Assembly: GCA_963663475.2 (NCBI GenBank)
Contig: CAXXJV010000001.1
Location: forward strand, 896,001 to 960,000
Source: Candidatus Cloacimonadales bacterium
GTDB taxonomy: Bacteria > Cloacimonadota > Cloacimonadia > Cloacimonadales > JAFGVF01
Reading direction: 5' to 3'
DNA length: 64,000 nucleotides
Notes under the pieces: model-generated
Told to the model about the DNA's origin: nothing
What the model saw: the letters and a program-made list of their open reading frames with translations, nothing else
The model's database searches: none
In this document: positions 1 to 64,000 of the stretch, piece after piece
Numbering within the stretch: the stretch's first letter is position 1
Layout of the letters: each line of letters opens with the position of its first letter
Translations under genes and position numbers: made by a program

Positions 1-2069
1 GAGTGAATCAGTTTTTTATTGAAATTAGTTTTAAAATCAACAAAAGTAGGACTAGTAATTAACTCATTTCTTAAATTTTTCAGCTGTTCTTGATTATAGT
101 TATCTTCACCTAATCGCAATCTTCCTAACTGTTGATAAAGATTATCTTCTAGAATATCATCATAACGATTTTCCTTAAGTAGTTTTATGAAATATTTAAA
201 TATGAATTTTTCATAGCTATTCAATTCATGGTGACTTATATTTTTTTTCCTTAGATAATTATCTGCTAGTAAGAAATCTATGTAATCACCAGCTCCTAAG
301 ACAGACGTACTTTTAACTATTGAATTTCTAGCTTCATTATCCTGAGGAGAATGGTTAGATTGGAAAAAGGTAAGGTCTATTGTTCCAGCCCCAATATCAA
401 TAGCTAAAATATTCTCCACTCTTCTTCGTAAATTAAACTCAATTCTCTTGAAATAATTTTCATAGCCCCTACCGTCTCTCAATTTGATGAAGTCATTTCT
501 TTTCTTTTTATCATAGTTCGCTATAACAGCCTCTGCTTCTGTTATTATATTTACATCAAGACAATTTTGAGACTGATAAAATGCATCCTTTAAAGTCTTC
601 TTATTTGCTAAAGTAAAAGTTTTGGGAACAGTTATGATATATTTTTTCAAAATCGTATCATCTAACCCTATTCTTCTAATCAGTGCATTTGTATAAATTT
701 CAATAATCCTTTCAATCTCAATTCCTTGGTATTGGTTATGACCAAGGATTAACTTAATTGCTGGGACTAGTATTTTTTTATTATCTTGATTTAAGGCATT
801 AAGGTCAGACCATCTTTCAATAAAAGAGAACATTCTAATCTCAATTTTTTTAATAAAAATATTTATGATATTTTCAAGAGTTGAGTAACTTTCTTCAAAG
901 ATATTCATTAAATGATTTACATCTTGATTATTGTTATTCTGGATTTGCCTGCATATGTCTGACCACAATTCATTATTGCCTAACAGAGTTTGAAATTCAC
1001 TGATAAAGGGAGATATTTTTTGCTGGGTTTCTTCATTAATCCAAGAATTTGGTCCAAAAATACTAGCATGTTGTATTTTTAGATTAGCTATTGTGGGGTG
1101 GGCAATACTAGCAATAAAGTCAATTTTCTCTTTTAATTGACCCAATAGATATTGTCTAATCTCAGAAATAGGTATACTGGTATCGAGAACACCTATTGCA
1201 CTAAGAATATGAGGATCTTTTTCTATAACCCCAGCATTGCTATCTGGATTATCATTGAATACCTTTGTCTTAATAAGTCCATTTTGATATTTATAATTAA
1301 CCACTATTCCACTCGTTCCCATATCTATAGCAATATTAACAAAATTATCAACTCGAATAATAATAATTTCATAAGTATGTTCAATTTCTCCATTATTTAG
1401 TATGTCTATGCTGATTCTGTTTTCACCAATATTCAAGTTTTGAAGATTGATGTTGGGCTTATTATTGAATTCTTGATCGTCTAATCTTAGGTTTAATTTA
1501 TAATTATTATTTACATCATTATCTCTCATATTTGATATACTTATATGGATTCCTTTGTGGTGACAATAAACAATATATCTTTTTCTTGAACTATAAAAAT
1601 TATGCTGGCCAATACGTAATTGGAAGCTATCTGTGTCTGGTAAGTTTCTAATGTTAGGGGAGTATTCTATTTCTCTTAAGGTTTTATTATTAAAACTCAA
1701 ATATATTTTTACGTCAATTTTCGGAATCAACCCATCACCAATACCTTTCCAATTTGGATCTTGATGATTTAGCTTTATTTGTAAGCAATTATTATCACTT
1801 TTTAAAATTTCAGCAGTTAATTGTGTTACAAGTGTTTCTTGAAAAATATCATTGTGGAAGATATAAGCTTCTATTTTAATGATGTCTTGCAGGATATAGT
1901 CACTAATGACATATTTATGTAACCACCATAGATTGGATATAACAAGGCTACCAAGATAATTGTTATCAGCTAAATCAGATTCATACTTAACACTAATATC
2001 TTTAATTTGTAGTACTTTTTTAACAATTTCATTTTTTTTATCATCAGGGATAATACTTGAAATAAACAT
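1..2069 (-). CDS. Hsp70/actin-fold ATPase domain protein, 3'-truncated by window edge (not in ORF track)
   Basis: Manual translation from ATG 2069 (RBS AAGGAGG upstream): MFISSIIPDDKKNEIV...; in-frame motifs IAIDMGTSG (~1310-1335), IITVPKTF (~615-638), ITEAEAV (~525-545), ILAIDIGAGTIDLT (~370-410), LGAGDYID (~275-300). Confidence 0.8.
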   Translation of the reverse strand, partial: MFISSIIPDDKKNEIVKKVLQIKDISVKYESDLADNNYLGSLVISNLWWLHKYVISDYILQDIIKIEAYIFHNDIFQETLVTQLTAEILKSDNNCLQIKLNHQDPNWKGIGDGLIPKIDVKIYLSFNNKTLREIEYSPNIRNLPDTDSFQLRIGQHNFYSSRKRYIVYCHHKGIHISISNMRDNDVNNNYKLNLRLDDQEFNNKPNINLQNLNIGENRISIDILNNGEIEHTYEIIIIRVDNFVNIAIDMGTSGIVVNYKYQNGLIKTKVFNDNPDSNAGVIEKDPHILSAIGVLDTSIPISEIRQYLLGQLKEKIDFIASIAHPTIANLKIQHASIFGPNSWINEETQQKISPFISEFQTLLGNNELWSDICRQIQNNNNQDVNHLMNIFEESYSTLENIINIFIKKIEIRMFSFIERWSDLNALNQDNKKILVPAIKLILGHNQYQGIEIERIIEIYTNALIRRIGLDDTILKKYIITVPKTFTLANKKTLKDAFYQSQNCLDVNIITEAEAVIANYDKKKRNDFIKLRDGRGYENYFKRIEFNLRRRVENILAIDIGAGTIDLTFFQSNHSPQDNEARNSIVKSTSVLGAGDYIDFLLADNYLRKKNISHHELNSYEKFIFKYFIKLLKENRYDDILEDNLYQQLGRLRLGEDNYNQEQLKNLRNELITSPTFVDFKTNFNKKLIH

Positions 2070-2086
2070 TTCATTCCTCCTTAGAA

Positions 2087-5002
2087 TTATAAGTTGTTAT
2101 ATTCTTCTTCGATTCTAGTCAAAGAGTAGCTAGAGATAATTAAAATAGTAAATGATGGGATAACAAATAATATATTCGAGAATTTGGCATGGCTTAGTAA
2201 ACAAGCTGGAATACCGACTATCGGAGATGTCCCTGCTACATTACCTATAGTAATAAGGTAATGGGAAATAATTAGTCCAGTTATAGCTAAAATGATATTA
2301 TTATAAGTTTTTTTTATTAGTGCTATTTCAGGATATATACTGTTAATATTACCAGATTTTTTTATGCTATTGAAGAATAACCAGAAAATTATCGATGCTA
2401 ACCATACAATTCCCCACCTTTTATATATAAAAAAGAAAAAGGATAAGGAAAAGTCATCTTTAATCTGTGGGACATTATCCAGTAGTGAAATTGAAGATAT
2501 GTTGCTGTTCAAAAAATGAGAAGATAGGTAAAATTGTTCATTTAGTATTGTCCATGGGTATCGGCACATGAAAAATCTTTGATGAAGGTAGGTTCCATTT
2601 GCAAAGTTGAAATAAGTTATGTAGCAGATGAAAAATAGCATTAATAGAGCAAAAGAAGAAAGATGTCTACTCTTTTCTTGGAGGAAAACTATTATAAATG
2701 ATATACTGAAAATAACCATATAGGATTGGTCATCCAAGCAAAAGGCAAAAGATATCGCTAGAATAAAACAGAGAATCCAACCCCAATACCTTGATAATGA
2801 ACTATTTTTACTATAAATATAAGTTGCCATAATAATAAATATTAGTTTTATTAATTCAAAGATAGGAAGATGTCTTCCAACCATAAGGATTCCTAACTCA
2901 TTTCCTCGAATTATCTGAAAAAAGAACAAAAGTAAAGAGTAGAAAAATATTTGAGGGAAAATATTGTATTTATTCTTATTAGCTTCAGTATTAAGGGTAC
3001 TATTTAAAAGGCCAAAAAAACCTTTTTTAAATGGGTCATCAGCTATATAATAAAATTTTTTAAATAAATAGCCGATAATAGAGACTGTAGCCAATGAGAA
3101 GATAATTCCGACTTTTAGTGACCTAATAAGTTCATTTTGCAAATAGTGAAGTCTGGGGGAATAAAAACTCATGATTGTCAAGTTTAACAAACCTTGGTAA
3201 CATAGTAATATAAAGATCAAGATAAAAGTTATTATTTGATTATCTATCCTTAAATATTGCATCAAGAAAATAACAAGAAGAGCAATAATGGAAAATATGC
3301 CTGTGATTTTGAGAATCTTATGGCGTATATTAACAGGTTTTGAGTAATTAATTTTAGTTTTCGACGAATGCTGACTATTTGTAAGTTCATTAGAAAATGT
3401 AAAATCATCTTGGTAGTAGTACTTTCTATTCTCATTTTTTGTATTAGTTATCACTAATAAACTATCTTCTTTTGAAATATCAAAATCAGAGTAGCCGATT
3501 CTAAATGATGGTTGATCATTAAATATTCTTCTTTCTTGAAGTTCATATAAAGAGTTAAAGTTATTTTCTCCCATAGATTTAACTTGAATATTGTGTTTTG
3601 CTCTAGGGCTGTAGTTAATTATTGAAAGGGTAATATCAGTTCTGAAAGAACTTAAACACAATAATATAATAGCTATTAGGAAAGTGACTCTAAAAAAGAG
3701 CATTTTTTTCTGCCAAAGTCTTACCAAAAGTCTTACAATGATTACTTTGATTGCATTCACAATCTTCTTCCATGCTCTATTATTATTAGGTTCTTCTATA
3801 TCATTAACTAAGGGAATATTTTCAATCTTACTCTTATCAGAAGAAAAAATTAAAATCAAATGAATGGTAGCTATATGAATAAAAACAAAAAGAATTATAA
3901 TGTCTAAGGAACTAACCAATGAAATATTACTAATAAGTGGTGTTTGGGTGATTATTAATGACATCCAGTTTAATATTAAATACGTGATAAAAAGGTAAAT
4001 AAGTGATAACACAAAAGTATTAATCAGGGATAATACTTTTGATAAGAGCTTATTTTTTACTGATGACGATCCTATCCTAAATGGCAATGTAAGTATATAA
4101 AATAATCGTGAAGCAAAGAATATAAAAACTCTTAAATTTAATCCTAAGTCGATGTTGATAGTTTCTCCAGTGAGGGTATAATTATGTAAAATATATAAAT
4201 ACATGGTCATGAATAAAAATAATACAATTAGAATTAATATAAGAAATGTTAAAGAGTTATAACTAAAAAACATCGATAGAATAATTAGAGTAATACAGAA
4301 GCAAAAAAACACGATAAACTTAGGAATTTTATTCCATAGTTCTCGATTAAGTTCAACCACCTTACTAGAATTTCTTATAATATATGAGGAAAAATCATTT
4401 AAGTATTTTTTATAAGGTGAGGAAAAGATTCCAATCGCTAATATTAGTAGTATGAGGGAAGGTATAAATCTATTTAAGTATTCAGGTAGATTAAATAAAT
4501 TTGATGTAACCCTAAAAATAACTTTCTGTGGAGAATTAAATTCTTTTGGAGGGAAAAAAGTAAAAGGTAAAGCGCTCCAAAGAAAATGTATTTCTTTATT
4601 ATTGCCATAAGAAATAATCTTAAAAAACTTATAGTCATTAAAGTCAATTTGATTATTATTTAGATTGATTTTATCTCCATCTTTCAACTTGTAATTTGAA
4701 AGGTAACTATTTCTTAGAACAACTCTATTAGTTGCTGATAAATTCTTGAATGAAAAATTTTCATAATCAGAAGAAGTAATAGCTAAATGATGATCACTAA
4801 TTTTGGGTAGATTTAAAACTATATCATTATCATCTGAAGAGCCAAGAGTTAATTCAAAGTCATCACTATTAGCAGGTAAAGGATAGATGTAACTAGTTTC
4901 AGATACTTTTATTATTTTTTCATTTTCCAATTTATGATAGGGAACGATAAAACTTATCATAAACAAAATAATAAAAATTGTGATAGTCAATATATTTCTC
5001 AT
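2087..5002 (-). CDS. FHA-like domain plus multi-TM region plus C-terminal FtsW/RodA/SpoVE (SEDS)-like domain
   Basis: N-term LTLGSSDDNDIVL..ISDHH..LKDGDKI (FHA-like); C-term LPIFELIKL, VPQIKDDFS, GNVAGTSPIVGIPACLLS resemble SEDS QPSE, PExHTDF and GxxPxxGIPLP motifs. Confidence 0.7.
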   Translation of the reverse strand: MRNILTITIFIILFMISFIVPYHKLENEKIIKVSETSYIYPLPANSDDFELTLGSSDDNDIVLNLPKISDHHLAITSSDYENFSFKNLSATNRVVLRNSYLSNYKLKDGDKINLNNNQIDFNDYKFFKIISYGNNKEIHFLWSALPFTFFPPKEFNSPQKVIFRVTSNLFNLPEYLNRFIPSLILLILAIGIFSSPYKKYLNDFSSYIIRNSSKVVELNRELWNKIPKFIVFFCFCITLIILSMFFSYNSLTFLILILIVLFLFMTMYLYILHNYTLTGETINIDLGLNLRVFIFFASRLFYILTLPFRIGSSSVKNKLLSKVLSLINTFVLSLIYLFITYLILNWMSLIITQTPLISNISLVSSLDIIILFVFIHIATIHLILIFSSDKSKIENIPLVNDIEEPNNNRAWKKIVNAIKVIIVRLLVRLWQKKMLFFRVTFLIAIILLCLSSFRTDITLSIINYSPRAKHNIQVKSMGENNFNSLYELQERRIFNDQPSFRIGYSDFDISKEDSLLVITNTKNENRKYYYQDDFTFSNELTNSQHSSKTKINYSKPVNIRHKILKITGIFSIIALLVIFLMQYLRIDNQIITFILIFILLCYQGLLNLTIMSFYSPRLHYLQNELIRSLKVGIIFSLATVSIIGYLFKKFYYIADDPFKKGFFGLLNSTLNTEANKNKYNIFPQIFFYSLLLFFFQIIRGNELGILMVGRHLPIFELIKLIFIIMATYIYSKNSSLSRYWGWILCFILAISFAFCLDDQSYMVIFSISFIIVFLQEKSRHLSSFALLMLFFICYITYFNFANGTYLHQRFFMCRYPWTILNEQFYLSSHFLNSNISSISLLDNVPQIKDDFSLSFFFFIYKRWGIVWLASIIFWLFFNSIKKSGNINSIYPEIALIKKTYNNIILAITGLIISHYLITIGNVAGTSPIVGIPACLLSHAKFSNILFVIPSFTILIISSYSLTRIEEEYNNL

Positions 5003-6009
5003 TGTTTTTCAACCTTGAGTGTGTATAAGCCAAGATCATAAGTCTCGCCATATTCTATTTCTTTACCATTAATTATCCATTTATTAGTTTCTAGCCTAAT
5101 TTTTTTGGGAAGCTCTGAAGATTCAGATGGGAGATACACTTTCTTGTAGGTGGCATGATTAGTGAAAAAATACTTAGGTATTTCTATTTTTAAATCTATC
5201 TCGCAAGCAAAATCAGATTCAATATCTTCTCTCAGGTTAATACAGCTTGCTCGACTGGCATTACATGAATAACAAATTTCTCCACTGTCATCTTTATAAA
5301 TTCCGATAACTGCTATGTCTTTCCCATTTCCATCTACAAATTCAAAGTTTTTACTGTTAAGATATAGTTCCAGTTTAGTAGTATTCCCTAATCTCTCAAT
5401 CACTTTCTTAGCAATTTCAGATAGTGATGCAAATTTAATTTTTTTTATTAATGTGAATTTACTTAGAAGGTCATTAATATTTATTACTCTTTCCTTTTCA
5501 ACGAGTTCAATATTTTTTTTCTCATCTTCAAAGCTAATTACTTGAGGATTAATATCTCTAATTTGCACAAAATCATTACTAATAACAGATTTACTGTTTG
5601 AATTCATAATAGTAGCAAATGGATCACTACTTATTAAGCAAAATTCATTATCTTTAATATTAAGAGAAATCGCTTTTTTATATGTGAGATTAGATGTACC
5701 ATTTAAATAATACTGATTAGATAAGAATTTATCATGAATCATTAGATAAGCTTTATTGAAGTCAATATGGGAGTATATGGTTTTTAAGTCAATTTTTATC
5801 CCAAGATAAGCTTTTGGCTCTTCGACATCTCCTATAAAGTATCTAAAAACTGAAGGAAGTATCAATGTTAGCTTATTTTTTTCATTACTAATTACTGATT
5901 CCATTTCCTTATTATCTTCATTTTTTGCCTGTATTTTTTCCTTAATCAATTTAGTAATATAGTTATTTGAAATCTCATTTAAATCTAAATTAATTTGAAT
6001 TATTTTCAT
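4999..6009 (-). CDS. hypothetical soluble protein (336 aa)
   Basis: Long ORF with RBS; 4-bp overlap with downstream gene. Confidence 0.75.
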   Translation of the reverse strand: MKIIQINLDLNEISNNYITKLIKEKIQAKNEDNKEMESVISNEKNKLTLILPSVFRYFIGDVEEPKAYLGIKIDLKTIYSHIDFNKAYLMIHDKFLSNQYYLNGTSNLTYKKAISLNIKDNEFCLISSDPFATIMNSNSKSVISNDFVQIRDINPQVISFEDEKKNIELVEKERVININDLLSKFTLIKKIKFASLSEIAKKVIERLGNTTKLELYLNSKNFEFVDGNGKDIAVIGIYKDDSGEICYSCNASRASCINLREDIESDFACEIDLKIEIPKYFFTNHATYKKVYLPSESSELPKKIRLETNKWIINGKEIEYGETYDLGLYTLKVEKQ

Positions 6010-6021
6010 GTTTATCCTTCC

Positions 6022-9000
6022 TTAATAAGTTGATAAGTTCTGATTATTGATGACATAGTCTCGAAACTCTTTAAACAGATTTACAGCAATTTCACTTGTT
6101 TGGTGTACTGAGTTAAGAACCAAAGAAAAGTAATATGTTTCACCTTCATATTCCCAGATACCTACAAACCAAGAGTTGTTTAGTTCTCTTTCATTACTGA
6201 GAGTTGAAGTTCCAGTTTTTGCATATAATCTTCCTAGGTTAGGAGGATCTTTAGAATATTTTTCTCCAATGTATGATTTTAGTCTAGGCATATAAGAAGT
6301 AATTATATTATTATTTATTGAAATTGCCTGTCCATTATATATTTTTTCCCCTATTTTGATTGATTTGAATAAATATGGCAATTTGATATATCCTTCATTA
6401 ATTAAAGAAAGAACCATGAGTTGTTGAAAATTGGTTAGAGAAGGAGTAACATCACCAACGGCAGCTTGTACAAAATCCCAACTGAAAAGCTCATTGTTAG
6501 GTAGAAATGAAGGATTAACAATTAAATCTTCAGCTATTGTGTCATGAAACAATAGTGAATTTCCTAATGAATCTAATAAATTACCTGTATAGGTTAATCT
6601 TTGGTTAAAGAATAATTTATCTCTCCAATAGTTAAAAGGATAATTTAAATATTCGTCTTCTTTTAGGCAGTAACCTTTAGGGCGAATATATGTAATATCG
6701 TCATATGAGTCGATAAAATCAAGGTTCAGGTGTAACATAGCATAAGAAAAATAAGTATTATAGCTATGTTCTAAGGCTTTTTGCAAATTATTGTCAGTAG
6801 GAGTGAAAACTGTATTTTCAGTTTCAAAATTTTTATGATTAAGAGTAATATTTTTATCAGGAGAAAAGATAAATGACTTTCCTTTGATATTATTCCAGTT
6901 ATCATTTCCGTTATTCAAATTAGGATTGTTTGTATAATCATCATGTAATAGGATATCAACATATTGTAGTCTAATATCATCTTCTTCTAATAAGGAGTCA
7001 GCATGAAGTAGGGTCATGGCGTTAATAAGTTTAATAGTTGAGCCTGGTGTTGCAGGGCTTTTGAAGTTATGATTTAAGTATCTGTTATTGAACCCTGAAA
7101 CATTGCTTCCATAACTTAAATCAACCAATAAGTTTCTTTCATTTCTTGGGTTATCGAAATAAGTGGAGTCTATAGATGGGTATGATGCAGAAACTAATAT
7201 CTCTCCATTTCTTTTAGTTAGTAGAAAAGCTCCCCAGGGTTCTGTTTTATCGTTTACTAAATCTCCATCTTTAAAACTAAAGTCATTAACATAAGATTCT
7301 AAAAGTCTATGGGCATATTCTTGCCAATCAGAATTTATTGTAGTTTCTATTTCAATTTTTTCATTTTTATACTGATTGGATAGCTCTTTAAAGTATGATT
7401 CTAGTCCAACAGTTTGTTTGGATTTATTATCATAAAAACCAAGCAAATTACTAAGTCCTCTCAAAGAAGAATAATTTCTTTTAGAATCTGGTGTGGAAAA
7501 GGCCAATATATTATTGTCCCTATCATAAATATTTGGTAATATAATATCAATTTTATCAAAAACATTCCTACTAACAGAAATGTCTTTTAGTTTTCCTTTG
7601 CTAAGTAGTAATAATTTGTTAGTAGGACCTAATGGTGAAGTATAAGGTTTAATCTGTACAGCAATGACTCCATTGGCAGATACCATATCTCCATTACTTA
7701 GCAATCTCCATGTTGAGTCTTGAATCTCATAAACAAGAACATCATTATTAAAGTCATAAAATATTGGACTTGAAACAGGCATATCATATCTAAAATAGTA
7801 GAATGCTTGTTCACTCTTTGGAGATATATTCTCATAGGGAAGAATGATTTTATTATCGTCAAGAGAATCGACCCTAACAGCTTGCAATCTATTAGAAGTG
7901 TAATGTTTTTCTCCAATATTTCGCATGTTATCGGTAAATGAACTTGGAGCAATATAACTGTTTAAGCTGCTTCTCCAGTTTCTATTTGTTGGAAATCTAG
8001 TATTATTGATTTCTAAGTATCCTTTTAAATAAGGATTTGGAAATAGTTTGACACTATTGTTATGTGTGATAAGGGATATTTGAATATTCTCTCTGGGAGC
8101 TGAGTTAATAATAATTTTTTTATTTCTATCACTGAAATCTCCTGAAATTACCTTATCAAAACCTCTGAGTAAATAATCACCAGTTGCACAAATCTTAACA
8201 TAACTTACAGTTTCTCCATCCTCAAGATTAAAATCAGTAGGTGTAAATATGAATTCTCTTTGGTGATTGACTGGAGGGTTTATCTGTAAGGGGAAGGCAA
8301 TAAATGATCCGAAATTTCGCTTAAAATAAGTGTCTCTATTATAACTAATAGCTCTCTCTCTAACATTGTTATGACTAACAAACCATGAATTATCCGTTGT
8401 AACAAATCTTTGTGTTTTATTCACGTGATTGTATATTGCGAAGGTAGCTGATATTCCTGGCTGGAAAATCAAACTTTGAGTTTCTGTTATAAGTTCTTTT
8501 AATAATGGTTTTAGTGCCAATTCATGATGCTTATTGATTTTCTTTAGTTTTTCATCACAGAGTAAAGAATCAGTAATGATGTCTCTTTTATAGTTTAAAG
8601 AATTATTTAATGGCCTAGAAAGCATATTATCTAGGTATTTGGTTTTGAAAGTGAACATTACTTTTTCATAATCTTTTTTAAAAATTGCTAAGGAAACACT
8701 ATTAGGAATAATTGCATTTTTTCTATAATCTATTGGTTTTAAAAGTTTGTTTTGAGAAACAATTATATTCTTTTTATCTCTACTTAGCTCTTTATGAATC
8801 TCAAGACCAGATTTATTTTTGAAAATTAACAGAGCTGATCTTGCTAGTTGGTCAAGAGAAAATTTGTTTTTATCTTGAATACTTATTGATACTTTCAGAT
8901 CATCTCTCAAATAATCACTTTGACTATGATTATTTAAAGGATGTTTATAATACATCTTATGTTTTTCAAGCTTCTGGACTATTTTTAAATTAATTTCTTT

Positions 9001-9615
9001 TTCTGCTAATTTTATAAGTATTGAATTTTCTTCAGTTAAAAGCGTAGGAAGTCTAACAGGGGTTAGATTGTTATTATTTCTCAGATAAAGATATTCGTCT
9101 GAATTAGGATATGTTGGATAAAGTACTAGTTGATTTTCTTGAAAGTCTAAACTTGCAATTAAATCTGGAATAAAAGTGTGGTCAGAAGATTTGTCAATAA
9201 CAATACTAGATTTTTTTTGATCAAAACCTATGTGAATAGTTCTACTACTAAGATCACTTCTATAAGCGTCGAAAATTGTCCTGTAGTAGAAATCTTTAGG
9301 CCTTGTATATAGTTCAAAATCAAGATCTTCAAAAGATATGATATCTCCATTTTTTAATTCATTAGTATTTGAAGTAATCAATTTATCGTTTATATAAGTA
9401 TTGTTAATATGAGATTTCGAAATCCAATTGTTATTTTCAAAATTAATTTCCAAAAGATCTGATCTACTTAAAAGTTTATCAGTCTCAACAATTATATAAT
9501 TATAATCGCTAGATACTTCTCCATTTTTCATTATACTGATGAGTTTTAATGAAAGGGATAGCATTGTAAGAGCTAAGAAAAGGACAATGGCTAAATTACG
9601 ATATAATATTTTCAT
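6022..9615 (-). CDS. Large class B penicillin-binding transpeptidase with N-terminal TM and FHA-like region
   Basis: PGSTIK (SxxK), HSYN (SxN), AKTGT (KTG); pedestal motifs IYDRDNNILA, VGLE, ETTINSDWQ, GEILVSASYPS; N-term NTYINDK..LKNGDIISF is FHA-like. Confidence 0.85.
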   Translation of the reverse strand: MKILYRNLAIVLFLALTMLSLSLKLISIMKNGEVSSDYNYIIVETDKLLSRSDLLEINFENNNWISKSHINNTYINDKLITSNTNELKNGDIISFEDLDFELYTRPKDFYYRTIFDAYRSDLSSRTIHIGFDQKKSSIVIDKSSDHTFIPDLIASLDFQENQLVLYPTYPNSDEYLYLRNNNNLTPVRLPTLLTEENSILIKLAEKEINLKIVQKLEKHKMYYKHPLNNHSQSDYLRDDLKVSISIQDKNKFSLDQLARSALLIFKNKSGLEIHKELSRDKKNIIVSQNKLLKPIDYRKNAIIPNSVSLAIFKKDYEKVMFTFKTKYLDNMLSRPLNNSLNYKRDIITDSLLCDEKLKKINKHHELALKPLLKELITETQSLIFQPGISATFAIYNHVNKTQRFVTTDNSWFVSHNNVRERAISYNRDTYFKRNFGSFIAFPLQINPPVNHQREFIFTPTDFNLEDGETVSYVKICATGDYLLRGFDKVISGDFSDRNKKIIINSAPRENIQISLITHNNSVKLFPNPYLKGYLEINNTRFPTNRNWRSSLNSYIAPSSFTDNMRNIGEKHYTSNRLQAVRVDSLDDNKIILPYENISPKSEQAFYYFRYDMPVSSPIFYDFNNDVLVYEIQDSTWRLLSNGDMVSANGVIAVQIKPYTSPLGPTNKLLLLSKGKLKDISVSRNVFDKIDIILPNIYDRDNNILAFSTPDSKRNYSSLRGLSNLLGFYDNKSKQTVGLESYFKELSNQYKNEKIEIETTINSDWQEYAHRLLESYVNDFSFKDGDLVNDKTEPWGAFLLTKRNGEILVSASYPSIDSTYFDNPRNERNLLVDLSYGSNVSGFNNRYLNHNFKSPATPGSTIKLINAMTLLHADSLLEEDDIRLQYVDILLHDDYTNNPNLNNGNDNWNNIKGKSFIFSPDKNITLNHKNFETENTVFTPTDNNLQKALEHSYNTYFSYAMLHLNLDFIDSYDDITYIRPKGYCLKEDEYLNYPFNYWRDKLFFNQRLTYTGNLLDSLGNSLLFHDTIAEDLIVNPSFLPNNELFSWDFVQAAVGDVTPSLTNFQQLMVLSLINEGYIKLPYLFKSIKIGEKIYNGQAISINNNIITSYMPRLKSYIGEKYSKDPPNLGRLYAKTGTSTLSNERELNNSWFVGIWEYEGETYYFSLVLNSVHQTSEIAVNLFKEFRDYVINNQNLSTY

Positions 9616-9629
9616 AATAATCCTAGTTG

Positions 9630-11426
9630 CTATTGTTTAACAAATATAGTTAGATTAGTATAGATGTGCTCATCGTCATATATGCACATAGTTTCTACCT
9701 CATAGATACTACCACTATCTAATGAATCATATACTGTTTTGAATAAATCTGGTTCAAATTTATTTAGAATAGAGTACTTTTTTGATTCAAAACTAATGTT
9801 ATCACTGAGTAAAGTGCCATCAGGTTTTGTAATTAAGGTATCATTAAACATCAGTGGAACTGTCTTTGGATAAAGGAAATTAAAGTTGTAAATTTGCTTG
9901 GCTACAGAAATTAAATCTTTAAATAAAATATTGATTATTGGATGTAATGAATTTATTTTGCTATCTTTATATAAACTAATTAACCTAATTCTATTTAGAT
10001 TATTTAGGTAATCCTTTAAAGCGCTTTTATTTTTAACATTTATATTACCTAGGAGGGATAAATAATTCATGTAATCATTAGTAATATCAAGAATTTCCGC
10101 TTCTTCTTTTATTTGATTGAAAATTGTTTCATATCTTTGTAAGCAACTTTCAACAAAACTTTCGCTATGTTCTAGTTTTATTTCTTGGATTTTAGCTTCG
10201 TAGCCTTCAATAGCCTTTTCTTTATCTGCTTTTATTTGTCTTTCCGATTCTTGGCTAATAGAAAGAAGTTTCTCTAACTGAGATTTCTCTTTTTTAATCT
10301 CTTTATACTTTGTTTCTAAAGATGATAAGAGTTTTAAATCATAGTTAAGCCTTTCATTTTTAATTTTTTCGTTCTTAAACTCTATTTTTTGGTTTTCCAA
10401 CTCACTTTCTTTAACTTGAATATCACTATTTTTCTCATCTAGCTTATTCTGTAGTTGGACTATTTCCTGATTTAAGCTACTTATAGCATTTCTTCTATAT
10501 CTTTCTTCTGAAAATAAATTTCCAATTAATTCACTAAGAGTTTCAATTGAATCTCTATGTTTATTGAACTTTTCTTGGGCATCTTTTGTTAGATTATTAT
10601 GGACAAAATTAATTTTTTCATCATCAGCATGTGAAAATCCAGATTTGTTATTAAAATGAGTAATTTTAATATTTGTATTATTTTTTGATTCAATCAACTT
10701 CTTTATTTGAGATAATAAATCATCATAACAAAAAACATTTTCCTGAAGAGAACGAAGTAATTCCTTATTATTTTGTTCTAAATCTTTAACATTTTTTTTG
10801 TATTCAGCAATTGCTTTATCTTCTATTTTAGAGGGCTGAAGGGGTTTATCAAGTTCAGTGATTGGTCTTCTTATCGATTTTGGGAAAGTGGTTAATGGCT
10901 CGTTTTCAATAACTTGCTCAGACTTAGGTGATATATTTTGATTTTTCAATTGACTTTTTTGAATGCTAACGCCCTCTTTATAAGCAATCTTCTGTGTATT
11001 AACCTTACTCTTAATATCACGATTTTTACGCTTAATGACTATTAGGCAACGAATAGTACTTATAAGAAAGATTAGACAAAGAATAGATACTATTAGTAAA
11101 ATTGAATCATTATTTAATATTTTTTCCTTTTTATTAGAAATATTATCAACGGATTCTTTATTTATCTTAGTACTTAGTACATCTCTTTCAATAACTTTAG
11201 TTGAACTTTTGATGTTATTTTTAATATGTTCAATAACCTGGTCGAGTTCAGAAGAAACAGAATGTAGAAATATTATGTGAATAGTATCTATTTTAGTTGA
11301 TTTTGTAGTATTGTCAGTATTAGAGTAGTCTGTAGAATCTTTTATACTTTCATCTTTCTCCTCTATTGCTATCATTATTGAAGATAATGCAAGAGTGATA
11401 ATTAATATCAAGATTATTTTTTTCAT
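9630..11426 (-). CDS. Signal peptide/TM-anchored coiled-coil protein with possible GrpE-like C-terminus
   Basis: N-terminal hydrophobic signal, TM ILLIVSILCLIFLISTI, long heptad-rich region, tail SGSIYEVETMCIYDDEHIYTNLTIFVKQ. Confidence 0.7.
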   Translation of the reverse strand: MKKIILILIITLALSSIMIAIEEKDESIKDSTDYSNTDNTTKSTKIDTIHIIFLHSVSSELDQVIEHIKNNIKSSTKVIERDVLSTKINKESVDNISNKKEKILNNDSILLIVSILCLIFLISTIRCLIVIKRKNRDIKSKVNTQKIAYKEGVSIQKSQLKNQNISPKSEQVIENEPLTTFPKSIRRPITELDKPLQPSKIEDKAIAEYKKNVKDLEQNNKELLRSLQENVFCYDDLLSQIKKLIESKNNTNIKITHFNNKSGFSHADDEKINFVHNNLTKDAQEKFNKHRDSIETLSELIGNLFSEERYRRNAISSLNQEIVQLQNKLDEKNSDIQVKESELENQKIEFKNEKIKNERLNYDLKLLSSLETKYKEIKKEKSQLEKLLSISQESERQIKADKEKAIEGYEAKIQEIKLEHSESFVESCLQRYETIFNQIKEEAEILDITNDYMNYLSLLGNINVKNKSALKDYLNNLNRIRLISLYKDSKINSLHPIINILFKDLISVAKQIYNFNFLYPKTVPLMFNDTLITKPDGTLLSDNISFESKKYSILNKFEPDLFKTVYDSLDSGSIYEVETMCIYDDEHIYTNLTIFVKQ

Positions 11427-11469
11427 AATATACCTTTGATCTTATTTTGTAACTAGTGAATATCTGCTA

Positions 11470-11889
11470 TTAATCCAAAGCATTTTTTATATTGCTGATT
11501 GTTGTTTGAATTTGATTGTTATGAAAGGAATAACTTTCCAGAGATTTTTGAATAAAAGTTCTTAAGTCATTGTATTTTTTTTCAAAACTATTATTTCTTA
11601 AAACTTTGTTTTCTTCCTTTAACTTTGTTTTTAGTACTTCTAACTCTTCATTTTTTTTTTGTAATGAACGTTTTTCTTTTGTTAACTCTTCATTACTTCG
11701 TAAAATGTTTTCTTTTTCTCTTTGTAGCTGTTGGATTTTTGATTCAAAATCACTAAGATTGTTTTTGTTTAGTTCATTATTTAAATTCTCTTGGTTAAGT
11801 ATTTCATTATGTCGTTTTAAGGTTGATACTTGTTTTTCTAATTCTTCAATTTGTTTTTTTAGTAAATTTTCATTTGTAGTTTCTTCCAT
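11470..11889 (-). CDS. coiled-coil hypothetical protein (139 aa)
   Basis: RBS AGGAG; E/K/L/N-rich heptads. Confidence 0.75.
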   Translation of the reverse strand: MEETTNENLLKKQIEELEKQVSTLKRHNEILNQENLNNELNKNNLSDFESKIQQLQREKENILRSNEELTKEKRSLQKKNEELEVLKTKLKEENKVLRNNSFEKKYNDLRTFIQKSLESYSFHNNQIQTTISNIKNALD

Positions 11890-11917
11890 AATATCTCCTA
11901 TAGTAATTAGTCATTTA

Positions 11918-14900
11918 TTATTGATTAGGTAGGTTTGTAAAAGGCCATAAGCTAATATTATAGCCAATGTTTTTAGAAAAGTCAATGTCAGATAACTCAA
12001 CAGGCCGAGGTTCATTATCATCAATCTTAATTGTTAAGTCGTTATCATTTCTTATAAGTTCTACTGAATAATTTCCATTTTTTCTAGGTACTTGATATTT
12101 ACCAATATGAATATAAAATGGAGACTCTTTTACTAAAGCTGCATTTTTATTACTTTTATATTCTTTGGCTATTATAGAAGAACATTTGAAAAGCTCTAAA
12201 TAAGCTTCCTCATTACCTATAATCAAACTACTAGGGCAATTATGAATATTGAACTGATTATTTCCATTCTGGCTTCTTTCGAAGAAATACATGTGTTTAT
12301 TTATGTTACAATAAAATCCATAAAGGAACTTGTTTTCTTGTAGCTCTCCAAAATCTATATTAGATATCTTGTTGTTGCCAATACCATAAAAGATATCATC
12401 ATATATCTTTAATCCCTCAACAACTTGGCCTTTGGGTCTTTCGGGAATAATGAAAGAAGGAACAAAATTAAATGATGATAAAGTCGCCTTAATAATTTCT
12501 TGTATTTTAGGTGAATAGCCTGCTAACTTACTTCCACGTCCAACAATAGCTACATCTATTTTTTGTTTTTCTTGAACATGTCGAGTATCAAAAATTAAAC
12601 AAATAGCTTCTTTTATAGAATCAATTAAATACTTCCTAGTATTGTCATCTTTCCAAAAGGTTGATAGATTGACTAGTAAACTATTTATTTCATCTTCATT
12701 TTTATTCATGTAAGAAGTATAGTCTTTCTTGAAAGTTTTTTTATCTGATGTGGATAAAATATATTGATCATTGTGGGTAAAAAATTTCTTTTGTTTGTTA
12801 ATGAAATTTTTTGCTTTTAACAGTTCTCTTTTCTCCATCAACCTATAATTTGGAAATATTGCTTGAGTTATGAGACTATCAATAGCATCACCTGCAATGT
12901 TATAGCTAAATCTATCGAGAACTTCAACATCCCATCTATTTGTAATGCTCCATTTAATCAAGCTAAGATCAGTTGTTCCTGCTCCGATATCAATAACCAA
13001 TAAAAACCTATTTGTTAACTGAGCATCTTGATTTCTAAAATGATTTAAAATGTTTAAAGCAACAGCATCTGATTCGGAGATAAAACTAACTTCACACTGC
13101 TCTTGATAATATCCAACAAGTTGCTTCTCTATTTTTTCTTTAACAATCTTAAGAGTGTTATTGGGTAATGATATAAAAAATTGCATTGAGGTATTGTTCA
13201 TTATTTCTGGTTTTAAATCCATGTAATGATCAAGAAACTGAATAGTAGTCTGTAGATATAGCTTGTCCATTGGGATATTGAATATCGAAAGGTTTTCTTT
13301 ATCAATTAAAGGTTTGAATAATTCTCCATCATAGTATCCTGGTTCAGGAGTATCTTCGGAATTTATAGTTAAATTCATAAGTTCCCAGAGGTTAGGTAGT
13401 TTTTCATACTGGATAAAATATTTTTCAGAAGGTATTATATTTTCAGGTTCAGCTATTGAATTTAGCCTTGGGATTTTGAACAGACATTGCGATGGAGTTT
13501 GATACTTATCCAAATACTTTATACTATCATTCTTGCTTTTCATAAAATCAAAGAATGTTAAAGTCGAGATAAATTCATCATCAAAATTTGGTATATCTGC
13601 TGATGTTATCAGATTTTGCTCGTTTCTAGCATATATTTGGTTAATTTTAACTAACTTACTTTGATTACCGATACCAGCTATTTCAGCATAGTTATTATTT
13701 TCATCATAAGATCTGATATTTATAGCATTAGCAGAAGTACCTTTATCAAAATAGACTGCATAGTTTCTAGGAGGATTTAGTTTAATTAGTGTCTCTTTTG
13801 GGAAGTTCGCAACTGTTATGTTGTCTGGTCCTATTACTTTCACAACAAAAAATAATTTGACCCTACATTTTACGCAAGAGCTAATTTTAATTGAATATTC
13901 TTTACTTGCACCGATAGGAATGTTTACATTGTCTAGGATATATTCATAATTAAACGTTTTTTGGTTAACGCTAAAAGGAAGCTCGTTTATGCTATTGGGC
14001 TTAGCGTTATCCTTATTCTCTGGTATCGAACGCAGTTTAATAATTAACTTAAAATTATTATATAGCTCTGATATATTATTAATAGTGATAGTCCCAATGC
14101 TCTGAGAAACAATATTATGCGATCTTTGGTTGTAAATACCTTCTTTTTTTAGTTTATCAATATAGAAGAAATTCGGGGTAAAATTTATTTCAGGGTAAAC
14201 TTCATTTTTATTTCTCCAAATAGAGAAAGGGCAACTTGAGTTGTTAGAATTCAAGGTAAAGTTTAAAAAATCAGATGGATTAGAGTAAGAATAATTATTC
14301 AAGTCTAAAGTTACTTTAATTGTAAAAGACAATCTGCCTCTATATAGTTTCTTGTTATTTTCTTTGCTCAAGAGAGTTATTGACTTTTTATCCCCATTAT
14401 TGGACTTTCTTTGATAAAATTTCATTGAGTTATTTTTTTTAAAATTAGAACTCAAAATATCTAAGCAATCTAAGCCAATGATTACATTTTTTCCATCAGC
14501 ATGCGTTATATTAATAGGGATAGTAATTTCAATATCTAAGTATTTTAAAGCCTTTGTTTCCATCAAAAAGTTAAATTCAAAAGAGATGGGGTCTTTTTTT
14601 GAGAAAATTGCTTTATCTGGTCTCAATAAGGATATTGATTTTATTTCCCAGTCTTTATTAACCTTAGTAGTAGGAAGAAATAGGAAATAACCAAAAATAA
14701 GCAAGCAAATAACTATAACAGTGGCAGAGATAATTAAAACAATAATATATTTTTGTGTATCACTAATCTCGTCCTGAATATCTGGAGACTTGACAAATTC
14801 ATATATCTTTTTAAGCATCTTTATGTATGCAAAGGGTTCAAAATACTTATTATAAGAGATAGGAATTACAGATGAGTTTTTTATTAAGAATGGATAATCC

Positions 14901-15973
14901 TGTGGTCTAAGATTCATTCCTTTAATATATTTATTATTAAGTTTGTGAGATACACCATAATTTATATTTACAACCGATCCATTTATATATTCACTTACAT
15001 CAATAAGTGTCTCATGTTCAAAATTAACATTTCCGAAGTTTTGATTGTTGATAGATAAGTTAAATTTTACATCATGGTTTTGGTTTTCAGTATTTTCATG
15101 ATGGGGTTTAATGAATAAATATGTTTTTTCTAAAACATGGTACGTTTCAAAATTCAAAACTGGTATAGGAACAGAAAAATTAAAATCACTAGGTTTAATT
15201 TCAAGTTCTTTAACACAAATTCTTATATGTTGTTGATCAGGCCTCTTAAAATCGAGATCAATTGGGTAATAAGTAAATAATTGGTTGAAGCTTTTCAGAG
15301 AATCATAGAAATTAAAAAGGTCTTCTTCATTACTTTTATAACCTGAATTATCTAAAAAAGCAAAGGCATCTCTATTTTCTTCATCAGCATTTACCGCTCT
15401 AAAAGATTCCGAATTAACAATTTCATCTGATATCCTAATAATAACAATTCTGTTGAAAGATAAATAATCATATTTAGTAGTTAGCAGTGTTGCGAAATAC
15501 TCAAGTGAGAACAAACGGGTAGATAACCTATTGAAGAAAGATGAAATGCTTTTTTGAGTTATCAAATAATCTAAAACTTTAAGTGAATTATTAATATTTT
15601 TCTCATTAGCTTTTTCTGGTTCAAATTCAACTTTAAGATAATCCTCTAGTGAAGTATACATGTACATATGGTTTTTCTGAAATTGCTCTCCAAAACCAAA
15701 TTTTACAAGAGTAAAATAGTCTGTATCCTCTTTCATATTTAGTTTTTCAATAACTCTTTGAAAATTGTAGGTAGATTCTAAATCTTTATCAAAAAAAGAG
15801 CATATGTTTGACCATTTGTTTAGATTTGATGTACCATTATCAGTATACATTGTTTGGCTGCCATCAATTGCAAAAATATATAGGGTAGAACTTGAATTTT
15901 CATTTGAAAACAAGTTATATGGGATTATTGCTAATAAAAAAATAATTGTTAATAATTGTAAATAACGAAACAA
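11918..15973 (-). CDS. Signal peptide-vWA-like-TM-Hsp70/actin-fold ATPase fusion protein
   Basis: Likely start TTG 15973 after AAAGGAG (ORF track start 16018). Signal MFRYLQLLTIIFLLAII; MIDAS-like YIFAIDGSQTM and IIRISDE; TM YIIVLIISATVIVICLLIFGYFLFL; Hsp70 motifs VYFDKGTS, ISLPNN, ISESDAVA, LVIDIGAGTTDLS, IAGDAID, IVGRGSKL. Confidence 0.8.
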   Translation of the reverse strand: MFRYLQLLTIIFLLAIIPYNLFSNENSSSTLYIFAIDGSQTMYTDNGTSNLNKWSNICSFFDKDLESTYNFQRVIEKLNMKEDTDYFTLVKFGFGEQFQKNHMYMYTSLEDYLKVEFEPEKANEKNINNSLKVLDYLITQKSISSFFNRLSTRLFSLEYFATLLTTKYDYLSFNRIVIIRISDEIVNSESFRAVNADEENRDAFAFLDNSGYKSNEEDLFNFYDSLKSFNQLFTYYPIDLDFKRPDQQHIRICVKELEIKPSDFNFSVPIPVLNFETYHVLEKTYLFIKPHHENTENQNHDVKFNLSINNQNFGNVNFEHETLIDVSEYINGSVVNINYGVSHKLNNKYIKGMNLRPQDYPFLIKNSSVIPISYNKYFEPFAYIKMLKKIYEFVKSPDIQDEISDTQKYIIVLIISATVIVICLLIFGYFLFLPTTKVNKDWEIKSISLLRPDKAIFSKKDPISFEFNFLMETKALKYLDIEITIPINITHADGKNVIIGLDCLDILSSNFKKNNSMKFYQRKSNNGDKKSITLLSKENNKKLYRGRLSFTIKVTLDLNNYSYSNPSDFLNFTLNSNNSSCPFSIWRNKNEVYPEINFTPNFFYIDKLKKEGIYNQRSHNIVSQSIGTITINNISELYNNFKLIIKLRSIPENKDNAKPNSINELPFSVNQKTFNYEYILDNVNIPIGASKEYSIKISSCVKCRVKLFFVVKVIGPDNITVANFPKETLIKLNPPRNYAVYFDKGTSANAINIRSYDENNNYAEIAGIGNQSKLVKINQIYARNEQNLITSADIPNFDDEFISTLTFFDFMKSKNDSIKYLDKYQTPSQCLFKIPRLNSIAEPENIIPSEKYFIQYEKLPNLWELMNLTINSEDTPEPGYYDGELFKPLIDKENLSIFNIPMDKLYLQTTIQFLDHYMDLKPEIMNNTSMQFFISLPNNTLKIVKEKIEKQLVGYYQEQCEVSFISESDAVALNILNHFRNQDAQLTNRFLLVIDIGAGTTDLSLIKWSITNRWDVEVLDRFSYNIAGDAIDSLITQAIFPNYRLMEKRELLKAKNFINKQKKFFTHNDQYILSTSDKKTFKKDYTSYMNKNEDEINSLLVNLSTFWKDDNTRKYLIDSIKEAICLIFDTRHVQEKQKIDVAIVGRGSKLAGYSPKIQEIIKATLSSFNFVPSFIIPERPKGQVVEGLKIYDDIFYGIGNNKISNIDFGELQENKFLYGFYCNINKHMYFFERSQNGNNQFNIHNCPSSLIIGNEEAYLELFKCSSIIAKEYKSNKNAALVKESPFYIHIGKYQVPRKNGNYSVELIRNDNDLTIKIDDNEPRPVELSDIDFSKNIGYNISLWPFTNLPNQ

Positions 15974-16016
15974 ATTTTCTCCTTTATTATTCATTATAAA
16001 GATATAATTATTGTTC

Positions 16017-16221
16017 AAGTCAAAAAAATCTATTAGCTAAAGAACATTCTATAGTTACTTTAGAATGTTACTATTTTTTGACTAAGCTTCGCCCTATGAC
16101 TTACAGAGCTTCTGAAGCACTTTTTATATGTAGTATGCGTTTCTTCCTTGTTTTGGAATTTTTATTGATCTTGATGCACTTAGTATGATTCAAAAAGAAA
16201 GTAAATTTCTTTCCTTGTCAA
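16017..16221 (-). promoter_or_regulatory. putative promoter (-35 TTGACA at 16221-16216) and structured 5' leader of the accessory operon
   Basis: TTGACA on minus strand without a clear -10; two hairpins at 16018-16083 and 16086-16118. Confidence 0.35.
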
Positions 16222-16717
16222 TAAAAAAATGTGTTTTAGAATTTTTTATTCTTTTTTAATAAAATAATCTGCAACTGTAACTTGTGATGGGACTTACTTA
16301 CAGCCGATTTTAACCTAGGTTTAAAAGTACTTGTTGATAATTTTTTATCAGATTTTCTGTTTTTCACAAAAGAAATGAGTAAAAGCTTTTTAATTCTACG
16401 GATATTTTCTATAATATTTAGAAACGCGAAACTAAACTTATAATTGATTCATCTAGGGCAAATTTAATTTGAATTTAAAAACATCTTTTTCATCTTCGTA
16501 GCGATGGTTTAGAAAATCTTGATGTAACTTTCGTGTTGAATTATTTCTCCCTCACATCCCCCGCCAATTATTCCCATTGACAGATTAGAAAAATTATATT
16601 ATTTGATTTATTCTCTAATAAAAGAGTAGTTTTTGTGATTAAGACAACACTTTTCATAACCTTCACCTTTAAGCTACTTAAGTAATTGGAGATAATATTA
16701 AATCAAGGTCTGAACAT

Positions 16718-17230
16718 ATGAACATTAGAGAAGAGGATTTAACTTTAAGAGAGATTCAACCCGCTGATATTCCTGCAATATTAGTCATAGAGGAAGAATT
16801 ATTTTCAGATCCATGGTCTGCAGAAGTTTTTCTAGAAGAAATTGAAAGTAAAAATCTCTTCACTAAGCTAGTACAAGGAAAGGAAAGGTCTTGCAAGCAC
16901 AATTATCTTCTTGAGTATAAGGGAGAAGTTGTGGGATTTTTTCTAGCATGGGCAATTCATGATGAGTATTCAATAATGAATATTGGGGTAACTAAAAGGC
17001 AGCAGAGAAAGGGCTTTGGAACTTATTTATTGACAAAACTGATAGAAATGGCAATTGATTTTGAATGTCTAACTATTTATTTAGAAGTCAGAGCAGGAAA
17101 TAAATCTGCAATAAATTTATATCAAAAGTTTTATTTCCAAGAGATCGGGAGAAGAAAGAATTATTATTCCTCTCCTGTGGAAGATGCCCTAGTTATGAGA
17201 CTTGATTTAGGTATTGAAGGAAAAAGATAG
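16718..17230 (+). CDS. rimI: ribosomal protein S18-alanine N-acetyltransferase (GNAT)
   Basis: FSDPWS, NIGV..QRKGFG, LEVRAGN..AINLY..GRRKNYY..EDA. Confidence 0.9.
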   Translation: MNIREEDLTLREIQPADIPAILVIEEELFSDPWSAEVFLEEIESKNLFTKLVQGKERSCKHNYLLEYKGEVVGFFLAWAIHDEYSIMNIGVTKRQQRKGFGTYLLTKLIEMAIDFECLTIYLEVRAGNKSAINLYQKFYFQEIGRRKNYYSSPVEDALVMRLDLGIEGKR

Positions 17231-17307
17231 ATAAGCTGTTAACTTAAATATTGACATATGCTTCATGTTCAAGGTTAACATATTATGAGAAATTGTAAGA
17301 AGGCAAA

Positions 17308-18906
17308 ATGAAAGATTATGATTATTTAGTGATTGGTAGTGGAATAGCAGGTTTAGTATTTGCTTTAGAAGTATCTAAATACGGCAAGGTAGCTGTAATA
17401 ACTAAGAAAAAGTTAAGAGACTGCAATACAGACTACGCACAAGGTGGAATTGCAGCTGTTTTAAATAAACAAGATTCTTTTGAAGATCATATAAATGATA
17501 CTTACAAGGCAGGGGCTGAGTTAGGTAAAAAGAAGATTATTAGAACTATAGTTGAAGATGGACCTAAGTTAATTCAATATTTAATTGATATAGGAACCCA
17601 GTTCACAGCTAAAGATATATATAGATCAGGTTCCTTAGAGAATTTATCTCTAACTAGAGAAGGTGGTCATTCTCGCCCGAGAGTTGCTTACGCTAAGGAT
17701 TCTACTGGGCATTTAATAATGGATGCTTTAATAGAAAACTGTAGAAAAAATGATAAAATTGACCTTTATGAACACCACCTAGCTGTTGATTTAATTACCC
17801 AGCATCATATCCCTCAACTCGATGAATTTATAGCCGAAATTACCTGTTGGGGTGCCTATGTTATGGATACACAAACCAACAAAATTGAAATTTTCAGAGC
17901 TAAAAAAACTATGTTAGCTACTGGCGGAGCTGGTCAAGTCTATAAACACAATACTAATCCTGATGTCACAACTGGTGATGGAATGGCTATGGCTAAGCTA
18001 GCTGGTGCAAGACTCGCTAATATGGAGTTTATTCAATTCCATCCTACTGCCTTCTATTCTCCTACAGGAAGAACCTTCTTAGTAAGTGAAGCTCTCAGAG
18101 GCGAAGGAGCAGTTTTAAAACTACCTAATGGTCAAACTTTTATGAAAAAGTATCATCCAATGGGGTGTCTTGCTCCTAGAGATATTGTCTCTAGGGCTAT
18201 TGAGCGTGAATTAAAACGCTCAGGTGATAAGTATTTATTGTTAGATGCAACAGGTATAGATTCTGAAAAACTTAAGAATCACTTCCCTTATATTAATAAA
18301 AAATGCTTAAAATATGGAATAGACTTCACTAAAGAAGCAATTCCCATAGCACCAGCAGCTCATTACTTCTGTGGTGGTATATTAACATCAATAGATGGAC
18401 AGACAGATATCAAAGGACTTTATGCTGCAGGCGAAGTTGCTTGTACTGGCCTACATGGGGCTAATAGACTTGCTTCTAACTCTCTACTGGAAAGCTTGGT
18501 TATTGCCTATAGGGCTGCCAACTGTAAAGATATTCAAGAAGATGTTTGCTTCCCTGAATTTTCTCAATGGCATGATTTAGGTGAGTTTAATGAGAACGAG
18601 TGGGTTATTATTGCTAACAATAGAGAGATTATAGGGACTATAATGCAGGGTTATGTGGGAATAATTAGATCAAGAAGATTACTTAAGTATGCTCTTTCCA
18701 GATTAGAAAATATTTATAAAGAGATCAACAATTTTTACCAACATAATTCAGTTAGAAAAGAAGTTATTGAGACTAGGAATATTGCTATTATAGCCCAAAC
18801 CATCGTTGAATCAGCTCTCATGCGTAAGGAGAGTCGTGGAGCTCATTATGTCATTGATTATCCAGAAAGAGATGAAATTAAATTTAAGAAAGATACTATA
18901 GTATAA
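17308..18906 (+). CDS. nadB: L-aspartate oxidase
   Basis: GSGIAG, AQGGIAAV, REGGHS, QFHPT, SEALRGEGA, GLHGANRLASNSLLE, ESRGAH. Confidence 0.95.
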   Translation: MKDYDYLVIGSGIAGLVFALEVSKYGKVAVITKKKLRDCNTDYAQGGIAAVLNKQDSFEDHINDTYKAGAELGKKKIIRTIVEDGPKLIQYLIDIGTQFTAKDIYRSGSLENLSLTREGGHSRPRVAYAKDSTGHLIMDALIENCRKNDKIDLYEHHLAVDLITQHHIPQLDEFIAEITCWGAYVMDTQTNKIEIFRAKKTMLATGGAGQVYKHNTNPDVTTGDGMAMAKLAGARLANMEFIQFHPTAFYSPTGRTFLVSEALRGEGAVLKLPNGQTFMKKYHPMGCLAPRDIVSRAIERELKRSGDKYLLLDATGIDSEKLKNHFPYINKKCLKYGIDFTKEAIPIAPAAHYFCGGILTSIDGQTDIKGLYAAGEVACTGLHGANRLASNSLLESLVIAYRAANCKDIQEDVCFPEFSQWHDLGEFNENEWVIIANNREIIGTIMQGYVGIIRSRRLLKYALSRLENIYKEINNFYQHNSVRKEVIETRNIAIIAQTIVESALMRKESRGAHYVIDYPERDEIKFKKDTIV

Positions 18907-18977
18907 TCCCAAATAAAGCAGTAGATCTTTGATAATATGCAATCTACTCTAAAGCTCTACCGCACCATTGGGGTTAA
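18904..18977. repeat. internally deleted copy of the ~170-bp MITE-like element (both ends only)
   Basis: CCCAAATAAAGCAGTAGATCTTTG ... AAAGCTCTACCGCACCATTGGGGTTAA match the ends of copies at 22120 and 24328. Confidence 0.6.
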
Positions 18978-19032
18978 TAGATAATTGACTAATTTAGTTA
19001 ATCAAGATGGAAAAAAATAAACAGGAAGAAAT

Positions 19033-19671
19033 ATGAAAAGAGGCTTATTTATAACCTTTGAGGGAATAGAGGGTTGTGGTAAAAGTACACAGACCAAAGC
19101 CCTAGCAGATTATTTTGCAGAAAATAATTTGCCTTTTATAGTAACCAGAGAGCCAGGTGGTACGTTAATATCTGAAAAGATAAGAGAAATTCTACTTGAT
19201 AATGAAAACCATGAGATGAACCCTGAAACAGAACTACTTCTCTATATGGCAAGTCGAAGTCAACATACTGCTACTAAGATAATACCTGCCTTAGAGTCTG
19301 GTAACCATGTAATTTGTGATAGGTATTATGATTCTACTCTTGCTTATCAGGGAGCAGCTAGGGAGTTAGACACAGAGTTTATAGACTTGTTAATAGATTT
19401 TGCTACCTATTCAACATCGCCTGATTTAACTTTTCTTTTAGATATCTCAGTCGAAGAAAGTGAAAAGAGGATTTGCCATCGGGGTAAGGATAGAATGGAG
19501 CAAGAATCTAAAGAATTTCATCAAAAAGTAAGAAAAGAATTTTTAAATCTTGCAAAAAAATATAGTAATAGATATATTGTTATTGACGGACTGCAAAGTC
19601 CTGAAATAATAGCAGATATGATTAAACACGTAATTAAAGAAAAAATGGATGGTGAAAATGAAACTAAATAA
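19033..19671 (+). CDS. tmk: thymidylate kinase
   Basis: FITFEGIEGCGKST, TREPGGT, CDRYYDSTLAYQG. Confidence 0.95.
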   Translation: MKRGLFITFEGIEGCGKSTQTKALADYFAENNLPFIVTREPGGTLISEKIREILLDNENHEMNPETELLLYMASRSQHTATKIIPALESGNHVICDRYYDSTLAYQGAARELDTEFIDLLIDFATYSTSPDLTFLLDISVEESEKRICHRGKDRMEQESKEFHQKVRKEFLNLAKKYSNRYIVIDGLQSPEIIADMIKHVIKEKMDGENETK

Positions 19672-21406
19672 TTCAAATAAGATAATTATATTAGTCTTTG
19701 GGATTCTGTGGGTAATATCAAGTCTTATAGCTTATAATAATGCAATTAGTGAAGATAGTGATAAATATATTGATGATATCATAGCCATGGAAGAGGGGAT
19801 GCAAAGTAGCCAATATTATTCTCAAAATAGAGAAGCATCTACTGAATCTACCGCCCCAACAATGCCTGAATTAATAGAAAAAATAGTAACAATTATCCAG
19901 AGATTAGACGCCATCTATGTTGATGAAGTTGATTATGGCCAGCTTATGGAAGATGCTATTAATGGTATGTTAAAAGGACTTGATCCTCATACAACATATT
20001 TTTCTCCAGATGATTTTAAAAATTTTACATCTAGTACCAAGGGAGAATTTGGTGGACTAGGAATTCAAATAGACAAGAAAGGTGATTATATAACTGTTGT
20101 AAGTCCTATTCAAGGTACACCAGCCTATCGTATGGGAATTATGGCTGGCGATATGATTTGGAAGGTTGATGGAGAGGATATTACAGGTATAACTACCGAC
20201 CAATCAATCAAGAAAATGCGTGGTGAAGTTGGTTCTGAGGTAGTCATTACAGTTATTCGTCCAGGAGTTAAAGACCCATTAGAATTTAAAATTGTAAGAG
20301 ATATTATCAAAATCAATAGTATTCCTTATAGTTTTAAGATGGATAATAACGTTGGTTATATTAGAATGTCTCAATTCAACGCTAATACATCTGAAGAATT
20401 AAGTGAATCCTTAGATGCCTTAGAAGAAGAAGGAATTGAAGGATTAATTATAGACTTAAGATTTAATCCTGGTGGACTTCTTTCAGAAGCGATCAATACA
20501 GTGAATGAATTTATCGGTAAAGGTAAGAGGGTTGTTTATACTAAAGGTAGAATTGAATATGCTAATGAAGACTACTTTACCACAAAAGATATTATGCGAC
20601 CTGACTACCCTATAGTTGTTTTAATTAATGAAGCTTCAGCATCTGCCTCTGAAATATTTGCCGGTTCTATGCAAGATTATGATAGAGGACTTGTTGTGGG
20701 TAAGACATCTTTTGGTAAGGGCTCAGTTCAACAGCTATTCCCACTAAGAGATGGTTCAGGAATTAAAATTACAACTTCTCATTATTATATTAATTCTGGA
20801 AGATGTATCCATAAGATCATTAACGATAAACTTTTGAATGGTAAGAAAGTAACTGAAGAAGAAAAAGAAGATATTGATAAATTCAATCATGAACATATTT
20901 ATAAAACAGCTAAAGGTAGAACTGTTTATGGTGGAGGTGGTGTTACTCCTGATATTATCGTTGATGCTGATACCCTCTCTCGTTTTGAATTAGAACTTCG
21001 CAGAAAAAACTTCTTCTTTGATTATGCTGTTGAATATATGTTAGAACATTCTGATGATGTAGAACTTGATTTTAGAGTTAATGATAAAATTTATAATGAT
21101 TTTGTTAGTTTTGTTATTGAAAAAGAAAAACAAGCAAAAGCAGATGAAAAAGAAGATGATGCAAGTATTGCAGCCCTTTCTAACCCTATCGATCTAACCA
21201 ATCCTTCTCCTGAAGATTTGGCCCAAGCTGAAGATTATATAAAACTTACATTGACAAGTGAGATAATAGAAAAGAAATTTGGAAGTCAGGAAGGATACAA
21301 AATTAGAATTGAAATGGATAACCAACTCCAAGAAGCTAAATCCTTATTTGATAAATATGATACCTTAGAAGAGATGTTTGAACATAGTAACATTCAAAAA
21401 AGTTAG
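19649..21406 (+). CDS. S41 family C-terminal processing protease (PDZ)
   Basis: LDPH, FGGLGI, DLRFNPGG, SASASEI, SFGKGSVQ, GGGGVTPD; start may be ATG 19658. Confidence 0.92.
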   Translation: MVKMKLNNSNKIIILVFGILWVISSLIAYNNAISEDSDKYIDDIIAMEEGMQSSQYYSQNREASTESTAPTMPELIEKIVTIIQRLDAIYVDEVDYGQLMEDAINGMLKGLDPHTTYFSPDDFKNFTSSTKGEFGGLGIQIDKKGDYITVVSPIQGTPAYRMGIMAGDMIWKVDGEDITGITTDQSIKKMRGEVGSEVVITVIRPGVKDPLEFKIVRDIIKINSIPYSFKMDNNVGYIRMSQFNANTSEELSESLDALEEEGIEGLIIDLRFNPGGLLSEAINTVNEFIGKGKRVVYTKGRIEYANEDYFTTKDIMRPDYPIVVLINEASASASEIFAGSMQDYDRGLVVGKTSFGKGSVQQLFPLRDGSGIKITTSHYYINSGRCIHKIINDKLLNGKKVTEEEKEDIDKFNHEHIYKTAKGRTVYGGGGVTPDIIVDADTLSRFELELRRKNFFFDYAVEYMLEHSDDVELDFRVNDKIYNDFVSFVIEKEKQAKADEKEDDASIAALSNPIDLTNPSPEDLAQAEDYIKLTLTSEIIEKKFGSQEGYKIRIEMDNQLQEAKSLFDKYDTLEEMFEHSNIQKS

Positions 21407-21415
21407 AGGATATAT

Positions 21416-22030
21416 ATGGATAAACAATTAGAAAATATGCTGATCTATATTGTTGATGACGACCCAATAAACCTTAGATTAATTAAGGCAATTCTGAATC
21501 AACATGGATTCTATAATCTTACTTTGCTTAATAATGGTAATGAATTATTAGCCAGTATGGAAAAGAATAAACCAGATATTTTACTCCTGGATATTATGAT
21601 GCCAGAGTTAAGTGGTTATGATATTCTGGAAATAGTAAAACAAAGAAATGTCTGGAAACATATTCCTGTAATTGTTATTACTGCTCTTCCTCTAGCTGAT
21701 GAAATGAAACCATTGAAAAAGTCTTTTAATCTAGGAGCTATGGATTATATTAGCAAACCATTCAATCATGTAGAACTTATGTTAAGGGTTAAATCTGCTC
21801 TTAAATTAGAGTATCAAAGACAGCAACTAGAAGAGACTTTAGACAGGATTAGAAACTTGGAAAAAATGATTTCTATTTGCTCTTATTGCAAGAAAGTAAG
21901 AGTTGATGAAACTCAGTGGCAAGACTTAGAACTTTATGTTAGTGAACATACTGATACCCAGTTTAGTCACAGCATTTGCCCAAACTGTTATGAAAATGTT
22001 GTCAAACCTGAAATGGAAGAAGATGAATAG
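21416..22030 (+). CDS. response regulator (REC plus Cys-rich C-terminal domain)
   Basis: IVDDD, LLDIMMP, ISKPF; tail ICSYCKK..FSHSICPNC. Confidence 0.9.
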   Translation: MDKQLENMLIYIVDDDPINLRLIKAILNQHGFYNLTLLNNGNELLASMEKNKPDILLLDIMMPELSGYDILEIVKQRNVWKHIPVIVITALPLADEMKPLKKSFNLGAMDYISKPFNHVELMLRVKSALKLEYQRQQLEETLDRIRNLEKMISICSYCKKVRVDETQWQDLELYVSEHTDTQFSHSICPNCYENVVKPEMEEDE

Positions 22031-22059
22031 TGAAAACTAGCTAGATAACAAATATTTAT

Positions 22060-22094
22060 GGGGCGTATAGGTTAATACGCCCTTTACTTTTTTT
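22060..22094 (+). terminator. intrinsic terminator
   Basis: GGGCGTAT/ATACGCCC stem followed by T-rich tract. Confidence 0.7.
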
Positions 22095-22291
22095 AACCCA
22101 ATAATGCAGTAGACCTTTGTTAAACCCAAAATAATGCAGTAGACCTTTGCGAATAGCACTATCTTCTTTTGCAAAAGTAAGCTACATAATTTTCAGGAAT
22201 ATATATATTATATGCCTTCAAATTCTGTAACTTATTTTGCTAAAAGAATCTAGCACTCTTCATCAAAGTTCTACTGCACCATTCGGGTTAA
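22093..22291. mobile_element. MITE-like ~170-bp palindromic element (22120-22291) preceded by a duplicated left end
   Basis: TTAA-bounded; ends TTAAACCCAAAATAATGCAGTAGACCTTTG and CAAAGTTCTACTGCACCATTCGGGTTAA; near-identical to 24328-24496 and 44119-44287. Confidence 0.7.
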
Positions 22292-22363
22292 AAAAAATGA
22301 AGGGAATAAAATTTTTATTGCAGGAAAGTGTAGTTATGTAAGTCTTAAATTATAGGAGAGAGT

Positions 22364-22873
22364 ATGAGTAGAGATAAATTCGAAGATATAGTCAAAGAAT
22401 TCACTCCTAAATTATATAACTATATACTGAAATTCGTGAGGCAAAGAGAAGATGCTGAAGATGTTTTACAAGGTGTCTTCATTGCTTTTTATAGTAAAAT
22501 GGAAGGTATTGAAAGTGAGAAAGTATCTTCTTACCTCTATAGAGCATGTCATAATAACTCTTTAGACTTTCTCAAGAAGAATAAAAGAGTGATTTCTTTT
22601 CCTAACCTGGATTTTAGCAACCTAGAAGATATGGGAAGTGAAGAAAAAGAAGACCTATATAAAGATATTATAAAATATGCTATGACTGAGATACCTGCTA
22701 AGATGTCTCTTCTTATAGAAATGAAGATATATCAAAAGAAATCTTATAAAGAGATAGCCCAAGAAACTGGTTTATCAATCAAGGCTATTGAAAGCCAGTT
22801 AGTTCGCGCAAAGAAGAAATTAAGAAAGATTATTGAGAAAAAAGCAAAAAGTGATTTAGGAATCATTTTGTAA
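22364..22873 (+). CDS. ECF RNA polymerase sigma factor
   Basis: DAEDVLQGVF (region 2), SYKEIAQETG..IESQLVRAKKKL (region 4). Confidence 0.9.
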   Translation: MSRDKFEDIVKEFTPKLYNYILKFVRQREDAEDVLQGVFIAFYSKMEGIESEKVSSYLYRACHNNSLDFLKKNKRVISFPNLDFSNLEDMGSEEKEDLYKDIIKYAMTEIPAKMSLLIEMKIYQKKSYKEIAQETGLSIKAIESQLVRAKKKLRKIIEKKAKSDLGIIL

Positions 22874-22898
22874 GTTACTTCTTAAAGTGGGAGGAAGT

Positions 22899-23300
22899 AT
22901 GAAAGATGAAAGATTGATTAATAGATATTTAGATGGAGAAACTAGTCCTCAAGAAACTAGTTATGTGGAGAATAGACTAGCTCAAGATAAGGACTTTGCT
23001 AAAGTCTTTGCTAAATTTCAAGAGGTGGATAAATTACTTAACAAGGTTAGTAATGATATCGTTCCAGAAGATATTGCTAAGAGGGTTCTAAATTCTGTAA
23101 AATACCAGGTTAAGCCTTTGCCATTCTATAGAAAATATGCCCCAGCCTTAGTAGGTTCAATGATGAGTTTTGTCTTAGGTATCTTATTTACTAGTCTCCT
23201 TATTACTAGTCCAGAAGCAAAACTTGAGAATAATGCTAGCAGTAACCTCTATTCTACCTTAGAAATTGATGATGTTATTGACTACTATTATGGAGATTAA
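22899..23300 (+). CDS. putative anti-sigma factor (single TM)
   Basis: LINRYLDGETS..E motif, one TM, follows ECF gene; ATG 22899 after GGAGG. Confidence 0.75.
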   Translation: MKDERLINRYLDGETSPQETSYVENRLAQDKDFAKVFAKFQEVDKLLNKVSNDIVPEDIAKRVLNSVKYQVKPLPFYRKYAPALVGSMMSFVLGILFTSLLITSPEAKLENNASSNLYSTLEIDDVIDYYYGD

Positions 23301-23309
23301 GGAGGCTTT

Positions 23310-23861
23310 ATGAAGATTAGTAAAAAGATCTGGTTTTATGTAGTGTTTCCTATTATTTTTGCTTTTAATATTGCTGTTGTAGGAACTTTGATCTATTTTT
23401 TCTTATCACATAGAATTGTTATTGAAGATATTAGACCTGAAGAAACTCTACTACATTTTAGAGATATGAGAGAAGAACGACCAGAAATTCATGCCAAATA
23501 CAGAGAAACTATCAGACCTCTTAATGAAAAGAATAGAGACTTACGGCTTAAGTTCATGAGTGAATTAACAAAGAGTGAACCAGATTATGAATTCTTGCAA
23601 GATTTAAACAAGCAGATCCAAGAAATTACAAAAGAAATTAGCCAAAACTTCTATGCTGAAATGATTGAAACAAGAAAGACTTTAAATCCTGAACAAGCCA
23701 GAAAACTCTATGGCTATCACCTACAAATGATGAAGAGAAAATTTAACTTAGACGCAAAAGAAGCTGAAATTGGTTTTGGATATCATGGTAACCAAGGTAT
23801 GCAAGCCAATCCTAGGCAAGGCAGAATGAGAAGAAATTACGATAAGTATGAAGATGACTAA
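23310..23861 (+). CDS. Spy/CpxP/periplasmic heavy-metal-sensor-like helical protein
   Basis: N-terminal TM, helical body, TLNPEQ (LTxEQ-like); typical third gene of such ECF operons. Confidence 0.6.
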   Translation: MKISKKIWFYVVFPIIFAFNIAVVGTLIYFFLSHRIVIEDIRPEETLLHFRDMREERPEIHAKYRETIRPLNEKNRDLRLKFMSELTKSEPDYEFLQDLNKQIQEITKEISQNFYAEMIETRKTLNPEQARKLYGYHLQMMKRKFNLDAKEAEIGFGYHGNQGMQANPRQGRMRRNYDKYEDD

Positions 23862-23924
23862 AATGCAATTCAGTAATTAATTATGCATTTTAAAGTCATG
23901 AGTGTGTTATTTGAACAGAAGTAA

Positions 23925-23953
23925 TTGACTAAATTAGTATGTTACATTATAGT
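23925..23953 (+). promoter_or_regulatory. sigma70-type promoter
   Basis: TTGACT-17 bp-TATAGT. Confidence 0.55.
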
Positions 23954-23959
23954 ATTAAT

Positions 23960-24062
23960 GTGTGATTTAGAAATATGATAATGTGCTTTCCCAATTGTAA
24001 TTTATGAATTGCAATAAAAAGTGACGAACTTCTAGTAAAACTCCCGAAAGGGAGTTTTTTTG
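23960..24062 (+). ncRNA. candidate small RNA
   Basis: Lies between near-consensus promoter and strong terminator; no credible ORF. Confidence 0.3.
24037..24062 (+). terminator. intrinsic terminator
   Basis: AAAACTCCC-GAAA-GGGAGTTTTTT. Confidence 0.8.
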
Positions 24063-24155
24063 TTTTTTAGATATCCTGCAACAGGGCTTAATCCAAAATA
24101 GGGTAATATAATTTTAGCCCAAAGTAATGAAAAAATATTATTCAGATTCTTGTAG

Positions 24156-24234
24156 CATCCTTATTCCTTCCTTTACAGTCTTTCGATGAAAGTCCGACTT
24201 TCATCGAAAGACTGTAAAGGAAGGAATAAGGATG
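24156..24234. repeat. perfect palindrome, 39-bp arms, 1-nt centre
   Basis: CATCCTTATTCCTTCCTTTACAGTCTTTCGATGAAAGTC-C-reverse complement. Confidence 0.9.
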
Positions 24235-24327
24235 GAAAGGCAATAAATGTTAAAAGAATCTAGTAATCTTTACCTGTGATACTTAGCTTTTGCGAAGTAT
24301 TATCAAAGTTATACTGTACCATTCAGG

Positions 24328-24496
24328 TTAAACCCAATAATGCAGTAGACCTTTGCGAATAGCACTATCTTCTTTTGCAAAAGTAAGCTACATAATTTTC
24401 AGGAATATATATATTATATGCCTTCAAATTCTGTAACTTATTTTGCTAAAAGAATCTAGCACTCTTCATCAAAGTTCTACTGCACCATTCGGTTAA
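24328..24496. mobile_element. MITE-like ~170-bp element, abutting a right end of another copy (24303-24331) at a shared TTAA
   Basis: Near-identical to 22120-22291. Confidence 0.7.
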
Positions 24497-24946
24497 AATA
24501 ATGGCTCTACTTTCAATTCTGCACACATCTTCACAAATTTTTACAGAAAAGCCTTGTCTATTTAGTAGATTAATACAAATCTAATCCAGTAGAGGATTTC
24601 TTATTTTTTACTCCTTTAGGTGTAGTGATTTTGAGGATATTTAATGTTGAAATTCTCTCAACTTTGTTTTATTTTTTTCCAAAAACCCACTCTACTTTGG
24701 AGAGAGCCTTATCTATATGGTGTCTATTAGTTATAAAGCTAATAGAAAAGTGATGCCCCTCCCAAAGAGGCCTAATAGAGTACCAATAGACCGTAAAGGA
24801 AATTTGTGGCAGGTTTTGAGCAACTTTCGCTCCTTTTCTGGTAAGCATATTTTATTTTCTTAACATTTGCAGACCAATAAATCTAAGTTTATCTCTATGT
24901 CCTAACTGCTTAATAATTCATATTTTAATCATAAAGAAAAAAAATA

Positions 24947-25280
24947 TTGACAGAAAAGCAGGGACAGAAAAAAATGCAAAAAAAGGCACACTCTCTTCAA
25001 GAGAGGCAGAGCAAAAGCTAGCTAAGATAGCTTGTAGATCTTTGTGATAAGCGGACGAGGAACGCTTTGAAACGCATATAGTTGGACACTATGCGCATGT
25101 TTGCATAGTCTGTGGACAAGTACATCTTTTGTACGGTCAGATATTCATGTAGCAAATACCTCGAACGCGTAAAAAATTTAAGAAGTTGAATACAATTTTA
25201 CAAATTCAAATAAAAATAACAAACAACATTATAAGAAAAATACAGATATATTTATAGATCCACTATAAATGGAGGAATCC
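24947..25280 (+). promoter_or_regulatory. S10 operon promoter (-35 TTGACA) and long structured leader
   Basis: TTGACA 24947-24952; several hairpins 24986-25170. Confidence 0.5.
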
Positions 25281-25604
25281 GTGAGTAAAGATAATAAAAT
25301 CAGAATTAAACTCAAAGCTTATGATCATCGTCTGTTGGATCAATCTGTACAAGAAATCATTCATAGCACTAGAAATACAGGTGCTAAGATTGTTGGTCCT
25401 ATTCCATTGCCAACAGAAAGATCATTGTACACAATTTTAAGATCTCCACACGTTAATAAAAAAGCACAAGACCAATATCAAATGTTAGTGCATAAAAGAT
25501 TGGTGGACATAGTTAATCCTACTCCGCAAACAACAGCAGCTCTTAAAAAAATGAGTTTGCCAGCGGGTGTTCATGTGGAAATTAAAGCAACACAAAGGAG
25601 CTAA
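25281..25604 (+). CDS. rpsJ: 30S ribosomal protein S10
   Basis: [32 protein letters not shown] start after GGAGG. Confidence 0.97.
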
Positions 25605-25606
25605 GG

Positions 25607-26230
25607 ATGATAGGTTTAATTGGAAAAAAAATAGGAATGACTCAAATTTTTGATGAAGATGGAAAGATTATTCCAGTAACAGTACTACATGCTGGTCCTT
25701 GTCAAGTTTTAGAAATGAAAACTGCTGACAAAGACGGATATCAATCAATCAAATTAGGATATGAGCCAATTTCAGAGAAAAAAGTTAATAAGCCAATGAC
25801 TGGTTACTTCAAATCTCTAGCTTGTGATCCTGTTAGATATATTAAAGAATTTAGAGTAAAATTCTTCCGAGATACAGAGTTAAAAGATATATTTAAAGTT
25901 GACTTATTTCAAGTTAATGAATTAATTACAGTAACAGGAACTTCTAAAGGTAGAGGTTTTGCTGGTGTAATGAAGAGACATAATTTCAGTGGTTTCATGG
26001 CCTCACACGGTGTTCATGAATCATTCAGAGGACCTGGTTCAATTGGTCTTTGTGCTACTCCTGCTCGTGTTATGAAAGGTATGAAAATGGCTGGACACTA
26101 TGGAGTTGATAAAGTAACTGTAAAGAACCTAAAAGTTGTTAAAGTTGATGTTGAAAAGAACCTTATAATGGTAAGAGGTGCTGTTCCTGGACATCGTAAT
26201 AGCTTAGTTCTTCTTAAGAAAGGTGTTTAA
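25607..26230 (+). CDS. rplC: 50S ribosomal protein L3
   Basis: GKKIGMTQIF, GTSKGRGFAG. Confidence 0.97.
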   Translation: MIGLIGKKIGMTQIFDEDGKIIPVTVLHAGPCQVLEMKTADKDGYQSIKLGYEPISEKKVNKPMTGYFKSLACDPVRYIKEFRVKFFRDTELKDIFKVDLFQVNELITVTGTSKGRGFAGVMKRHNFSGFMASHGVHESFRGPGSIGLCATPARVMKGMKMAGHYGVDKVTVKNLKVVKVDVEKNLIMVRGAVPGHRNSLVLLKKGV

Positions 26231-26241
26231 CGGGGGAATAA

Positions 26242-26877
26242 ATGGCTAATGCATTAAAATATAATAGTAATGGTGATAAAATAGGTGAAGTTCAACTTCC
26301 AGCATCAGTTTTTGAAGCTGATTGCAAAAATCCTAAAGCCTTACTTTACGAAGTTGTTAATATGTATCTTGCTAATCAAAGACAAGGCACTAAAGCAACA
26401 AAGTCAAGAGGTTTAGTAAGAGGATCTACAAAGAAGCTTGGAAAACAAAAAGGTAGTGGCGGAGCTCGTATGGGTTCTAGAAGATCTCCAATTAGAGTTG
26501 GTGGTGGTCACGCTTTTAGAATTGATCCAAAATGTTGGTATAGACATATTCCAAACAAAAAGAAAAGACTAGCCTTAAAACTTGTTCTATCTGATAGAGC
26601 AAGCGAAGGTAAAGTTTTAGTTGTAGAGAATCTTAATTATGACAAACCAAGCACCAAGAGTGCTAGAGCTCTAGTTGAGAAATTAGTTACTGAAAAAGGT
26701 AGAGTCCTTATCGTAACTAAAGGTAACGACACAGCTGTTGTTAGATCTTTCTCTAACTTAGAATATGTAGAAACAGGTAGAGCAGATGGCCTTCATGCTT
26801 ATGGTATCCTTAAAAATAGTTTTATCGTAATGACAGAAGAAGCCTTGCAACAAGTTGAGGAGGTATTCGGAAAATGA
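26242..26877 (+). CDS. rplD: 50S ribosomal protein L4
   Basis: RQGTKATKSR, KQKGSGGAR. Confidence 0.97.
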   Translation: MANALKYNSNGDKIGEVQLPASVFEADCKNPKALLYEVVNMYLANQRQGTKATKSRGLVRGSTKKLGKQKGSGGARMGSRRSPIRVGGGHAFRIDPKCWYRHIPNKKKRLALKLVLSDRASEGKVLVVENLNYDKPSTKSARALVEKLVTEKGRVLIVTKGNDTAVVRSFSNLEYVETGRADGLHAYGILKNSFIVMTEEALQQVEEVFGK

Positions 26878-27161
26878 TACATCCAAGAGAAATAATCATA
26901 GCTCCTATGCTTACTGAAAAATCTCTTACTGAAAAAGAGAATAATAACAGATATATGTTTAAAGTAAGTATCAATGCTAATAAAATAGAAATTAAGAAAG
27001 CTATAGAAAAAGTTTTTTCTGTGAAAGTAGTGAAAATAAACACTATTAGAATGAAGGGAAAACCAAAGAGAATGGGTAGATATGAAGGCAGAAGACCTGA
27101 CTTTAAGAAAGCTATCGTTACTCTTCAAGCAGATCAAACTATACCAGATTTTGAAGTTTAA
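26874..27161 (+). CDS. rplW: 50S ribosomal protein L23
   Basis: [22 protein letters not shown]. Confidence 0.97.
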
Positions 27162-27172
27162 GGGAGTTAATA

Positions 27173-28000
27173 ATGGGAATTAAAAAATATAAACCAATTA
27201 CACCTACTTTAAGATATAAAACAGGATATACTTTTGAAGAAATTACAAAGACTAGTCCTGAAAAATCTTTGCTTGCAAAGTTAAAAAAGTCTGGTGGTAG
27301 AAATAGTCAAGGTCGTATTACATGTCGTCATAAAGGTGGCGGACATCGTAGACATTATAGAATTATCGATTTCAAAAGAAATAAAATAGAAATTCCGGCA
27401 AAAGTTGCCTCAATTGAGTATGATCCAAATCGTTCTGCAAGAATCGCTCTTTTACACTATGTAGATGGTGAAAAAAGATATATCATTGCTCAAGATGGAT
27501 TAAAAGTAGGTATGGAAGTTATAGCAAGTCCTACTGCTCCTATCAAAGTGGGAAATGCTTTACCACTTAGTAATATTCCATTAGGTACAACAATCTCATG
27601 TGTTGAACTTAAAAGAGGAAAGGGTGCTCAAATAGCTCGTTCAGCTGGTTCAATGGCACAGCTTGTTGCAAAAGAAGGCGATTATATCCATGTGAAGATG
27701 CCTTCAAATGATGTTCACTTAGTTAGAAAAGAATGCTATGCTGTAATCGGTCAAGTTGGTAACTTAGAACACAACTTAATCGTTTTAGGTAAAGCTGGTC
27801 GTAGTAGATGGTTAGGAATCAGACCTACAGTTCGTGGTGTTGTTATGAACCCTGTTGATCACCCACATGGTGGTGGTGAAGGTAAAACATCAGGTGGTAG
27901 ACATCCTGTTTCTCCATGGGGTAAACTCGCTAAAGGTGGAAAAACCCGTAAGACTAAGAAATATTCTAACAAGTATATTATCAAATCTAAAAAGAAGTAA
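27173..28000 (+). CDS. rplB: 50S ribosomal protein L2
   Basis: [25 protein letters not shown]. Confidence 0.98.
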
Positions 28001-28019
28001 GCTGACATAGGAGAAAATA

Positions 28020-28289
28020 ATGCCTAGATCGATAAAAAAAGGACCTTTCGTCGATGAACATTTGATGAAAAAGGTTGAAAAACAAATAAGTACTAAAGAT
28101 AAATCAGTGATTAAAACTTGGTCAAGAAGATCAGTTGTTTTACCTGAATTTATAGGACTTACTTTTGCTGTACATAATGGACACAAATTTGTGCCAGTAT
28201 ATATTTCTGAAAATGCAGTTGGTCATAAACTTGGCGAATTTGCAGCAACCAGAACTTATCGTGGCCACAAAGAAAAGAAAAAAAGATAG
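28020..28289 (+). CDS. rpsS: 30S ribosomal protein S19
   Basis: [22 protein letters not shown]. Confidence 0.98.
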
Positions 28290-28299
28290 GAGATAGAGA

Positions 28300-28659
28300 A
28301 TGGAAGCTATAGCTAAACTTAGATACCATCGTGGTTCAGCTCGTAAAGCTCGCTTGGTTCTTGATTTAATCAGAGGTAAATCAGTATCTGAAGCACGAAA
28401 CATTCTTATGTTCTCAGAAAAGCGTGTGTCAGATCCTGTACTTAAAGTATTAGAATCTGCAGTGGCTAATGCACTACATAAAGATGCGAGAAAAGAAACA
28501 AACGAAATGATTATAAATAAAGCACTTGCTGATGATGGTCCTATAATGAAAAGATTCCGTCCAAGAGCTCAAGGTCGTGCTTTTATGATAAGAAAGCGTA
28601 CTTGTCACATAACCTTACAAATTTCAGATTTATCTGAAACTGCTTCCGGACAGGAATAG
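28300..28659 (+). CDS. rplV: 50S ribosomal protein L22
   Basis: SARKARLV, RPRAQGRA. Confidence 0.97.
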   Translation: MEAIAKLRYHRGSARKARLVLDLIRGKSVSEARNILMFSEKRVSDPVLKVLESAVANALHKDARKETNEMIINKALADDGPIMKRFRPRAQGRAFMIRKRTCHITLQISDLSETASGQE

Positions 28660-28668
28660 GAGGAAAAT

Positions 28669-29391
28669 TTGGGACAAAAAATTAATCCAATTATATATCG
28701 TATTGGCGTAAATAAAGAGGCTGAATCAACATGGTTTGCCACTGGTAAACAATATCTTGATAATTTCCATGAAGATTTAAAAATCAGAAATTATATTGAA
28801 AAAAGACTTAGATTCAGAGAAATTCAAGAAGACGTAGATGGTAAAATTAGAAAGAAAATGATACCAACAAACAATATGGTTTCAAGAATAGATATCTCAA
28901 GAAAAACTAATTCAATTTATATCGATATTCAAACTGCTCGTCCTGGCCAAGTTATTGGTAAAAAGGGTGAAGATATTGATAAATTAAGAAACGAAATTAA
29001 TCACCTTGTTAATAAAGGCAGAGATAAGAGCATGAATGTTTTTATCAATGTTAAAGAAATTAACAAAATGTGGTTAGATTCAAAATTAGTTGGTGAAGAG
29101 ATAGCAAAACAATTAGAACAAAGAATCTCTTTTAGAAGAGCAATGAAAAATGCTATGCGTAATGCCTTCAAAGATGGAGCTTTAGGAATTAAAGTTCAAT
29201 GTGCAGGCCGTTTAGGTGGAGCTGAAATTGCTAGAACAGAGAGATATAAACAAGGTAGAACACCTCTTCACACACTTAGAGCCGATATCGATTATGCTTT
29301 AACAGAAGCACAAACAACTTACGGTGTTATTGGTATTAAAGTGTGGATTTATAAAGGTGATATTCTTAATAATAATGTTACTCAAGGGTAA
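28669..29391 (+). CDS. rpsC: 30S ribosomal protein S3
   Basis: [41 protein letters not shown] start. Confidence 0.97.
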
Positions 29392-29412
29392 TGTTAGGAA
29401 GAGGAGAAAAAG

Positions 29413-29832
29413 ATGTTAGCACCAAAAAAAGTAAAACATAGAAAACAGATGCGCGGAAGAAGAACTGGTTTAGCCTATCGTGGCTCTACTGTTTCTTTTG
29501 GTGAGTATGCTTTAATGGCAACTCAAGATGGCTGGATTACTAGCCGTCAAATCGAAGCTTCTCGTGTCGCTATTACTAGAACTATGAAGCGTCAAGGTAA
29601 AGTGTGGATAAGAATCTTCCCAGATAAACCTATTACAAATAAACCTGCTGAAACTCGTATGGGTAAAGGTAAGGGTGCACCAGAATACTGGGTAGCAGTT
29701 GTAAAACCTGGAAGAATAATGTTTGAGGTCGATGGTGTCGACGCTTCTATTGCAAAAGAAGCTTTTAGATTAGCCGGACATAAACTTCCCATATCAACTA
29801 AAATGATTGCACGTGAAGGAGCTGAAATATGA
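29413..29832 (+). CDS. rplP: 50S ribosomal protein L16
   Basis: [16 protein letters not shown]. Confidence 0.98.
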
Positions 29833-30023
29833 TAGCAAAAGAATTAAGAGACCTATCAGTCGAAGAATTAAATGCTAGGCTTAACGATTGTAAAGAAGAG
29901 CTTTTTAATCTTCGTTTCCAACAAGTGCGAAATATGCTGGAGAATCCAGGTAGATTTAAAGAACTCAAAAAAGAGATTGCCAGAATTCATACAGTGTTAA
30001 CTGAAATGAAAAAAGCTAACTAA
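29829..30023 (+). CDS. rpmC: 50S ribosomal protein L29
   Basis: [16 protein letters not shown]. Confidence 0.95.
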
Positions 30024-30032
30024 GAGGTCAAA

Positions 30033-30287
30033 ATGCAGGAAACAAGAAAACTAACCAAAAGTGGTGTAGTGGTAAGTGATAAGATGGACAAAACTATTGT
30101 CGTTCGTGTAGAAAGACAGTTTACCCATCCTCTATACAAAAAGACTGTAAGAGTGCATAAGAAATTTATGGCTCATGACGAAAATAATGAAGCACAGATC
30201 GGTGATAAAGTAATAATTGAAGAGAGCAGACCTTTAAGTAGAAAGAAAAGATGGAATCTTCAAGAAGTCACTGAAAAGGTTAAATAG
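30033..30287 (+). CDS. rpsQ: 30S ribosomal protein S17
   Basis: [22 protein letters not shown]. Confidence 0.97.
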
Positions 30288-30296
30288 GAGTAAGAG

Positions 30297-30665
30297 ATGA
30301 TCCAAGCACAAACAATATTGAACATCGCAGATAACTCCGGTGCTAAGAAGGCAATGTGCATCAAAGTTCTTGGCGGAAGTAAAAGAAAATATGCTACCGT
30401 CGGAGATATCATAGTAATAGCTATTAAATCAGCAACACCTAACGGTAAAGTTAAAAAAGGTACTGTTGAAAAAGCTGTGATCGTAAGAACTGCTAAAGAG
30501 ATAAGACGTAAAGATGGTTCTTATATTCGATTCCAAGATAATGCAGCAGTTATTCTTGATGCTAAAATGGAACCTAAAGGAACTCGTATTTTTGGACCTG
30601 TTGCTCGTGAACTTCGTGAGCATGAGTTTATGAAAATTGTTTCTTTAGCACCTGAAGTGTTATAG
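30297..30665 (+). CDS. rplN: 50S ribosomal protein L14
   Basis: [18 protein letters not shown]. Confidence 0.98.
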
Positions 30666-30674
30666 GAGTAGATA

Positions 30675-30995
30675 ATGCAAAATAAAATGAGAATCAAAAA
30701 AGGTGATACAGTAGTTGTAATCAGTGGAGCTGATAAAGGCGTTAAAGGTAGAGTACTTGTTGCTTTCCCTCGTAAACAACGCATTATTATTGAAAAAGTT
30801 AACATGATCAAAAAACATGTTAAACCAAATCAAGCTAATCCACAAGGTGGAATTATTGAAAAAGAAGCCCCTATTCACGTTTCTAACGTAATGCTGTATA
30901 ACGAAAAAATAAAAGATGTTACCAGAGCTGTTTATAAAACAACCGCTGACGGAAAAAGAGTCAGAGTTTGTAAGAAAACAGGGGACGAAATCTAA
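30675..30995 (+). CDS. rplX: 50S ribosomal protein L24
   Basis: [17 protein letters not shown]. Confidence 0.97.
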
Positions 30996-31005
30996 AGGAG
31001 AAGGG

Positions 31006-31560
31006 ATGAACAGAAAAAAAGAATTATATTTAAACGAAGTGATTCCCGCACTTAGAACTAAGTTCGAGTATAAAAATATACATATGGTGCCAAAGTTTGA
31101 TAAGATAGTTATTAGTATGGGTGTTGGCGGTGCTACACAAAATAAAGCTATCTTAGATAATGCTATAAAAGATATGGAACAAATTACAGGTAGAAAACCT
31201 CTAGTTACTAAAGCTAAAAAATCAATCTCTAACTTTAAATTAAGAGCAGGGATGCCTATTGGTTGTAAAGTAACTCTTAGAGGCGAAATCATGTATGAAT
31301 TCTATGATAAATTAATATCAATTGTAATTCCTCGTATCAGAGACTTTAAAGGTGTGCCTTTAAAAAACTTTGACGGTAGAGGAAACTACTCATTAGGTTT
31401 AGATGAACAAACAGTTTTTCCTGAAATTGAATTCGACAAAATCGACATGGTTAGAGGTATGAACATTGCAATAGTTACTACTGCAAAAACAGACGAAGAA
31501 GCCAGAGAAATGTTGAAATTAATGGGATTCCCTTTCAGAAAAGTTGCGGTAAAGGAGTAG
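31006..31560 (+). CDS. rplE: 50S ribosomal protein L5
   Basis: ATG 31006 after [25 protein letters not shown]. Confidence 0.97.
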
Positions 31561-31563
31561 ATT

Positions 31564-31749
31564 TTGGCAAAGAAATCATTAGTTGTAAAACAACAAAAGA
31601 AAGCTAAATTCGGCGTTAGAGAATATTCTCGTTGTAAAATTTGTGGAAGACCAAGAGCTTACATGAGAGATTTTGGCATATGCCGTCTTTGTTTCAGAAA
31701 ATTAGCTGACCATGGTAAAATACCTGGAATCACAAGAGCTAGTTGGTAA
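31564..31749 (+). CDS. rpsZ: 30S ribosomal protein S14 (Zn-binding type Z)
   Basis: 61 aa, RCKICGR..CRLCFR. Confidence 0.95.
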
Positions 31750-31764
31750 TAAACTGGAGGAAAA

Positions 31765-32175
31765 ATGATATCAGATCCGATAGCTGATGCAATAACAAAA
31801 GTAAGAAATGCATATCGTGCCGGACATACCAGAGTGGTATTAAATCACAGCAAAATTATTGAATCTATAGTTGTTCTTTTAGCTAAAGAAAACTTTATCA
31901 ATAGTTTTCATGTATTAGAAAAAGACCCTGAAAGAGGCTTAAACTTCAAAAAATTAAGTTTAAACCTTAGATATACAAATAGTGGCCAACCGGTTCTAAC
32001 TGGAATCGAAAGAGTTTCTAAACCTGGAAGAAGAGTATATGTAAAAGCAAACAACGTTCCTAGAGTATATAATAATACCGGTTGTGCATTCATATCAACT
32101 AGCAGTGGTGTTATGGTTGATAGAGATGCTCGTAACCAGAATGTTGGTGGCGAATACATTTGCAAAGTGTGGTAG
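31765..32175 (+). CDS. rpsH: 30S ribosomal protein S8
   Basis: DPIAD, RVSKPGRRVY, STSSG, VGGE. Confidence 0.97.
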   Translation: MISDPIADAITKVRNAYRAGHTRVVLNHSKIIESIVVLLAKENFINSFHVLEKDPERGLNFKKLSLNLRYTNSGQPVLTGIERVSKPGRRVYVKANNVPRVYNNTGCAFISTSSGVMVDRDARNQNVGGEYICKVW

Positions 32176-32184
32176 GAGGATAGC

Positions 32185-32754
32185 ATGTCAAGAATAGGTA
32201 AAAGTCCAATCGTGCTTCCTGAAGGTGTAAAAGTTAACATTACAGGTAGCCACATTGAAGTCGAAGGAAAATTAGGTAAACTCTCTCATGATTTAGTTGG
32301 CGGAATTACTGTTACTCAAGAAGATAATCGCCTTGTTCTTAAAAGACAAGATGATAGTAGAGAACAAAAAGCTTTCCATGGTTTAGGTAGAGCTTTATTG
32401 CAAAACTTAGTAACTGGTGTTACTCAAGGCTATGAAAAACTTCTCCATGTTATCGGTACTGGTTTTTCTGCTGAAGTAATAGGTCCATGGCTTAAGCTTA
32501 ACTTAGGTTACTCTCACGATATCTATTTAGAGATACCTGAAGGTTTAGAAGTCAAAGCTGAAGCAATTCCTCGTGGTAAAGGTATGCATTCTGAACATCA
32601 AGCTAATGTTTTCGTAAAAGGAATTCATAAAGAAGATGTTGGTAAATTCTCTGCTGAAATTAGAGAGTGCCGTAAGCCTGAAAATTACAAAGGTAAAGGA
32701 ATTCGCTACAGCACTGAACGCGTAATAATCAAAGCTGGAAAAGCTGGAGCATAA
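32185..32754 (+). CDS. rplF: 50S ribosomal protein L6
   Basis: MSRIGK, LGYSH, YKGKGIRY. Confidence 0.97.
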   Translation: MSRIGKSPIVLPEGVKVNITGSHIEVEGKLGKLSHDLVGGITVTQEDNRLVLKRQDDSREQKAFHGLGRALLQNLVTGVTQGYEKLLHVIGTGFSAEVIGPWLKLNLGYSHDIYLEIPEGLEVKAEAIPRGKGMHSEHQANVFVKGIHKEDVGKFSAEIRECRKPENYKGKGIRYSTERVIIKAGKAGA

Positions 32755-32766
32755 GCGGGGTAAATA

Positions 32767-33138
32767 ATGGTAAAACCAAGTAATATAATTAGAAATGAAA
32801 AAAGAGCGAGACGTAGAAAAGCTATTCGTAAAACACTTAGTGGAACAGCTACTCGTCCTCGATTAGTTGTTTTCAGAAGTTTGAATCATATATATGGACA
32901 GATAATTGATGACCTCAAGGGAGTTACCCTAGTCTCTTTATCTTCCAAATCTAAAGATGCTCAGTTAGAAGAAGGAATTAAAAAAGTAGAAGTTAGTTTT
33001 CAGATTGGACAGCAATTAGCAGCCAAAGCAATGAAAGCTGGTATTACTAAAGTTTGCTTCGACAGAGCCGGTTACAAATATCACGGCAGAGTAAAAGCAT
33101 TTGCTGATGGTGCTCGTAAAGCCGGATTAGAACTATAA
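32767..33138 (+). CDS. rplR: 50S ribosomal protein L18
   Basis: RPRLVVFRS, FDRAGYKYHGRV. Confidence 0.97.
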   Translation: MVKPSNIIRNEKRARRRKAIRKTLSGTATRPRLVVFRSLNHIYGQIIDDLKGVTLVSLSSKSKDAQLEEGIKKVEVSFQIGQQLAAKAMKAGITKVCFDRAGYKYHGRVKAFADGARKAGLEL

Positions 33139-33147
33139 CGGGAGGAA

Positions 33148-33678
33148 ATGTTGAGACAAATGAATAATCCAGAAATTGAAGATCAATTTGTTGAAAAAAT
33201 AGTCGCAACCAACCGTGTAACCAAGGTAACTAAAGGTGGTAAAAACTTTTCTTTTAGCGCTATTGTTGTTATTGGTGACAAAAAAGGTAATGTTGGTGTT
33301 GGCAAAGGTAAAGCAATCGAGATTGTTGATGCAATCAGAAAAGCTAAAGAAAGAGCCAGCAAAACTATGTTCAGAATTCCAATAACTAACGGTACTATCC
33401 CTCATGAAATGTTAGGAAGATTCGGTGCAAGTAAAGTCTTAATGAGACCTGCTTCTCCTGGTACTGGTGTTATTGCAGGTGGTACTACTAGAGCTATCTT
33501 TGAAGCTGCTGGAATTGAAAATATTCTTTGCAAATCAATGGGTTCTAATACCCCTACTAACGTTGTAAAAGCTACTGTTGTTGGTCTTAAAAAACTTAGA
33601 ACTATCAACGATATTGCTAAACTTAGAAATAAAACTTTTGCTGAATTGACTGGAATGGAGGCTAAAGATGAAGATTAA
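33148..33678 (+). CDS. rpsE: 30S ribosomal protein S5
   Basis: [21 protein letters not shown]. Confidence 0.97.
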
Positions 33679-33853
33679 AGTAAGCCAAATCAAAAGTGCA
33701 ATTGGCAGAAAAGAAAATCATAAAAGAGTTTTAGCTTCACTGGGATTAGGTAGAATTGGAAAATCAAGAATTCATGATGACAGCCCTGTTATCATGGGTA
33801 TGATTAAAAAAGTAGACTACCTATTAAAAGTTGAAACAGTTGAAGAAAACTAA
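33668..33853 (+). CDS. rpmD: 50S ribosomal protein L30
   Basis: KSAIGR, LGLGRI, GMIKKV. Confidence 0.95.
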   Translation: MKIKVSQIKSAIGRKENHKRVLASLGLGRIGKSRIHDDSPVIMGMIKKVDYLLKVETVEEN

Positions 33854-33864
33854 GGAGAGATAAG

Positions 33865-34335
33865 ATGTTAACCTTACACAATCTTAGTAAACCAGCTATT
33901 AAAAAGAATAAAAAAAGATTAGGAAAAGGTCAAGCGACTGGTCAAGGTCAAACTGCAGGTAAAGGACACAAAGGACAAAAAGCACGTTCTGGTGGTAAAA
34001 TACCTATCTGGTTTGAAGGTGGTCAAATGCCTATCCAAAGAAGACTCCCAAAAAGAGGATTCAAAAACATCTTTAAAGTTTCACATAGAATCGTCAATTT
34101 AAAAGACCTGGTTGATTTAGACGTTCAAGAATTAGATATTGCAAAAATGGAAGAAATTGGTTTATTACCTAAAAGCGGTAAAAAAGCCAACTATCCAGTT
34201 AAGGTCCTAGCTGAACTAGGAGATGTAGAATTTTCAAAAACAATGACTATTAAAGCCAACGCTTTTTCCAAAAAAGCAATCGAACTGATTGAAAATAAAG
34301 GTGGTAAAGCGGAGGTAGTGAACTTTGTTAAGTAA
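33865..34335 (+). CDS. rplO: 50S ribosomal protein L15
   Basis: GKGHKGQKARSG, FEGGQMP, RLPKRGF. Confidence 0.97.
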   Translation: MLTLHNLSKPAIKKNKKRLGKGQATGQGQTAGKGHKGQKARSGGKIPIWFEGGQMPIQRRLPKRGFKNIFKVSHRIVNLKDLVDLDVQELDIAKMEEIGLLPKSGKKANYPVKVLAELGDVEFSKTMTIKANAFSKKAIELIENKGGKAEVVNFVK

Positions 34336-35629
34336 AATAGCAAATATATTTAGAGTTCCTGATTTAAAGAAAAAAGTACTATTTACTGCTTTTATTCTTG
34401 TGTTATATAGATTGGGAAGCTTTATTCCGGTTCCCGGGGTAGATGCCTCAGAGTTAGGAAAAATATTTAGTAGCAACAGTGAGGGACTACTTGGATTAGT
34501 AGATCTCTTCGCTGGTGGTAATATGTCTAGAGCATCAGTCTTTGCTCTAGGTATCATGCCTTATATTACTGCTTCTATTGTTATTCAATTGCTGGGTTCA
34601 GTAATACCTTATTTTGAAAAACTCAAAAAAGAGGGTGCTGAAGGGCAAAAGAAAATAACTCAGATTACAAGATATGGAACCGTATTGGTAGCGGGTTTGA
34701 ACTCTATTGGAATATGCGTTATGTTACTTTCTCAACCAAACATTGTAACTATTAACCATACATTCTTCTTTGTATCTACTATTATTACCTTAATCACTGG
34801 TGTTATGATTATCATGTGGTTAGGTGAACAGATTACAGAAAAGGGTATTGGTAACGGTATTTCTTTGATTATATTTGCTGGTATCATAGCTCGCCTTCCT
34901 GGCGAAATCTATGGTCTTTTCCAAAGAGTTGCAGCTAACCCTTCTATCGGGAACATTTTTATGATTCTCTTTATTTTAGCTGCCATTGTAGTTGTTACTG
35001 CATCTGTTATATTAGTTACTGAAGCAATTAGAAAAATACCTGTACAGTATGCAAAAAGAGTTATTGGCCGTAAAGTTTATGGTGGTCAATCAACTTATAT
35101 CCCTCTAAGGGTTAATACTGCTGGTGTTATTCCTATCATCTTTGCTCAGTCTGTGCTTATGTTCCCTATTACAATTATTAGATTCTTTAATGCAGATTCT
35201 ACTTTTGTAACTAATTGGTTCTCACCAGGAACTGCACTTTATACAATAATTTCAATGATATTAATCATCTTCTTTGCTTATTTCTATACCGCAATGGTTA
35301 TGAATCCAGTAGAGATGGCTGATAATATGAAAAAATACGGCGGTTTTATTCCTGGTGTTAAACAAGGTAAAAAAACCTCTGAATATATCAATCGTGTATT
35401 AGTCAGAATTACTCTTCCAGGAGCTATATTCTATGCTATTATCGCTGTTATGCCTGATATCTTATTCCGTGTTTTAGGAGTTAGCTTATCTGTCTTAGGC
35501 GGTACAAGTATTATCATTGTTGTTGGTGTTGCCTTAGACACTCTTCAGCAAATAGAATCTCACCTAGTATCACGCCACTATGATGGTTTCATGAAACGTG
35601 GCAAACTAAGAGGAAGATCAGGAAGATGA
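34325..35629 (+). CDS. secY: preprotein translocase subunit SecY
   Basis: FALGIMPYITASI, WLGEQITEKGIGNGISL, AGVIPIIFA. Confidence 0.98.
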   Translation: MLSKIANIFRVPDLKKKVLFTAFILVLYRLGSFIPVPGVDASELGKIFSSNSEGLLGLVDLFAGGNMSRASVFALGIMPYITASIVIQLLGSVIPYFEKLKKEGAEGQKKITQITRYGTVLVAGLNSIGICVMLLSQPNIVTINHTFFFVSTIITLITGVMIIMWLGEQITEKGIGNGISLIIFAGIIARLPGEIYGLFQRVAANPSIGNIFMILFILAAIVVVTASVILVTEAIRKIPVQYAKRVIGRKVYGGQSTYIPLRVNTAGVIPIIFAQSVLMFPITIIRFFNADSTFVTNWFSPGTALYTIISMILIIFFAYFYTAMVMNPVEMADNMKKYGGFIPGVKQGKKTSEYINRVLVRITLPGAIFYAIIAVMPDILFRVLGVSLSVLGGTSIIIVVGVALDTLQQIESHLVSRHYDGFMKRGKLRGRSGR

Positions 35630-36399
35630 TAAAGATTAAGAAGCAACATGAGATTGAAAAAATGCGTGATGCAGGCAGAATAATTGGACTGCTCTGGCAA
35701 GAGATGGAGAAGATTATTGCTCCAGGTATTTCTACTTGGGATTTAGATAAATTTGCTGATGAATTTATTCGTTCTCATGGTGCTTATCCTGCATTTAAAG
35801 GATATACTGTTCCCGGCTTAGCCCCTTTCCCAGGTGCTATTTGCGCTTCGGTTAATTCCGTAATTGTCCACGGCATACCTGCTAAAAATGTTATCCTCAA
35901 AGAAGGGGATATAATTGGGGTAGATGTTGGTACCAGAAAAGCCGGTTATCACGGAGATTCAGCTTATACATTTACTGTCGGCCAGATCTCTAAAGAGGCT
36001 CAAGATCTTTTAGATGTAACAAAGAAAGCACTTGAAATTGGTATTAATGCTGCAATAGTCGGTAACAGAGTTGGAGATATCTCCTATGCTATCGGCAAGT
36101 TTGTAAAAGACAGTGGTTACTACTGTGCTGATGACCTTACTGGTCACGGTATCGGTAAAGAATTACACGAAGACCCTATGATTCCTAATGTAGGAAGAAA
36201 AGGAACGGGAAAGTTAATTAAAGAAGGAATGACCATAGCAATTGAGCCAATGGTCAATATTGGCACTAATAAAGTTATTGAAAGAGGCTGGGAATATCTA
36301 GTAAAAGATGGTTCACTATCAGCCCATTTCGAACATACTATATTAGTAACAGATACAAAACCAGAAATTTTAACTAAGGTAGGAAGAGAGAATGGCTAA
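35626..36399 (+). CDS. map: methionine aminopeptidase type I
   Basis: VHGIP, GHGIG..HEDP, AIEPM, SAHFEHT. Confidence 0.97.
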
Positions 36400-36610
36400 A
36401 TCAGGTGTTATTGAGGTAGAAGGGGTAGTTAAAGAATCCTTGCCAAACACGCAATTTAAGGTGGAATTAGAAAACGGGCATGTTATACTTGCTCATAGTT
36501 CGGGAAAAATGAGAATGCATTTCATTAGAATTTTACCTGGAGATAAAGTTAAAGTTGAACTATCACCTTACGATTTGACCAAAGGAAGAATCACTTACCG
36601 TTATAAATAG
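36392..36610 (+). CDS. infA: translation initiation factor IF-1
   Basis: [25 protein letters not shown]. Confidence 0.98.
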
Positions 36611-36633
36611 TTGTTACAGATGAAGGAGAAAAA

Positions 36634-36747
36634 ATGAAAGTAAGAGCTTCTGTTAAGAAAATCTGTAAAGATTGTAGAATTATCAAGCGAAATGGTGTTA
36701 TCCGTGTGATTTGTACAAATCCAAAGCACAAACAACGCCAGGGATAA
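36634..36747 (+). CDS. rpmJ: 50S ribosomal protein L36 (below ORF-track length cutoff)
   Basis: Manual translation [46 protein letters not shown]. Confidence 0.97.
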
Positions 36748-36790
36748 ACCCTAATTAAAATAATATAATAAATTCCGAAGGAGGAAAGGC

Positions 36791-37162
36791 TTGGCACATA
36801 TCGCAGGTGTTGAGATACCTAATAACAAAAGAGTTGTTATAGGTTTAACTTATATTTATGGCATAGGAAGATCTTTGTCTTCAGAAATCCTCAAGAAGGC
36901 TAACATTGATGAAAACATCAAAGTGCAAGATCTTTCAGTAGAACAAGAAAGACTTATTCGTGACATTATTCAAAATGAATATACTGTTGAAGGAACCTTA
37001 AGAACAAAGATTGCTTTAGATATTAAACGTCTTATGGAAATCAATTGCTACCGTGGTCTTCGTCATAAGAGAGGACTCCCAGTACGTGGGCAGAACACTC
37101 AAAATAATGCTAGAACCAGAAAAGGTCCAAAACCTGGTTCAATTAAGAAGAAGAAAAAATAG
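36791..37162 (+). CDS. rpsM: 30S ribosomal protein S13
   Basis: [27 protein letters not shown]. Confidence 0.97.
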
Positions 37163-37170
37163 GAGAACTT

Positions 37171-37563
37171 ATGGCTAAAAAGAAAGTAAGAGCTAAGAAA
37201 AAAAGAGTTCGCTTAGCATTTGACGAAGGTGTAGCACATATCCATTCAAGTTTTAATAATACTATTATCACTCTATCTGACAAAGCAGGTAATGTACTTA
37301 CTTGGTCTTCAGGTGGTAAAATTGGTAATAAAGGTTCCCGTAAATCAACTCCTTATGCAGCACAGATTGCAGCAGGTGAAGTAGCTAAATCAGCTCTTGA
37401 TATGGGAATTACTAAAGTTAAAGTAATCGTTCGTGGACCAGGTGGAGGTAGAGAAGCATCTATCAGATCTATGAATGCTACGGGATTAAAGATTTTATCT
37501 ATCCAAGATGCAACTCCGATCCCACATAACGGATGCCGTCCACCAAAAACAAGAAGAATCTAA
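37171..37563 (+). CDS. rpsK: 30S ribosomal protein S11
   Basis: [24 protein letters not shown]. Confidence 0.98.
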
Positions 37564-37572
37564 GGGGGAATA

Positions 37573-38187
37573 ATGGCACGATATACAGGACCTAAAGCAA
37601 AATTAGTAAGAAAATTTGGTGAAAACATTTTTGGAACACCAAAATATGATAGAATATTAGAAAGAAGAAATTATCCTGCCGGCGATCATGGTAAAGTTTT
37701 TAGAAGAAAACTTTCTGATTATGGTACTCACTTAAGAGAAAAACAAAAACTCAAAAACACTTATTGTCTCTTAGAAAAACAATTCTATAATTACTTTGTT
37801 AAAGCTTCTAAGAAAGAAGGTGTTACTGGTGATAACTTCCTTCAATTACTTGAAAGAAGATTGGATAATGTTGTGTATAGATTAGGATTTGCTGTTACTA
37901 GAATGCAGTCTCGTCAGTTTGTTAATCATGGCCATGTTATGGTTAACGGTAGAAGAGTAAATATTGCTTCATTCTTATGCAAACCTGGTGATGTTATTGA
38001 GATTAAAGAAAGTTCTAGAAAAGGTGCCATGTCTGAAGCTGCTGATATTACAGGTGCAACTTCTTCATACTCATGGTTATCAGTTGATAAAGATAATTTC
38101 AAAGGTGAATTTTTAGCAATACCAAATGCTGAAGAGATACCTACTAATGTAGATGTCCGTTTAATTGTTGAGTTCTATTCTAAATAA
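37573..38187 (+). CDS. rpsD: 30S ribosomal protein S4
   Basis: MARYTGP, LERRLDNVVYR, IVEFYSK. Confidence 0.98.
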   Translation: MARYTGPKAKLVRKFGENIFGTPKYDRILERRNYPAGDHGKVFRRKLSDYGTHLREKQKLKNTYCLLEKQFYNYFVKASKKEGVTGDNFLQLLERRLDNVVYRLGFAVTRMQSRQFVNHGHVMVNGRRVNIASFLCKPGDVIEIKESSRKGAMSEAADITGATSSYSWLSVDKDNFKGEFLAIPNAEEIPTNVDVRLIVEFYSK

Positions 38188-38202
38188 ACTGGAGAGACAC
38201 AT

Positions 38203-39210
38203 ATGATGTTCTTAGAACCGTTGCAGATGCCGAACAAAGTCGAAGTTATAGAAAACAGTGATACTTATGGAAAATTCGAAATAGGTCCTTTAGAACCTGG
38301 TTTTGGAACAACTATCGGTAACACCTTAAGAAGAGTTTTATTAGCTTCAATTCAAGGTGCTGCAATAAAATATGTTAGAATTGAAGGTTTGCATCACGAA
38401 TTCTGCCCTATTCCGGGTACTAATTCCGATTATGTTGATCTTATTCTCAAACTGAAAGAGTTAGTTCTAAAAATTGACGATATCAATGAAGTTGAGTTAG
38501 TTTTAGAACACAAAGGAAAAGGTGTAGTAACTGCAGCCGATATTCAAACACCTGGAAATGTTGAAATTCTGAACCCAGAACTTGTACTTCTTGAAATGAG
38601 CGAAGATGTTGATATCAGAATTGAACTATGGGCTGCTAATGGAAGAGGCTTTGTCCCTTCAGATAAACAGGACATGAATGAAAAATCTATTGGAATTATC
38701 CCAATCGATTCCATCTATTCTCCTATGAGAAAAGTGAACTTCTTCGTGACTAACCAACGTGTTAAAGAGAAGATGAATTATGATAAACTAGTTGTAGAAA
38801 TTACTACAGACGGTTCTATCAATCCTAAAAACTCACTATTTCTCGCTGCCAAAATATTGAAAGATCTTTATGCTAGTATCTCTCAATTTGAAGTTGAACC
38901 TGAATATATTGAAGAAGTTCAAATGGATCCAGAATTGGAAAGATATGAAAAACTCTTTAATATGAATGTTAAAGAACTCGAACTTACTGTTCGTTCTGCA
39001 AACTGCTTGTTGGCTGCTAAGATCGAAAAGATTGGAGAATTAGTTGGTAAAACTGAAAGTGAAATGTTAAAATACCGTAACTTCGGTAAGAAATCTTTGG
39101 ATGAAATTCAAGGCTTACTTGATACTTATGGCTTATCTCTTGGAATGGATGTTGATACTATCAATGCCCAGATTCAAGAGGCAAAAAACAGAGTAAAAAT
39201 AAAAGAATAA
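38203..39210 (+). CDS. rpoA: RNA polymerase subunit alpha
   Basis: [36 protein letters not shown]. Confidence 0.98.
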
Positions 39211-39220
39211 GGATTCGACC

Positions 39221-39607
39221 ATGAGACATAGAGTTAGAGGAAGAAAATTTGGTTTAGAAAGTGATCACAGAAAGGCTATGTTACATAACCTTGTAAAATC
39301 ACTTATCGAACATGGACGCATCAATACTACACTCGCTAGAGCTAAAGAGATGCGCTCACTTGCTGAACGTTGTGTTACTTATGCTAAGAAAAATGATGTT
39401 CATAATCGTAGATTAGCTTACAAAGTTCTTCAAGATAGAGACTTAGTAAAGAGACTTTTTGAAGATATCGCTCCAAATTATGCTACAAGAAACGGTGGTT
39501 ACACTCGTGTTCTTAAAGCTGGTAATCGTAGAGGAGATAATGCTCCTATGGCTATTATCGAGTTTGTGGACGGTGTTGGTAGAACAAGTAACGAAAGTGC
39601 TGAATAA
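39221..39607 (+). CDS. rplQ: 50S ribosomal protein L17
   Basis: MRHR, INTTLARAKE, RNGGYTRV, RRGDNA. Confidence 0.98.
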   Translation: MRHRVRGRKFGLESDHRKAMLHNLVKSLIEHGRINTTLARAKEMRSLAERCVTYAKKNDVHNRRLAYKVLQDRDLVKRLFEDIAPNYATRNGGYTRVLKAGNRRGDNAPMAIIEFVDGVGRTSNESAE

Positions 39608-39636
39608 TATATATAATTAATATATAATAATATATC

Positions 39637-39666
39637 AAGGCTACTCATTTATGGGTAGCCTTTTTT
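39637..39666 (+). terminator. intrinsic terminator of ribosomal cluster
   Basis: AAGGCTACTCAT/ATGGGTAGCCTT plus T-tract. Confidence 0.8.
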
Positions 39667-39709
39667 CTTTGCTAAAAATTTAAGGCTGTAGAAAGCTCGT
39701 GGCTTTTAG

Positions 39710-39829
39710 GGAGTGGAAGCATCCTTGCTTCCACCTGAGACCAGGATTTTTATGGAGTGGAAGCATCCTTGCTTCCACCTGAAAACAGGGACTTGCTTAT
39801 GGAGTGGAAGCATCCTTGCTTCCACCTGA
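39710..39829. repeat. three 29-bp REP-like palindromic direct repeats
   Basis: GGAGTGGAAGCATCCTTGCTTCCACCTGA at 39710, 39754, 39801; spacers 15 and 18 bp. Confidence 0.85.
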
Positions 39830-39842
39830 GATAATCAAAAGC

Positions 39843-39966
39843 AAAAAAAATAGGGGCTAGGCCCCTATTAAAGCAGTCCACAGCAACTGCTAAAAATTAA
39901 TCCGTAAATCAGCTTACAATTTTTGGATAGATACAGAGGCTGGATGAACAATCTCAAACTCTATAC
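39843..39966 (-). ncRNA. candidate small RNA
   Basis: Minus-strand TTGACA at 40002-39997, several hairpins, terminator AATAGGGGC/GCCCCTATT plus T8 at 39843-39869. Confidence 0.3.
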
Positions 39967-40096
39967 AAATGCATAAAAGAGTGACTACAAAGTTATTGTC
40001 AAGATAAATTATAGATTAATAAAATATTACCTTCAGGGTTAGAGGACTGTAGGGGTAAAAGAGGTTATTAGTCCATGTAGTGTAGTAGACCTTTAC

Positions 40097-40266
40097 TTAA
40101 ACCCAAATAGTGCAGTAGACCCTTGTGAATAGCACTATATTCTTCTGCAAAAGTCACTTCCATAATTTCTCCGAATATATAAAATATATGGGTCAAAATC
40201 CTGTAAGCTATTTTGCTAGAATAATCTGCACTCTTCACTAAAGCTCCACTAGACTATCTTGGTTAA
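40097..40266. mobile_element. diverged copy of the ~170-bp MITE-like element
   Basis: TTAAACCCAAATAGTGCAGTAGACCCTTG ... AAAGCTCCACTAGACTATCTTGGTTAA; internal blocks align to 22120 copy. Confidence 0.65.
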
Positions 40267-40330
40267 ATAAACACCTCAATATCAAGCCTACTAAATTTAT
40301 CACATTTCCCACTCTACTTTGGAAAGGGAC

Positions 40331-40360
40331 AAAAAAAAGGTGAGCATATTCGCTCACCTT
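40331..40360 (-). terminator. intrinsic terminator of ileS
   Basis: AAGGTGAGC/GCTCACCTT stem with T-tract on minus strand. Confidence 0.8.
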
Positions 40361-40380
40361 ATTATATTAATTAGCAATTA

Positions 40381-43300
40381 TTATTTTCTTTTCAAGCTCA
40401 TATAAAGAACTTTTCCATTGATATCATACTCTTCCATATTCTCATTACTGTCTTTTCTTAGGAAGTTATCAGTAAGAGTATCGGAGGCAATGAAGTCAGC
40501 AAAGCTAGTAAAGACATCTGCTAATTCATCGTCAGCATAATAGAAGACATCAATTCTATCCATTATATCAAAGTTATTTTCTTTACGAGTAAATTGAATC
40601 TTATTATTGATTTCACGAGCGTAACCTTCTCTGATTAAGTCAGGAGTCAATTTAGTATCTAAAGCAAGCCAGAGTTCTTTATGAGATTCAAAGGTATAAC
40701 CTTCTCTTTGTTGAATAGAGATAGCTACATCTTCTTCACTAATGGTGAAGGTTTGGTCATTGACAACTAAATCATAAGTTTTACCTTGGTTGAAAGCTGC
40801 TATGATTTCAGAAGCATCTTCTTTTTGTAGGGCATTAGCAATCACTTTCATACTTTTACCAAATTTAGGTCCCATAATTTTGAAGTTTGGTTTCATATCA
40901 TAATGAACAAAATCATCATCACGAGAGATATATTTGATATCTTTTATATTAATCTCTTCAACTAAAAGGTCTGTCATTCTTTCAACAACATTTTTAGTAG
41001 AAGCAGGTACAAATATAGTTTGCAGTGTCTGTCTAACTTTTATTTGGCAGGTATTACGAGCAGAGCGTCCTAGTCCAACTAAAGTGATAATAGTCTGCAT
41101 TTCTTCTTCTAGTTTTTCATCGATAACGCTTTCATTAGCTAGTGGGTAATTTTCTAAATGAACAGATTCTTTACCAGTGAGGTTAGTATAGATATCTTCA
41201 GCCATGTAAGGTGCGAATGGAGCTATTAGCTTAGCAATTGTTTCTAGAACAAAGTTAAGGGTCGCATAGGCATCTTTTTTATCTTCAGTAAGCTCAAAAG
41301 ACCAGAATCTACGTCTAGAGCGTCTCACATACCAGTTTGATACTTCATCAAGTACAAAGTCTTGAATAGCTCTTACACTTTTGGTAAAGTCATAGTTATT
41401 GTTATATTCTGTTACATCTTTAATCAGAGTATTTGTTCTAGAGATTATCCATCTATCGATTTCAGCACTTTTATTTTGATCAAATTCTTGGCTATTGGCT
41501 TGGAAGTTATCAATATTAGCATAAGTAGTATAGAAGGAGTAAACATTCTTGAGAGTTCCCATGAACTTACCTAGGATTTCAGCAACTCCTTTTTCATTGA
41601 ATTTAGTAGGTACCCAAGGAGGGCTTACATAAAGTAAATACCAGCGGATAACATCTGCACCGTATTTATTCATTAATTCAAAAGGATCTGCTGTATTTCC
41701 TTTAGATTTACTCATTTTAATACCTTTAGCATCAAGGATGAGGTCATTAACTAAAACATTTTTATAAGGGGCTTTCCCTTTTAATATAGTAGAAATAGCA
41801 AGAAGTGAGTAGAACCAACCCCGTGTTTGGTCTATACCTTCTGAGATAAAATCAGCTGGGAATAACTCTCCATCAAACTTATCTTTATTCTCAAAAGGAT
41901 AGTGCCATTGGGCAAAAGGCATAGCTCCAGAATCAAACCAGCAATCAATGACTTCAGGAGTTCTTTTCATATCATGTCCACATGAACATTTTAAATGAAC
42001 ATCATCTACATAAGGACGGTGGAGTTCTATATCTTCAGGAACTTTTGAACCATCTTGATAATATCCTCTTTCTCTAAGTTCTGCAATTGAACCTACAGAA
42101 TCTAATTTTCCACATTCATCACATACCCAGACATTTAGAGGTGTTCCCCAGAATCTATCACGGGATAGAGCCCAATCTATATTATTCTTTAGCCATTCGC
42201 CGAATCTCTTTTCACCCACAAATGTAGGATACCAATTTACGGTATCATTGTTTTTCATTAGTTCATCTCTAAATTGAGAAGTTCGAATAAACCATGATTC
42301 TCTACCGTAATAGATAAGAGGTGAAGAACAGCGCCAGCAATGTGGGTAAGAATGTTTGATTTGTTCTCTTCTATAAAGAACTTGTCTTTCCTTCATATCT
42401 TTAATGATAGCCTTGTCAGCTTCTTTAACAAAAATACCTTTCCAAGGACTAACACTATCAATGAACTTACCTTCACCATCAACTAGATTTATGAAAGGTA
42501 ATTTATATTTCATTCCTATGTTATAGTCATCAGCACCAAAAGCGGGAGCAGTATGGACTACACCCGTACCATCATCCATAGTAACATAGTCTGCTAAGCC
42601 TATGAACCAGCCATCTTCTTCAACATCCATGAAGTCATAAAGACGTTGATATCTTTTATGCTCAAGCTGACTTCCTAAGTATTCTTCAATTATTTCATAT
42701 TCTTCTGCAATTACAGATAGTCTTGCCTTAGCTAAGATAAGAAAATCATCAGAATCTGCTATTTTAATCTTAACATACTTTTCTTCTGGATTTACCACCA
42801 AAGCAACGTTTGATAGAAGGGTCCAAGGAGTGGTTGTCCATGCTAAGAAGTAAGTATTTTCCATATCCTGAGCTTTGAATTTAACAAAAACAGAAGGATC
42901 ATTTACGTCTTTATAACCTTGAGCAACTTCGTGAGATGAGAGAGGGGTACCGCATTTTGGGCAATAAGGAACAATCTTATGACCTTTATAGAGTAAATCC
43001 CTCTTAAAGAAATCATTCAATATCCACCATACAGTCTCAATATAATTATTGTCTAAGGTGATATAAGGATTATCTAAATCAACCCAGTATCCCATCTGCT
43101 CTGTCATCTTACGCCATAAACCTTCGTATGTGAATACTGATTCACGACATTTCTTATTAAATGGTTCAATACCATATTTTTCTATCTCTGGTTTACCATC
43201 TAAACCTAATGTTTTTTCAACTTCAATTTCAACTGGCAGACCATGAGTGTCCCAGCCAGCTTTACGTTTTACTTGATAACCCTGCATGGTTTTATAACGG

Positions 43301-43506
43301 CAAACAGAATCTTTCAGGGTTCTGGCCATAACATGATGTATTCCAGGTTTTCCATTAGCGGTAGGAGGTCCTTCAAAGAAGACAAATTGTTCAGCTCCTT
43401 CTCGCTTATCTATGCTTTTATTATGTGTATTTTTTTCTTGCCAATATTCCCTAACTCTCTCTTCTAAAAGAGCAGGTGATTCCTTTAAATCAATACTTTT
43501 ATACAT
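40381..43506 (-). CDS. ileS: isoleucine--tRNA ligase, type 2
   Basis: EGPPTANGKPGIHH, GWDTHGLP, WTTTPWTL, DWALSRDRFWG, EGIDQTRGWF, KMSKS; 1041 aa with type 2 C-terminus. Confidence 0.97.
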   Translation of the reverse strand: MYKSIDLKESPALLEERVREYWQEKNTHNKSIDKREGAEQFVFFEGPPTANGKPGIHHVMARTLKDSVCRYKTMQGYQVKRKAGWDTHGLPVEIEVEKTLGLDGKPEIEKYGIEPFNKKCRESVFTYEGLWRKMTEQMGYWVDLDNPYITLDNNYIETVWWILNDFFKRDLLYKGHKIVPYCPKCGTPLSSHEVAQGYKDVNDPSVFVKFKAQDMENTYFLAWTTTPWTLLSNVALVVNPEEKYVKIKIADSDDFLILAKARLSVIAEEYEIIEEYLGSQLEHKRYQRLYDFMDVEEDGWFIGLADYVTMDDGTGVVHTAPAFGADDYNIGMKYKLPFINLVDGEGKFIDSVSPWKGIFVKEADKAIIKDMKERQVLYRREQIKHSYPHCWRCSSPLIYYGRESWFIRTSQFRDELMKNNDTVNWYPTFVGEKRFGEWLKNNIDWALSRDRFWGTPLNVWVCDECGKLDSVGSIAELRERGYYQDGSKVPEDIELHRPYVDDVHLKCSCGHDMKRTPEVIDCWFDSGAMPFAQWHYPFENKDKFDGELFPADFISEGIDQTRGWFYSLLAISTILKGKAPYKNVLVNDLILDAKGIKMSKSKGNTADPFELMNKYGADVIRWYLLYVSPPWVPTKFNEKGVAEILGKFMGTLKNVYSFYTTYANIDNFQANSQEFDQNKSAEIDRWIISRTNTLIKDVTEYNNNYDFTKSVRAIQDFVLDEVSNWYVRRSRRRFWSFELTEDKKDAYATLNFVLETIAKLIAPFAPYMAEDIYTNLTGKESVHLENYPLANESVIDEKLEEEMQTIITLVGLGRSARNTCQIKVRQTLQTIFVPASTKNVVERMTDLLVEEINIKDIKYISRDDDFVHYDMKPNFKIMGPKFGKSMKVIANALQKEDASEIIAAFNQGKTYDLVVNDQTFTISEEDVAISIQQREGYTFESHKELWLALDTKLTPDLIREGYAREINNKIQFTRKENNFDIMDRIDVFYYADDELADVFTSFADFIASDTLTDNFLRKDSNENMEEYDINGKVLYMSLKRK

Positions 43507-43546
43507 TTGTAATCCTTTTATCTAAATGACTTAATAATAACTTAGC

Positions 43547-43813
43547 TTACTCTTCTTCAGAAGCTTCCTTTTCATCTTCTTCTTCAAAGAATTCACTGTA
43601 ATGCTCTTTTAAATCTTCGTTTTCCAGAACATATTTTTTCCACTCTTCTGTCGCTTTCTCACCATCTACACACTTATGGCAAAGTACTACCATATTTTGT
43701 TGGTTGACACCAATATAACCCCTATCATAACACACTTTGCAGGACTTCTTCTTGCGTGCTGATAGGACTATCTCCTTGGCTTTCTCTAAATGTTTGTCAT
43801 CTAATATATACAT
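43547..43813 (-). CDS. small CxxC..CxxC (putative Zn-binding) hypothetical protein
   Basis: SCKVCYDRGYIG..LCHKC; RBS GAGGA; acidic tail. Confidence 0.8.
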   Translation of the reverse strand: MYILDDKHLEKAKEIVLSARKKKSCKVCYDRGYIGVNQQNMVVLCHKCVDGEKATEEWKKYVLENEDLKEHYSEFFEEEDEKEASEEE

Positions 43814-43843
43814 CTTGATTTCCTCTTTTGAGTGTAAAATTAT

Positions 43844-43873
43844 ATTTTATATGCAAATTATTTTATATGTCAA
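43844..43873 (-). promoter_or_regulatory. sigma70-type promoter of the ileS unit
   Basis: TTGACA-18 bp-TAAAAT on minus strand. Confidence 0.5.
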
Positions 43874-44016
43874 TTTTAGGCAATATTTTTTTTAGCTAAG
43901 TCATTATATGAGTTAAACTCAAATAGACCAGTAGATCTTTGTGAATAAAAACTTCCCATTTTATAGTTAAGTTCTATTTAGAAAAAAATCTAAGTAATGT
44001 CTCAAATTTACTTATC

Positions 44017-44095
44017 CATCATTTATCCTTCCTTTACAGTCTTTCGATGAAACTGGGACTTTCATCGAAAGACTGTAAAGGAAGGATAAATGATG
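44017..44095. repeat. perfect palindrome, 36-bp arms, 7-nt loop
   Basis: CATCATTTATCCTTCCTTTACAGTCTTTCGATGAAA-CTGGGAC-reverse complement; core shared with 24156-24234. Confidence 0.9.
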
Positions 44096-44118
44096 ACAAG
44101 AGAAAACAACCAGCCAGA

Positions 44119-44287
44119 TTAAACCCAAATAATACAGTAGACCTTTGCGAATGGCACTATCTTCTTTTGCAAAAGTAAGCTACATAATTTTCAGGAATAT
44201 ATATATTATATGCCTTCAAATTCTGTAACTTATTTTGCTAAAAGAATCTAGCACCATTCGCAAAGTTTTACTGCACCATTCGGTTAA
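44119..44287. mobile_element. MITE-like ~170-bp element
   Basis: Near-identical to 22120-22291, TTAA at both ends. Confidence 0.7.
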
Positions 44288-44762
44288 ACTGCTAAAAGTG
44301 TACCATTTTAAATTGCCATCTACATTCTCTTAATTCGGGTGAAGACATTTGCATTATCTCTTTGTCTCTCAGTTGTCCATTGTATCTTCTTCCTAGGCAT
44401 ATAAAATATTCTCCAAATATTTATTATGATGAGAAGGATGGAGCTTGAAGAGTGAAGTTATAGACATAGGGTTCTGGAATGAATAAACTTTGAAATCAAA
44501 AGCTCATGATTTTTCTTTTACAGAATACAATTGCTAAATTATTCATGAGATAAACTCAGCAATACTCAATTTCTTGGTCTTAAAGAAGACAATATTATTA
44601 TTTATTTGTTTTCAAAAACATTACCAAAAACCTTTATGATATTTATAAAAAAGCATAATAGTTCTTGACAAGAAAAAACAAAATTGTATTTTCAACATCA
44701 TATGAAAAAATAATACAAGACATTTCTCTAGTATTTTCGAATACGAAAAAAAGGGAGATCTT

Positions 44763-45608
44763 ATGAAAAAGATGATTATTATGTTAATTGTTGTTACAGT
44801 CGCTTTAATTATATGCATGTCATGTGATAATCAATCTGCAATTTCTAAAATTCAGATAACACCAACTAGCAATTCGAAACTGTCGGTTGGCCAACAGCAT
44901 AACCAATGTTTAGATGAGATATATAATTCTCTAATAAGCGATTATTCAGACGGAATTTTATCGACTAATCTTCAAAATATAAACCAAACTTCTTGTTTGT
45001 ATATTTACGAGGAACTAAACTCTTCAAATTATGTAAATTCTGTTTCTGAGTTCAACTCCTATGTTTATAACCTGGATATTTACTTTCCACTTACAAACAT
45101 GGATGATGATTCTACTTATACAAGTATACAGACTTTCTTGGATATCAATAGTTCATTGTTAAACAGACGTGAGTATGGATTAATCGTTTCCCTACTTGAA
45201 GATGCCCAAGCTTGCATAAGTGATAAAGAGTCAATAACATTATTTGATACTAAATACAATGAAGCAATTAATAAGGGATACAATGTAACTTACCCATTTT
45301 ATTTCAATAATCTTGATATTGCTCACTCATCTATGTTATATTGGAAAACAAATTCATCTAAATGGGATCTTTTAATAGATGATATCTACACTGGAGTTGT
45401 TAATCCGTACGATTATAATAATTTACGAAACATGTGGATGAATGATTTGAGAGGTGCAATTATTGGAGGTCTTACAGGAACCGCAATCGCAGGACCTACT
45501 GGGACTGCGATTGGTATCATTGTAGGAGCGGTTGCTGGCTCCAGTAACTGGAAAGTACAATTTGCCGTAGATGCGGCGGCTGCTGCATATGGATTGATAG
45601 AAGATTAA
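44763..45608 (+). CDS. putative lipoprotein with C-terminal glycine zipper
   Basis: MKK plus hydrophobic core plus MSC lipobox-like site; GAIIGGLTGTAIAGPTGTAIGIIVGAVAG; upstream TTGACA at 44665. Confidence 0.75.
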   Translation: MKKMIIMLIVVTVALIICMSCDNQSAISKIQITPTSNSKLSVGQQHNQCLDEIYNSLISDYSDGILSTNLQNINQTSCLYIYEELNSSNYVNSVSEFNSYVYNLDIYFPLTNMDDDSTYTSIQTFLDINSSLLNRREYGLIVSLLEDAQACISDKESITLFDTKYNEAINKGYNVTYPFYFNNLDIAHSSMLYWKTNSSKWDLLIDDIYTGVVNPYDYNNLRNMWMNDLRGAIIGGLTGTAIAGPTGTAIGIIVGAVAGSSNWKVQFAVDAAAAAYGLIED

Positions 45609-45611
45609 GTT

Positions 45612-45857
45612 ATGTGGTACAGAATATTAATTATTCCGATTGCCTTTATAGTAGTTTCACTAATCAACTATAGATTATATACTAATAATAAAGCATCTAT
45701 CAAAGAAATTGTATTAACTTCAGCTAGTTCACTCACAGTTTTAACAATATTTCTACTAAAAGGAAGTCCTGAAAATAAACTGGGAGCTAGTATAGGAGCT
45801 TTTTTAGCTGTTATAATTATTACTATAACGATAGTTAAAATAAAAAGAATTAGTTAG
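45612..45857 (+). CDS. small membrane protein (about 3 TM)
   Basis: 3 bp after lipoprotein gene; three hydrophobic segments and basic C-terminus. Confidence 0.6.
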   Translation: MWYRILIIPIAFIVVSLINYRLYTNNKASIKEIVLTSASSLTVLTIFLLKGSPENKLGASIGAFLAVIIITITIVKIKRIS

Positions 45858-45920
45858 ATTGAGATATCCTGCATCTAACTGACTTTGAAACTTTAAATCT
45901 ATGCTTTCTTTCAATATGCC

Positions 45921-45964
45921 CAACTGGATACTTTGCACTAGCTAACAAAGTATCTAGTTGTTTT
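45921..45964 (+). terminator. putative terminator hairpin
   Basis: CAACTGGATACTTTG/CAAAGTATCTAGTTG then TTTT. Confidence 0.55.
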
Positions 45965-46192
45965 GAAAGACTAAGTGAGATGAGATTAAAGAAAAAAAAG
46001 CATACTCCACTTAAACCCTTGGTCAGCCTATGATTTAAGAAATTTCATGTGTGGATGTTAAAGGTAAATTTAGTAAATCCATAAAAAAATAAGAAAAATA
46101 TTGACACATAAGCAGTGGGCATTTTTTATGTTAACTACGAAATTGTAAGAGGCAATAGATAAATAATTAATGATAATAAATAGGAGTGAAAG

Positions 46193-46399
46193 ATGAAACA
46201 AGGAATCCATCCTAACTATAAAAAAGTTAAAGTTACTTGTATGTGTGGAAACACTTTTGAAACAAAATCTACTTCTGGAGATATCAATGTTTCAATCTGT
46301 AATGAATGTCACCCATTCTTTACTGGAAAAGAAAAATTACTTGATACTGCAGGCCGTGTAGAGAAGTTTAAACAAAAATATAGCAAAGACAAAAAGTAG
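46193..46399 (+). CDS. rpmE: 50S ribosomal protein L31 (Zn-binding type)
   Basis: [32 protein letters not shown]. Confidence 0.97.
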
Positions 46400-46415
46400 A
46401 ATAATTACAATTTTG

Positions 46416-46450
46416 CACCACAGTAGCACTATGCCTGTGGTGTTTTTTTT
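46416..46450 (+). terminator. intrinsic terminator
   Basis: CACCACAG/CTGTGGTG plus T8. Confidence 0.7.
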
Positions 46451-46472
46451 ATAATATCAAAAGGATAAAAAA

Positions 46473-47420
46473 ATGGGTAAAGTGAAAGAGATAGCCATTG
46501 GTGGTCAAGCGGTCATAGAAGGCGTTATGATGCGTGGTCCTCAACATATAGCAACCTGTGTAAGAAGAAAAGATGGTTCTTTAGAATTAAAAAAAGAAAG
46601 ATTTGAAAGTGTTACTAAGAAGGTTAAATTTCTTGGTTTACCTTTAGTTAGAGGCTTTGCTTCTCTAATTGAAATGATGATTATTGGGATTAAAACACTA
46701 ACTTTTTCTGCTTCCCGTTATGAGTTAGATTATGTAGATGAAAAGGAAGCTGCCAAGTCAGATATCCGTAAGAAGAGTGAAGAGTTTTTTTCATATCTCT
46801 TTGCTTTTGGTTTTGCTATATTATTCTTTGGAGTTATACCTTATTTCTTAAGTCAGAAGATGGAGAACAATGCTCTTTTTAATCTTCTAGCAGGATCAAT
46901 TAGGATATTCTTCTTTATTGCCTATGTGTGGGGTATTAGCAAATTAAAAGACGTTAGAAGAGTCTTTCAATATCATGGAGCAGAGCATAAAAGTGTACAT
47001 GCTTGGGAAAAACAAGCTGACTTAGATCCTGCAAGTGTTCAGCAGTTTACTACACTTCACCCTCGTTGTGGAACTTCTTTTATTTTCCTAGTAATGCTGA
47101 TAGCGATTCTATTATTTTCAATAGTAGATACAATAGTTCAGATCTATTGGATTGCAGATATTGCATGGTGGCAGAGACTTTTAATCCACTTCCCACTAAT
47201 ACCTTTTGTATCTGGGATTTCTTATGAAGTGCTAAAGTTTTCTGGAAAGAATATTAATAACCCACTGGTTAAATTATTTACTTTCCCTGGATTAGCTCTT
47301 CAAAGAATCACAACCCAGCCCCCAACAGATGAGATGATTGAATGTGCGGTAGTAGCAATGAAATCTGCACTAGATATTGATGTGAATAATTATGAAAATT
47401 TAACAGTTTTAGATAAGTAA
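46473..47420 (+). CDS. DUF1385 membrane protein
   Basis: IGGQAVIEGVMM, YHGAEHK, HPRCGTSF. Confidence 0.9.
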   Translation: MGKVKEIAIGGQAVIEGVMMRGPQHIATCVRRKDGSLELKKERFESVTKKVKFLGLPLVRGFASLIEMMIIGIKTLTFSASRYELDYVDEKEAAKSDIRKKSEEFFSYLFAFGFAILFFGVIPYFLSQKMENNALFNLLAGSIRIFFFIAYVWGISKLKDVRRVFQYHGAEHKSVHAWEKQADLDPASVQQFTTLHPRCGTSFIFLVMLIAILLFSIVDTIVQIYWIADIAWWQRLLIHFPLIPFVSGISYEVLKFSGKNINNPLVKLFTFPGLALQRITTQPPTDEMIECAVVAMKSALDIDVNNYENLTVLDK

Positions 47421-47434
47421 TTTAGGAGTAGATC

Positions 47435-48502
47435 ATGATACCCCAAGATAAATTAGATTCATTAGTAGAAGAACATACTAAGTTAAGAGAACAAGTGTAT
47501 GATCAGAAATTAATGTCAGATAGAAGAGTTTATGGAAAAATATCAAAAAGATTTAAAGAATTAGAGGATATTTTGACAACTCATAAACAGTATTTAGAAA
47601 TTGAGCAAAATATTAAAGACTCAAAAGATTTACTAGTTCATGAAAAAGATAAAGATATGCAAGAATTAGCTAAAATGGATATTGAGGAATCAGAAGAAAA
47701 GTTAGCTGAGTTAGCTGAGTCTCTTAAAGAAATGCTAGCTCCCAAAGATCCTAATGATGACAAAGATGCTATTGTTGAAATACGAGCTGGAACAGGTGGG
47801 GAAGAAGCTGCTTTGTTTGCTGCAGATCTCTTTAGAATGTACAGCTATTTTGTAACTAACCAAGGCTGGAAAATGGAGGTTCTTTCCTCAAATATGACAG
47901 ATAAAGGTGGTTACCGAGAAGTTACCTTCATGTTAAGAGGAGATAACGTCTATGGAACTATGAGATTTGAATCTGGTGTTCATCGCGTTCAAAGAGTTCC
48001 AGAAACAGAAGCAAGTGGAAGAATACACACTTCTGCTATAACTGTTGCAGTTCTTCCTGAAGCTGACGATGTAGATGTAGAGATTAATCAAAACGACTTA
48101 AAGATTGATGTTTATCGTTCTTCAGGTAATGGTGGTCAGAGTGTTAATACAACAGATTCTGCTGTTCGTATCACTCACCTTCCTACAGGTTTGGTAATAA
48201 CATGCCAGGATGAAAAGTCGCAAATTAAAAATAAAGATAAGGCTATGAAGGTTCTTAGATCAAGACTTCTTGATTTGGAGATTGCTAAGCAGGAAGCTGA
48301 AATATCGGCCACTAGAAAGTCTCAAGTAGGTACTGGAGATAGAAGTGCGAAGATTAGAACCTATAACTTTCCTCAATCAAGAGTTACAGATCACAGAATT
48401 AATTTGACATCTTATAAGTTCGACCAAATTATGGCAGGAGATATAAACGAGTTCATTGAAGCATTGAAAATTGCTTATAAAAATGAACAAATTAATAACT
48501 AA
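47435..48502 (+). CDS. prfA: peptide chain release factor 1
   Basis: [26 protein letters not shown]. Confidence 0.97.
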
Positions 48503-48530
48503 TAACTAATAATAATTAAGAAGTAGGAAA

Positions 48531-49772
48531 ATGTTACTAAATATTGTAGTACTTATCGTATTGTTTCTGCTCTCATTTTTATTCTCAGGATTAGAGACAG
48601 GTATTGTCTCTTTAGATATGCTACGCCTAGAAAAGGATGCAAGATTTGACAAGGGTAAAAAAGAACTTCTCAACTTCGCTAGCAAGCCAGATAAGTTCTT
48701 TGGCACGATTCTAATCGGTAACAATATTGTTAATATCCTTCTAGCTGCTGTAGCCACAGTTATTGCCCATAATAGCGGAGCCTTTAAACAAGAATATGTG
48801 TCATTACTAATTGGTGTTATGGTCTTTCTTGTGGGTGAAATAGTTCCTAAAATAGTCTTTAGAGATTATTCAAATTCAATAGTTCCAAGAACTTTTACCT
48901 TCCTAAAAGTATCTTACTTTCTGCTAAGACCTTTTGTAGCTGTAGTAACTTGGCTCAACGATTGGTTATATAAGAGATTCAACATAAGTGGACCTCACTC
49001 TCTAGCTTATTTAACTAAGGATGACTTAGCCCTCTTTTTGGCAAATACTAAAGAAGATAAGAATATTACTCATCCCCAGAAAGAAATGCTGGAGGAAATG
49101 CTTGAGTTTAATACCTTAACTGCTGAAGATATAATGGTACCACGAAGAGATATTATTGGTTTTGAAGAAAATACTTCTTTAAGCGAAATTCTTGATGTAG
49201 TCCGAGAGGAAGGTTTTACTCGCTACCCTGTCTATTGTGAAACAATCGATAATATCACTGGTATTCTCATTATTTATGATATTCTTAAAAAAGATTTAAG
49301 TCCTGATGCTAAAGCTAAAGACCTTATTCGAGAACCTTATTTCTCTCCAGAGAATATTAGTCTAAACTTCCTAATGCAAGAAATGCAAAAACAAAAAAAA
49401 TCCATGACTATTGTGGTAGATTCCTATGGTGGTACTTCTGGAATAGTCACTTTTGAAGATATTATGGAAGAGATTGTGGGAGATATTGAAGATGAATATG
49501 ACCATGAAGATGATACTTCCGATGTTGTTAAAATAAGTGAAGATACCTACATCATTAATGGAGACTATGAGGTTGATGACTTAAATGATGAGTATGATTT
49601 GGATCTTCCTGAAGGTAACTACAAAACCCTAGCTGGGCTAATCATCGATACAATTGAAAGAATCCCAAAATTAGGTCAATATGTTAATATCGAAGGATTT
49701 AGAATTCAAGTTATTCAAGCAACTGAAAGAAAAATTGAAAAAGTAAAATTAAAAAAATTAAATAAAAAATAA
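48531..49772 (+). CDS. hemolysin-family CNNM/CBS/CorC protein
   Basis: FSGLET, ILIGNN, GEIVPK, VDSYGGTSG..EDIMEEIVGDIEDE. Confidence 0.9.
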   Translation: MLLNIVVLIVLFLLSFLFSGLETGIVSLDMLRLEKDARFDKGKKELLNFASKPDKFFGTILIGNNIVNILLAAVATVIAHNSGAFKQEYVSLLIGVMVFLVGEIVPKIVFRDYSNSIVPRTFTFLKVSYFLLRPFVAVVTWLNDWLYKRFNISGPHSLAYLTKDDLALFLANTKEDKNITHPQKEMLEEMLEFNTLTAEDIMVPRRDIIGFEENTSLSEILDVVREEGFTRYPVYCETIDNITGILIIYDILKKDLSPDAKAKDLIREPYFSPENISLNFLMQEMQKQKKSMTIVVDSYGGTSGIVTFEDIMEEIVGDIEDEYDHEDDTSDVVKISEDTYIINGDYEVDDLNDEYDLDLPEGNYKTLAGLIIDTIERIPKLGQYVNIEGFRIQVIQATERKIEKVKLKKLNKK

Positions 49773-49785
49773 TTCGGAGGAATTT

Positions 49786-51450
49786 ATGAAACTTATCGAA
49801 TGCGTTCCTAATTTTAGTGAAGGTTGTGATAAGAAGATACTAGATGCTATTGCTGCTTCTATATGTTCAGTCAATAATGTAACTCTCTTAGATGTGGATC
49901 CAGGTGCAGAAACAAACCGTACTGTCTTTACCTTTGTGGGTAGTCCTGATGCCGTAATTGAAGCTGCTTTCCAAGCAATTAAAAAAGCTGGCGAGTTGAT
50001 TGATATGACTAAACATCACGGGACTCATGCTCGTATGGGGGCTACAGATGTCTGTCCTTTAATCCCTATTTCTGATGTTACTATGGAAGAATGTATTGAA
50101 TATTCCAAAAAACTTGGAAAAAGAGTGGGAGATGAACTTGGAATACCTGTTTATCTTTATGAATATTCTGCCTCTAAACCAGAATGGAAGAATCTAGCAA
50201 ATGTAAGAAAAGGTGAGTATGAAGCCCTTCCCAAGAAAATGCAAGATCCAGAATGGAAACCAGACTTTGGTCCTCATCAATTCAATGCTAAATCTGGCGC
50301 AACAGCTATCGGTGTTAGAGAATTCCTAATAGCTTATAATATTAATTTAAATACTCGTGACAAAGCTAAAGCTCATGATATCGCTCTTGATATTAGAGAG
50401 AAAGGCCGCTCTGCTCGTGATGAAAAAGGTAAATTAATCAAAGATGCTAACGGTAAAAAAGTTATGAAACCAGGATTCTTCAAAGAATGTAAGGCTGTTG
50501 GCTGGTTTATTGATGAATATGATAGAGCTCAGATTTCTATCAACTTAACTAACTATAAAATAACTCCTGTCCATGAAGTTTTAGAAAAAGTAAGACAACT
50601 AGCCCTTGCTAAGGGTATCCATGTTACAGGTTCTGAATTAGTTGGTCTTACCCCTAAAGAAGCTCTAGTTCAAGCTGGAAAATTCTACTTAAAAAGAATG
50701 GGTGAATCAGCTGGTATTCCAGAAAGAAAAATCATGGAAACTGCTGTAAAATCAATGGGATTAGATGATTTAGCTGAATTTGATTTAGATAAAAAAGTAA
50801 TCGAATATGCTATCGCAAATCCTGATAATCTGGTAAATATGACTATTACTGATTTTACAGATGAGTTATCAACAGATTCTCCTGCTCCAGGTGGTGGTTC
50901 TGTTGCAGCTGTTTGTGTAGCTATGTCTGGAGCTCTCTCTGCTATGGTTTCCAACCTTACTGTTGGTAAGAAAGGCTATGATAAAGTCCAAGAAGAAGTA
51001 AAGAAATATGCTGAAGAAGGCCAATCAATTAAAGAAAGATCAATTAGTGCGGTAGATGAAGATACTCAAGCTTTTTATGTAATGATGGATGCTATGAAAC
51101 TTCCCAAGAAGACTGATGAAGAAAAAGCAATCAGAGCTAAAGCTATGGAAGAGGCTACAAAAGACGCTATTCTTATTCCATTAAAAACTCTAGAAATCTG
51201 CTGGGATGCAGTTCAACTTGCAGAAAAAGTTGCTGTTGTAGGTAATACTAATGCCCTTTCTGATGCCGGAGTCGCTGCCCTTACTGCTAATGCTGGTGCT
51301 AAGGCTGCTTACCTTAATGTCATGATTAATATGGCTGGTATCTCTGATGAAAATTTCAAGAATGAAATTACTCAAAAAGCTAAAAATATTTGGGAAAATA
51401 CCAATAAACTAGCTTTAGCTGTAGAAGAAGATATCTTAAAAAGATTGTAA
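49786..51450 (+). CDS. ftcD: glutamate formimidoyltransferase / formiminotetrahydrofolate cyclodeaminase
   Basis: ECVPNFSEG, HARMGATDVCP, SPAPGGGS, NALSDAG. Confidence 0.93.
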   Translation: MKLIECVPNFSEGCDKKILDAIAASICSVNNVTLLDVDPGAETNRTVFTFVGSPDAVIEAAFQAIKKAGELIDMTKHHGTHARMGATDVCPLIPISDVTMEECIEYSKKLGKRVGDELGIPVYLYEYSASKPEWKNLANVRKGEYEALPKKMQDPEWKPDFGPHQFNAKSGATAIGVREFLIAYNINLNTRDKAKAHDIALDIREKGRSARDEKGKLIKDANGKKVMKPGFFKECKAVGWFIDEYDRAQISINLTNYKITPVHEVLEKVRQLALAKGIHVTGSELVGLTPKEALVQAGKFYLKRMGESAGIPERKIMETAVKSMGLDDLAEFDLDKKVIEYAIANPDNLVNMTITDFTDELSTDSPAPGGGSVAAVCVAMSGALSAMVSNLTVGKKGYDKVQEEVKKYAEEGQSIKERSISAVDEDTQAFYVMMDAMKLPKKTDEEKAIRAKAMEEATKDAILIPLKTLEICWDAVQLAEKVAVVGNTNALSDAGVAALTANAGAKAAYLNVMINMAGISDENFKNEITQKAKNIWENTNKLALAVEEDILKRL

Positions 51451-51468
51451 TTGAATAAAAAATCATAC

Positions 51469-51493
51469 AAAAGCTCGGTTATCCGAGCTTTTT
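51469..51493 (+). terminator. intrinsic terminator
   Basis: AAAAGCTCGG-TTAT-CCGAGCTTTTT. Confidence 0.8.
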
Positions 51494-51626
51494 GTCTTTT
51501 AAAGAATAGCCTTATAAGATTAGCCTGAGCAAAGTTGAAAAAATATCTTGACTGTTACTATCATAAAAAAAAAGATGTTAACGTTAAAATAGTATAAATT
51601 TGATTTATATAGAAAAAGGAGTTAAT

Positions 51627-51923
51627 ATGGTAAAGCTAAGATTGACTAGAATGGGTTCTAGAAACAACCCTTTCTACCGAATCGTTGCAGTTGATTCTCG
51701 TGTGAAAAGAGACGGAAAGTATATTGAGAGTGTAGGTTACTACAATCCAGTGCCTGAAGTGGCTGATATAAAAGTTGATACAGAAAAAGCCCTTAAGTGG
51801 TTAGAAGTAGGTGCACAACCTACAGATACAGTTCGCTCTATTCTTAGAAAAGCTGGTGTTTTAGAGATTTGGCACAATGCGAAGAAAAAGCAAGTTGCTG
51901 CTGCTAAACAAAGCCAAGAATAG
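51627..51923 (+). CDS. rpsP: 30S ribosomal protein S16
   Basis: [25 protein letters not shown] 51627 after AAGGAG. Confidence 0.97.
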
Positions 51924-51931
51924 GAGAAATA

Positions 51932-52162
51932 ATGAAAGATCTTATAGAATTTGTTGTTAAAGCTCTTGTTGACGACCCTTCTGAAGTAAAAATTACTGAA
52001 ATCAATGGTGATAAAATCACTCTTTTTGAACTAAGAGTTTCTAAGGATGATATCGGTAAGGTAATCGGAAAAAAGGGAAAGACTGCAGGTGCTATTCGTA
52101 CAATTCTAAATGCTGTTTCTACTAAACAAGGAAAAAGAGCAGAACTTGAAATTATCGAATAG
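51932..52162 (+). CDS. khpA: KH domain RNA-binding protein
   Basis: DIGKVIGKKGKTA; position after rpsP. Confidence 0.9.
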   Translation: MKDLIEFVVKALVDDPSEVKITEINGDKITLFELRVSKDDIGKVIGKKGKTAGAIRTILNAVSTKQGKRAELEIIE

Positions 52163-52681
52163 ATGATTGATAAAGAACTTTTAGTTATTGGCAGGTTGGG
52201 AAAGCTCATAAATGATGAGGAGCAATTCCAGTTTATTCCAAATGAAAATTTTCAACCTGCTACTTTTGATAAAGTTAATAAACTTTATTTGATCTTTACA
52301 GAGCATAGAGTGTTTTTTGTGGAAATTGAAAGGCTTACAAAACAAAACTCTAAATACTGGCTTTCTTTTAAAGATGACGGTGTTAAAGAAGAGTTTGATT
52401 TAAGAAAGTCGGCTAAACTAGCTATTCCAAAAGTTAAACATTATTCCTTAAAACAAGGGAAAGATTTTCTTGATATAAGTAATTATAAGGCGTATGATGA
52501 TGGAGAATTCTTAGGATATATTGTAGATTTTATCCTGAGTCCTGCCCATCGGATTATTGTTATAGAGGATGACCAAGGAAATGAAGTAATGATTCCTGAG
52601 GTTGATTATTATATCAAAGAAATTAATGAGTCTGAAAACATAGTATTAATGCAAAATACCCAAAGCTTGAGAGAACTATGA
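52163..52681 (+). CDS. rimM: 16S rRNA processing protein RimM (divergent)
   Basis: Position between khpA and trmD; PRC-barrel-like LGYIVD..EVMIPEV; N-terminal motif degenerate. Confidence 0.75.
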   Translation: MIDKELLVIGRLGKLINDEEQFQFIPNENFQPATFDKVNKLYLIFTEHRVFFVEIERLTKQNSKYWLSFKDDGVKEEFDLRKSAKLAIPKVKHYSLKQGKDFLDISNYKAYDDGEFLGYIVDFILSPAHRIIVIEDDQGNEVMIPEVDYYIKEINESENIVLMQNTQSLREL

Positions 52682-53352
52682 TTGTAGATATCTTATCTCT
52701 CTTTCCTAAGATGTTTGAAAATGTTTTTTCTACAAGCATTATTGCTAAAGCCATTGCCAAAGAGACCTTAGAAATAAATCTAGTGAATTTACGAGATTTC
52801 GCCTTTACTAAAAATAGGCAAGTTGATGATTATCCTTATGGTGGTGACTCTGGAATGGTAATGAAAGTTGAGCCTGTTTTTGAAGCTTATGATTATTTGA
52901 AATGGAAGGATATACCTGTAATTTATTTTACTCCGCAAGGGCGTTTACTTAATCAAAATATTGTTAAAGAATATTTAGATAAACCAAGAATCGCTATAAT
53001 TTGTGGGCATTATAAAGAGTTGGATCAAAGAGTTAGAGATAATCTTGTTACTGATGAAATATCAATTGGAGATTTTGTCCTATCTGGTGGTGAGTTACCA
53101 GCTATGATTTTTATAGATGCAATAGCAAGATTGCAAGATGGGGTTATAAGTGATATTACCTCAGCTTTAAAAGACTCTTTTGAGGATGGCCTCTTAGGCA
53201 TTCCTCACTACACAAGACCAGCTGAATATAGAGGATTAAGAGTTCCAGATGTTCTCCTTCAAGGTAATCATAAAGAAATTCAAAAGTGGCAAGAACAACA
53301 AGCTTATAAGCTTACTAAAGAAAGAAGGCCAGATTTATTAGATGAAGAATAA
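52678..53352 (+). CDS. trmD: tRNA (guanine37-N1)-methyltransferase
   Basis: VDDYPYGG, TPQG, SIGDFVLSGGE, YTRP. Confidence 0.97.
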   Translation: MIVDILSLFPKMFENVFSTSIIAKAIAKETLEINLVNLRDFAFTKNRQVDDYPYGGDSGMVMKVEPVFEAYDYLKWKDIPVIYFTPQGRLLNQNIVKEYLDKPRIAIICGHYKELDQRVRDNLVTDEISIGDFVLSGGELPAMIFIDAIARLQDGVISDITSALKDSFEDGLLGIPHYTRPAEYRGLRVPDVLLQGNHKEIQKWQEQQAYKLTKERRPDLLDEE

Positions 53353-53902
53353 AGTCTTTTTAGGATTAGTTCATTATCCTGTATATAATAAATTTAATGA
53401 TGTGGTTAAAACATCAATTACAAATTTAGACTTGCATGATATAGCTAGATCTTGCTTAACATTTGGAGTTAAAAAATACTTTGTCATACACCCTTTGGAG
53501 TCTATGAAAGAACTTGTAAATAAGATTATGGGCTTCTGGGAATCAGACATAGCTAAAACTTATAATAAAGATAGGGTAGATGCTTTAACTATTTTAGAGC
53601 ACGCCTACTCGATTGAAGATGCGATTAACGCAATAGTAAACCAGGAACAAGTTGCCCCAATAGTAATAACTACTACTGCTAAGAGATTAGACGAAAGTAT
53701 ATCTTTCAGTAAAATCTCTTCAGTTATTCCTGCAGATAAACCAGTTTTGCTACTTTTTGGAACTGGTAATGGACTGCATGAGGGAGTAATAAAATCTTCT
53801 GATTATATATTAGAACCTATTTCAGGACCTACTGAATATAATCACTTATCAGTCAGGAGTGCAGTAGCAATTATTCTGGATAGACTTACTTCCGAAGAAT
53901 AA
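53342..53902 (+). CDS. SPOUT RNA methyltransferase (Tm1570-like)
   Basis: [32 protein letters not shown]. Confidence 0.85.
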
Positions 53903-53913
53903 AGGGAGGAATA

Positions 53914-54267
53914 ATGGATATTATTCAAGTTATAACCAAAGAACAAATTAGAACAGATTTACCGGAATTTAGAGTTGGTGATACCGTACAAGTTCACTAT
54001 AAAATTAAAGAAGGAAACAAAGAAAGAATCCAAGTCTTTCAAGGTATCGTTCTGCAAATTAGAGGTGCAGGAATTTCTAAGACTTTCACAGTTAGAAAAG
54101 TATCTAATGGTGTTGGCGTAGAAAGAATTTTCCCTGTTAATACACCGCTTATTGCTAAATTAGAAGTTGTTCGTTACGGACATGTTAGAAGAGCTAAATT
54201 GTATTACCTCAGAAATGCTAAAGGTAAATCAGCAAGAATTAAAGAAAAAAGAAGAGTTAGTAAATAA
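53914..54267 (+). CDS. rplS: 50S ribosomal protein L19
   Basis: [29 protein letters not shown]. Confidence 0.98.
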
Positions 54268-54272
54268 AAAAT

Positions 54273-54295
54273 GGGAGCTTAGCTCCCTTTTTTTT
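54273..54295 (+). terminator. intrinsic terminator
   Basis: GGGAGC-TTA-GCTCCC plus T8. Confidence 0.75.
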
Positions 54296-54334
54296 GTTAT
54301 TTCTCAATCATCATATAAACTAAGGATAAGATAG

Positions 54335-54709
54335 ATGATATATGGAATTGGAAATGATATAATAGAAGTTGATCGAATAAAAAGAGCTATTGAAAGAGAT
54401 AATGGCTTTAAAGAGAAAGTATTCTCACTTGCTGAAATAGAAGTCTGTGAAAGCAAAGCAAACAAATATCAGTCTTATGCTGCTCGTTTTGCAGCTAAAG
54501 AAGCCTTTATGAAAGCTTTTGGCTCTGGTTGGGCTGAGGGCATAGCCTGGAATGAAATAGAAGTTCTTTCCCAGGATAACGGCAAGCCTTACCTAAATTT
54601 ATTAAATAAAACTAAAAAAATAATCAATCAAGAACATGAATTTATCCTCCATGTATCCCTTAGTCATCTGAAAGAATATGCAATTGCTAATGTTATCTTG
54701 GAGAGGTAG
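54335..54709 (+). CDS. acpS: holo-[acyl-carrier-protein] synthase
   Basis: GIGNDIIE, ARFAAKEAFMKA, GKP, VSLSH. Confidence 0.95.
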   Translation: MIYGIGNDIIEVDRIKRAIERDNGFKEKVFSLAEIEVCESKANKYQSYAARFAAKEAFMKAFGSGWAEGIAWNEIEVLSQDNGKPYLNLLNKTKKIINQEHEFILHVSLSHLKEYAIANVILER

Positions 54710-54839
54710 ATTTAGACTATAGCTATCTCCAAAGTAGAGAGAGAAATGATTCGTCTAAAGTCCCTTACCTAGGGTTGAGGAACTCCAGTCTCCTTGTGAG
54801 AGAACCATAAATTTACTATTTTCTATTTATAAGTCCAAT

Positions 54840-54896
54840 TAAAGCTCTACTACACTACTTGGGACCAACCCAAATAATGCAGTAAACCTTTGCGAA
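54840..54896. repeat. fragments of MITE-like ends in tail-to-head order
   Basis: AAAGCTCTACTACACTACTTGGG followed by AACCCAAATAATGCAGTAAACCTTTGCGAA. Confidence 0.55.
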
Positions 54897-55098
54897 AAAC
54901 TCAAATTTCTTCTAGGCACTTGACTACTTTATTAATATTTTCTAGATCAATTTGGTTGAAAATAAGGTAAGAGAAAGTAGCTTCTAAATAATTATCAGGG
55001 CAATATCAGATATAACTTGACTTTAAATGCACTTATAAATATAAATGTAAATTGGAATAATATTTTTGCAAAAAAAGAAAAATGAGGTATAGATTATT

Positions 55099-55740
55099 AT
55101 GAATATTGTATTGTTCGGTATTCAGGGAAGCGGTAAAGGTACACAAGCTAAGCTGCTTTCAGAGAAATTAGCAATGAAGCATATCAATCTTGGTGAAATG
55201 TTCCGTCAAGAGATTAAGGCTGAAACCGAGATAGGTAAGATTGCTAAGGTTTATATTGACAAAGGGAACTTGGTTCCTGATGAATATGTTTATCACATGA
55301 TTGATAACTATGTTGGTTTAGGGATTAAGGGTTTGATTTTTGATGGTTTTCCACGCAACAAAGATCAGGCAGATTATTTAGTTAAACATTATCATATCGA
55401 TTTTGTTATCTATTTAGATCTTGATGATTTAGAGGCTAAGAAAAGAATTTCTGCTAGAGTAAGATGTCGTAACTGCCATCAGAACTACAACCTGCTAGCT
55501 AATGCTCCAAAGATTGAAGGAGTCTGTGATTATTGTGGTGGATCTGTTGGTCCTAGAGATGATGATACACCTGAGGCAATAGACCAAAGGTTGGCTCGTT
55601 TTCACAAAGAAACTAAGTCTTTAATAAAGTATTTTCAGAAGCATGACCTTCTTTACAAGGTTGATGCGAATGATGATATTACATTAGTTAATGAGAAAAT
55701 ATTAGATATAATTAGAAAGTATGGAAACAAAGAAATCTAA
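55099..55740 (+). CDS. adk: adenylate kinase (Zn-lid type)
   Basis: GIQGSGKGTQA, DGFPR, CRNC..CDYC lid, RDDD. Confidence 0.9.
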   Translation: MNIVLFGIQGSGKGTQAKLLSEKLAMKHINLGEMFRQEIKAETEIGKIAKVYIDKGNLVPDEYVYHMIDNYVGLGIKGLIFDGFPRNKDQADYLVKHYHIDFVIYLDLDDLEAKKRISARVRCRNCHQNYNLLANAPKIEGVCDYCGGSVGPRDDDTPEAIDQRLARFHKETKSLIKYFQKHDLLYKVDANDDITLVNEKILDIIRKYGNKEI

Positions 55741-57415
55741 GAGTATCCTTTCCTTTTTGAATAGTACTATCAATATTTTAGCAGTGCTGAATTTGGTAGT
55801 ACTATTCATCCTGCCTTATTTACAAAGAGCTTCTCTCTCCCAAAATGTACTAATCTCTTATAGTTTATTAAATATAGTGGCTTATTTTGGTCAGAATTTA
55901 ACTCAAATGATTAAAAAAGGGATAAAAAATACTAATTTCTTGGATTATTTACCCTACTTAGCTATCGCAATTGGTAGTTATTTGTTACTTACAAATCCAG
56001 AATATTTCATCTTATATATATCCCTTAAACAGCTTATTATACTGATAAAGAAGTTTCTTCTCTATGCTTTTGAAGGGAGATTGTGGGGGGCAATAATCAG
56101 TAATCCTGCAATATCTTTAATGACAAGTTTCTTGTTAGTTATAGTTATTGGAGCACTACTCTTAATGTTACCTATAGCTACTGCCTCTTCCCAGACAATG
56201 AGTTTTATTGATGCTTTCTTTACTTCCACCTCTGCTACCTGTGTTACAGGCTTGATAGTAGAAGATACAGGTTCTTATTTCTCTCTCTTTGGGCAAATAG
56301 TTATCCTTGTTCTCATCCAAATTGGTGGTTTGGGTATTATGACTATTTCAACTGCTTTTGCCCTTATCTTTGGTCGGAAGCTAACTGCCAAACTTGAATT
56401 GGTTATGCAAAATGTTATGGGAGAATCAAACAGATTAAATTTATTTCAATTATTAAAATACGTTATTGCTATTACAGCAATATTCGAATTTCTAGGAGCT
56501 TTTTTATTATTTTTTACCTTCAGAACAATTTATCCTAGTCCTGTTAAAGCAGCCTATTATTCTATTTTTCATTCTGTTTCTGCATTTTGTAATGCTGGAT
56601 TTGCCCTTTATTCAGATAGTTTCGAATCATTTGCAAGTAATATAAATATAAATTTAGTAATTACGTCATTGATAATTCTAGGTGGACTTGGTTTTGTTGT
56701 TATCATGGATGTAAAAAGGAACTTATTTGGTAAGGGAAGGCTAAAAAAACTTAGTTTACACTCCAAAATAGTCATAGTCTCAACCATTTTACTAATCATC
56801 TTTGGTCTTCTAGGCTTCTTTATTTCAGAATACAATAACACTATGAAGGGTATGACTTATGGTAATAGGTTAATTACCTCTTACTTCCAATCTGTTACCT
56901 GTAGAACTGCTGGTTTTAATACTATTTCACAAGGTAATTTATCTTATAGTTCTATACTTTTATCTATCATTTTAATGTTTATTGGTGCCTCACCAGGTTC
57001 AACAGGTGGTGGTATTAAAACTACTACTTTCGCAATAATTATCTTATCAATAATTTCAATACTAACTGGGAAAAGCAATGTTTCTGCCTATAAGAAGAAG
57101 ATACCTATTCATGAGATTAAGGAAGCTATTTCCTTGATTGGTATCTCAATTGGCTTTTTAATGTTACTTTTATTTGCTTTATTCATAGTTAGTGACGGTA
57201 ACTTTCAAGAGATAACTTTTGAAGCATTTTCTGCTTTTGGAACTGTTGGCCTTTCTATGGGCTTTACTAGTAGCCTTAATTTTGCAGGGAAAATAATAAT
57301 AATACTACTAATGTACCTTGGAAGAATAGGTCCATTAACAATACTCTATGCTCTTGCTCAGAGAGCTGTTAAGAAAAGAGTTAACTACTTAGAAGAAAAT
57401 ATATCAATAGGATAG
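55721..57415 (+). CDS. TrkH/KtrB potassium uptake membrane subunit with N-terminal TM extension
   Basis: SATCVTGL, SAFCNAGF, CRTAGF, SAFGTVGLS. Confidence 0.92.
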   Translation: METKKSKSILSFLNSTINILAVLNLVVLFILPYLQRASLSQNVLISYSLLNIVAYFGQNLTQMIKKGIKNTNFLDYLPYLAIAIGSYLLLTNPEYFILYISLKQLIILIKKFLLYAFEGRLWGAIISNPAISLMTSFLLVIVIGALLLMLPIATASSQTMSFIDAFFTSTSATCVTGLIVEDTGSYFSLFGQIVILVLIQIGGLGIMTISTAFALIFGRKLTAKLELVMQNVMGESNRLNLFQLLKYVIAITAIFEFLGAFLLFFTFRTIYPSPVKAAYYSIFHSVSAFCNAGFALYSDSFESFASNININLVITSLIILGGLGFVVIMDVKRNLFGKGRLKKLSLHSKIVIVSTILLIIFGLLGFFISEYNNTMKGMTYGNRLITSYFQSVTCRTAGFNTISQGNLSYSSILLSIILMFIGASPGSTGGGIKTTTFAIIILSIISILTGKSNVSAYKKKIPIHEIKEAISLIGISIGFLMLLLFALFIVSDGNFQEITFEAFSAFGTVGLSMGFTSSLNFAGKIIIILLMYLGRIGPLTILYALAQRAVKKRVNYLEENISIG

Positions 57416-57419
57416 AAGA

Positions 57420-58121
57420 ATGGCTAGATTTGTTATAATAGGTATGGGAAAATTTGGAACTGCTGTAGCAAGTACTTTAATTGCTCACGAAGCAGAAGTG
57501 ATTGGTATAGACAAAACTGAACTAGTTTTAGAGGAAATAAAAGATAGATTAACATCTGCTCTTTGTTTTGATGCTACTGATGAAATAGCGTTAAAACAAT
57601 CTGGTATCGAAGATGCCGATGCTGTTATTGTTGCTATTGGTAATAATATTCAGGCAAATATCATGACTTGTGCACTTCTTAAAAAAATAGGTATTGGTAA
57701 GATTTATGCCAAGGTTGAAGATAACCTCCACAGGAGAATCTTAGTCTCTTTAGGAATTGATGAAATCTATTTCCCAGAAGAGATTGTTGGCCAAAATCTC
57801 GCCAAGCAATTAATTCTTGAAGAAATTGATCAAATTATTGAATTATCTTCAGACCAATACTTAGCTGAATTAGTTATTCCTAAGGATTTTATAGGTAAGA
57901 AACTACAAGATCTTGACCTTTTGAAAAACTATCGTTTAAATATAGTTACTATAAAATCAAAAATTCTTAGTATAACTGAAGAAGGAGATAAGGTGATTGA
58001 AGAGAAGATAAACTCAAGTCCAGGGGCTAATGATGTTCTCAATGATGGAGATAGGATTATGCTTTTAGGATTAAGGACTAATATTGATCGATTAATTAAC
58101 GATATTAAAAAGAAAGGATAA
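57420..58121 (+). CDS. TrkA/KtrA potassium uptake regulatory subunit
   Basis: IGMGKFG Rossmann motif, DATD, RCK C domain. Confidence 0.92.
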   Translation: MARFVIIGMGKFGTAVASTLIAHEAEVIGIDKTELVLEEIKDRLTSALCFDATDEIALKQSGIEDADAVIVAIGNNIQANIMTCALLKKIGIGKIYAKVEDNLHRRILVSLGIDEIYFPEEIVGQNLAKQLILEEIDQIIELSSDQYLAELVIPKDFIGKKLQDLDLLKNYRLNIVTIKSKILSITEEGDKVIEEKINSSPGANDVLNDGDRIMLLGLRTNIDRLINDIKKKG

Positions 58122-58126
58122 TTGAT

Positions 58127-58909
58127 ATGAAGAAACGTTCTTTTTACAAGAGTATTAATATTTCTCTATTGATAATGCTAATAACTTACATTGTGCAAGC
58201 TATTATCCTGATTTATCAATTCAATAGTGGAAATCCTCTTAATCAGATTGTTAATGATTCAAAAAATATACTTTTTTCTTTTATCATTCTCTTTATTATC
58301 TACTATATCTCTCTCATGATATACCAACCCTTGAAAATGAAAAAATCTATTAAGCAGTTACATCATATTTTTGATGAGTTTAGAAAGGGTAATTATGAGT
58401 ATGATTTAGATAGTGTAACTGAGAATATAGAAAAAGAATATAGTCCTTTGATAGAAGTTATTAAGAAAATGATGGTAAATATTATTCAGTTTGATAAACT
58501 AAAGAAAATAAAGATATCTGCCCATTTTGGTAAGATAAAGGCCTTACTCTCCCTCATGAGTGATGGAGCTTTAATTATTGATAACTCAGGTGAAATTCTC
58601 TATGTTAATGATGTCATGAAGGAAAAATTTAAAAAACTAGAGTTGGAAGAAAATAAAGATTTCTTAGATACTATTTATCCAGAATCTTTTGAAAAAACTA
58701 TAAAAAAATATGTCATGGAAGTTATCTCTAAAGGTGAGAAAAAAGATGCTTGTACAATGTTTATTCCTGAAATGAATTTGGAATTTACTATTAAATCAGC
58801 TCTTTATAAAAATAGTAATGGAGACTTCTTAGGAGCGGTCTTTGTTATTACTGACTTGCAAGAGAGAACTGAAATGATTGATAATGAAATAAGAGACTAT
58901 AACAAGTAG
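58127..58909 (+). CDS. membrane protein with HAMP-like linker and PAS domain, no kinase domain
   Basis: Two TMs, LMSDGALIIDNSGEILYVN..GAVFVITD. Confidence 0.7.
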   Translation: MKKRSFYKSINISLLIMLITYIVQAIILIYQFNSGNPLNQIVNDSKNILFSFIILFIIYYISLMIYQPLKMKKSIKQLHHIFDEFRKGNYEYDLDSVTENIEKEYSPLIEVIKKMMVNIIQFDKLKKIKISAHFGKIKALLSLMSDGALIIDNSGEILYVNDVMKEKFKKLELEENKDFLDTIYPESFEKTIKKYVMEVISKGEKKDACTMFIPEMNLEFTIKSALYKNSNGDFLGAVFVITDLQERTEMIDNEIRDYNK

Positions 58910-58923
58910 ATTAAGGGTGATTA

Positions 58924-59913
58924 GTGGGTAATATAATTCTGAATTTGACTTATAAAGGTAAAGAGAGTATGCGACTTGATAAATATTTAGCAAGTCTAAA
59001 TTGCGATGAACTCTACTCTCGTTCATTAATAGAGAAAATTATTAATGGGAAAAATGTTAAAGTTAATGGTATGTATGTTAAAAAAAGTTATCAACTGATG
59101 CTTAATGATTTAATAGATATTGAATTTCAAGAAGATACTTCCAAGGAGACTATTCCTGAAAATATTCCCTTAAATATTGTCTATGAAGATGATGATATTG
59201 CCATAATTAATAAACCTGAAGGTTTAGTAGTGCATCCTGGTCATGGTAACCTGACAGGAACTCTGGTTAATGGACTAGTCTATCATTTTGGTAATCAATT
59301 ATCTAATGATAGAGGAGCATCCAGACTAGGAATTGTTCATCGCATAGATAAAGGGACTTCAGGGCTGTTAATAATTGCTAAGAATAATTTAGCTCATGCT
59401 AAACTATCAGAAATGTTCAGGAAAAAAGAGATTAAAAAAATTTACAAAGCAATATTAGTAGGCCATCCTAAAGCTGATTCAGGCACTATTCAAACCTTTT
59501 TGAGGCGCAGTAAAGCTAACCCTCTAAAAATCATTGTTAGTGATTTCGGCAAAAATGCTATTACTCATTATCAAGTTGAAAAATACTACCACTATTTCTC
59601 CTTGGTAAATATTGAACTAGAAACTGGTAGAACTCACCAAATAAGAGTCCATTTCTCACATTTTAATAACCCTGTTTTAGGAGATAGACTCTATAGTAAT
59701 GTCGAAGAAGTAGGGGCTAGAATCCCAGCTAATTATAAAAAAAGATTAACTAATTTATATGATAATATCCTGATTAACCAAGCTTTACATGCATACAAAC
59801 TTGAGTTTATTCATCCCATAACTAAAAAATTCATATCAGTAAAATCAGATCTACCAGAATACTTTAGAAAAAGTCTTGCCTGGTTAGATTTGAATTTTTC
59901 TATTGATGATTAA
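58924..59913 (+). CDS. rluD: RluA/RluD family pseudouridine synthase
   Basis: RLDKYL (S4), NKPEGLVVHPG, GIVHRIDKGTSG, TGRTHQIRVH, QALHA. Confidence 0.9.
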   Translation: MGNIILNLTYKGKESMRLDKYLASLNCDELYSRSLIEKIINGKNVKVNGMYVKKSYQLMLNDLIDIEFQEDTSKETIPENIPLNIVYEDDDIAIINKPEGLVVHPGHGNLTGTLVNGLVYHFGNQLSNDRGASRLGIVHRIDKGTSGLLIIAKNNLAHAKLSEMFRKKEIKKIYKAILVGHPKADSGTIQTFLRRSKANPLKIIVSDFGKNAITHYQVEKYYHYFSLVNIELETGRTHQIRVHFSHFNNPVLGDRLYSNVEEVGARIPANYKKRLTNLYDNILINQALHAYKLEFIHPITKKFISVKSDLPEYFRKSLAWLDLNFSIDD

Positions 59914-59922
59914 GGAGTAATT

Positions 59923-61131
59923 ATGTCTTATAATTTCGCAAGTATCGAAGAGGCTGTTGAAGATATTAAACAAGGTAAAATGATTATTGTTGTTGATGAT
60001 GAGGATAGAGAAAATGAGGGAGATATTATCTGTGCTGCAGAAAAGATTACCCCTCAAATGATAAACTTTATGATAAGTCATGCTAAGGGATTAGTATGTA
60101 CTCCTATGACTACTCAAGCTCTCCAGAGATTAGAAATTCCTCTCATGACCGAAGATATTACTGAAAAACAAGGGACTAAATTTACTATTTCTGTAGATGG
60201 TGCCCATAATACAACAACTGGTATTTCTGCCCAAGATAGAGCTAACACTATTCTCTCTCTAGTTGATCCTAAATCAAAAGCTGATGATTTTGTAAAACCA
60301 GGACATATATTCCCTTTAAGAGCTGAAGAGGGTGGAGTTCTAGTGAGAGCAGGTCATACTGAAGCTGCTGTTGATTTAGCAAAACTAGCCAATCTCCAAC
60401 CTATGGGGGTTATTTGTGAAATTATTAATCCAGATGGAACTATGGCTAGATTAAAAGATTTAGATGGCTATTCTCAAAAACATGGTCTAAAAATAATTAC
60501 TATTGCCGATTTAATAAAGTATAGAAAGGCAAATGAAGAGTTAGTTGAACTAATTTCTCAAGCTAATCTTCCAACTCATTTTGGCGATTTTACTATCTAC
60601 ATCTTTAGAAGTACAATCTCCAAAGAAGAACATCTTGCCATAGTTAAAGGTGATATTGGAGATGGAAAAGATATTATTGTAAGAGTCCACTCCGAATGCC
60701 TAACTGGCGATGCTCTCTTCTCTGCTAGATGTGATTGTGGCCAACAACTAGAATACGCTTACCAGAAAATTGCCCAAGAAGGAAGAGGTGTTATCCTCTA
60801 TATGAAACAAGAAGGTAGAGGAATTGGTATTGCTAATAAAATTAAAGCCTATCACTTACAAGACCATGGAAGAGATACTGTGGAAGCTAATTTAGAATTA
60901 GGCTTTGCAGAAGACTTACGAGATTATGGTATTGGAGCTCAAATGCTGGCCTATCTTGGTGTGAAAGAGATGAGACTCTTAACTAATAATCCTAAGAAAG
61001 TCGTTGGACTTGAAGGTTATGGCTTAAAGATTATTGAAAGACTTCCTATCGAAATAGAAGCAATTAAAGAAAACCACTTCTACCTAAAAACTAAAAAAGA
61101 GAAGATGGGGCATCTTTTAAATAAAGTTTAG
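59923..61131 (+). CDS. ribBA: bifunctional DHBP synthase / GTP cyclohydrolase II
   Basis: [44 protein letters not shown]. Confidence 0.97.
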
Positions 61132-61186
61132 ACAATGCTATTTTCTAAACTTATGAATAAGGCTAAAGCTTAACTCAGAAAGTGAA

Positions 61187-61255
61187 TCCCCTTTCAGCTC
61201 GTAAGAGCGGTATGAGAGGGGTGCCGTAAGGCGGGGAGAGTAGACATTCCCCTTT
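61187..61255. repeat. isolated copy of the 60-bp GC-rich repeat unit
   Basis: TCCCCTTTCAGCTCGTAAGAGCGGTATGAGAGGGGTGCCGTAAGGCGGGGAGAGTA. Confidence 0.85.
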
Positions 61256-61261
61256 GATTCT

Positions 61262-61310
61262 TTACACGAATTAACACGAATTAACACGAATTAGAACGAA
61301 TTTCACGAAT
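61262..61310. repeat. ~10-bp tandem repeat (TTAACACGAA-like) x5
   Basis: TTACACGAA TTAACACGAA TTAACACGAA TTAGAACGAA TTTCACGAA. Confidence 0.8.
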
Positions 61311-61488
61311 AAGAAAAGCTCTTTAACACGGAGTTCATAGAGGTAAAGAGGAGTTTCACAGAGTTTTTTTTTTTGCATAAATCTACCTTGCTAAAAGCCT
61401 GCCCATCTTTGGGTCGCGGGATTCTAGCCCGCGGTTATGCAGATTACAAGTGGTTACGGGAATGGGTCGCGGGATTGTTGTCTCTTAA

Positions 61489-61667
61489 TTCCCCTTTCAG
61501 CTCGTAAGAGCGGTATGAGAGGGGTGCCGTAAGGCGGGGAGAGTAACATTCCCCTTTCAGCTCGTAAGAGCGGTATGAGAGGGGTGCCGTAAGGCGGGGA
61601 GAGTAACATTCCCCTTTCAGCTCGTAAGAGCGGTATGAGAGGGGTGCCGTAAGGCGGGGAGAGTAAA
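61489..61667. repeat. three tandem 60-bp GC-rich REP-like units
   Basis: Identical units at 61489, 61549, 61609. Confidence 0.9.
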
Positions 61668-61882
61668 CATTCTCCTTGCATGAACTAAGACGAATTTCAC
61701 AAATTACTTTTGCAAAAAGCATAAAAAGATAAGAACAGATAATTGAGAAATGACTTTAGTTTTAAAATAAAAAAAAACTCTGTGAAACTCTGTGGTGACC
61801 TCTGTGAACTCTGTGTTAAGGATAATTACTAAGGAGTTGAGATTCTCACCTGCAAAAATTAACTATGTAGCTAAAATAATTA

Positions 61883-61911
61883 TTGACACTAGCATGTCCC
61901 TAGCTTATTAT
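61883..61911 (+). promoter_or_regulatory. sigma70-type promoter
   Basis: TTGACA-17 bp-TATTAT. Confidence 0.55.
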
Positions 61912-61938
61912 TTGTTTATATGATAATAAGGAGAATAT

Positions 61939-64000
61939 ATGAATAAGTATCTTGTTCTATTAGTAATATTACTAGTTTTCTTATTGAATTTGACAGCTGA
62001 AAGAATTGTTATGAGTTCTTCTGCTAATGGTGTTAAAGTAATTTCATCAAATAGTAATTCTAGTATCTTGCAAGCTGAAATAGCTTCATTTACGAAGGAA
62101 GAGCTTTTAATCAATGGCAAGATCTATTATCATATTTCACTGGAAAATGAAGGTGAAACTTATGAAAAAGGAGCTCCCCAAGTTCCCCAAGTTTCCTCTA
62201 GTATTATTATAGACAATCATTCTCAGGTAGTTTTAAAGATTACTAAATCACGTTATGAAGAATTTCACATTGACTTAGCACCCTCTAAGGGCATTATCAC
62301 AAGAGACCAAGACCCTCTCAAAGTCCCTTATGAATTTGGCGATATTTATGCTCAAAACTCTTTTTACCCAAGTCAACTAGCGTCCCTTTCAGAAGCCTAT
62401 ATTTTAAGGAATTATCGAGGAGTTACTCTTACCTTTAGTCCATTTCAGTATAATCCCAAGACTAGGTTACTGAGAGTTTATACTCTTATACAGGTAGAAG
62501 TTAGTAAGACTAATCAGCTTGGTAGCAATAGATTAGTTTCTCCTGCTAAGAATGTTAAATCTTTTGAAATGCTCTCTAGAAATCATTTTTTAAATTATCA
62601 GCATCTCCGTTATGACCCATTAGATGATTTTGGTTCAATCTTAGTAATTGCCCCAGAAAACTATTTTGCAAGTATGCAGATCTATGCCAACTGGAAGATT
62701 CAGAAGGGTATTCCTACAGAAATTGTTGATGTTGCAAGCATAGGAAATACTGGCAATGCAATCAAGGCCTATATTCAGAATTACTATAATACGCATCCAG
62801 ATTTAGCATTTGTTCAGATAGCTGGAGATGCCAGTCAGGTAGCCACATTAACGTCTGGGGGAGGAGGTGCAGATCCTAAGTATGCTTTAGTAGCTGGTAA
62901 TGATAACTATCCAGATATCTTTATTTCTAGGTTTTCGGCAGAAACAAACAGTCAATTACTCACTCAAATAGAAAGAAGTATTCATTATGAACGAGATTTA
63001 AATTCCTCTGCAACATATTTATCTAAAGCTTTAGGTATTGCTTCAGATCAGGGGGGAGTAAGTCAGGGAGATAATGGGGAATCAGATATTTCCCATATGA
63101 ATATTATAAGAAACAAGTTGCTTAACTACAACTATAATCAAGTTGATCAGGTATATGATCCCAATGCGAATAGTCAGTTAGTTGCCACTTCTCTCAACGA
63201 AGGGAGAGGACTTGTTAATTATATAGGTCATGGCTCGACATATTCTTGGGCTACTAGTAGTTTTTCTAATTCCAATATTAACGCTTTGACCAATGTAGAT
63301 AAACTTCCCTTTATTGTTTCTGTTGCCTGTCTTAATGGCAATTTCGTGAACAATACTTGTTTTGCTGAAGCTTGGATGAGAGCAAATCACAATGAACAAG
63401 CAAGTGGAGCTATAGCAGTATACGCTTCAAGCATTAACCAGTCTTGGGATTCTCCCATGAGAGGACAAGATGAAATAAATGACCTCTTAGTTAATGAAAG
63501 TTTATCCTCTATTGGTGGTTTGTTTTACAGCGGTGCATGTGCCATGATGGATTCTTATGGATTAGATGGACAAAATATGTATAATACCTGGCATATTTTT
63601 GGTGATGGATCACTACAAGTAAGAAGTGATACTCCCCAAAGCATGCAGGTTGCTCATGCAGGGATTATTAGAGGAAATCAAACTGTTTATGATATTGCTA
63701 CTGATACTTCTGATGCTCTAGTAGCCTTGACTTATAATAACAGAATTATTGCTAGTGGTTATACTGACTTAGAGGGGAATATATCTTTAAACTTAGGAGA
63801 TTTGCCTGCTAGTCCACGAGAGTTAAATCTTACTATAACCGCATTTAACAGAATTAGTAAGATTGAGAGGGTAAGTTTATTGGAAAACTATCCTAACTGG
63901 CAAGCTGTCATATATCCTAATAATTCAGCAACTATCTATGCAGAAGTAAGAAATATAGGAGAAGAGGTTACAGAAGAGGATATAATATCAGTCTGGGTAA
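61939..64000 (+). CDS. C25 family (gingipain-like) cysteine peptidase with propeptide, 3'-truncated (not in ORF track)
   Basis: ATG 61939 after AAGGAG; signal MNKYLVLLVILLVFLL; in-frame VNYIGHGS (His) at ~63214-63237 and VSVACLNG (Cys) at ~63316-63339; still in frame at window end. Confidence 0.9.
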   Translation, partial: MNKYLVLLVILLVFLLNLTAERIVMSSSANGVKVISSNSNSSILQAEIASFTKEELLINGKIYYHISLENEGETYEKGAPQVPQVSSSIIIDNHSQVVLKITKSRYEEFHIDLAPSKGIITRDQDPLKVPYEFGDIYAQNSFYPSQLASLSEAYILRNYRGVTLTFSPFQYNPKTRLLRVYTLIQVEVSKTNQLGSNRLVSPAKNVKSFEMLSRNHFLNYQHLRYDPLDDFGSILVIAPENYFASMQIYANWKIQKGIPTEIVDVASIGNTGNAIKAYIQNYYNTHPDLAFVQIAGDASQVATLTSGGGGADPKYALVAGNDNYPDIFISRFSAETNSQLLTQIERSIHYERDLNSSATYLSKALGIASDQGGVSQGDNGESDISHMNIIRNKLLNYNYNQVDQVYDPNANSQLVATSLNEGRGLVNYIGHGSTYSWATSSFSNSNINALTNVDKLPFIVSVACLNGNFVNNTCFAEAWMRANHNEQASGAIAVYASSINQSWDSPMRGQDEINDLLVNESLSSIGGLFYSGACAMMDSYGLDGQNMYNTWHIFGDGSLQVRSDTPQSMQVAHAGIIRGNQTVYDIATDTSDALVALTYNNRIIASGYTDLEGNISLNLGDLPASPRELNLTITAFNRISKIERVSLLENYPNWQAVIYPNNSATIYAEVRNIGEEVTEEDIISVWV

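Follow-up and report, generated by a model that had tools for sequence, protein, structure and literature searches.

A low-GC gene island in a Cloacimonadales bacterium joins an FHA-bearing transpeptidase and a putative SEDS-like partner to two Hsp70-type ATPases

The first 16 kb of the window, a stretch of 64,000 nucleotides from a Candidatus Cloacimonadales genome (G000), belong to a gene island that encodes a third SEDS-type/bPBP-type pair, accessory to those of the housekeeping machinery. The pair is accompanied by two Hsp70-type ATPases and a receptor-like protein, a combination not found in the literature searched. The reading favoured here, at a probability of roughly 0.4, is that the island would be a self-contained envelope module in which an extracytoplasmic sensor is coupled to private peptidoglycan synthesis in a context of conflict or stress.

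Seven co-directional genes, g1 to g7, all on the minus strand, occupy positions 1-16018, and the intergenic gaps calculated from their coordinates (28, 43, 14, 12, -4 and 17 bp from g1 to g7, with a 4-bp overlap of the g5 stop and the g6 start) reproduce the range of -4 to 43 bp reported in the sequence-only reading of this DNA. Its expectation that the operon continues off the window was also borne out: g7 (1-2069 in the window, 689 of 894 aa, open at the edge) is completed as G000:C1:895385-898069 and is followed at +8 bp by g8 (276 aa; two TM segments and a coiled coil) and, at -4 bp after g8, by g9 (a 126-aa lipoprotein). Given these gaps, g1-g9 likely form one transcription unit. A MORN-repeat lipoprotein gene lies 303 bp beyond g9, and a radical-SAM/SPASM gene with a His-rich 145-aa ORF a further 185 bp on. 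The island is indeed more AT-rich than the rest, with a GC content of 0.258-0.301 in 2-kb intervals across 1-16000 against 0.294-0.376 from 16001 on, and of 23.3-29.0% in its genes against 33.0% for the genome. The upstream intergenic region (16019..16717) holds the right-hand island border; DNA similarity to two congeners, which spans NadB and GNAT, ends at about 16260 (G004) and 16718 (G006), and promoter-like hexamers in this region show no excess over shuffle expectation.

The domain order first proposed for these genes stands for the FHA, transpeptidase and Hsp70 modules, at the level of fold for the vWA domain and indirectly for SEDS, but not for a GrpE-like component; no vWA, Hsp70 or SEDS match in g1-g7 reaches the Pfam or NCBIfam cut-off. 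The product of g4 (6022-9615; 1197 aa) is solidly identified as an FHA protein with a class-B-type transpeptidase. It comprises an N-terminal TM anchor (residues 8-26), an FHA-like domain (~56-95), a region of ~600 aa without an assigned fold, and a C-terminal penicillin-binding transpeptidase module (~712-1189; Pfam Transpeptidase, 4e-15, 56.2 bits against a cut-off of 22.1) bearing intact SxxK, SxN and KTG motifs (STIK at 859, SYN at 951 and KTG at 1133). For the FHA domain the Pfam scan gives 19.0 bits, below the cut-off of 20.7, and the genome scan 23 bits, and the NCBIfam model pbp2_mrdA gives a partial match (1.1e-6). Five long relatives of g4 (1191-1374 aa) were found, and a LysM-PBP in G018, a genome of another family, shares 31% identity with it over ~480 aa (E 1.2e-36).

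The partner enzyme, g6 (2087-5002; 971 aa), begins with a TM segment and an FHA domain (52-114; Pfam 4.3e-9, 37.1 bits), followed by a polytopic region (~170-460) without a family match, a loop of ~100 aa and a C-terminal part (~560-971) that is probably a divergent SEDS-like glycosyltransferase domain, the support being indirect only. Neither PF01098 nor a purpose-built SEDS HMM matches g6 directly; the connection runs instead through the FHA-SEDS protein of G018, with which g6 is collinear by BLASTP over the TM and FHA segments (E 2e-7) and again between residues 817-939 and 796-911 of the respective proteins (E 2e-5). This G018 protein passes PF01098 at 8.3e-10, and its score of 33.5 bits was reached in none of 150 window-shuffles (21.9 +/- 1.7, max 28.1). 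It is conceivable that g6 is some other polytopic membrane protein and that g4 acts alone, for instance as a beta-lactam-insensitive or sensor-type PBP; the failure of direct profile searches would fit, as would an hhalign comparison of g6 and its near-copy P0001 with SEDS (E 0.078, very low probability) and the class D beta-lactamases that, aligned in the KTG region, are the top sequence matches of g4 in the PDB. This is the least probable of the readings weighed. Besides the shuffle test and the collinear match, a joint profile of g6, P0001 and the G018 protein finds RodA (0.088) and FtsW (0.51, 0.61) as its only non-FHA matches in the PDB, these SEDS chains being three of 11 rows. Four hallmark motifs are also correctly ordered and spaced, with E716/K719, P845..D849/D850 and P927..S937 of g6 invariant in the alignment and aligned to the SEDS consensus LPEArTDY and LPsTGvTLPFISY.

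The FHA domains at the N-termini of g4 and g6 are the only two in the genome, and hydropathy and charge counts predict both to be periplasmic. A single TM segment is found in g4 even at the lax threshold of 1.1, so that its FHA domain and the transpeptidase would share one side of the membrane, and the positive-inside pattern of g6 would place its FHA loop outside. The earlier supposition that these domains read pThr is thus doubtful. In g6, furthermore, Ser occupies the position of the Arg in the Gly-Arg pair of EmbR. Domain scans found no kinase or phosphatase partner in the island.

The receptor-like character ascribed to g1 (11918-16018; 1366 aa) agrees with its predicted architecture: a signal/TM segment (16-34), a periplasmic vWA-like domain with a beta-sandwich, and one TM segment (425-443). 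The part that follows, predicted to be cytoplasmic, comprises a beta-rich region, an Hsp70-type ATPase domain and a C-terminal domain with a WP motif at its end. The first 450 aa of g1 align to a family of ~430-aa proteins composed of a signal peptide, a domain and a C-terminal TM segment (hhalign 72.9%, E 3.1e-5), with D52, S166, D198 and E214 invariant between them. An AF2 model of the vWA-like part is of low confidence (pLDDT 59.2), and its Foldseek and VIA matches are nearly all vWA-containing chains, including Ku80 (Z 9.1), alpha2delta (Z 8.3), Sec24, ITIH1, integrin beta and CMG2. The matches reach a middling Z of 7-9, and the vWA assignment has support at fold level only.

The Hsp70-type assignment of the ATPase domains, one each in g1 and g7, is by comparison solid. 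The soluble g7 consists of a beta-rich N-terminal region, the ATPase domain and a C-terminal domain that likewise ends in a WP motif. Against an Hsp70-like family, g7 scores 99.4% by hhalign (E 1.1e-21) and the ATPase part of g1 98.9% (E 1.9e-17), the latter bearing a DIGAGT phosphate-2 motif and similarity to g7 by BLASTP (E 3e-4). All 15 PDB matches of the family profile are Hsp70 nucleotide-binding domains. The motifs DMGTSG, DIGAGT and SGRS of g7 fall in invariant family columns, and the K, E, D-x-G-A-G-T-x-D and G-R-S columns are invariant over 14 members, so that the ATPase residues look catalytic from the alignment.

Coiled-coil genes come after each ATPase gene. Behind g1 are g2 (11470-11889; 139 aa), a small soluble protein with no predicted TM segment and weak coiled-coil-type matches only (Rad50, RIMB1_N, LmuB) in Pfam, NCBIfam and PADLOC scans, and the membrane-anchored g3 (9630-11426; 598 aa), with a signal/TM segment and, after a short periplasmic stretch, a TM segment at 112-130, beyond which come a long coiled coil in the cytoplasm and a C-terminal domain; behind g7 is the membrane-anchored g8. 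The NCBIfam scan returned only an SMC-type coiled-coil match for g3, and its description as GrpE-like had to be abandoned, since the GrpE model reaches only E ~8-9 and is confined to the coiled coil. Between the two enzyme genes, g5 (4999-6009; 336 aa) encodes a soluble protein with no match in Pfam, NCBIfam, PADLOC or the ESM Atlas, nor by hhalign to metagenome families or G018 proteins.

The accessory status of the pair follows from complete housekeeping sets elsewhere, each ~1.5 Mb from the window: mreB (C1:2410944) is clustered with PBP2-type (2414674) and rodA-type (2415710) genes, and ftsA-type (2474041), ftsW-type (2478389) and ftsI-type (2485191) genes form the other cluster, in keeping with the proposed separation from elongasome and divisome. 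As in RodA-PBP2, FtsW-FtsI and SpoVE-SpoVD, the gene for a polytopic protein of SEDS type lies close to that for a transpeptidase with a single TM segment, here with g5 between the two, and the SxxK, SxN and KTG motifs and conserved SEDS residues, both acidic and basic, are retained. In sporulating bacteria SpoVE-SpoVD is a third pair beside two housekeeping ones, as is the island pair here. Unlike such pairs, g4 and g6 are 2.5-3 times the usual length, with predicted periplasmic N-terminal FHA domains and extra regions of ~600 aa and ~400 aa (polytopic), respectively; g6 falls under every direct SEDS profile threshold, and the island is sporadic and unaccompanied by mre, fts or mur genes. In the FHA - PP2C - RodA - PbpA - PknA/B operon of Actinobacteria and Firmicutes, FHA, SEDS and bPBP also occur together, with separate cytoplasmic FHA proteins that read pThr, kinases and a phosphatase; in the island, by contrast, FHA is fused to the enzymes and predicted to be periplasmic, and kinase or phosphatase genes were not found.

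The likeness to SpoVE-SpoVD or niche-specific PBPs raises the somewhat unlikely prospect that the island encodes a morphogenetic or developmental synthase, a third elongasome- or divisome-like complex that builds a specialised wall structure or alters shape under certain conditions, with no link to conflict and with the Hsp70-like ATPases and coiled coils in an MreB/FtsA/scaffold role. SEDS, bPBP, an actin-superfamily ATPase and a coiled-coil scaffold do resemble known wall-synthesis machines, the motifs of g4 and g6 are intact, and two lipoprotein genes lie downstream. Available passages of PMC10492807 offer a precedent in accessory, differentially regulated peptidoglycan synthases. An island not found in any of six congeners, of low GC and at a variable site would nevertheless be odd for a developmental programme, and in G018 DndH-like, PLD-nuclease and kinase genes are interspersed among those of the analogous cluster.

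Its distribution suggests that the island is rare and, being sporadic and of low GC, horizontally acquired. The SEDS part of g6 finds no match in the six congeners or 40 relatives searched, the sole match being FHA-only, and the Hsp70-like profile, run on the phylum's other 231 genomes, finds no strong match and eight that are short and weak. Three instances are known: G000, a near-copy in one other public source (72-87% protein identity) and the G018 cluster. A search for relatives in viral contigs found none, a result that weighs little for or against. In the G018 cluster a long PBP and FHA-SEDS are joined by an Hsp70-like ATPase (hhalign 97.6%), a vWA-like protein and, with 39% identity over 935 aa, a soluble FtsH-like protease. 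A PLD nuclease and a DndH-like ATPase (1.8e-51) lie within the cluster, and kinases are present as well; the neighbourhood theme recurs. At the chromosomal site of the G000 island, the congener G004 carries another low-GC set, of 37 kb, which includes a trypsin-vWA fusion and an SF1 helicase. The DndH-like, PLD-nuclease and kinase genes and this low-GC set lend the loci a conflict context.

The same comparisons bear on the idea, in our estimate quite improbable, that the genes form no single system but are unrelated cargo, gathered as a mosaic at an integration hotspot, where ATPases and synthase are simply adjacent. The site varies among congeners; the FtsH-like gene stands in G004 without synthase genes and may thus be a neighbour, not a component; and no small component is detectably common to G000 and G018. 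Such a mosaic sits poorly with nine genes of operon-like spacing with two 4-bp overlaps, the recurrence of at least four module types in G018, the FHA domain common to both enzymes, and the near-copy proteins P0001, P0002 and P0014, all from the same kind of source (contigs of P0001 and P0014, ~22 kb at the longest).

More distant relatives place the ATPase module in other company. A trio of vWA-like, Hsp70-like and coiled-coil genes is conserved in 17-18 of the 21 metagenome loci examined, and in eight an FtsZl1-type gene stands beside it, weakly Tubulin_2-like (in one locus the Pfam match is 23.1 bits, below the cut-off of 27), in operons that also contain the nearest relatives of g1 and g7; the trio would thus seem to work with machinery of the cytoskeleton or envelope. 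A tubulin-like link holds for these relatives but not for the island. FtsZl1 (Pfam Tubulin_2)-vWA operons are proposed membrane-remodelling systems (Makarova and Koonin 2010, PMC2875224) and, as described in the passages available, share with the island a signal-peptide/TM-anchored vWA-type protein, cytoplasmic NTPases and many family-less membrane proteins; unlike them, the island has no detected tubulin-like gene, GTPase, OmpA or kinase. The accessible text of that paper contains no occurrence of Hsp70 or DnaK, and its passages leave peptidoglycan synthases unmentioned. GTPase-centric (GAP1-N2) conflict systems, which include tubulin, extracellular vWA, or HSP70 with GrpE (Kaur et al. 2020, PMC7159879), resemble the island on the portions available: in both, a TM protein bears an extracellular vWA, the HSP70-family ATPase lacks a peptide-binding domain, coiled coils are present, the setting is close to the membrane and occurrence is sporadic. 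They differ in that GTPase, GAP1 and FNIII-repeat components were not found in the island and GrpE is unsupported; RodA, SEDS and FtsW each have no occurrence in the paper.

Resemblance to NTPase and vWA conflict systems with variable effectors, some related to cell division in the text available (PMC7159879), together with sporadic distribution and the defence-like context of the G018 cluster, allows for an abortive-infection-type system, an unlikely reading, in which a vWA/ATPase trigger would cause the SEDS/PBP pair, as harmful effector, to drain or misuse lipid II or build aberrant wall and so arrest growth. Both ATPases match the PADLOC candidate-defence model PDC-M61B locally (1.6e-8 for g7 and 5.5e-6), over the phosphate-2 motif region only, and PADLOC gives no match for g4 or g6. 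No defence system is known to employ a peptidoglycan synthase as effector.

In the favoured envelope module, the vWA domain of g1 would bind a periplasmic ligand or detect envelope damage, and the Hsp70-like proteins may assemble, driven by ATP, on a coiled-coil scaffold in an MreB/FtsA-like role, so as to position or activate the g6-g4 synthase. Both FHA domains, predicted to be periplasmic, could serve as phospho-independent docking modules, tying SEDS to PBP or both to a common periplasmic partner, and the output would be local wall synthesis upon stress or conflict (patching, walling off), not growth or division. For the sensor-triggered, ATPase-coupled wall machine initially envisaged, the separate pair and the recurring theme are in place, and its function in repair or as an envelope machine is what we infer. 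A third, private synthase pair in this bacterium may have its purpose in wall repair, defence or shape change.

Positions 1-16018 of the window (G000:C1:896001-960000) are occupied by seven ORFs on the minus strand (g1 to g7), separated by 28, 43, 14, 12, -4 and 17 bp. Their GC content is 23-29%, against 33.0% for the 3.30-Mb, two-contig genome (G000), and the 2-kb GC profile rises beyond 16 kb. They are predicted to encode a vWA-like protein with a transmembrane (TM) segment and an Hsp70-type ATPase part (g1), two coiled-coil proteins (g2 and g3), an FHA-bearing penicillin-binding protein (PBP; g4), a soluble protein with no match in Pfam, NCBIfam, PADLOC or the ESM Atlas (g5), an FHA-bearing SEDS-like protein (g6) and a second Hsp70-type ATPase (g7). 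The ORF calls and gaps bear out the tight co-directional operon of the sequence-only reading, and it proves 5-9 kb longer, since the DNA past the window edge holds the remainder of g7 (894 aa at full length), g8 (minus strand, 8 bp after g7; 276 aa, two TM segments and a coiled coil), g9 (-4 bp after g8; a 126-aa lipoprotein) and, 303 bp after g9, g10 (a MORN-repeat lipoprotein; Pfam 2e-19). A radical-SAM/SPASM gene follows on the minus strand 185 bp after g10 (L005:1054-2567, corresponding to G000:C1:891054-892567; Radical_SAM 1e-16, SPASM 2.2e-9). A 145-aa ORF with many His/Asp/Thr repeats overlaps this gene by 4 bp where the low-GC region ends, and the two look like a peptide-maturase/precursor pair. 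Neither a terminator-like site on the minus strand downstream of g10-g12 nor a flanking tRNA gene at the island was found. A 172-aa plus-strand ORF antisense to the MORN-repeat lipoprotein gene (L005:2717-3235) mirrors its repeats and is most likely not a gene.

Convergent with the operon, on the plus strand, lies a gene for an FtsH-like AAA+/M41 protease of 1078 aa (L004:11417-14653, corresponding to G000:C1:887417-890653), which has no TM segment and bears an acidic N-terminal extension of ~600 aa. The 2.6 kb between this gene and lepA (L004:8767-11416) contain no ORF longer than 74 aa; a palindromic hairpin of ~80 nt (L004:9225-9309) is matched there by miRNA models on both strands, and an Acido-Lenti-1-like match (L004:10835-10898) falls below threshold at 33.4 bits against a cut-off of 37. 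The same flank encodes an M6-type peptidase of 1031 aa (L004:2402-5497), whose C-terminal Por_Secre_tail sorting domain hints at a type IX-like secretion system in the organism.

The product of g4 displays the marks of a class B PBP: a transpeptidase domain (PF00905; 4e-15, 56.2 bits against a cut-off of 22.1 in Pfam) with intact SxxK/SxN/KTG motifs (STIK at 859, SYN at 951 and KTG at 1133), a lone N-terminal anchor (TM 8-26, still the only one at a lax hydropathy threshold of 1.1) and no glycosyltransferase domain (no transglycosylase match in Pfam or NCBIfam). A pedestal match to PBP_dimer was not obtained in Pfam, and residues 743-877 align with positions 216-327 of the 593 in the NCBIfam model pbp2_mrdA at an E-value of 1.1e-6, far under the cut-off of that model. 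Each of the five relatives in this PBP family has one N-terminal TM segment, and three carry LysM, an extracytoplasmic wall-binding domain.

The SEDS fold claimed for g6 failed in direct profile tests and stood by homology. The protein has no match to PF01098 at E <= 0.01 in the Pfam scan or at E <= 10 in the genome scan, and it is missing at E <= 100 from the matches of an HMM trained on 32 SEDS proteins from this phylum. An HMM of its C-terminal part, with or without the homologue from G018 (a genome of the same order and another family, with an analogous cluster), was negative or weak against the ORFs of the genome and the SEDS sets, and hhalign of g6 against SEDS gave an E-value of 0.078. 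The 936-aa FHA-SEDS protein of G018, however, matches PF01098 (8.3e-10), the FHA domain (1.7e-7) and the housekeeping SEDS proteins of the phylum, and g6 is collinear with it, at an E-value of 2e-7 over the TM and FHA regions and of 2e-5 between residues 817-939 of g6 and residues 796-911 of its counterpart, inside the SEDS domain. The real sequence scores 33.5 bits, more than any of 150 window-shuffled versions of g6 with the hydropathy profile preserved (mean 21.9, sd 1.7, max 28.1). Searched against the PDB, a profile built jointly from g6, the near-copy and the G018 homologue gave 11 matches at E <= 10, eight of them FHA domains and the remaining three RodA (0.088) and FtsW (0.51 and 0.61).

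Known SEDS proteins have about ten TM helices, a large outer loop before a helix with an essential Asp, a Glu/Lys and a C-terminal Pro/Gly/Ser motif. In g6 the first TM segment is followed by the FHA domain and ~20 hydrophobic segments; residues 563-962 hold ~10-11 of these, with a 53-aa loop (802-854) before P845..D849/D850. E716/K719, P845..D849/D850 and P927..S937 are among the residues that g6 shares invariantly with its G018 counterpart; in the hhalign alignment the latter two fall on LPEArTDY and LPsTGvTLPFISY of the SEDS consensus. These columns are catalytic hallmarks of the family. The N-terminal polytopic region is similar neither to SEDS proteins nor to the C-terminal half of g6 itself. 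An AF2 model of full-length g6, computed from the single sequence without an alignment, was unusable (pLDDT 38.9). With the homology to the G018 protein, the shuffle test, the RodA and FtsW matches and the shared conserved columns taken together, g6 is very probably a SEDS protein, with predicted lipid II polymerase activity. The contrary possibility, that g6 lies outside the family as its silence in the direct profile tests would allow, is improbable beside that homology.

The FHA domains of g4 and g6 are the only ones in the genome. That of g6 scores 37.1 bits against PF00498 (cut-off 20.7), and the FHA-like stretch at residues 56-95 of g4 scores 19.0 bits in the Pfam scan, against the same Pfam cut-off of 20.7, and 23 bits in the genome scan. 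The sequence-only reading had cast these domains as readers of phosphothreonine, a role that is now doubtful, as they are predicted to be non-cytoplasmic and the phosphate-binding Arg appears replaced by Ser in g6. Indeed, the best PDB match of the g6 domain is the FHA domain of EmbR, and both g6 and the G018 protein have Gly-Ser at the Gly-Arg pair of EmbR, the Arg of which binds phosphate in FHA domains. The sole TM segment of g4 precedes its FHA domain, which would thus lie on the transpeptidase side, while the K+R counts of successive g6 loops (7, 0, 4, 0, 10) predict an outside location for the FHA-bearing loop at 23-171. The single clear Ser/Thr kinase of the genome is encoded ~0.95 Mb from the island. 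From these features, together with the LysM domains in the PBP relatives, we think that the two FHA domains are periplasmic, phospho-independent docking modules, as a prediction.

A DIGAGT motif lies in the stretch over which the two ATPases resemble each other (E 3e-4). When g7 was searched exhaustively with HMMER against 1.84 billion representatives, 12 proteins were found at E <= 1e-3, namely one 72% near-copy and eleven distant relatives, ten of which are 1050-1430 aa long. The family alignment has an invariant K, E, D-x-G, D-x-G-A-G-T-x-D and G-R-S, and a common C-terminal W-P. The Hsp70 fold proposed for these proteins is upheld by the presence of the phosphate-1, phosphate-2 and adenosine motifs and by the family profile, all 15 PDB matches of which at E <= 0.01 are Hsp70 nucleotide-binding domains. 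Pfam HSP70 is matched by three of eight relatives, all under the cut-off (14.7-17.3 against 20.6 bits), and in the ESM Atlas g7 adjoins large unnamed clusters and one cluster with HSP70 in 60% of its members. Both g1 and g7 are predicted Hsp70-type ATPases and not canonical chaperones, because no substrate-binding domain was found (g7-family matches to Pfam and PDB end at the nucleotide-binding domain), nor a DnaJ partner in the scans of g1-g12, nor a GrpE partner. The description of g3 as GrpE-like has accordingly been dropped, the GrpE model having no significant match to g3 or g8. The C-termini of g3 and g8 gave a BLASTP E-value of 2.1, and the complex prediction for the ATPase part of g7 with g8 scored 0.00, which the method returns as no call.

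In g1, a signal/TM segment is followed by ~390 residues, a TM segment at 425-443 and the cytoplasmic ATPase. Residues 22-284 align with a family of ~430-aa proteins bearing a signal peptide and a C-terminal TM segment (hhalign 72.9%, E 3.1e-5), and since such a protein and an Hsp70-like ATPase occur as adjacent genes in metagenome contigs, g1 can be regarded as a fusion of the two. A vWA match for g1 was not found in Pfam. The AF2 model of its N-terminal part, built on a 17-row alignment, is of low confidence (pLDDT 59.2), and its Foldseek/VIA matches are nearly all vWA-containing chains, with a fibronectin/Ig-like sandwich following. Ku80 is the best match (Z 9.1 over 176 residues, rmsd 4.6, where Z-scores of 7-8 are common); the others include alpha2delta (8.3), TFIIH p44, integrin beta, ITIH1, the Sec24 trunk and CMG2. 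A D-G-S-Q-T stretch at 52-56 occupies the MIDAS position (motif DxSxS with downstream Thr and Asp); D52, S166 and D198 are invariant in the 17 sequences, but the family varies at positions two and three of the MIDAS motif. Modest confidence is placed in a vWA-like N-terminal part, at the level of fold.

This ATPase module recurs in metagenomes. The search returned 31 loci, 21 of which were examined, with ten short or duplicate contigs left out (L067, L071, L075, L077, L079, L080, L082, L085, L088 and L090). A vWA-like ~430-aa protein with signal peptide and C-terminal TM segment is encoded 5' of the Hsp70-like gene in 17 of the 21, the ATPase has a coiled-coil protein after it in 18 (family against g8, 65.8%, E 5.7e-5), and additional ATPase paralogues are frequent. 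Eight loci add genes for a lipoprotein, a small 3-TM protein, a Tubulin_2-like protein and a ~1150-aa protein; the Tubulin_2 match in L063, the one locus scanned, reaches 23.1 bits (5.2e-5), short of the cut-off of 27. L063:6762-20498, with L064, L068, L072, L078, L081, L089 and L091, presents a conserved seven-gene operon in the order vWA-like TM protein, ~1100-aa Hsp70-like ATPase, coiled coil, lipoprotein, 3-TM protein, weakly Tubulin_2 (FtsZl1)-like protein and ~1150-aa protein.

The analogous cluster of G018 runs on the minus strand of contig C22 from 39711 down to 2476. It begins with a LysM-PBP of 1374 aa (Transpeptidase 1.8e-22 and LysM 212-253 in Pfam; 31% identity to g4 over ~480 aa, E 1.2e-36), followed by a DndH/HerA-like ATPase (PADLOC DndH 1.8e-51), a PLD-type nuclease, the FHA-SEDS protein, a kinase-like protein and three proteins of no known family. 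Next come a kinase-Hsp70-like fusion of 1303 aa (hhalign to the Hsp70-like family 97.6%), coiled-coil proteins, a VWA_4-like protein (7e-4), an ABC-type ATPase and an fn3 protein, and the last gene of the cluster encodes an FtsH-like protease that lacks TM segments and shares 39% identity over 935 aa with the one beside the G000 island. With this content, at least four or five of the module types are again clustered in a lineage unrelated to that of G000, so that the neighbourhood is conserved elsewhere to that extent, although in three instances only. Comparison of g1, g2, g3, g5, g8, g9 and g10 with the G018 proteins of unknown family by hhalign gave nothing above 3% probability.

The chromosomal site of the island is a variable hotspot. 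DNA similarity to two congeners ends 250-700 bp upstream of g1, and the congener G004 holds another low-GC gene set of 37 kb between NadB/GNAT and the FtsH-like gene (G004:C1:460000-497500), including a trypsin-vWA fusion (1147 aa), an SF1-type helicase and a GLUG-motif protein. Its FtsH-like protease is 92% identical to that of G000, and because it accompanies a different gene set there, the FtsH-like gene may be a neighbour at the hotspot and not part of the system. A ~260-aa protein, 45% identical between G018:C22:40218-41042 and G004:C1:496736-497509, adjoins the FtsH-like gene in G004 and lies in G018 at the end of the 37-kb cluster opposite that gene; insertion of the G018 cluster between the two genes would fit this arrangement. 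That the island is a mosaic of unrelated cargo, as so variable a site might gather, is improbable in view of the modules that recur together in G018.

The synthase pair is accessory, as had been claimed, since separate housekeeping sets exist: the elongation genes lie together (mreB at C1:2410944, PBP2-type at 2414674, rodA-type at 2415710), as do those of division (ftsA-type at 2474041, ftsW-type at 2478389, ftsI-type at 2485191), so that the island does not hold the only SEDS/bPBP pair of the genome. Two class-A-size PBPs, DnaK and GrpE at 1.41 Mb and FtsH at 63 kb are also encoded. An accessory synthase with a morphogenetic role is a tentative alternative, unlikely in itself; it would agree with a SEDS-bPBP pair whose enzyme motifs are intact, and the defence-type company of the G018 cluster speaks against it.

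The island is real and rare and looks horizontally acquired. A g6 homologue was not found in any of the six congeners searched, with one FHA-only match in 40 relatives, and the matches to the Hsp70-like profile, all weak and short, came from 8 of the 231 further genomes of the phylum searched. Near-copies were encountered in one other kind of source (g6 79%, g7 72%, and g4 87% over the last 498 residues), where the longest contigs, for the g6 and g4 copies, are ~22 kb. A bioreactor metagenome run yielded pieces of 197-325 bp, of mixed identity, in 22 of 30 island bins, with no contig bridging genes. A protein search with g6 and its alignment found only the near-copy P0001 among the 8000 word-sharing candidates scored, so the rarity of g6 means that relatives were not found with these queries. 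No relative was found among viral contigs.

The pairing of vWA-like, Hsp70-like and Tubulin_2-like genes in the metagenome loci ties the chassis to two published kinds of system, the FtsZl1-vWA operons, for which a membrane-remodelling role has been proposed (PMC2875224), and the GTPase-centric conflict systems, which carry vWA/tubulin/HSP70 themes (PMC7159879). Unlike the former, the G000 island shows no FtsZl1/Tubulin_2 gene; no tubulin-type match was found in g1-g12 with Pfam or NCBIfam, and Tubulin_2 is confined to the distant metagenome relatives. The GAP1-N2 GTPase-centric systems (PMC7159879) have a TRAFAC GTPase, GAP1 and an FNIII-repeat component, whereas g1-g12 have no GTPase or fn3 match. 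In the portions of PMC2875224 and PMC7159879 outside the supplementary operon tables that were available, a SEDS or PBP partner is not mentioned. The literature searched gave no description of the island's gene combination or of the family of large Hsp70-like proteins. The island joins two known kinds, namely SEDS-bPBP pairs of the accessory type and envelope or conflict systems with vWA and NTPase proteins.

The likely setting of the synthase module would be a stress or conflict response, in which a vWA sensor in the periplasm, together with two Hsp70-type ATPases on coiled-coil scaffolds at the membrane, could position or activate a private SEDS-bPBP synthase. A more novel reading, held at a probability of roughly 0.22, is a new class of envelope conflict or damage-response system with peptidoglycan synthesis as its output. 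Its extracytoplasmic vWA sensor, fused to an Hsp70-like ATPase, would act with another ATPase and with scaffolds of coiled coils to set off a private SEDS-bPBP pair docked by periplasmic, phospho-independent FHA domains. The pair would lay wall at the site of attack by phage, predators or lytic enzymes, and chassis variants would use FtsZl1 tubulin, or kinases and nucleases, as other outputs. Abortive infection, with the synthase doing the harm, could draw on the same conflict-system themes and on the nuclease and DndH-like neighbours in G018; it seems distinctly unlikely.

SEDS-bPBP pairs are core wall polymerases and major antibiotic targets, steered in the known cases by MreB or FtsZ/FtsA. 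The island adds a third, mobile pair that seems to stand under a different ATPase chassis, made of Hsp70-like ATPases and a periplasmic vWA sensor, the relatives of which partner a tubulin-like protein and in one genome sit among defence-type genes. If the link is functional, wall synthesis would be recruitable as an accessory, transferable response, the island would offer an example of extracytoplasmic FHA domains, and a first handle would be gained on a family of large Hsp70-like proteins. It would also furnish testable predictions, on topology, lipid II polymerase activity and challenge phenotypes, for the long-unexplained operons of the vWA/FtsZl1 type.

Follow-up and report, generated by a model that had tools for sequence, protein, structure and literature searches.

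Gene A of Candidatus Cloacimonadales bacterium lies in the 64,000-nucleotide stretch analyzed here (contig CAXXJV010000001.1, positions 896,001 to 960,000; hereafter the window). It codes for a protein in which an exported N-terminal part, one transmembrane helix, and a cytoplasmic ATPase of the actin/Hsp70 type are predicted to form a single chain. It is the first of nine same-strand genes, with intergenic gaps of -4 to 43 nt (Table 1). The gene neighborhood suggests that gene A is the membrane-spanning organizer or switch of an accessory machine resembling a wall synthase, a reading to which we give a probability of roughly 45%. The content of the nine-gene operon and the fact that the ATPase is closest to those of PBP-linked cassettes point to a component or organizer of a machine rather than to a stand-alone sensor.

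Reading Frame and Membrane Topology

The open frame of gene A extends on the minus strand from 16018 to 11918. The TTG at 15973, chosen in the initial annotation for its ribosome-binding site, has an AAGGAG ending 5 nt ahead of it. The database copy P0002 (1358 aa) starts at the ATG at 15994, and the only homolog, P0003, begins with MNNKGES, matching this ATG; the N-terminus of the protein is the same with either start. The protein is nearly orphan, as it has a single relative (74% identity) among 5.8 billion proteins and none in the 40 related genomes searched. That this identity is kept in an independent assembly, together with a frame of 1,351 codons in DNA of 28% GC, indicates that the gene is real and beyond chance.

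The N-terminus, as read from the sequence, has a signal-like pattern: Lys/Arg, then a 13-residue hydrophobic run (LQLLTIIFLLAII), then PYNLFS/NE. The protein has one strong hydrophobic segment (residues 403–439, core ~407–433, Kyte-Doolittle values up to 3.19 in 19-residue windows). Acidic residues precede this segment and K/R follow it, which fits an N-out, C-in topology. The exported stretch would comprise about 380 residues and the cytoplasmic part 900, with the actin/Hsp70-fold ATPase as its core. Judged from these features, the topology proposed in the initial annotation holds, with a signal-peptide-like start and a single helix near residue 410–435.

Table 1. Gene A, its regions, and the other genes of the operon (window coordinates unless marked L003)
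Feature	Coordinates	Strand	Description or basis
Gene A	11918..15973	-	1,351-aa bitopic protein; alternative starts ATG 15994, TTG 16018
Signal-peptide-like N-terminus, residues 1-24 of gene A	15902..15973	-	Read from sequence
Putative vWA-like alpha/beta domain, residues 28-262 of gene A	15188..15892	-	DGSQT at 37-41; language-model look-up
Beta-rich periplasmic juxtamembrane region, residues 263-406 of gene A	14756..15187	-	Strands in low-confidence model
Transmembrane helix, residues 407-433 of gene A	14675..14755	-	Hydropathy
Cytoplasmic beta-rich region without recognized family, residues 434-737 of gene A	13763..14674	-	Family and profile searches
ASKHA ATPase domain, residues 738-1218 of gene A	12320..13762	-	DKGT, ISESDA, DIGAGTTD, VGRGS
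C-terminal domain without recognized fold, residues 1219-1351 of gene A	11921..12319	-	Family, model, and profile searches
Gene B	11470..11889	-	139-aa soluble coiled-coil protein
Gene C	9630..11426	-	598 aa; N-terminal signal or TM, TM ~102-134, long cytoplasmic coiled coil
Gene D	6022..9615	-	1,197 aa; N-terminal TM, sub-threshold FHA-like stretch 56-95, C-terminal PBP transpeptidase domain
Gene E	4999..6009	-	336-aa soluble protein, no family
Gene F	2087..5002	-	971 aa; TM, FHA domain 52-114, many TM segments
Gene G	1..2069, runs past window start; full L003:2385-5069	-	894-aa soluble ASKHA paralog of A
Gene H	L003:1546-2376, outside window		276 aa; coiled-coil
Gene I	L003:1169-1549, outside window		126-aa lipoprotein

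The Cytoplasmic ATPase

The ATPase motifs of gene A follow each other in order: phosphate-1 DKGT (743), connect-1 ISESDA, phosphate-2 DIGAGTTD (995), and adenosine VGRGS (1144). An alignment of eight sequences, including canonical Hsp70 and gene A, has invariant columns at D/G of phosphate-1, E..A of connect-1, D.G.GT.D of phosphate-2, a GD, and the G of the adenosine motif. The full Hsp70/actin set reported initially, with DKGT as phosphate-1, is therefore kept. Matches to families are weak but concordant (BeeR 3.9e-7, PDC-M61B 5.4e-6, MamK 5.8e-5, MreB_Mbl 0.0042, HSP70 0.024), and hhalign aligns the ATPases of A and of gene G with 13 MreB proteins over 283 columns (86.7%, E = 4.3e-6).

The structural evidence is a low-confidence model of the C-terminal part (pLDDT 45.6), which may have been drawn toward the shape of Hsp70, as its alignment includes two Hsp70-type sequences. 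Among the Foldseek matches listed for this model, all those naming a chain are Hsp70, Hsp110, BiP, or DnaK (E = 8e-9 to 4e-7). In VIA-align, which is independent of Foldseek, all the chain-naming rows among those listed have the actin/Hsp70/sugar-kinase fold (Z = 13.0 to 9.7, 228–305 aligned residues, model residues 1–483). PilM is among them, and the Z-scores tie between actin-like and Hsp70 proteins. Profiles and predicted model together confirm the assignment of residues ~738–1218 to an ATPase domain of actin/Hsp70 (ASKHA) fold. The initial annotation spoke of an Hsp70-fold ATPase. The fold type stands, and ASKHA is the better name for it: the profiles of MreB, MamK, and BeeR score gene A as well as Hsp70 or better.

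Gene A has in common with the Hsp70 NBD (DnaK, BiP, Hsp110) the fold, the phosphate-1, phosphate-2, and adenosine motifs, the Glu of connect-1, and an Hsp70-like spacing of ~150 residues from phosphate-2 to adenosine. It differs from Hsp70 in having ISESDA at connect-1, where Hsp70 has NEPTAA, in the ~250 residues between its phosphate motifs, in its membrane anchor, and in having no recognizable substrate-binding domain. On this last point the initial annotation agrees with the family searches and with the comparison of the C-terminal domain with DnaK (E = 0.4), in which no DnaK-type domain was recognized. Membership of the Hsp70 family proper was considered and rejected (13.3 bits, under the Pfam HSP70 cut-off of 20.6). 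A search of the organism's own genome for HSP70 retrieved DnaK and MreB and did not retrieve gene A.

The Exported Part

A hydrophobic strand in the exported part is followed by DGSQT (DxSxT) at residues 37–41 (TTG numbering), which is invariant in P0003. This MIDAS-like motif had been the basis for proposing an exported vWA domain. The motif-bearing strand is present, but the vWA fold finds no support in Pfam, in two profile-profile tests, or in AlphaFold2. The Pfam scan of gene A gave no vWA family (VWA, VWA_2, VWA_3) at E ≤ 10, and the search of the organism's own genome with VWA_2 gave seven matches, all of them elsewhere. When gene A was compared with 30 and 64 vWA sequences in hhalign, only 13–14 columns of the DxSxT strand were aligned, with E = 0.28 and 0.11, the latter value being also that of the reversed control. 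The AlphaFold2 model of residues 25–405 is of low confidence (pLDDT 37.1), and the fold search made with it matched only model residues 228–321, as a weak beta-sandwich (Z ≤ 5.5). The sole support for vWA, a protein-language-model look-up in the ESM Atlas, gave 0.86 for residues 25–405 and 0.92 for residues 28–262, and for the latter all the named sets among those listed are vWA families (171–234 aa). Because only 101 of 256 features are shared, this is a lead only. We infer that the exported part begins with a vWA-like, metal-dependent binding domain.

BatA/BatB vWA proteins and integrin I-domains have, as gene A does, a hydrophobic strand ending in D-x-S-x-S/T, and integrin I-domains also resemble it in their exported location. 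Relative to the vWA MIDAS, the possible distal Thr and Asp partners in gene A, picked by eye (STR near residue 150 and SDE near 182), lie ~110 and ~145 residues after DGSQT. Pfam detects the BatA/BatB-type and other vWA proteins of this organism but not gene A, which has no significant profile match.

The Operon

Gene G is a paralog of gene A (hhalign 83.8%, E = 7.9e-6). The transpeptidase domain of gene D is recognized by Pfam (Transpeptidase, E = 4e-15, 56.2 bits, cut-off 22.1), and hhalign aligns the protein with 21 canonical class B PBPs over 313 columns (E = 7.7e-5, against 0.26 for the reversed control). Its catalytic motifs S859TIK (SxxK), S951YN (SxN), and K1133TG (KTG) are in register with those of class B PBPs. 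The PBP dimerization (pedestal) domain has no Pfam match in gene D; the NCBIfam pbp2_mrdA match covers only profile positions 216–327, and the hhalign match enters the PBP alignment at column 248. Elsewhere the same genome has FtsI, PBP2, two class A PBPs, and two SEDS genes, so that gene D is an extra (fifth, supernumerary) PBP enzyme.

Gene F has an FHA domain at residues 52–114 (37.1 bits, Pfam cut-off 20.7, E = 4.3e-9). In canonical FHA domains the phosphothreonine pocket has Gly-Arg; gene F has Gly-Ser there. The Pfam SEDS family FTSW_RODA_SPOVE does not match gene F. In hhalign, 116 columns of its C-terminus align collinearly with the final third of 26 SEDS proteins, with a probability of only 6.4% (E = 0.0057, reversed 0.057), and its last three helices contain weak SEDS-like motifs (PE.HTDF-like and P.tG.p.P-like). 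By these sequence similarities, gene F is a candidate glycan polymerase.

Related ATPases in Bacteroidota

By profile comparison, the closest relatives of the ATPase domains of A and G are Bacteroidota ATPases whose genes adjoin those of giant PBP-like membrane proteins. The profile of A and G matches that of five such ATPases of 791–892 aa over 197 columns (97.5%, E = 6.2e-12, reversed 0.28), and the two profiles have the unusual motif ISESDA in common. At all four Bacteroidota loci examined, the ATPase adjoins a bitopic protein and a protein of 1,752–1,828 aa with ~20 hydrophobic segments. The C-terminal part of these giant proteins matches class B PBPs (90.1%, E = 1.6e-6, reversed 0.2). They give no SEDS signal (0.17, against 0.14 reversed) and have no significant similarity with genes D and F (E = 0.042 and 0.075). 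No published description of a Bacteroidota cassette of ASKHA ATPase and giant PBP-like protein was found in the literature searched.

In both this cassette and the operon of gene A, the neighbors of the ATPase are of the same kinds: coiled-coil proteins of bitopic type, a polytopic membrane domain, and a transpeptidase of the PBP type. What is one giant fusion in the cassette is divided in the operon between D and F, the two genes for the synthase-like parts. The operon also differs in having two ATPases, one of them joined to a transmembrane helix and an exported domain, and in its host phylum, Cloacimonadota instead of Bacteroidota.

Alternative Readings

The initial annotation saw in gene A a transmembrane signal transducer with an ATPase as output. 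The topology of that proposal stands. A stand-alone receptor, with the exported domain binding an external ligand and the helix relaying this to the cytoplasmic ATPase, is improbable, as the gene belongs to an operon with a paralogous ATPase, a PBP, a polytopic FHA protein, and coiled-coil proteins. The type I topology, the MIDAS-like DGSQT on the exported side, the language-model lead toward vWA, and the intact set of ATPase motifs would suit a receptor. However, the operon offers no kinase, phosphatase, cyclase, or transcription factor as a downstream signaling partner. No earlier example of an ASKHA ATPase acting as signaling output was found, and a tight operon with enzymes and adaptors suggests that gene A has a structural or regulatory place in a machine. 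An organizer or switch of an accessory cell-envelope machine is more likely than a simple receptor.

The operon is the 18-kb stretch of the chromosome with the lowest GC content (27.8%, against 33.0%). It is missing from all five genomes of sister species, was not found in the 40 relatives, and is flanked by a dispersed repeat. These observations would suit a mobile conflict or defense island, in which an Hsp70-like NTPase switch responds to infection or to a damaged envelope by releasing envelope-active effectors (the PBP-like and polytopic proteins). The low GC and the absence from the five sisters are as compatible with a morphogenetic function as with a conflict or mobile accessory one. 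Hsp70-like NTPases and vWA/FHA domains have been described in predicted conflict systems (PMC7159879; bioRxiv 10.64898/2026.10.19.760177), and both ATPases match the PADLOC candidate PDC-M61B (5.4e-6 for gene A and 2.3e-8 for its paralog). Yet the PADLOC matches span only ~65 residues around phosphate-2, a similarity generic to ASKHA proteins. The usual effectors, among them nucleases, proteases, TIR, and NADase, were not found, there is no integrase or phage gene nearby, and gene D keeps a catalytic triad of synthase type in register with class B PBPs. We therefore give this reading a low probability.

A membrane-tethered chaperone or pulling motor, its Hsp70-like domain acting at the membrane on a polypeptide or polymer as BiP and mitochondrial Hsp70 do at translocons and its exported domain being an adhesin or assembly platform, is very unlikely. 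In its favor, the best Foldseek matches are Hsp70, BiP, and Hsp110, and the sole phmmer match beyond the gene A cluster is P0004 (8.1e-4), which is Hsp70-like and has a degenerate substrate-binding domain. Against it, neither protein nor operon yielded a substrate-binding domain, J-protein, or GrpE, and Hsp70 is favored by sequence profiles no more than actin-like families are.

Proposed Role

As organizer or switch of a wall-synthase-like machine, the ATPase domain of gene A, alone or with its paralog G and with B, C, and H as coiled-coil partners, would adopt an ATP-dependent assembled or "on" state at the cytoplasmic face. The transmembrane helix and exported domain would pass this state on to periplasmic enzymes, the putative targets being the supernumerary transpeptidase D and the polytopic F as candidate glycan polymerase. 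Signaling in the reverse direction, from outside to inside, would be equally possible. A bolder version, which we regard as rather doubtful, makes gene A an integrin-like two-way transducer, its periplasmic MIDAS-type domain wired through one helix to the ATPase and toggling a private, horizontally acquired peptidoglycan synthase (D and F). Gene A would then also be a natural fusion, indicating that in a wider, as yet undescribed envelope cassette of the FCB group the Hsp70-like ATPase and its exported anchor act as one unit.

SEDS-PBP wall synthases are placed and switched by actin-fold proteins via separate bitopic adaptors. If the proposed role is true, an exported binding domain and an ATPase in one chain, next to an extra transpeptidase, would be a compact, testable model of how cytoplasmic nucleotide state is coupled to wall enzymes outside, and the still unpublished Hsp70-like/PBP cassette of Bacteroidota would reach a second, mostly uncultured phylum. 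Six of the nine operon proteins have no Pfam family over the cut-off, which suggests that much envelope machinery is missed by standard domain models.

Comparison with Known Envelope Machines

The view that the architecture of gene A is uncharacterized was borne out, and partial parallels exist. PilM-PilN and GspL connect an actin-fold domain with a periplasmic one across the inner membrane. These systems and gene A have in common a cytoplasmic actin-fold module coupled by a single transmembrane helix to a periplasmic module in an envelope machine. They differ in that PilM-PilN and GspL have the opposite order, with the cytoplasmic domain N-terminal, are much smaller proteins, and are not known to have a vWA-like domain; GspL, unlike gene A, also lacks the ATPase motifs.

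Actin-fold organizers work with partner proteins: for RodA-PBP2, MreB acts with RodZ/MreC, and for FtsW-FtsI, FtsA acts with FtsN/FtsQLB. In the proposed reading, gene A would do this kind of job in one chain. The two enzyme pairs are discussed in PMC12516126. The MreB and FtsA systems and the operon of gene A all combine a cytoplasmic actin-fold ATPase, bitopic or coiled-coil adaptors, a PBP-family transpeptidase, and a polytopic membrane protein. The operon differs in being supernumerary and strain-specific, with parts too divergent for standard models and F as only a SEDS-like candidate, and in having two ATPase paralogs and FHA or FHA-like domains in both enzyme-like proteins (D and F). 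Unlike MreB and FtsA, the ATPase of gene A is covalently tied, via a transmembrane helix, to a large exported domain.

Gene A and Its Topology

The reading frame of gene A lies on the minus strand and is open from 16018 to the stop at 11918–11920, with three candidate starts: TTG 15973, ATG 15994, and TTG 16018, where the frame opens. The first of these, initially annotated as the start on account of its ribosome-binding site, does have an AAGGAG 5 nt upstream, and residues of A are numbered from it throughout. The database copy of A (P0002, 1,358 aa) begins at ATG 15994, in agreement with the N-terminus of P0003 (MNNKGES...), the relative of A described in the following. All three starts lead to the same exported-type N-terminus, as read from the sequence: basic residues, a 13-residue hydrophobic run LQLLTIIFLLAII, and then PYNLFS/NE. 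A hydropathy scan picks out this N-terminal stretch and, within the chain, a single strong segment whose 19-residue windows reach 3.19 and whose core is at ~407–433; it is flanked by acidic residues on its N-terminal side (DIQDEISD) and by basic residues on its C-terminal side (TTKVNKDWEIK...RPDK). Such flanks fit an N-terminal part outside and a C-terminal part in the cytoplasm, in agreement with the single transmembrane (TM) helix and orientation first proposed. These features fit a predicted type I membrane protein with an exported N-terminal part and a cytoplasmic ATPase of the actin/Hsp70/sugar kinase (ASKHA) fold.

A is almost unique in sequence space. A search of 5.8 billion proteins retained two of 7,996 scored candidates, A itself and P0003, which is 74% identical, has 1,359 aa, and is carried on a 22.7-kb contig. 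A phmmer search with residues 20–1219 against 1.84 billion cluster representatives gave two matches, the cluster of A and one Hsp70-like protein (8.1e-4), and the search of genome contigs gave no homologue. A was found in one of 41 genomes, its own, and in none of the 40 relatives, which include all six genomes of the same genus. An assembly artefact is ruled out, since two independent assemblies carry the fusion unbroken. Among PDB sequences, phmmer with the C-terminal half finds only 8r2n (BeeR, 0.12) and MreB (1.7), and with the N-terminal half a chance match only.

The ATPase Domain

Residues ~920–1160 of A have weak but concordant family matches: MreB_Mbl (0.0042) and HSP70 (0.024) in Pfam, each below its cut-off; BeeR (3.9e-7), MamK (5.8e-5), and MreB (0.047) in NCBIfam; and PDC-M61B (5.4e-6) in PADLOC. 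The Hsp70/actin motif set noted in the initial annotation is borne out, since the motifs occur in canonical order (DKGT 743, DIGAGTTD 995, VGRGS 1144) and the key columns are invariant in an eight-sequence alignment (phosphate-1 D and G, connect-1 E..A, phosphate-2 D.G.GT.D, the next GD, and the adenosine G). This alignment comprises A and its homologue, its paralogue G and the homologue of G, P0004 (an Hsp70-like protein with a degenerate substrate-binding domain), the unnamed proteins P0007 and P0009, and the canonical Hsp70 P0008.

An AlphaFold2 model of residues 735–1351 built from the same alignment is poor overall (pLDDT 45.6, pTM 0.45), with 74 residues at pLDDT 70–90, chiefly near phosphate-2 and the adenosine motif. 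Among the Foldseek rows listed that name a PDB chain, this model matches only Hsp70, BiP, DnaK, and Hsp110 (E from 8e-9 to 4e-7), with TM-scores of just 0.23–0.39 and from an input alignment that included two Hsp70-type sequences. VIA-align, which is independent of Foldseek, covers model residues 1–483 with Z from 13.0 to 9.7 and ties Arp, BeeR, Ta0583, BiP, ParM, MreB, MamK, PilM, FtsA, and sugar kinases. With hhalign, the joint profile of A and G matches 13 MreB proteins at 86.7% (E = 4.3e-6, 283 columns), and 14 DnaK proteins at only 43% (72 columns). We conclude that residues ~738–1218 of A form an ASKHA-fold domain that lies outside both Hsp70 proper and MreB proper, and that is probably catalytically competent.

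No match was found for the cytoplasmic ~300 residues ahead of this domain or for the last 130 residues of A. A by-eye guess that the latter are a degenerate Hsp70 substrate-binding domain finds no support in hhalign (E = 0.4, 0.22, and 0.34 against DnaK, the G C-terminus, and the P0004 C-terminus, respectively); the value for DnaK accords with the earlier remark that A lacks a recognisable DnaK substrate-binding domain. Homology between the linker (residues 436–736) and the N-terminus of G is likewise unsupported (hhalign E = 0.48), and neither of the two matches the cassette ATPases of Bacteroidota beyond the ATPase core.

The Exported Part

The vWA domain claimed for the exported part remains a lead. 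In its favor are the motif strand and the results of a language model. The ESM Atlas look-up scores 0.86 for residues 25–405 and 0.92 for residues 28–262, a level (at least 0.9) that by the tool's own statement is reached by 4–10% of shuffled proteins. The named sets among the matches listed for residues 28–262 are all vWA families of 171–234 aa, although with only 101 of 256 features in common. Against it, Pfam finds no vWA family in A at E up to 10, and VWA_2, searched against the whole genome, hits seven loci (those of BatA/BatB-like proteins and of larger ones), A not being among them. Alignment by hhalign with 30 BatA-like proteins and with 64 vWA domains of several architectures gives E = 0.28 and 0.11, and it is confined to a 13–14-residue strand, YIFAIDGSQTMY; the reversed control also gives 0.11. 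Because A has few deeper homologues, a useful AlphaFold2 alignment could not be built; from two sequences, residues 25–405 reach pLDDT 37.1, and a fold search with this model returns only beta-sandwich matches over model residues 228–321 (Z up to 5.5), within noise. The putative vWA fold is put at roughly two in three because an independent method, the language model, named the same family as the motif.

The Operon

A is the first of nine same-strand genes (A–I) spaced by −4 to 43 nt. The number of promoter-like sites is no higher than in shuffled sequences (6 versus 4.8, sd 2.5), and the same scan found no terminator.

Features of the operon, its surroundings, and the Bacteroidota cassette. 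Window, the 64,000-nt stretch; L002, neighboring stretch of the same genome (G000); L067 and L208–L210, Bacteroidota loci.
Feature	Location	Length	Description
Gene A	window 11918–15973 (−)	1,351 aa	Bitopic ATPase protein
Gene B		139 aa	Coiled coil
Gene C		598 aa	Signal or TM, second TM at 102–134, long coiled coil
Gene D		1,197 aa	N-terminal TM, C-terminal PBP transpeptidase domain
Gene E		336 aa	Without family
Gene F		971 aa	FHA domain, many TM segments
Gene G		894 aa	Soluble ATPase paralogue of A
Gene H		276 aa	Two hydrophobic segments at N-terminus
Gene I		126 aa	Lipobox
Dispersed repeat	L002:15986–16156 (G000:C1:893986–894156)	171 bp	Adjoins 3′ end of operon
Further repeat copies	window 22120–22292, 24328–24497
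Intergenic stretch	window 16260–16601		Upstream of A
Repeat nest	L002:6898–8976		Units of ~200 bp and ~480 bp
FtsH-like gene	L002:9417–12653 (+)	1,078 aa	AAA domain 657–791, M41 peptidase 878–1054
Radical SAM/SPASM group	L002:13054–15865 (−)	359 aa	Enzyme with a 145-aa ORF
Bacteroidota cassette	L067:10001–21796; L208, L209, L210	791–892 aa (ATPase)	ASKHA ATPase, bitopic protein, giant protein, more bitopic proteins

G corresponds to the ATPase part of A, with the motifs DMGTS, DIGAGTID, and SGRS; it matches PDC-M61B at 2.3e-8 and A at 83.8% in hhalign (E = 7.9e-6). The 22.7-kb contig of P0003 also carries a 71% homologue of G, so that A and G, at least, are kept together.

The transpeptidase domain of D scores 56.2 bits in Pfam (4e-15). 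It aligns with 21 canonical FtsI/PBP2 proteins of relatives over 313 columns (E = 7.7e-5, reversed control 0.26), with S859TIK, S951YN, and K1133TG in register with the catalytic motifs of class B PBPs. Besides D, the genome encodes FtsI, PBP2, and two class A PBPs, and it contains seven transpeptidase matches versus five in each of six sister genomes, D being surplus. Hence, D is an extra transpeptidase, intact-looking in its predicted catalytic residues. Its sub-threshold FHA-like stretch (E = 0.0014–0.0019) would be periplasmic, being placed between the single N-terminal TM and the necessarily periplasmic transpeptidase.

F starts with a hydrophobic segment, followed by the FHA domain (37.1 bits, residues 52–114); the membrane side of this domain depends on the number of TM segments in F. 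Pfam finds no domain of the SEDS glycosyltransferases in F. In hhalign, residues 842–969 are collinear with the last third of 26 SEDS proteins at 6.4% probability (E = 0.0057 versus 0.057 reversed), with VPQIKDDFSLSF aligned to the lPE.hTDfIFS motif and SPIVGIPACLLSH to PtTGvpLPFiSyGG. A SEDS-like C-terminus of F is kept as a candidate lead. The two canonical SEDS genes of the genome are located away from the operon.

ATPase Relatives in Bacteroidota

Two unnamed proteins, P0007 (891 aa, 5.1e-6) and P0009 (892 aa, 8.7e-4), emerge from a search with a profile built of A, G, and relatives; P0009 comes from a Taibaiella (Bacteroidota) metagenome-assembled genome. In this genome and in three others of its order, the ATPase gene is followed by genes for a bitopic protein of 339–367 aa and for a giant protein of 1,752–1,828 aa, with ~20 hydrophobic segments and a KTG near the C-terminus. 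The ATPase was found in 4 of 101 genomes searched within the order, and Pfam recognises no family in the cassette proteins. Combined into one profile, the four giant proteins match class B PBPs (90.1%, E = 1.6e-6, 138 columns, reversed control 0.2) and give no match to SEDS (0.17 versus 0.14 reversed).

Against a profile of the five cassette ATPases, that of A and G reaches 97.5% over 197 columns (E = 6.2e-12, versus 0.28 when reversed), better than it matches MreB or DnaK, and both profiles contain the signatures ISESDA, D.G.GTTDLS, and SGR. On these profiles, the closest kin of the ATPase of A are the ATPases of a PBP-linked cassette. No similarity to the giant proteins is detectable in D (E = 0.042) or F (E = 0.075), and B, C, E, and H have no significant similarity with the bitopic proteins (best B, 0.015, over the coiled coil). 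At two of the loci, a bitopic protein of 280 aa precedes the ATPase; the idea that it is a vWA anchor or a relative of the A N-terminus finds no support (E = 0.041 and 0.49).

Locus Composition and Surroundings

Between the ends of genes I and A, the locus spans 17.85 kb, with a GC content of 27.8% versus 33.0% for the chromosome; among 18-kb windows of the 2.9-Mb chromosome (sd 1.4%), none sampled is as low as the operon (window 1–16018). Window 198–16,068 has no DNA match in five sister genomes. The adjacent rimI and nadB are conserved in sister genomes (NadB 93–97% identical at the protein level), and synteny with two of these ends just upstream of A. The locus is thus variable and foreign-looking. 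The dispersed repeat at its 3′ end has 267 BLAST matches in the genome, 155 of them 120 bp or longer; each sister genome has dozens, at 83–98% identity.

Other elements surround the operon. The nest consists of multi-copy repeats, of which each of the five sister genomes also has many copies. The intergenic stretch upstream of A shares 90% identity with its syntenic counterpart in one sister genome, the DNA identity of the neighboring genes to that genome being only ~81%; copies at 75–76% identity occur elsewhere in two others. It contains no Rfam family, tRNA, or tmRNA and may be a novel small RNA or the remains of a mobile element. The FtsH-like protein has an N-terminal extension of ~600 residues without family, and its DNA is 91% identical in one sister genome only. 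The radical SAM/SPASM group adjoins a MORN-repeat protein (370 aa) and may be a peptide-maturation cluster; nothing close to its radical SAM protein was found in four sister genomes (29% identity at best).

A Putative Wall-Synthase-Like Machine

The packing of the operon, similar to that of a co-transcribed unit, brings A together with its ATPase paralogue, adaptors, the extra transpeptidase, and the FHA-polytopic protein. Our preferred reading, with a probability of about 0.45, is that A organises a private wall-synthase-like machine. The ATPase domain would assemble or switch on the inner face of the membrane in an ATP-dependent manner, possibly joined by the coiled-coil proteins and G. Through the TM helix and the exported (vWA-like) domain, the state of the ATPase would be coupled to periplasmic D and F.

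The initial annotation saw in A a receptor-like transducer of uncharacterised architecture. The topology and the novelty of this proposal stand; the term receptor suits A less well than machine organiser, and a stand-alone receptor is unlikely. That the operon is a conflict or defence island is suggested by its base composition and patchy occurrence. Conflict systems predicted to contain HSP70 or vWA components are described in PMC7159879 and bioRxiv 10.64898/2026.10.19.760177, with partners other than those of A (GTPases, tubulin, MoxR, and effector domains). We give the island explanation as little credence as the receptor. A tethered chaperone or motor, built on the same ATPase, is more improbable still.

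Searches of the main text of articles found no published description of this combination of an Hsp70-like ATPase with vWA, FHA, PBP, and SEDS-like partners, nor of the Bacteroidota cassette. A 2025 survey of morphogenetic synthases (PMC12516126) covers non-canonical PBPs and "giant" fusions of SEDS with class B PBPs; neither of the terms Hsp70 and FHA occurs in its text. A would extend the ATPase/PBP-like cassette of Bacteroidota, and it would stand out among actin-fold-organised PBP machineries by coupling the two sides of the membrane within a single chain.
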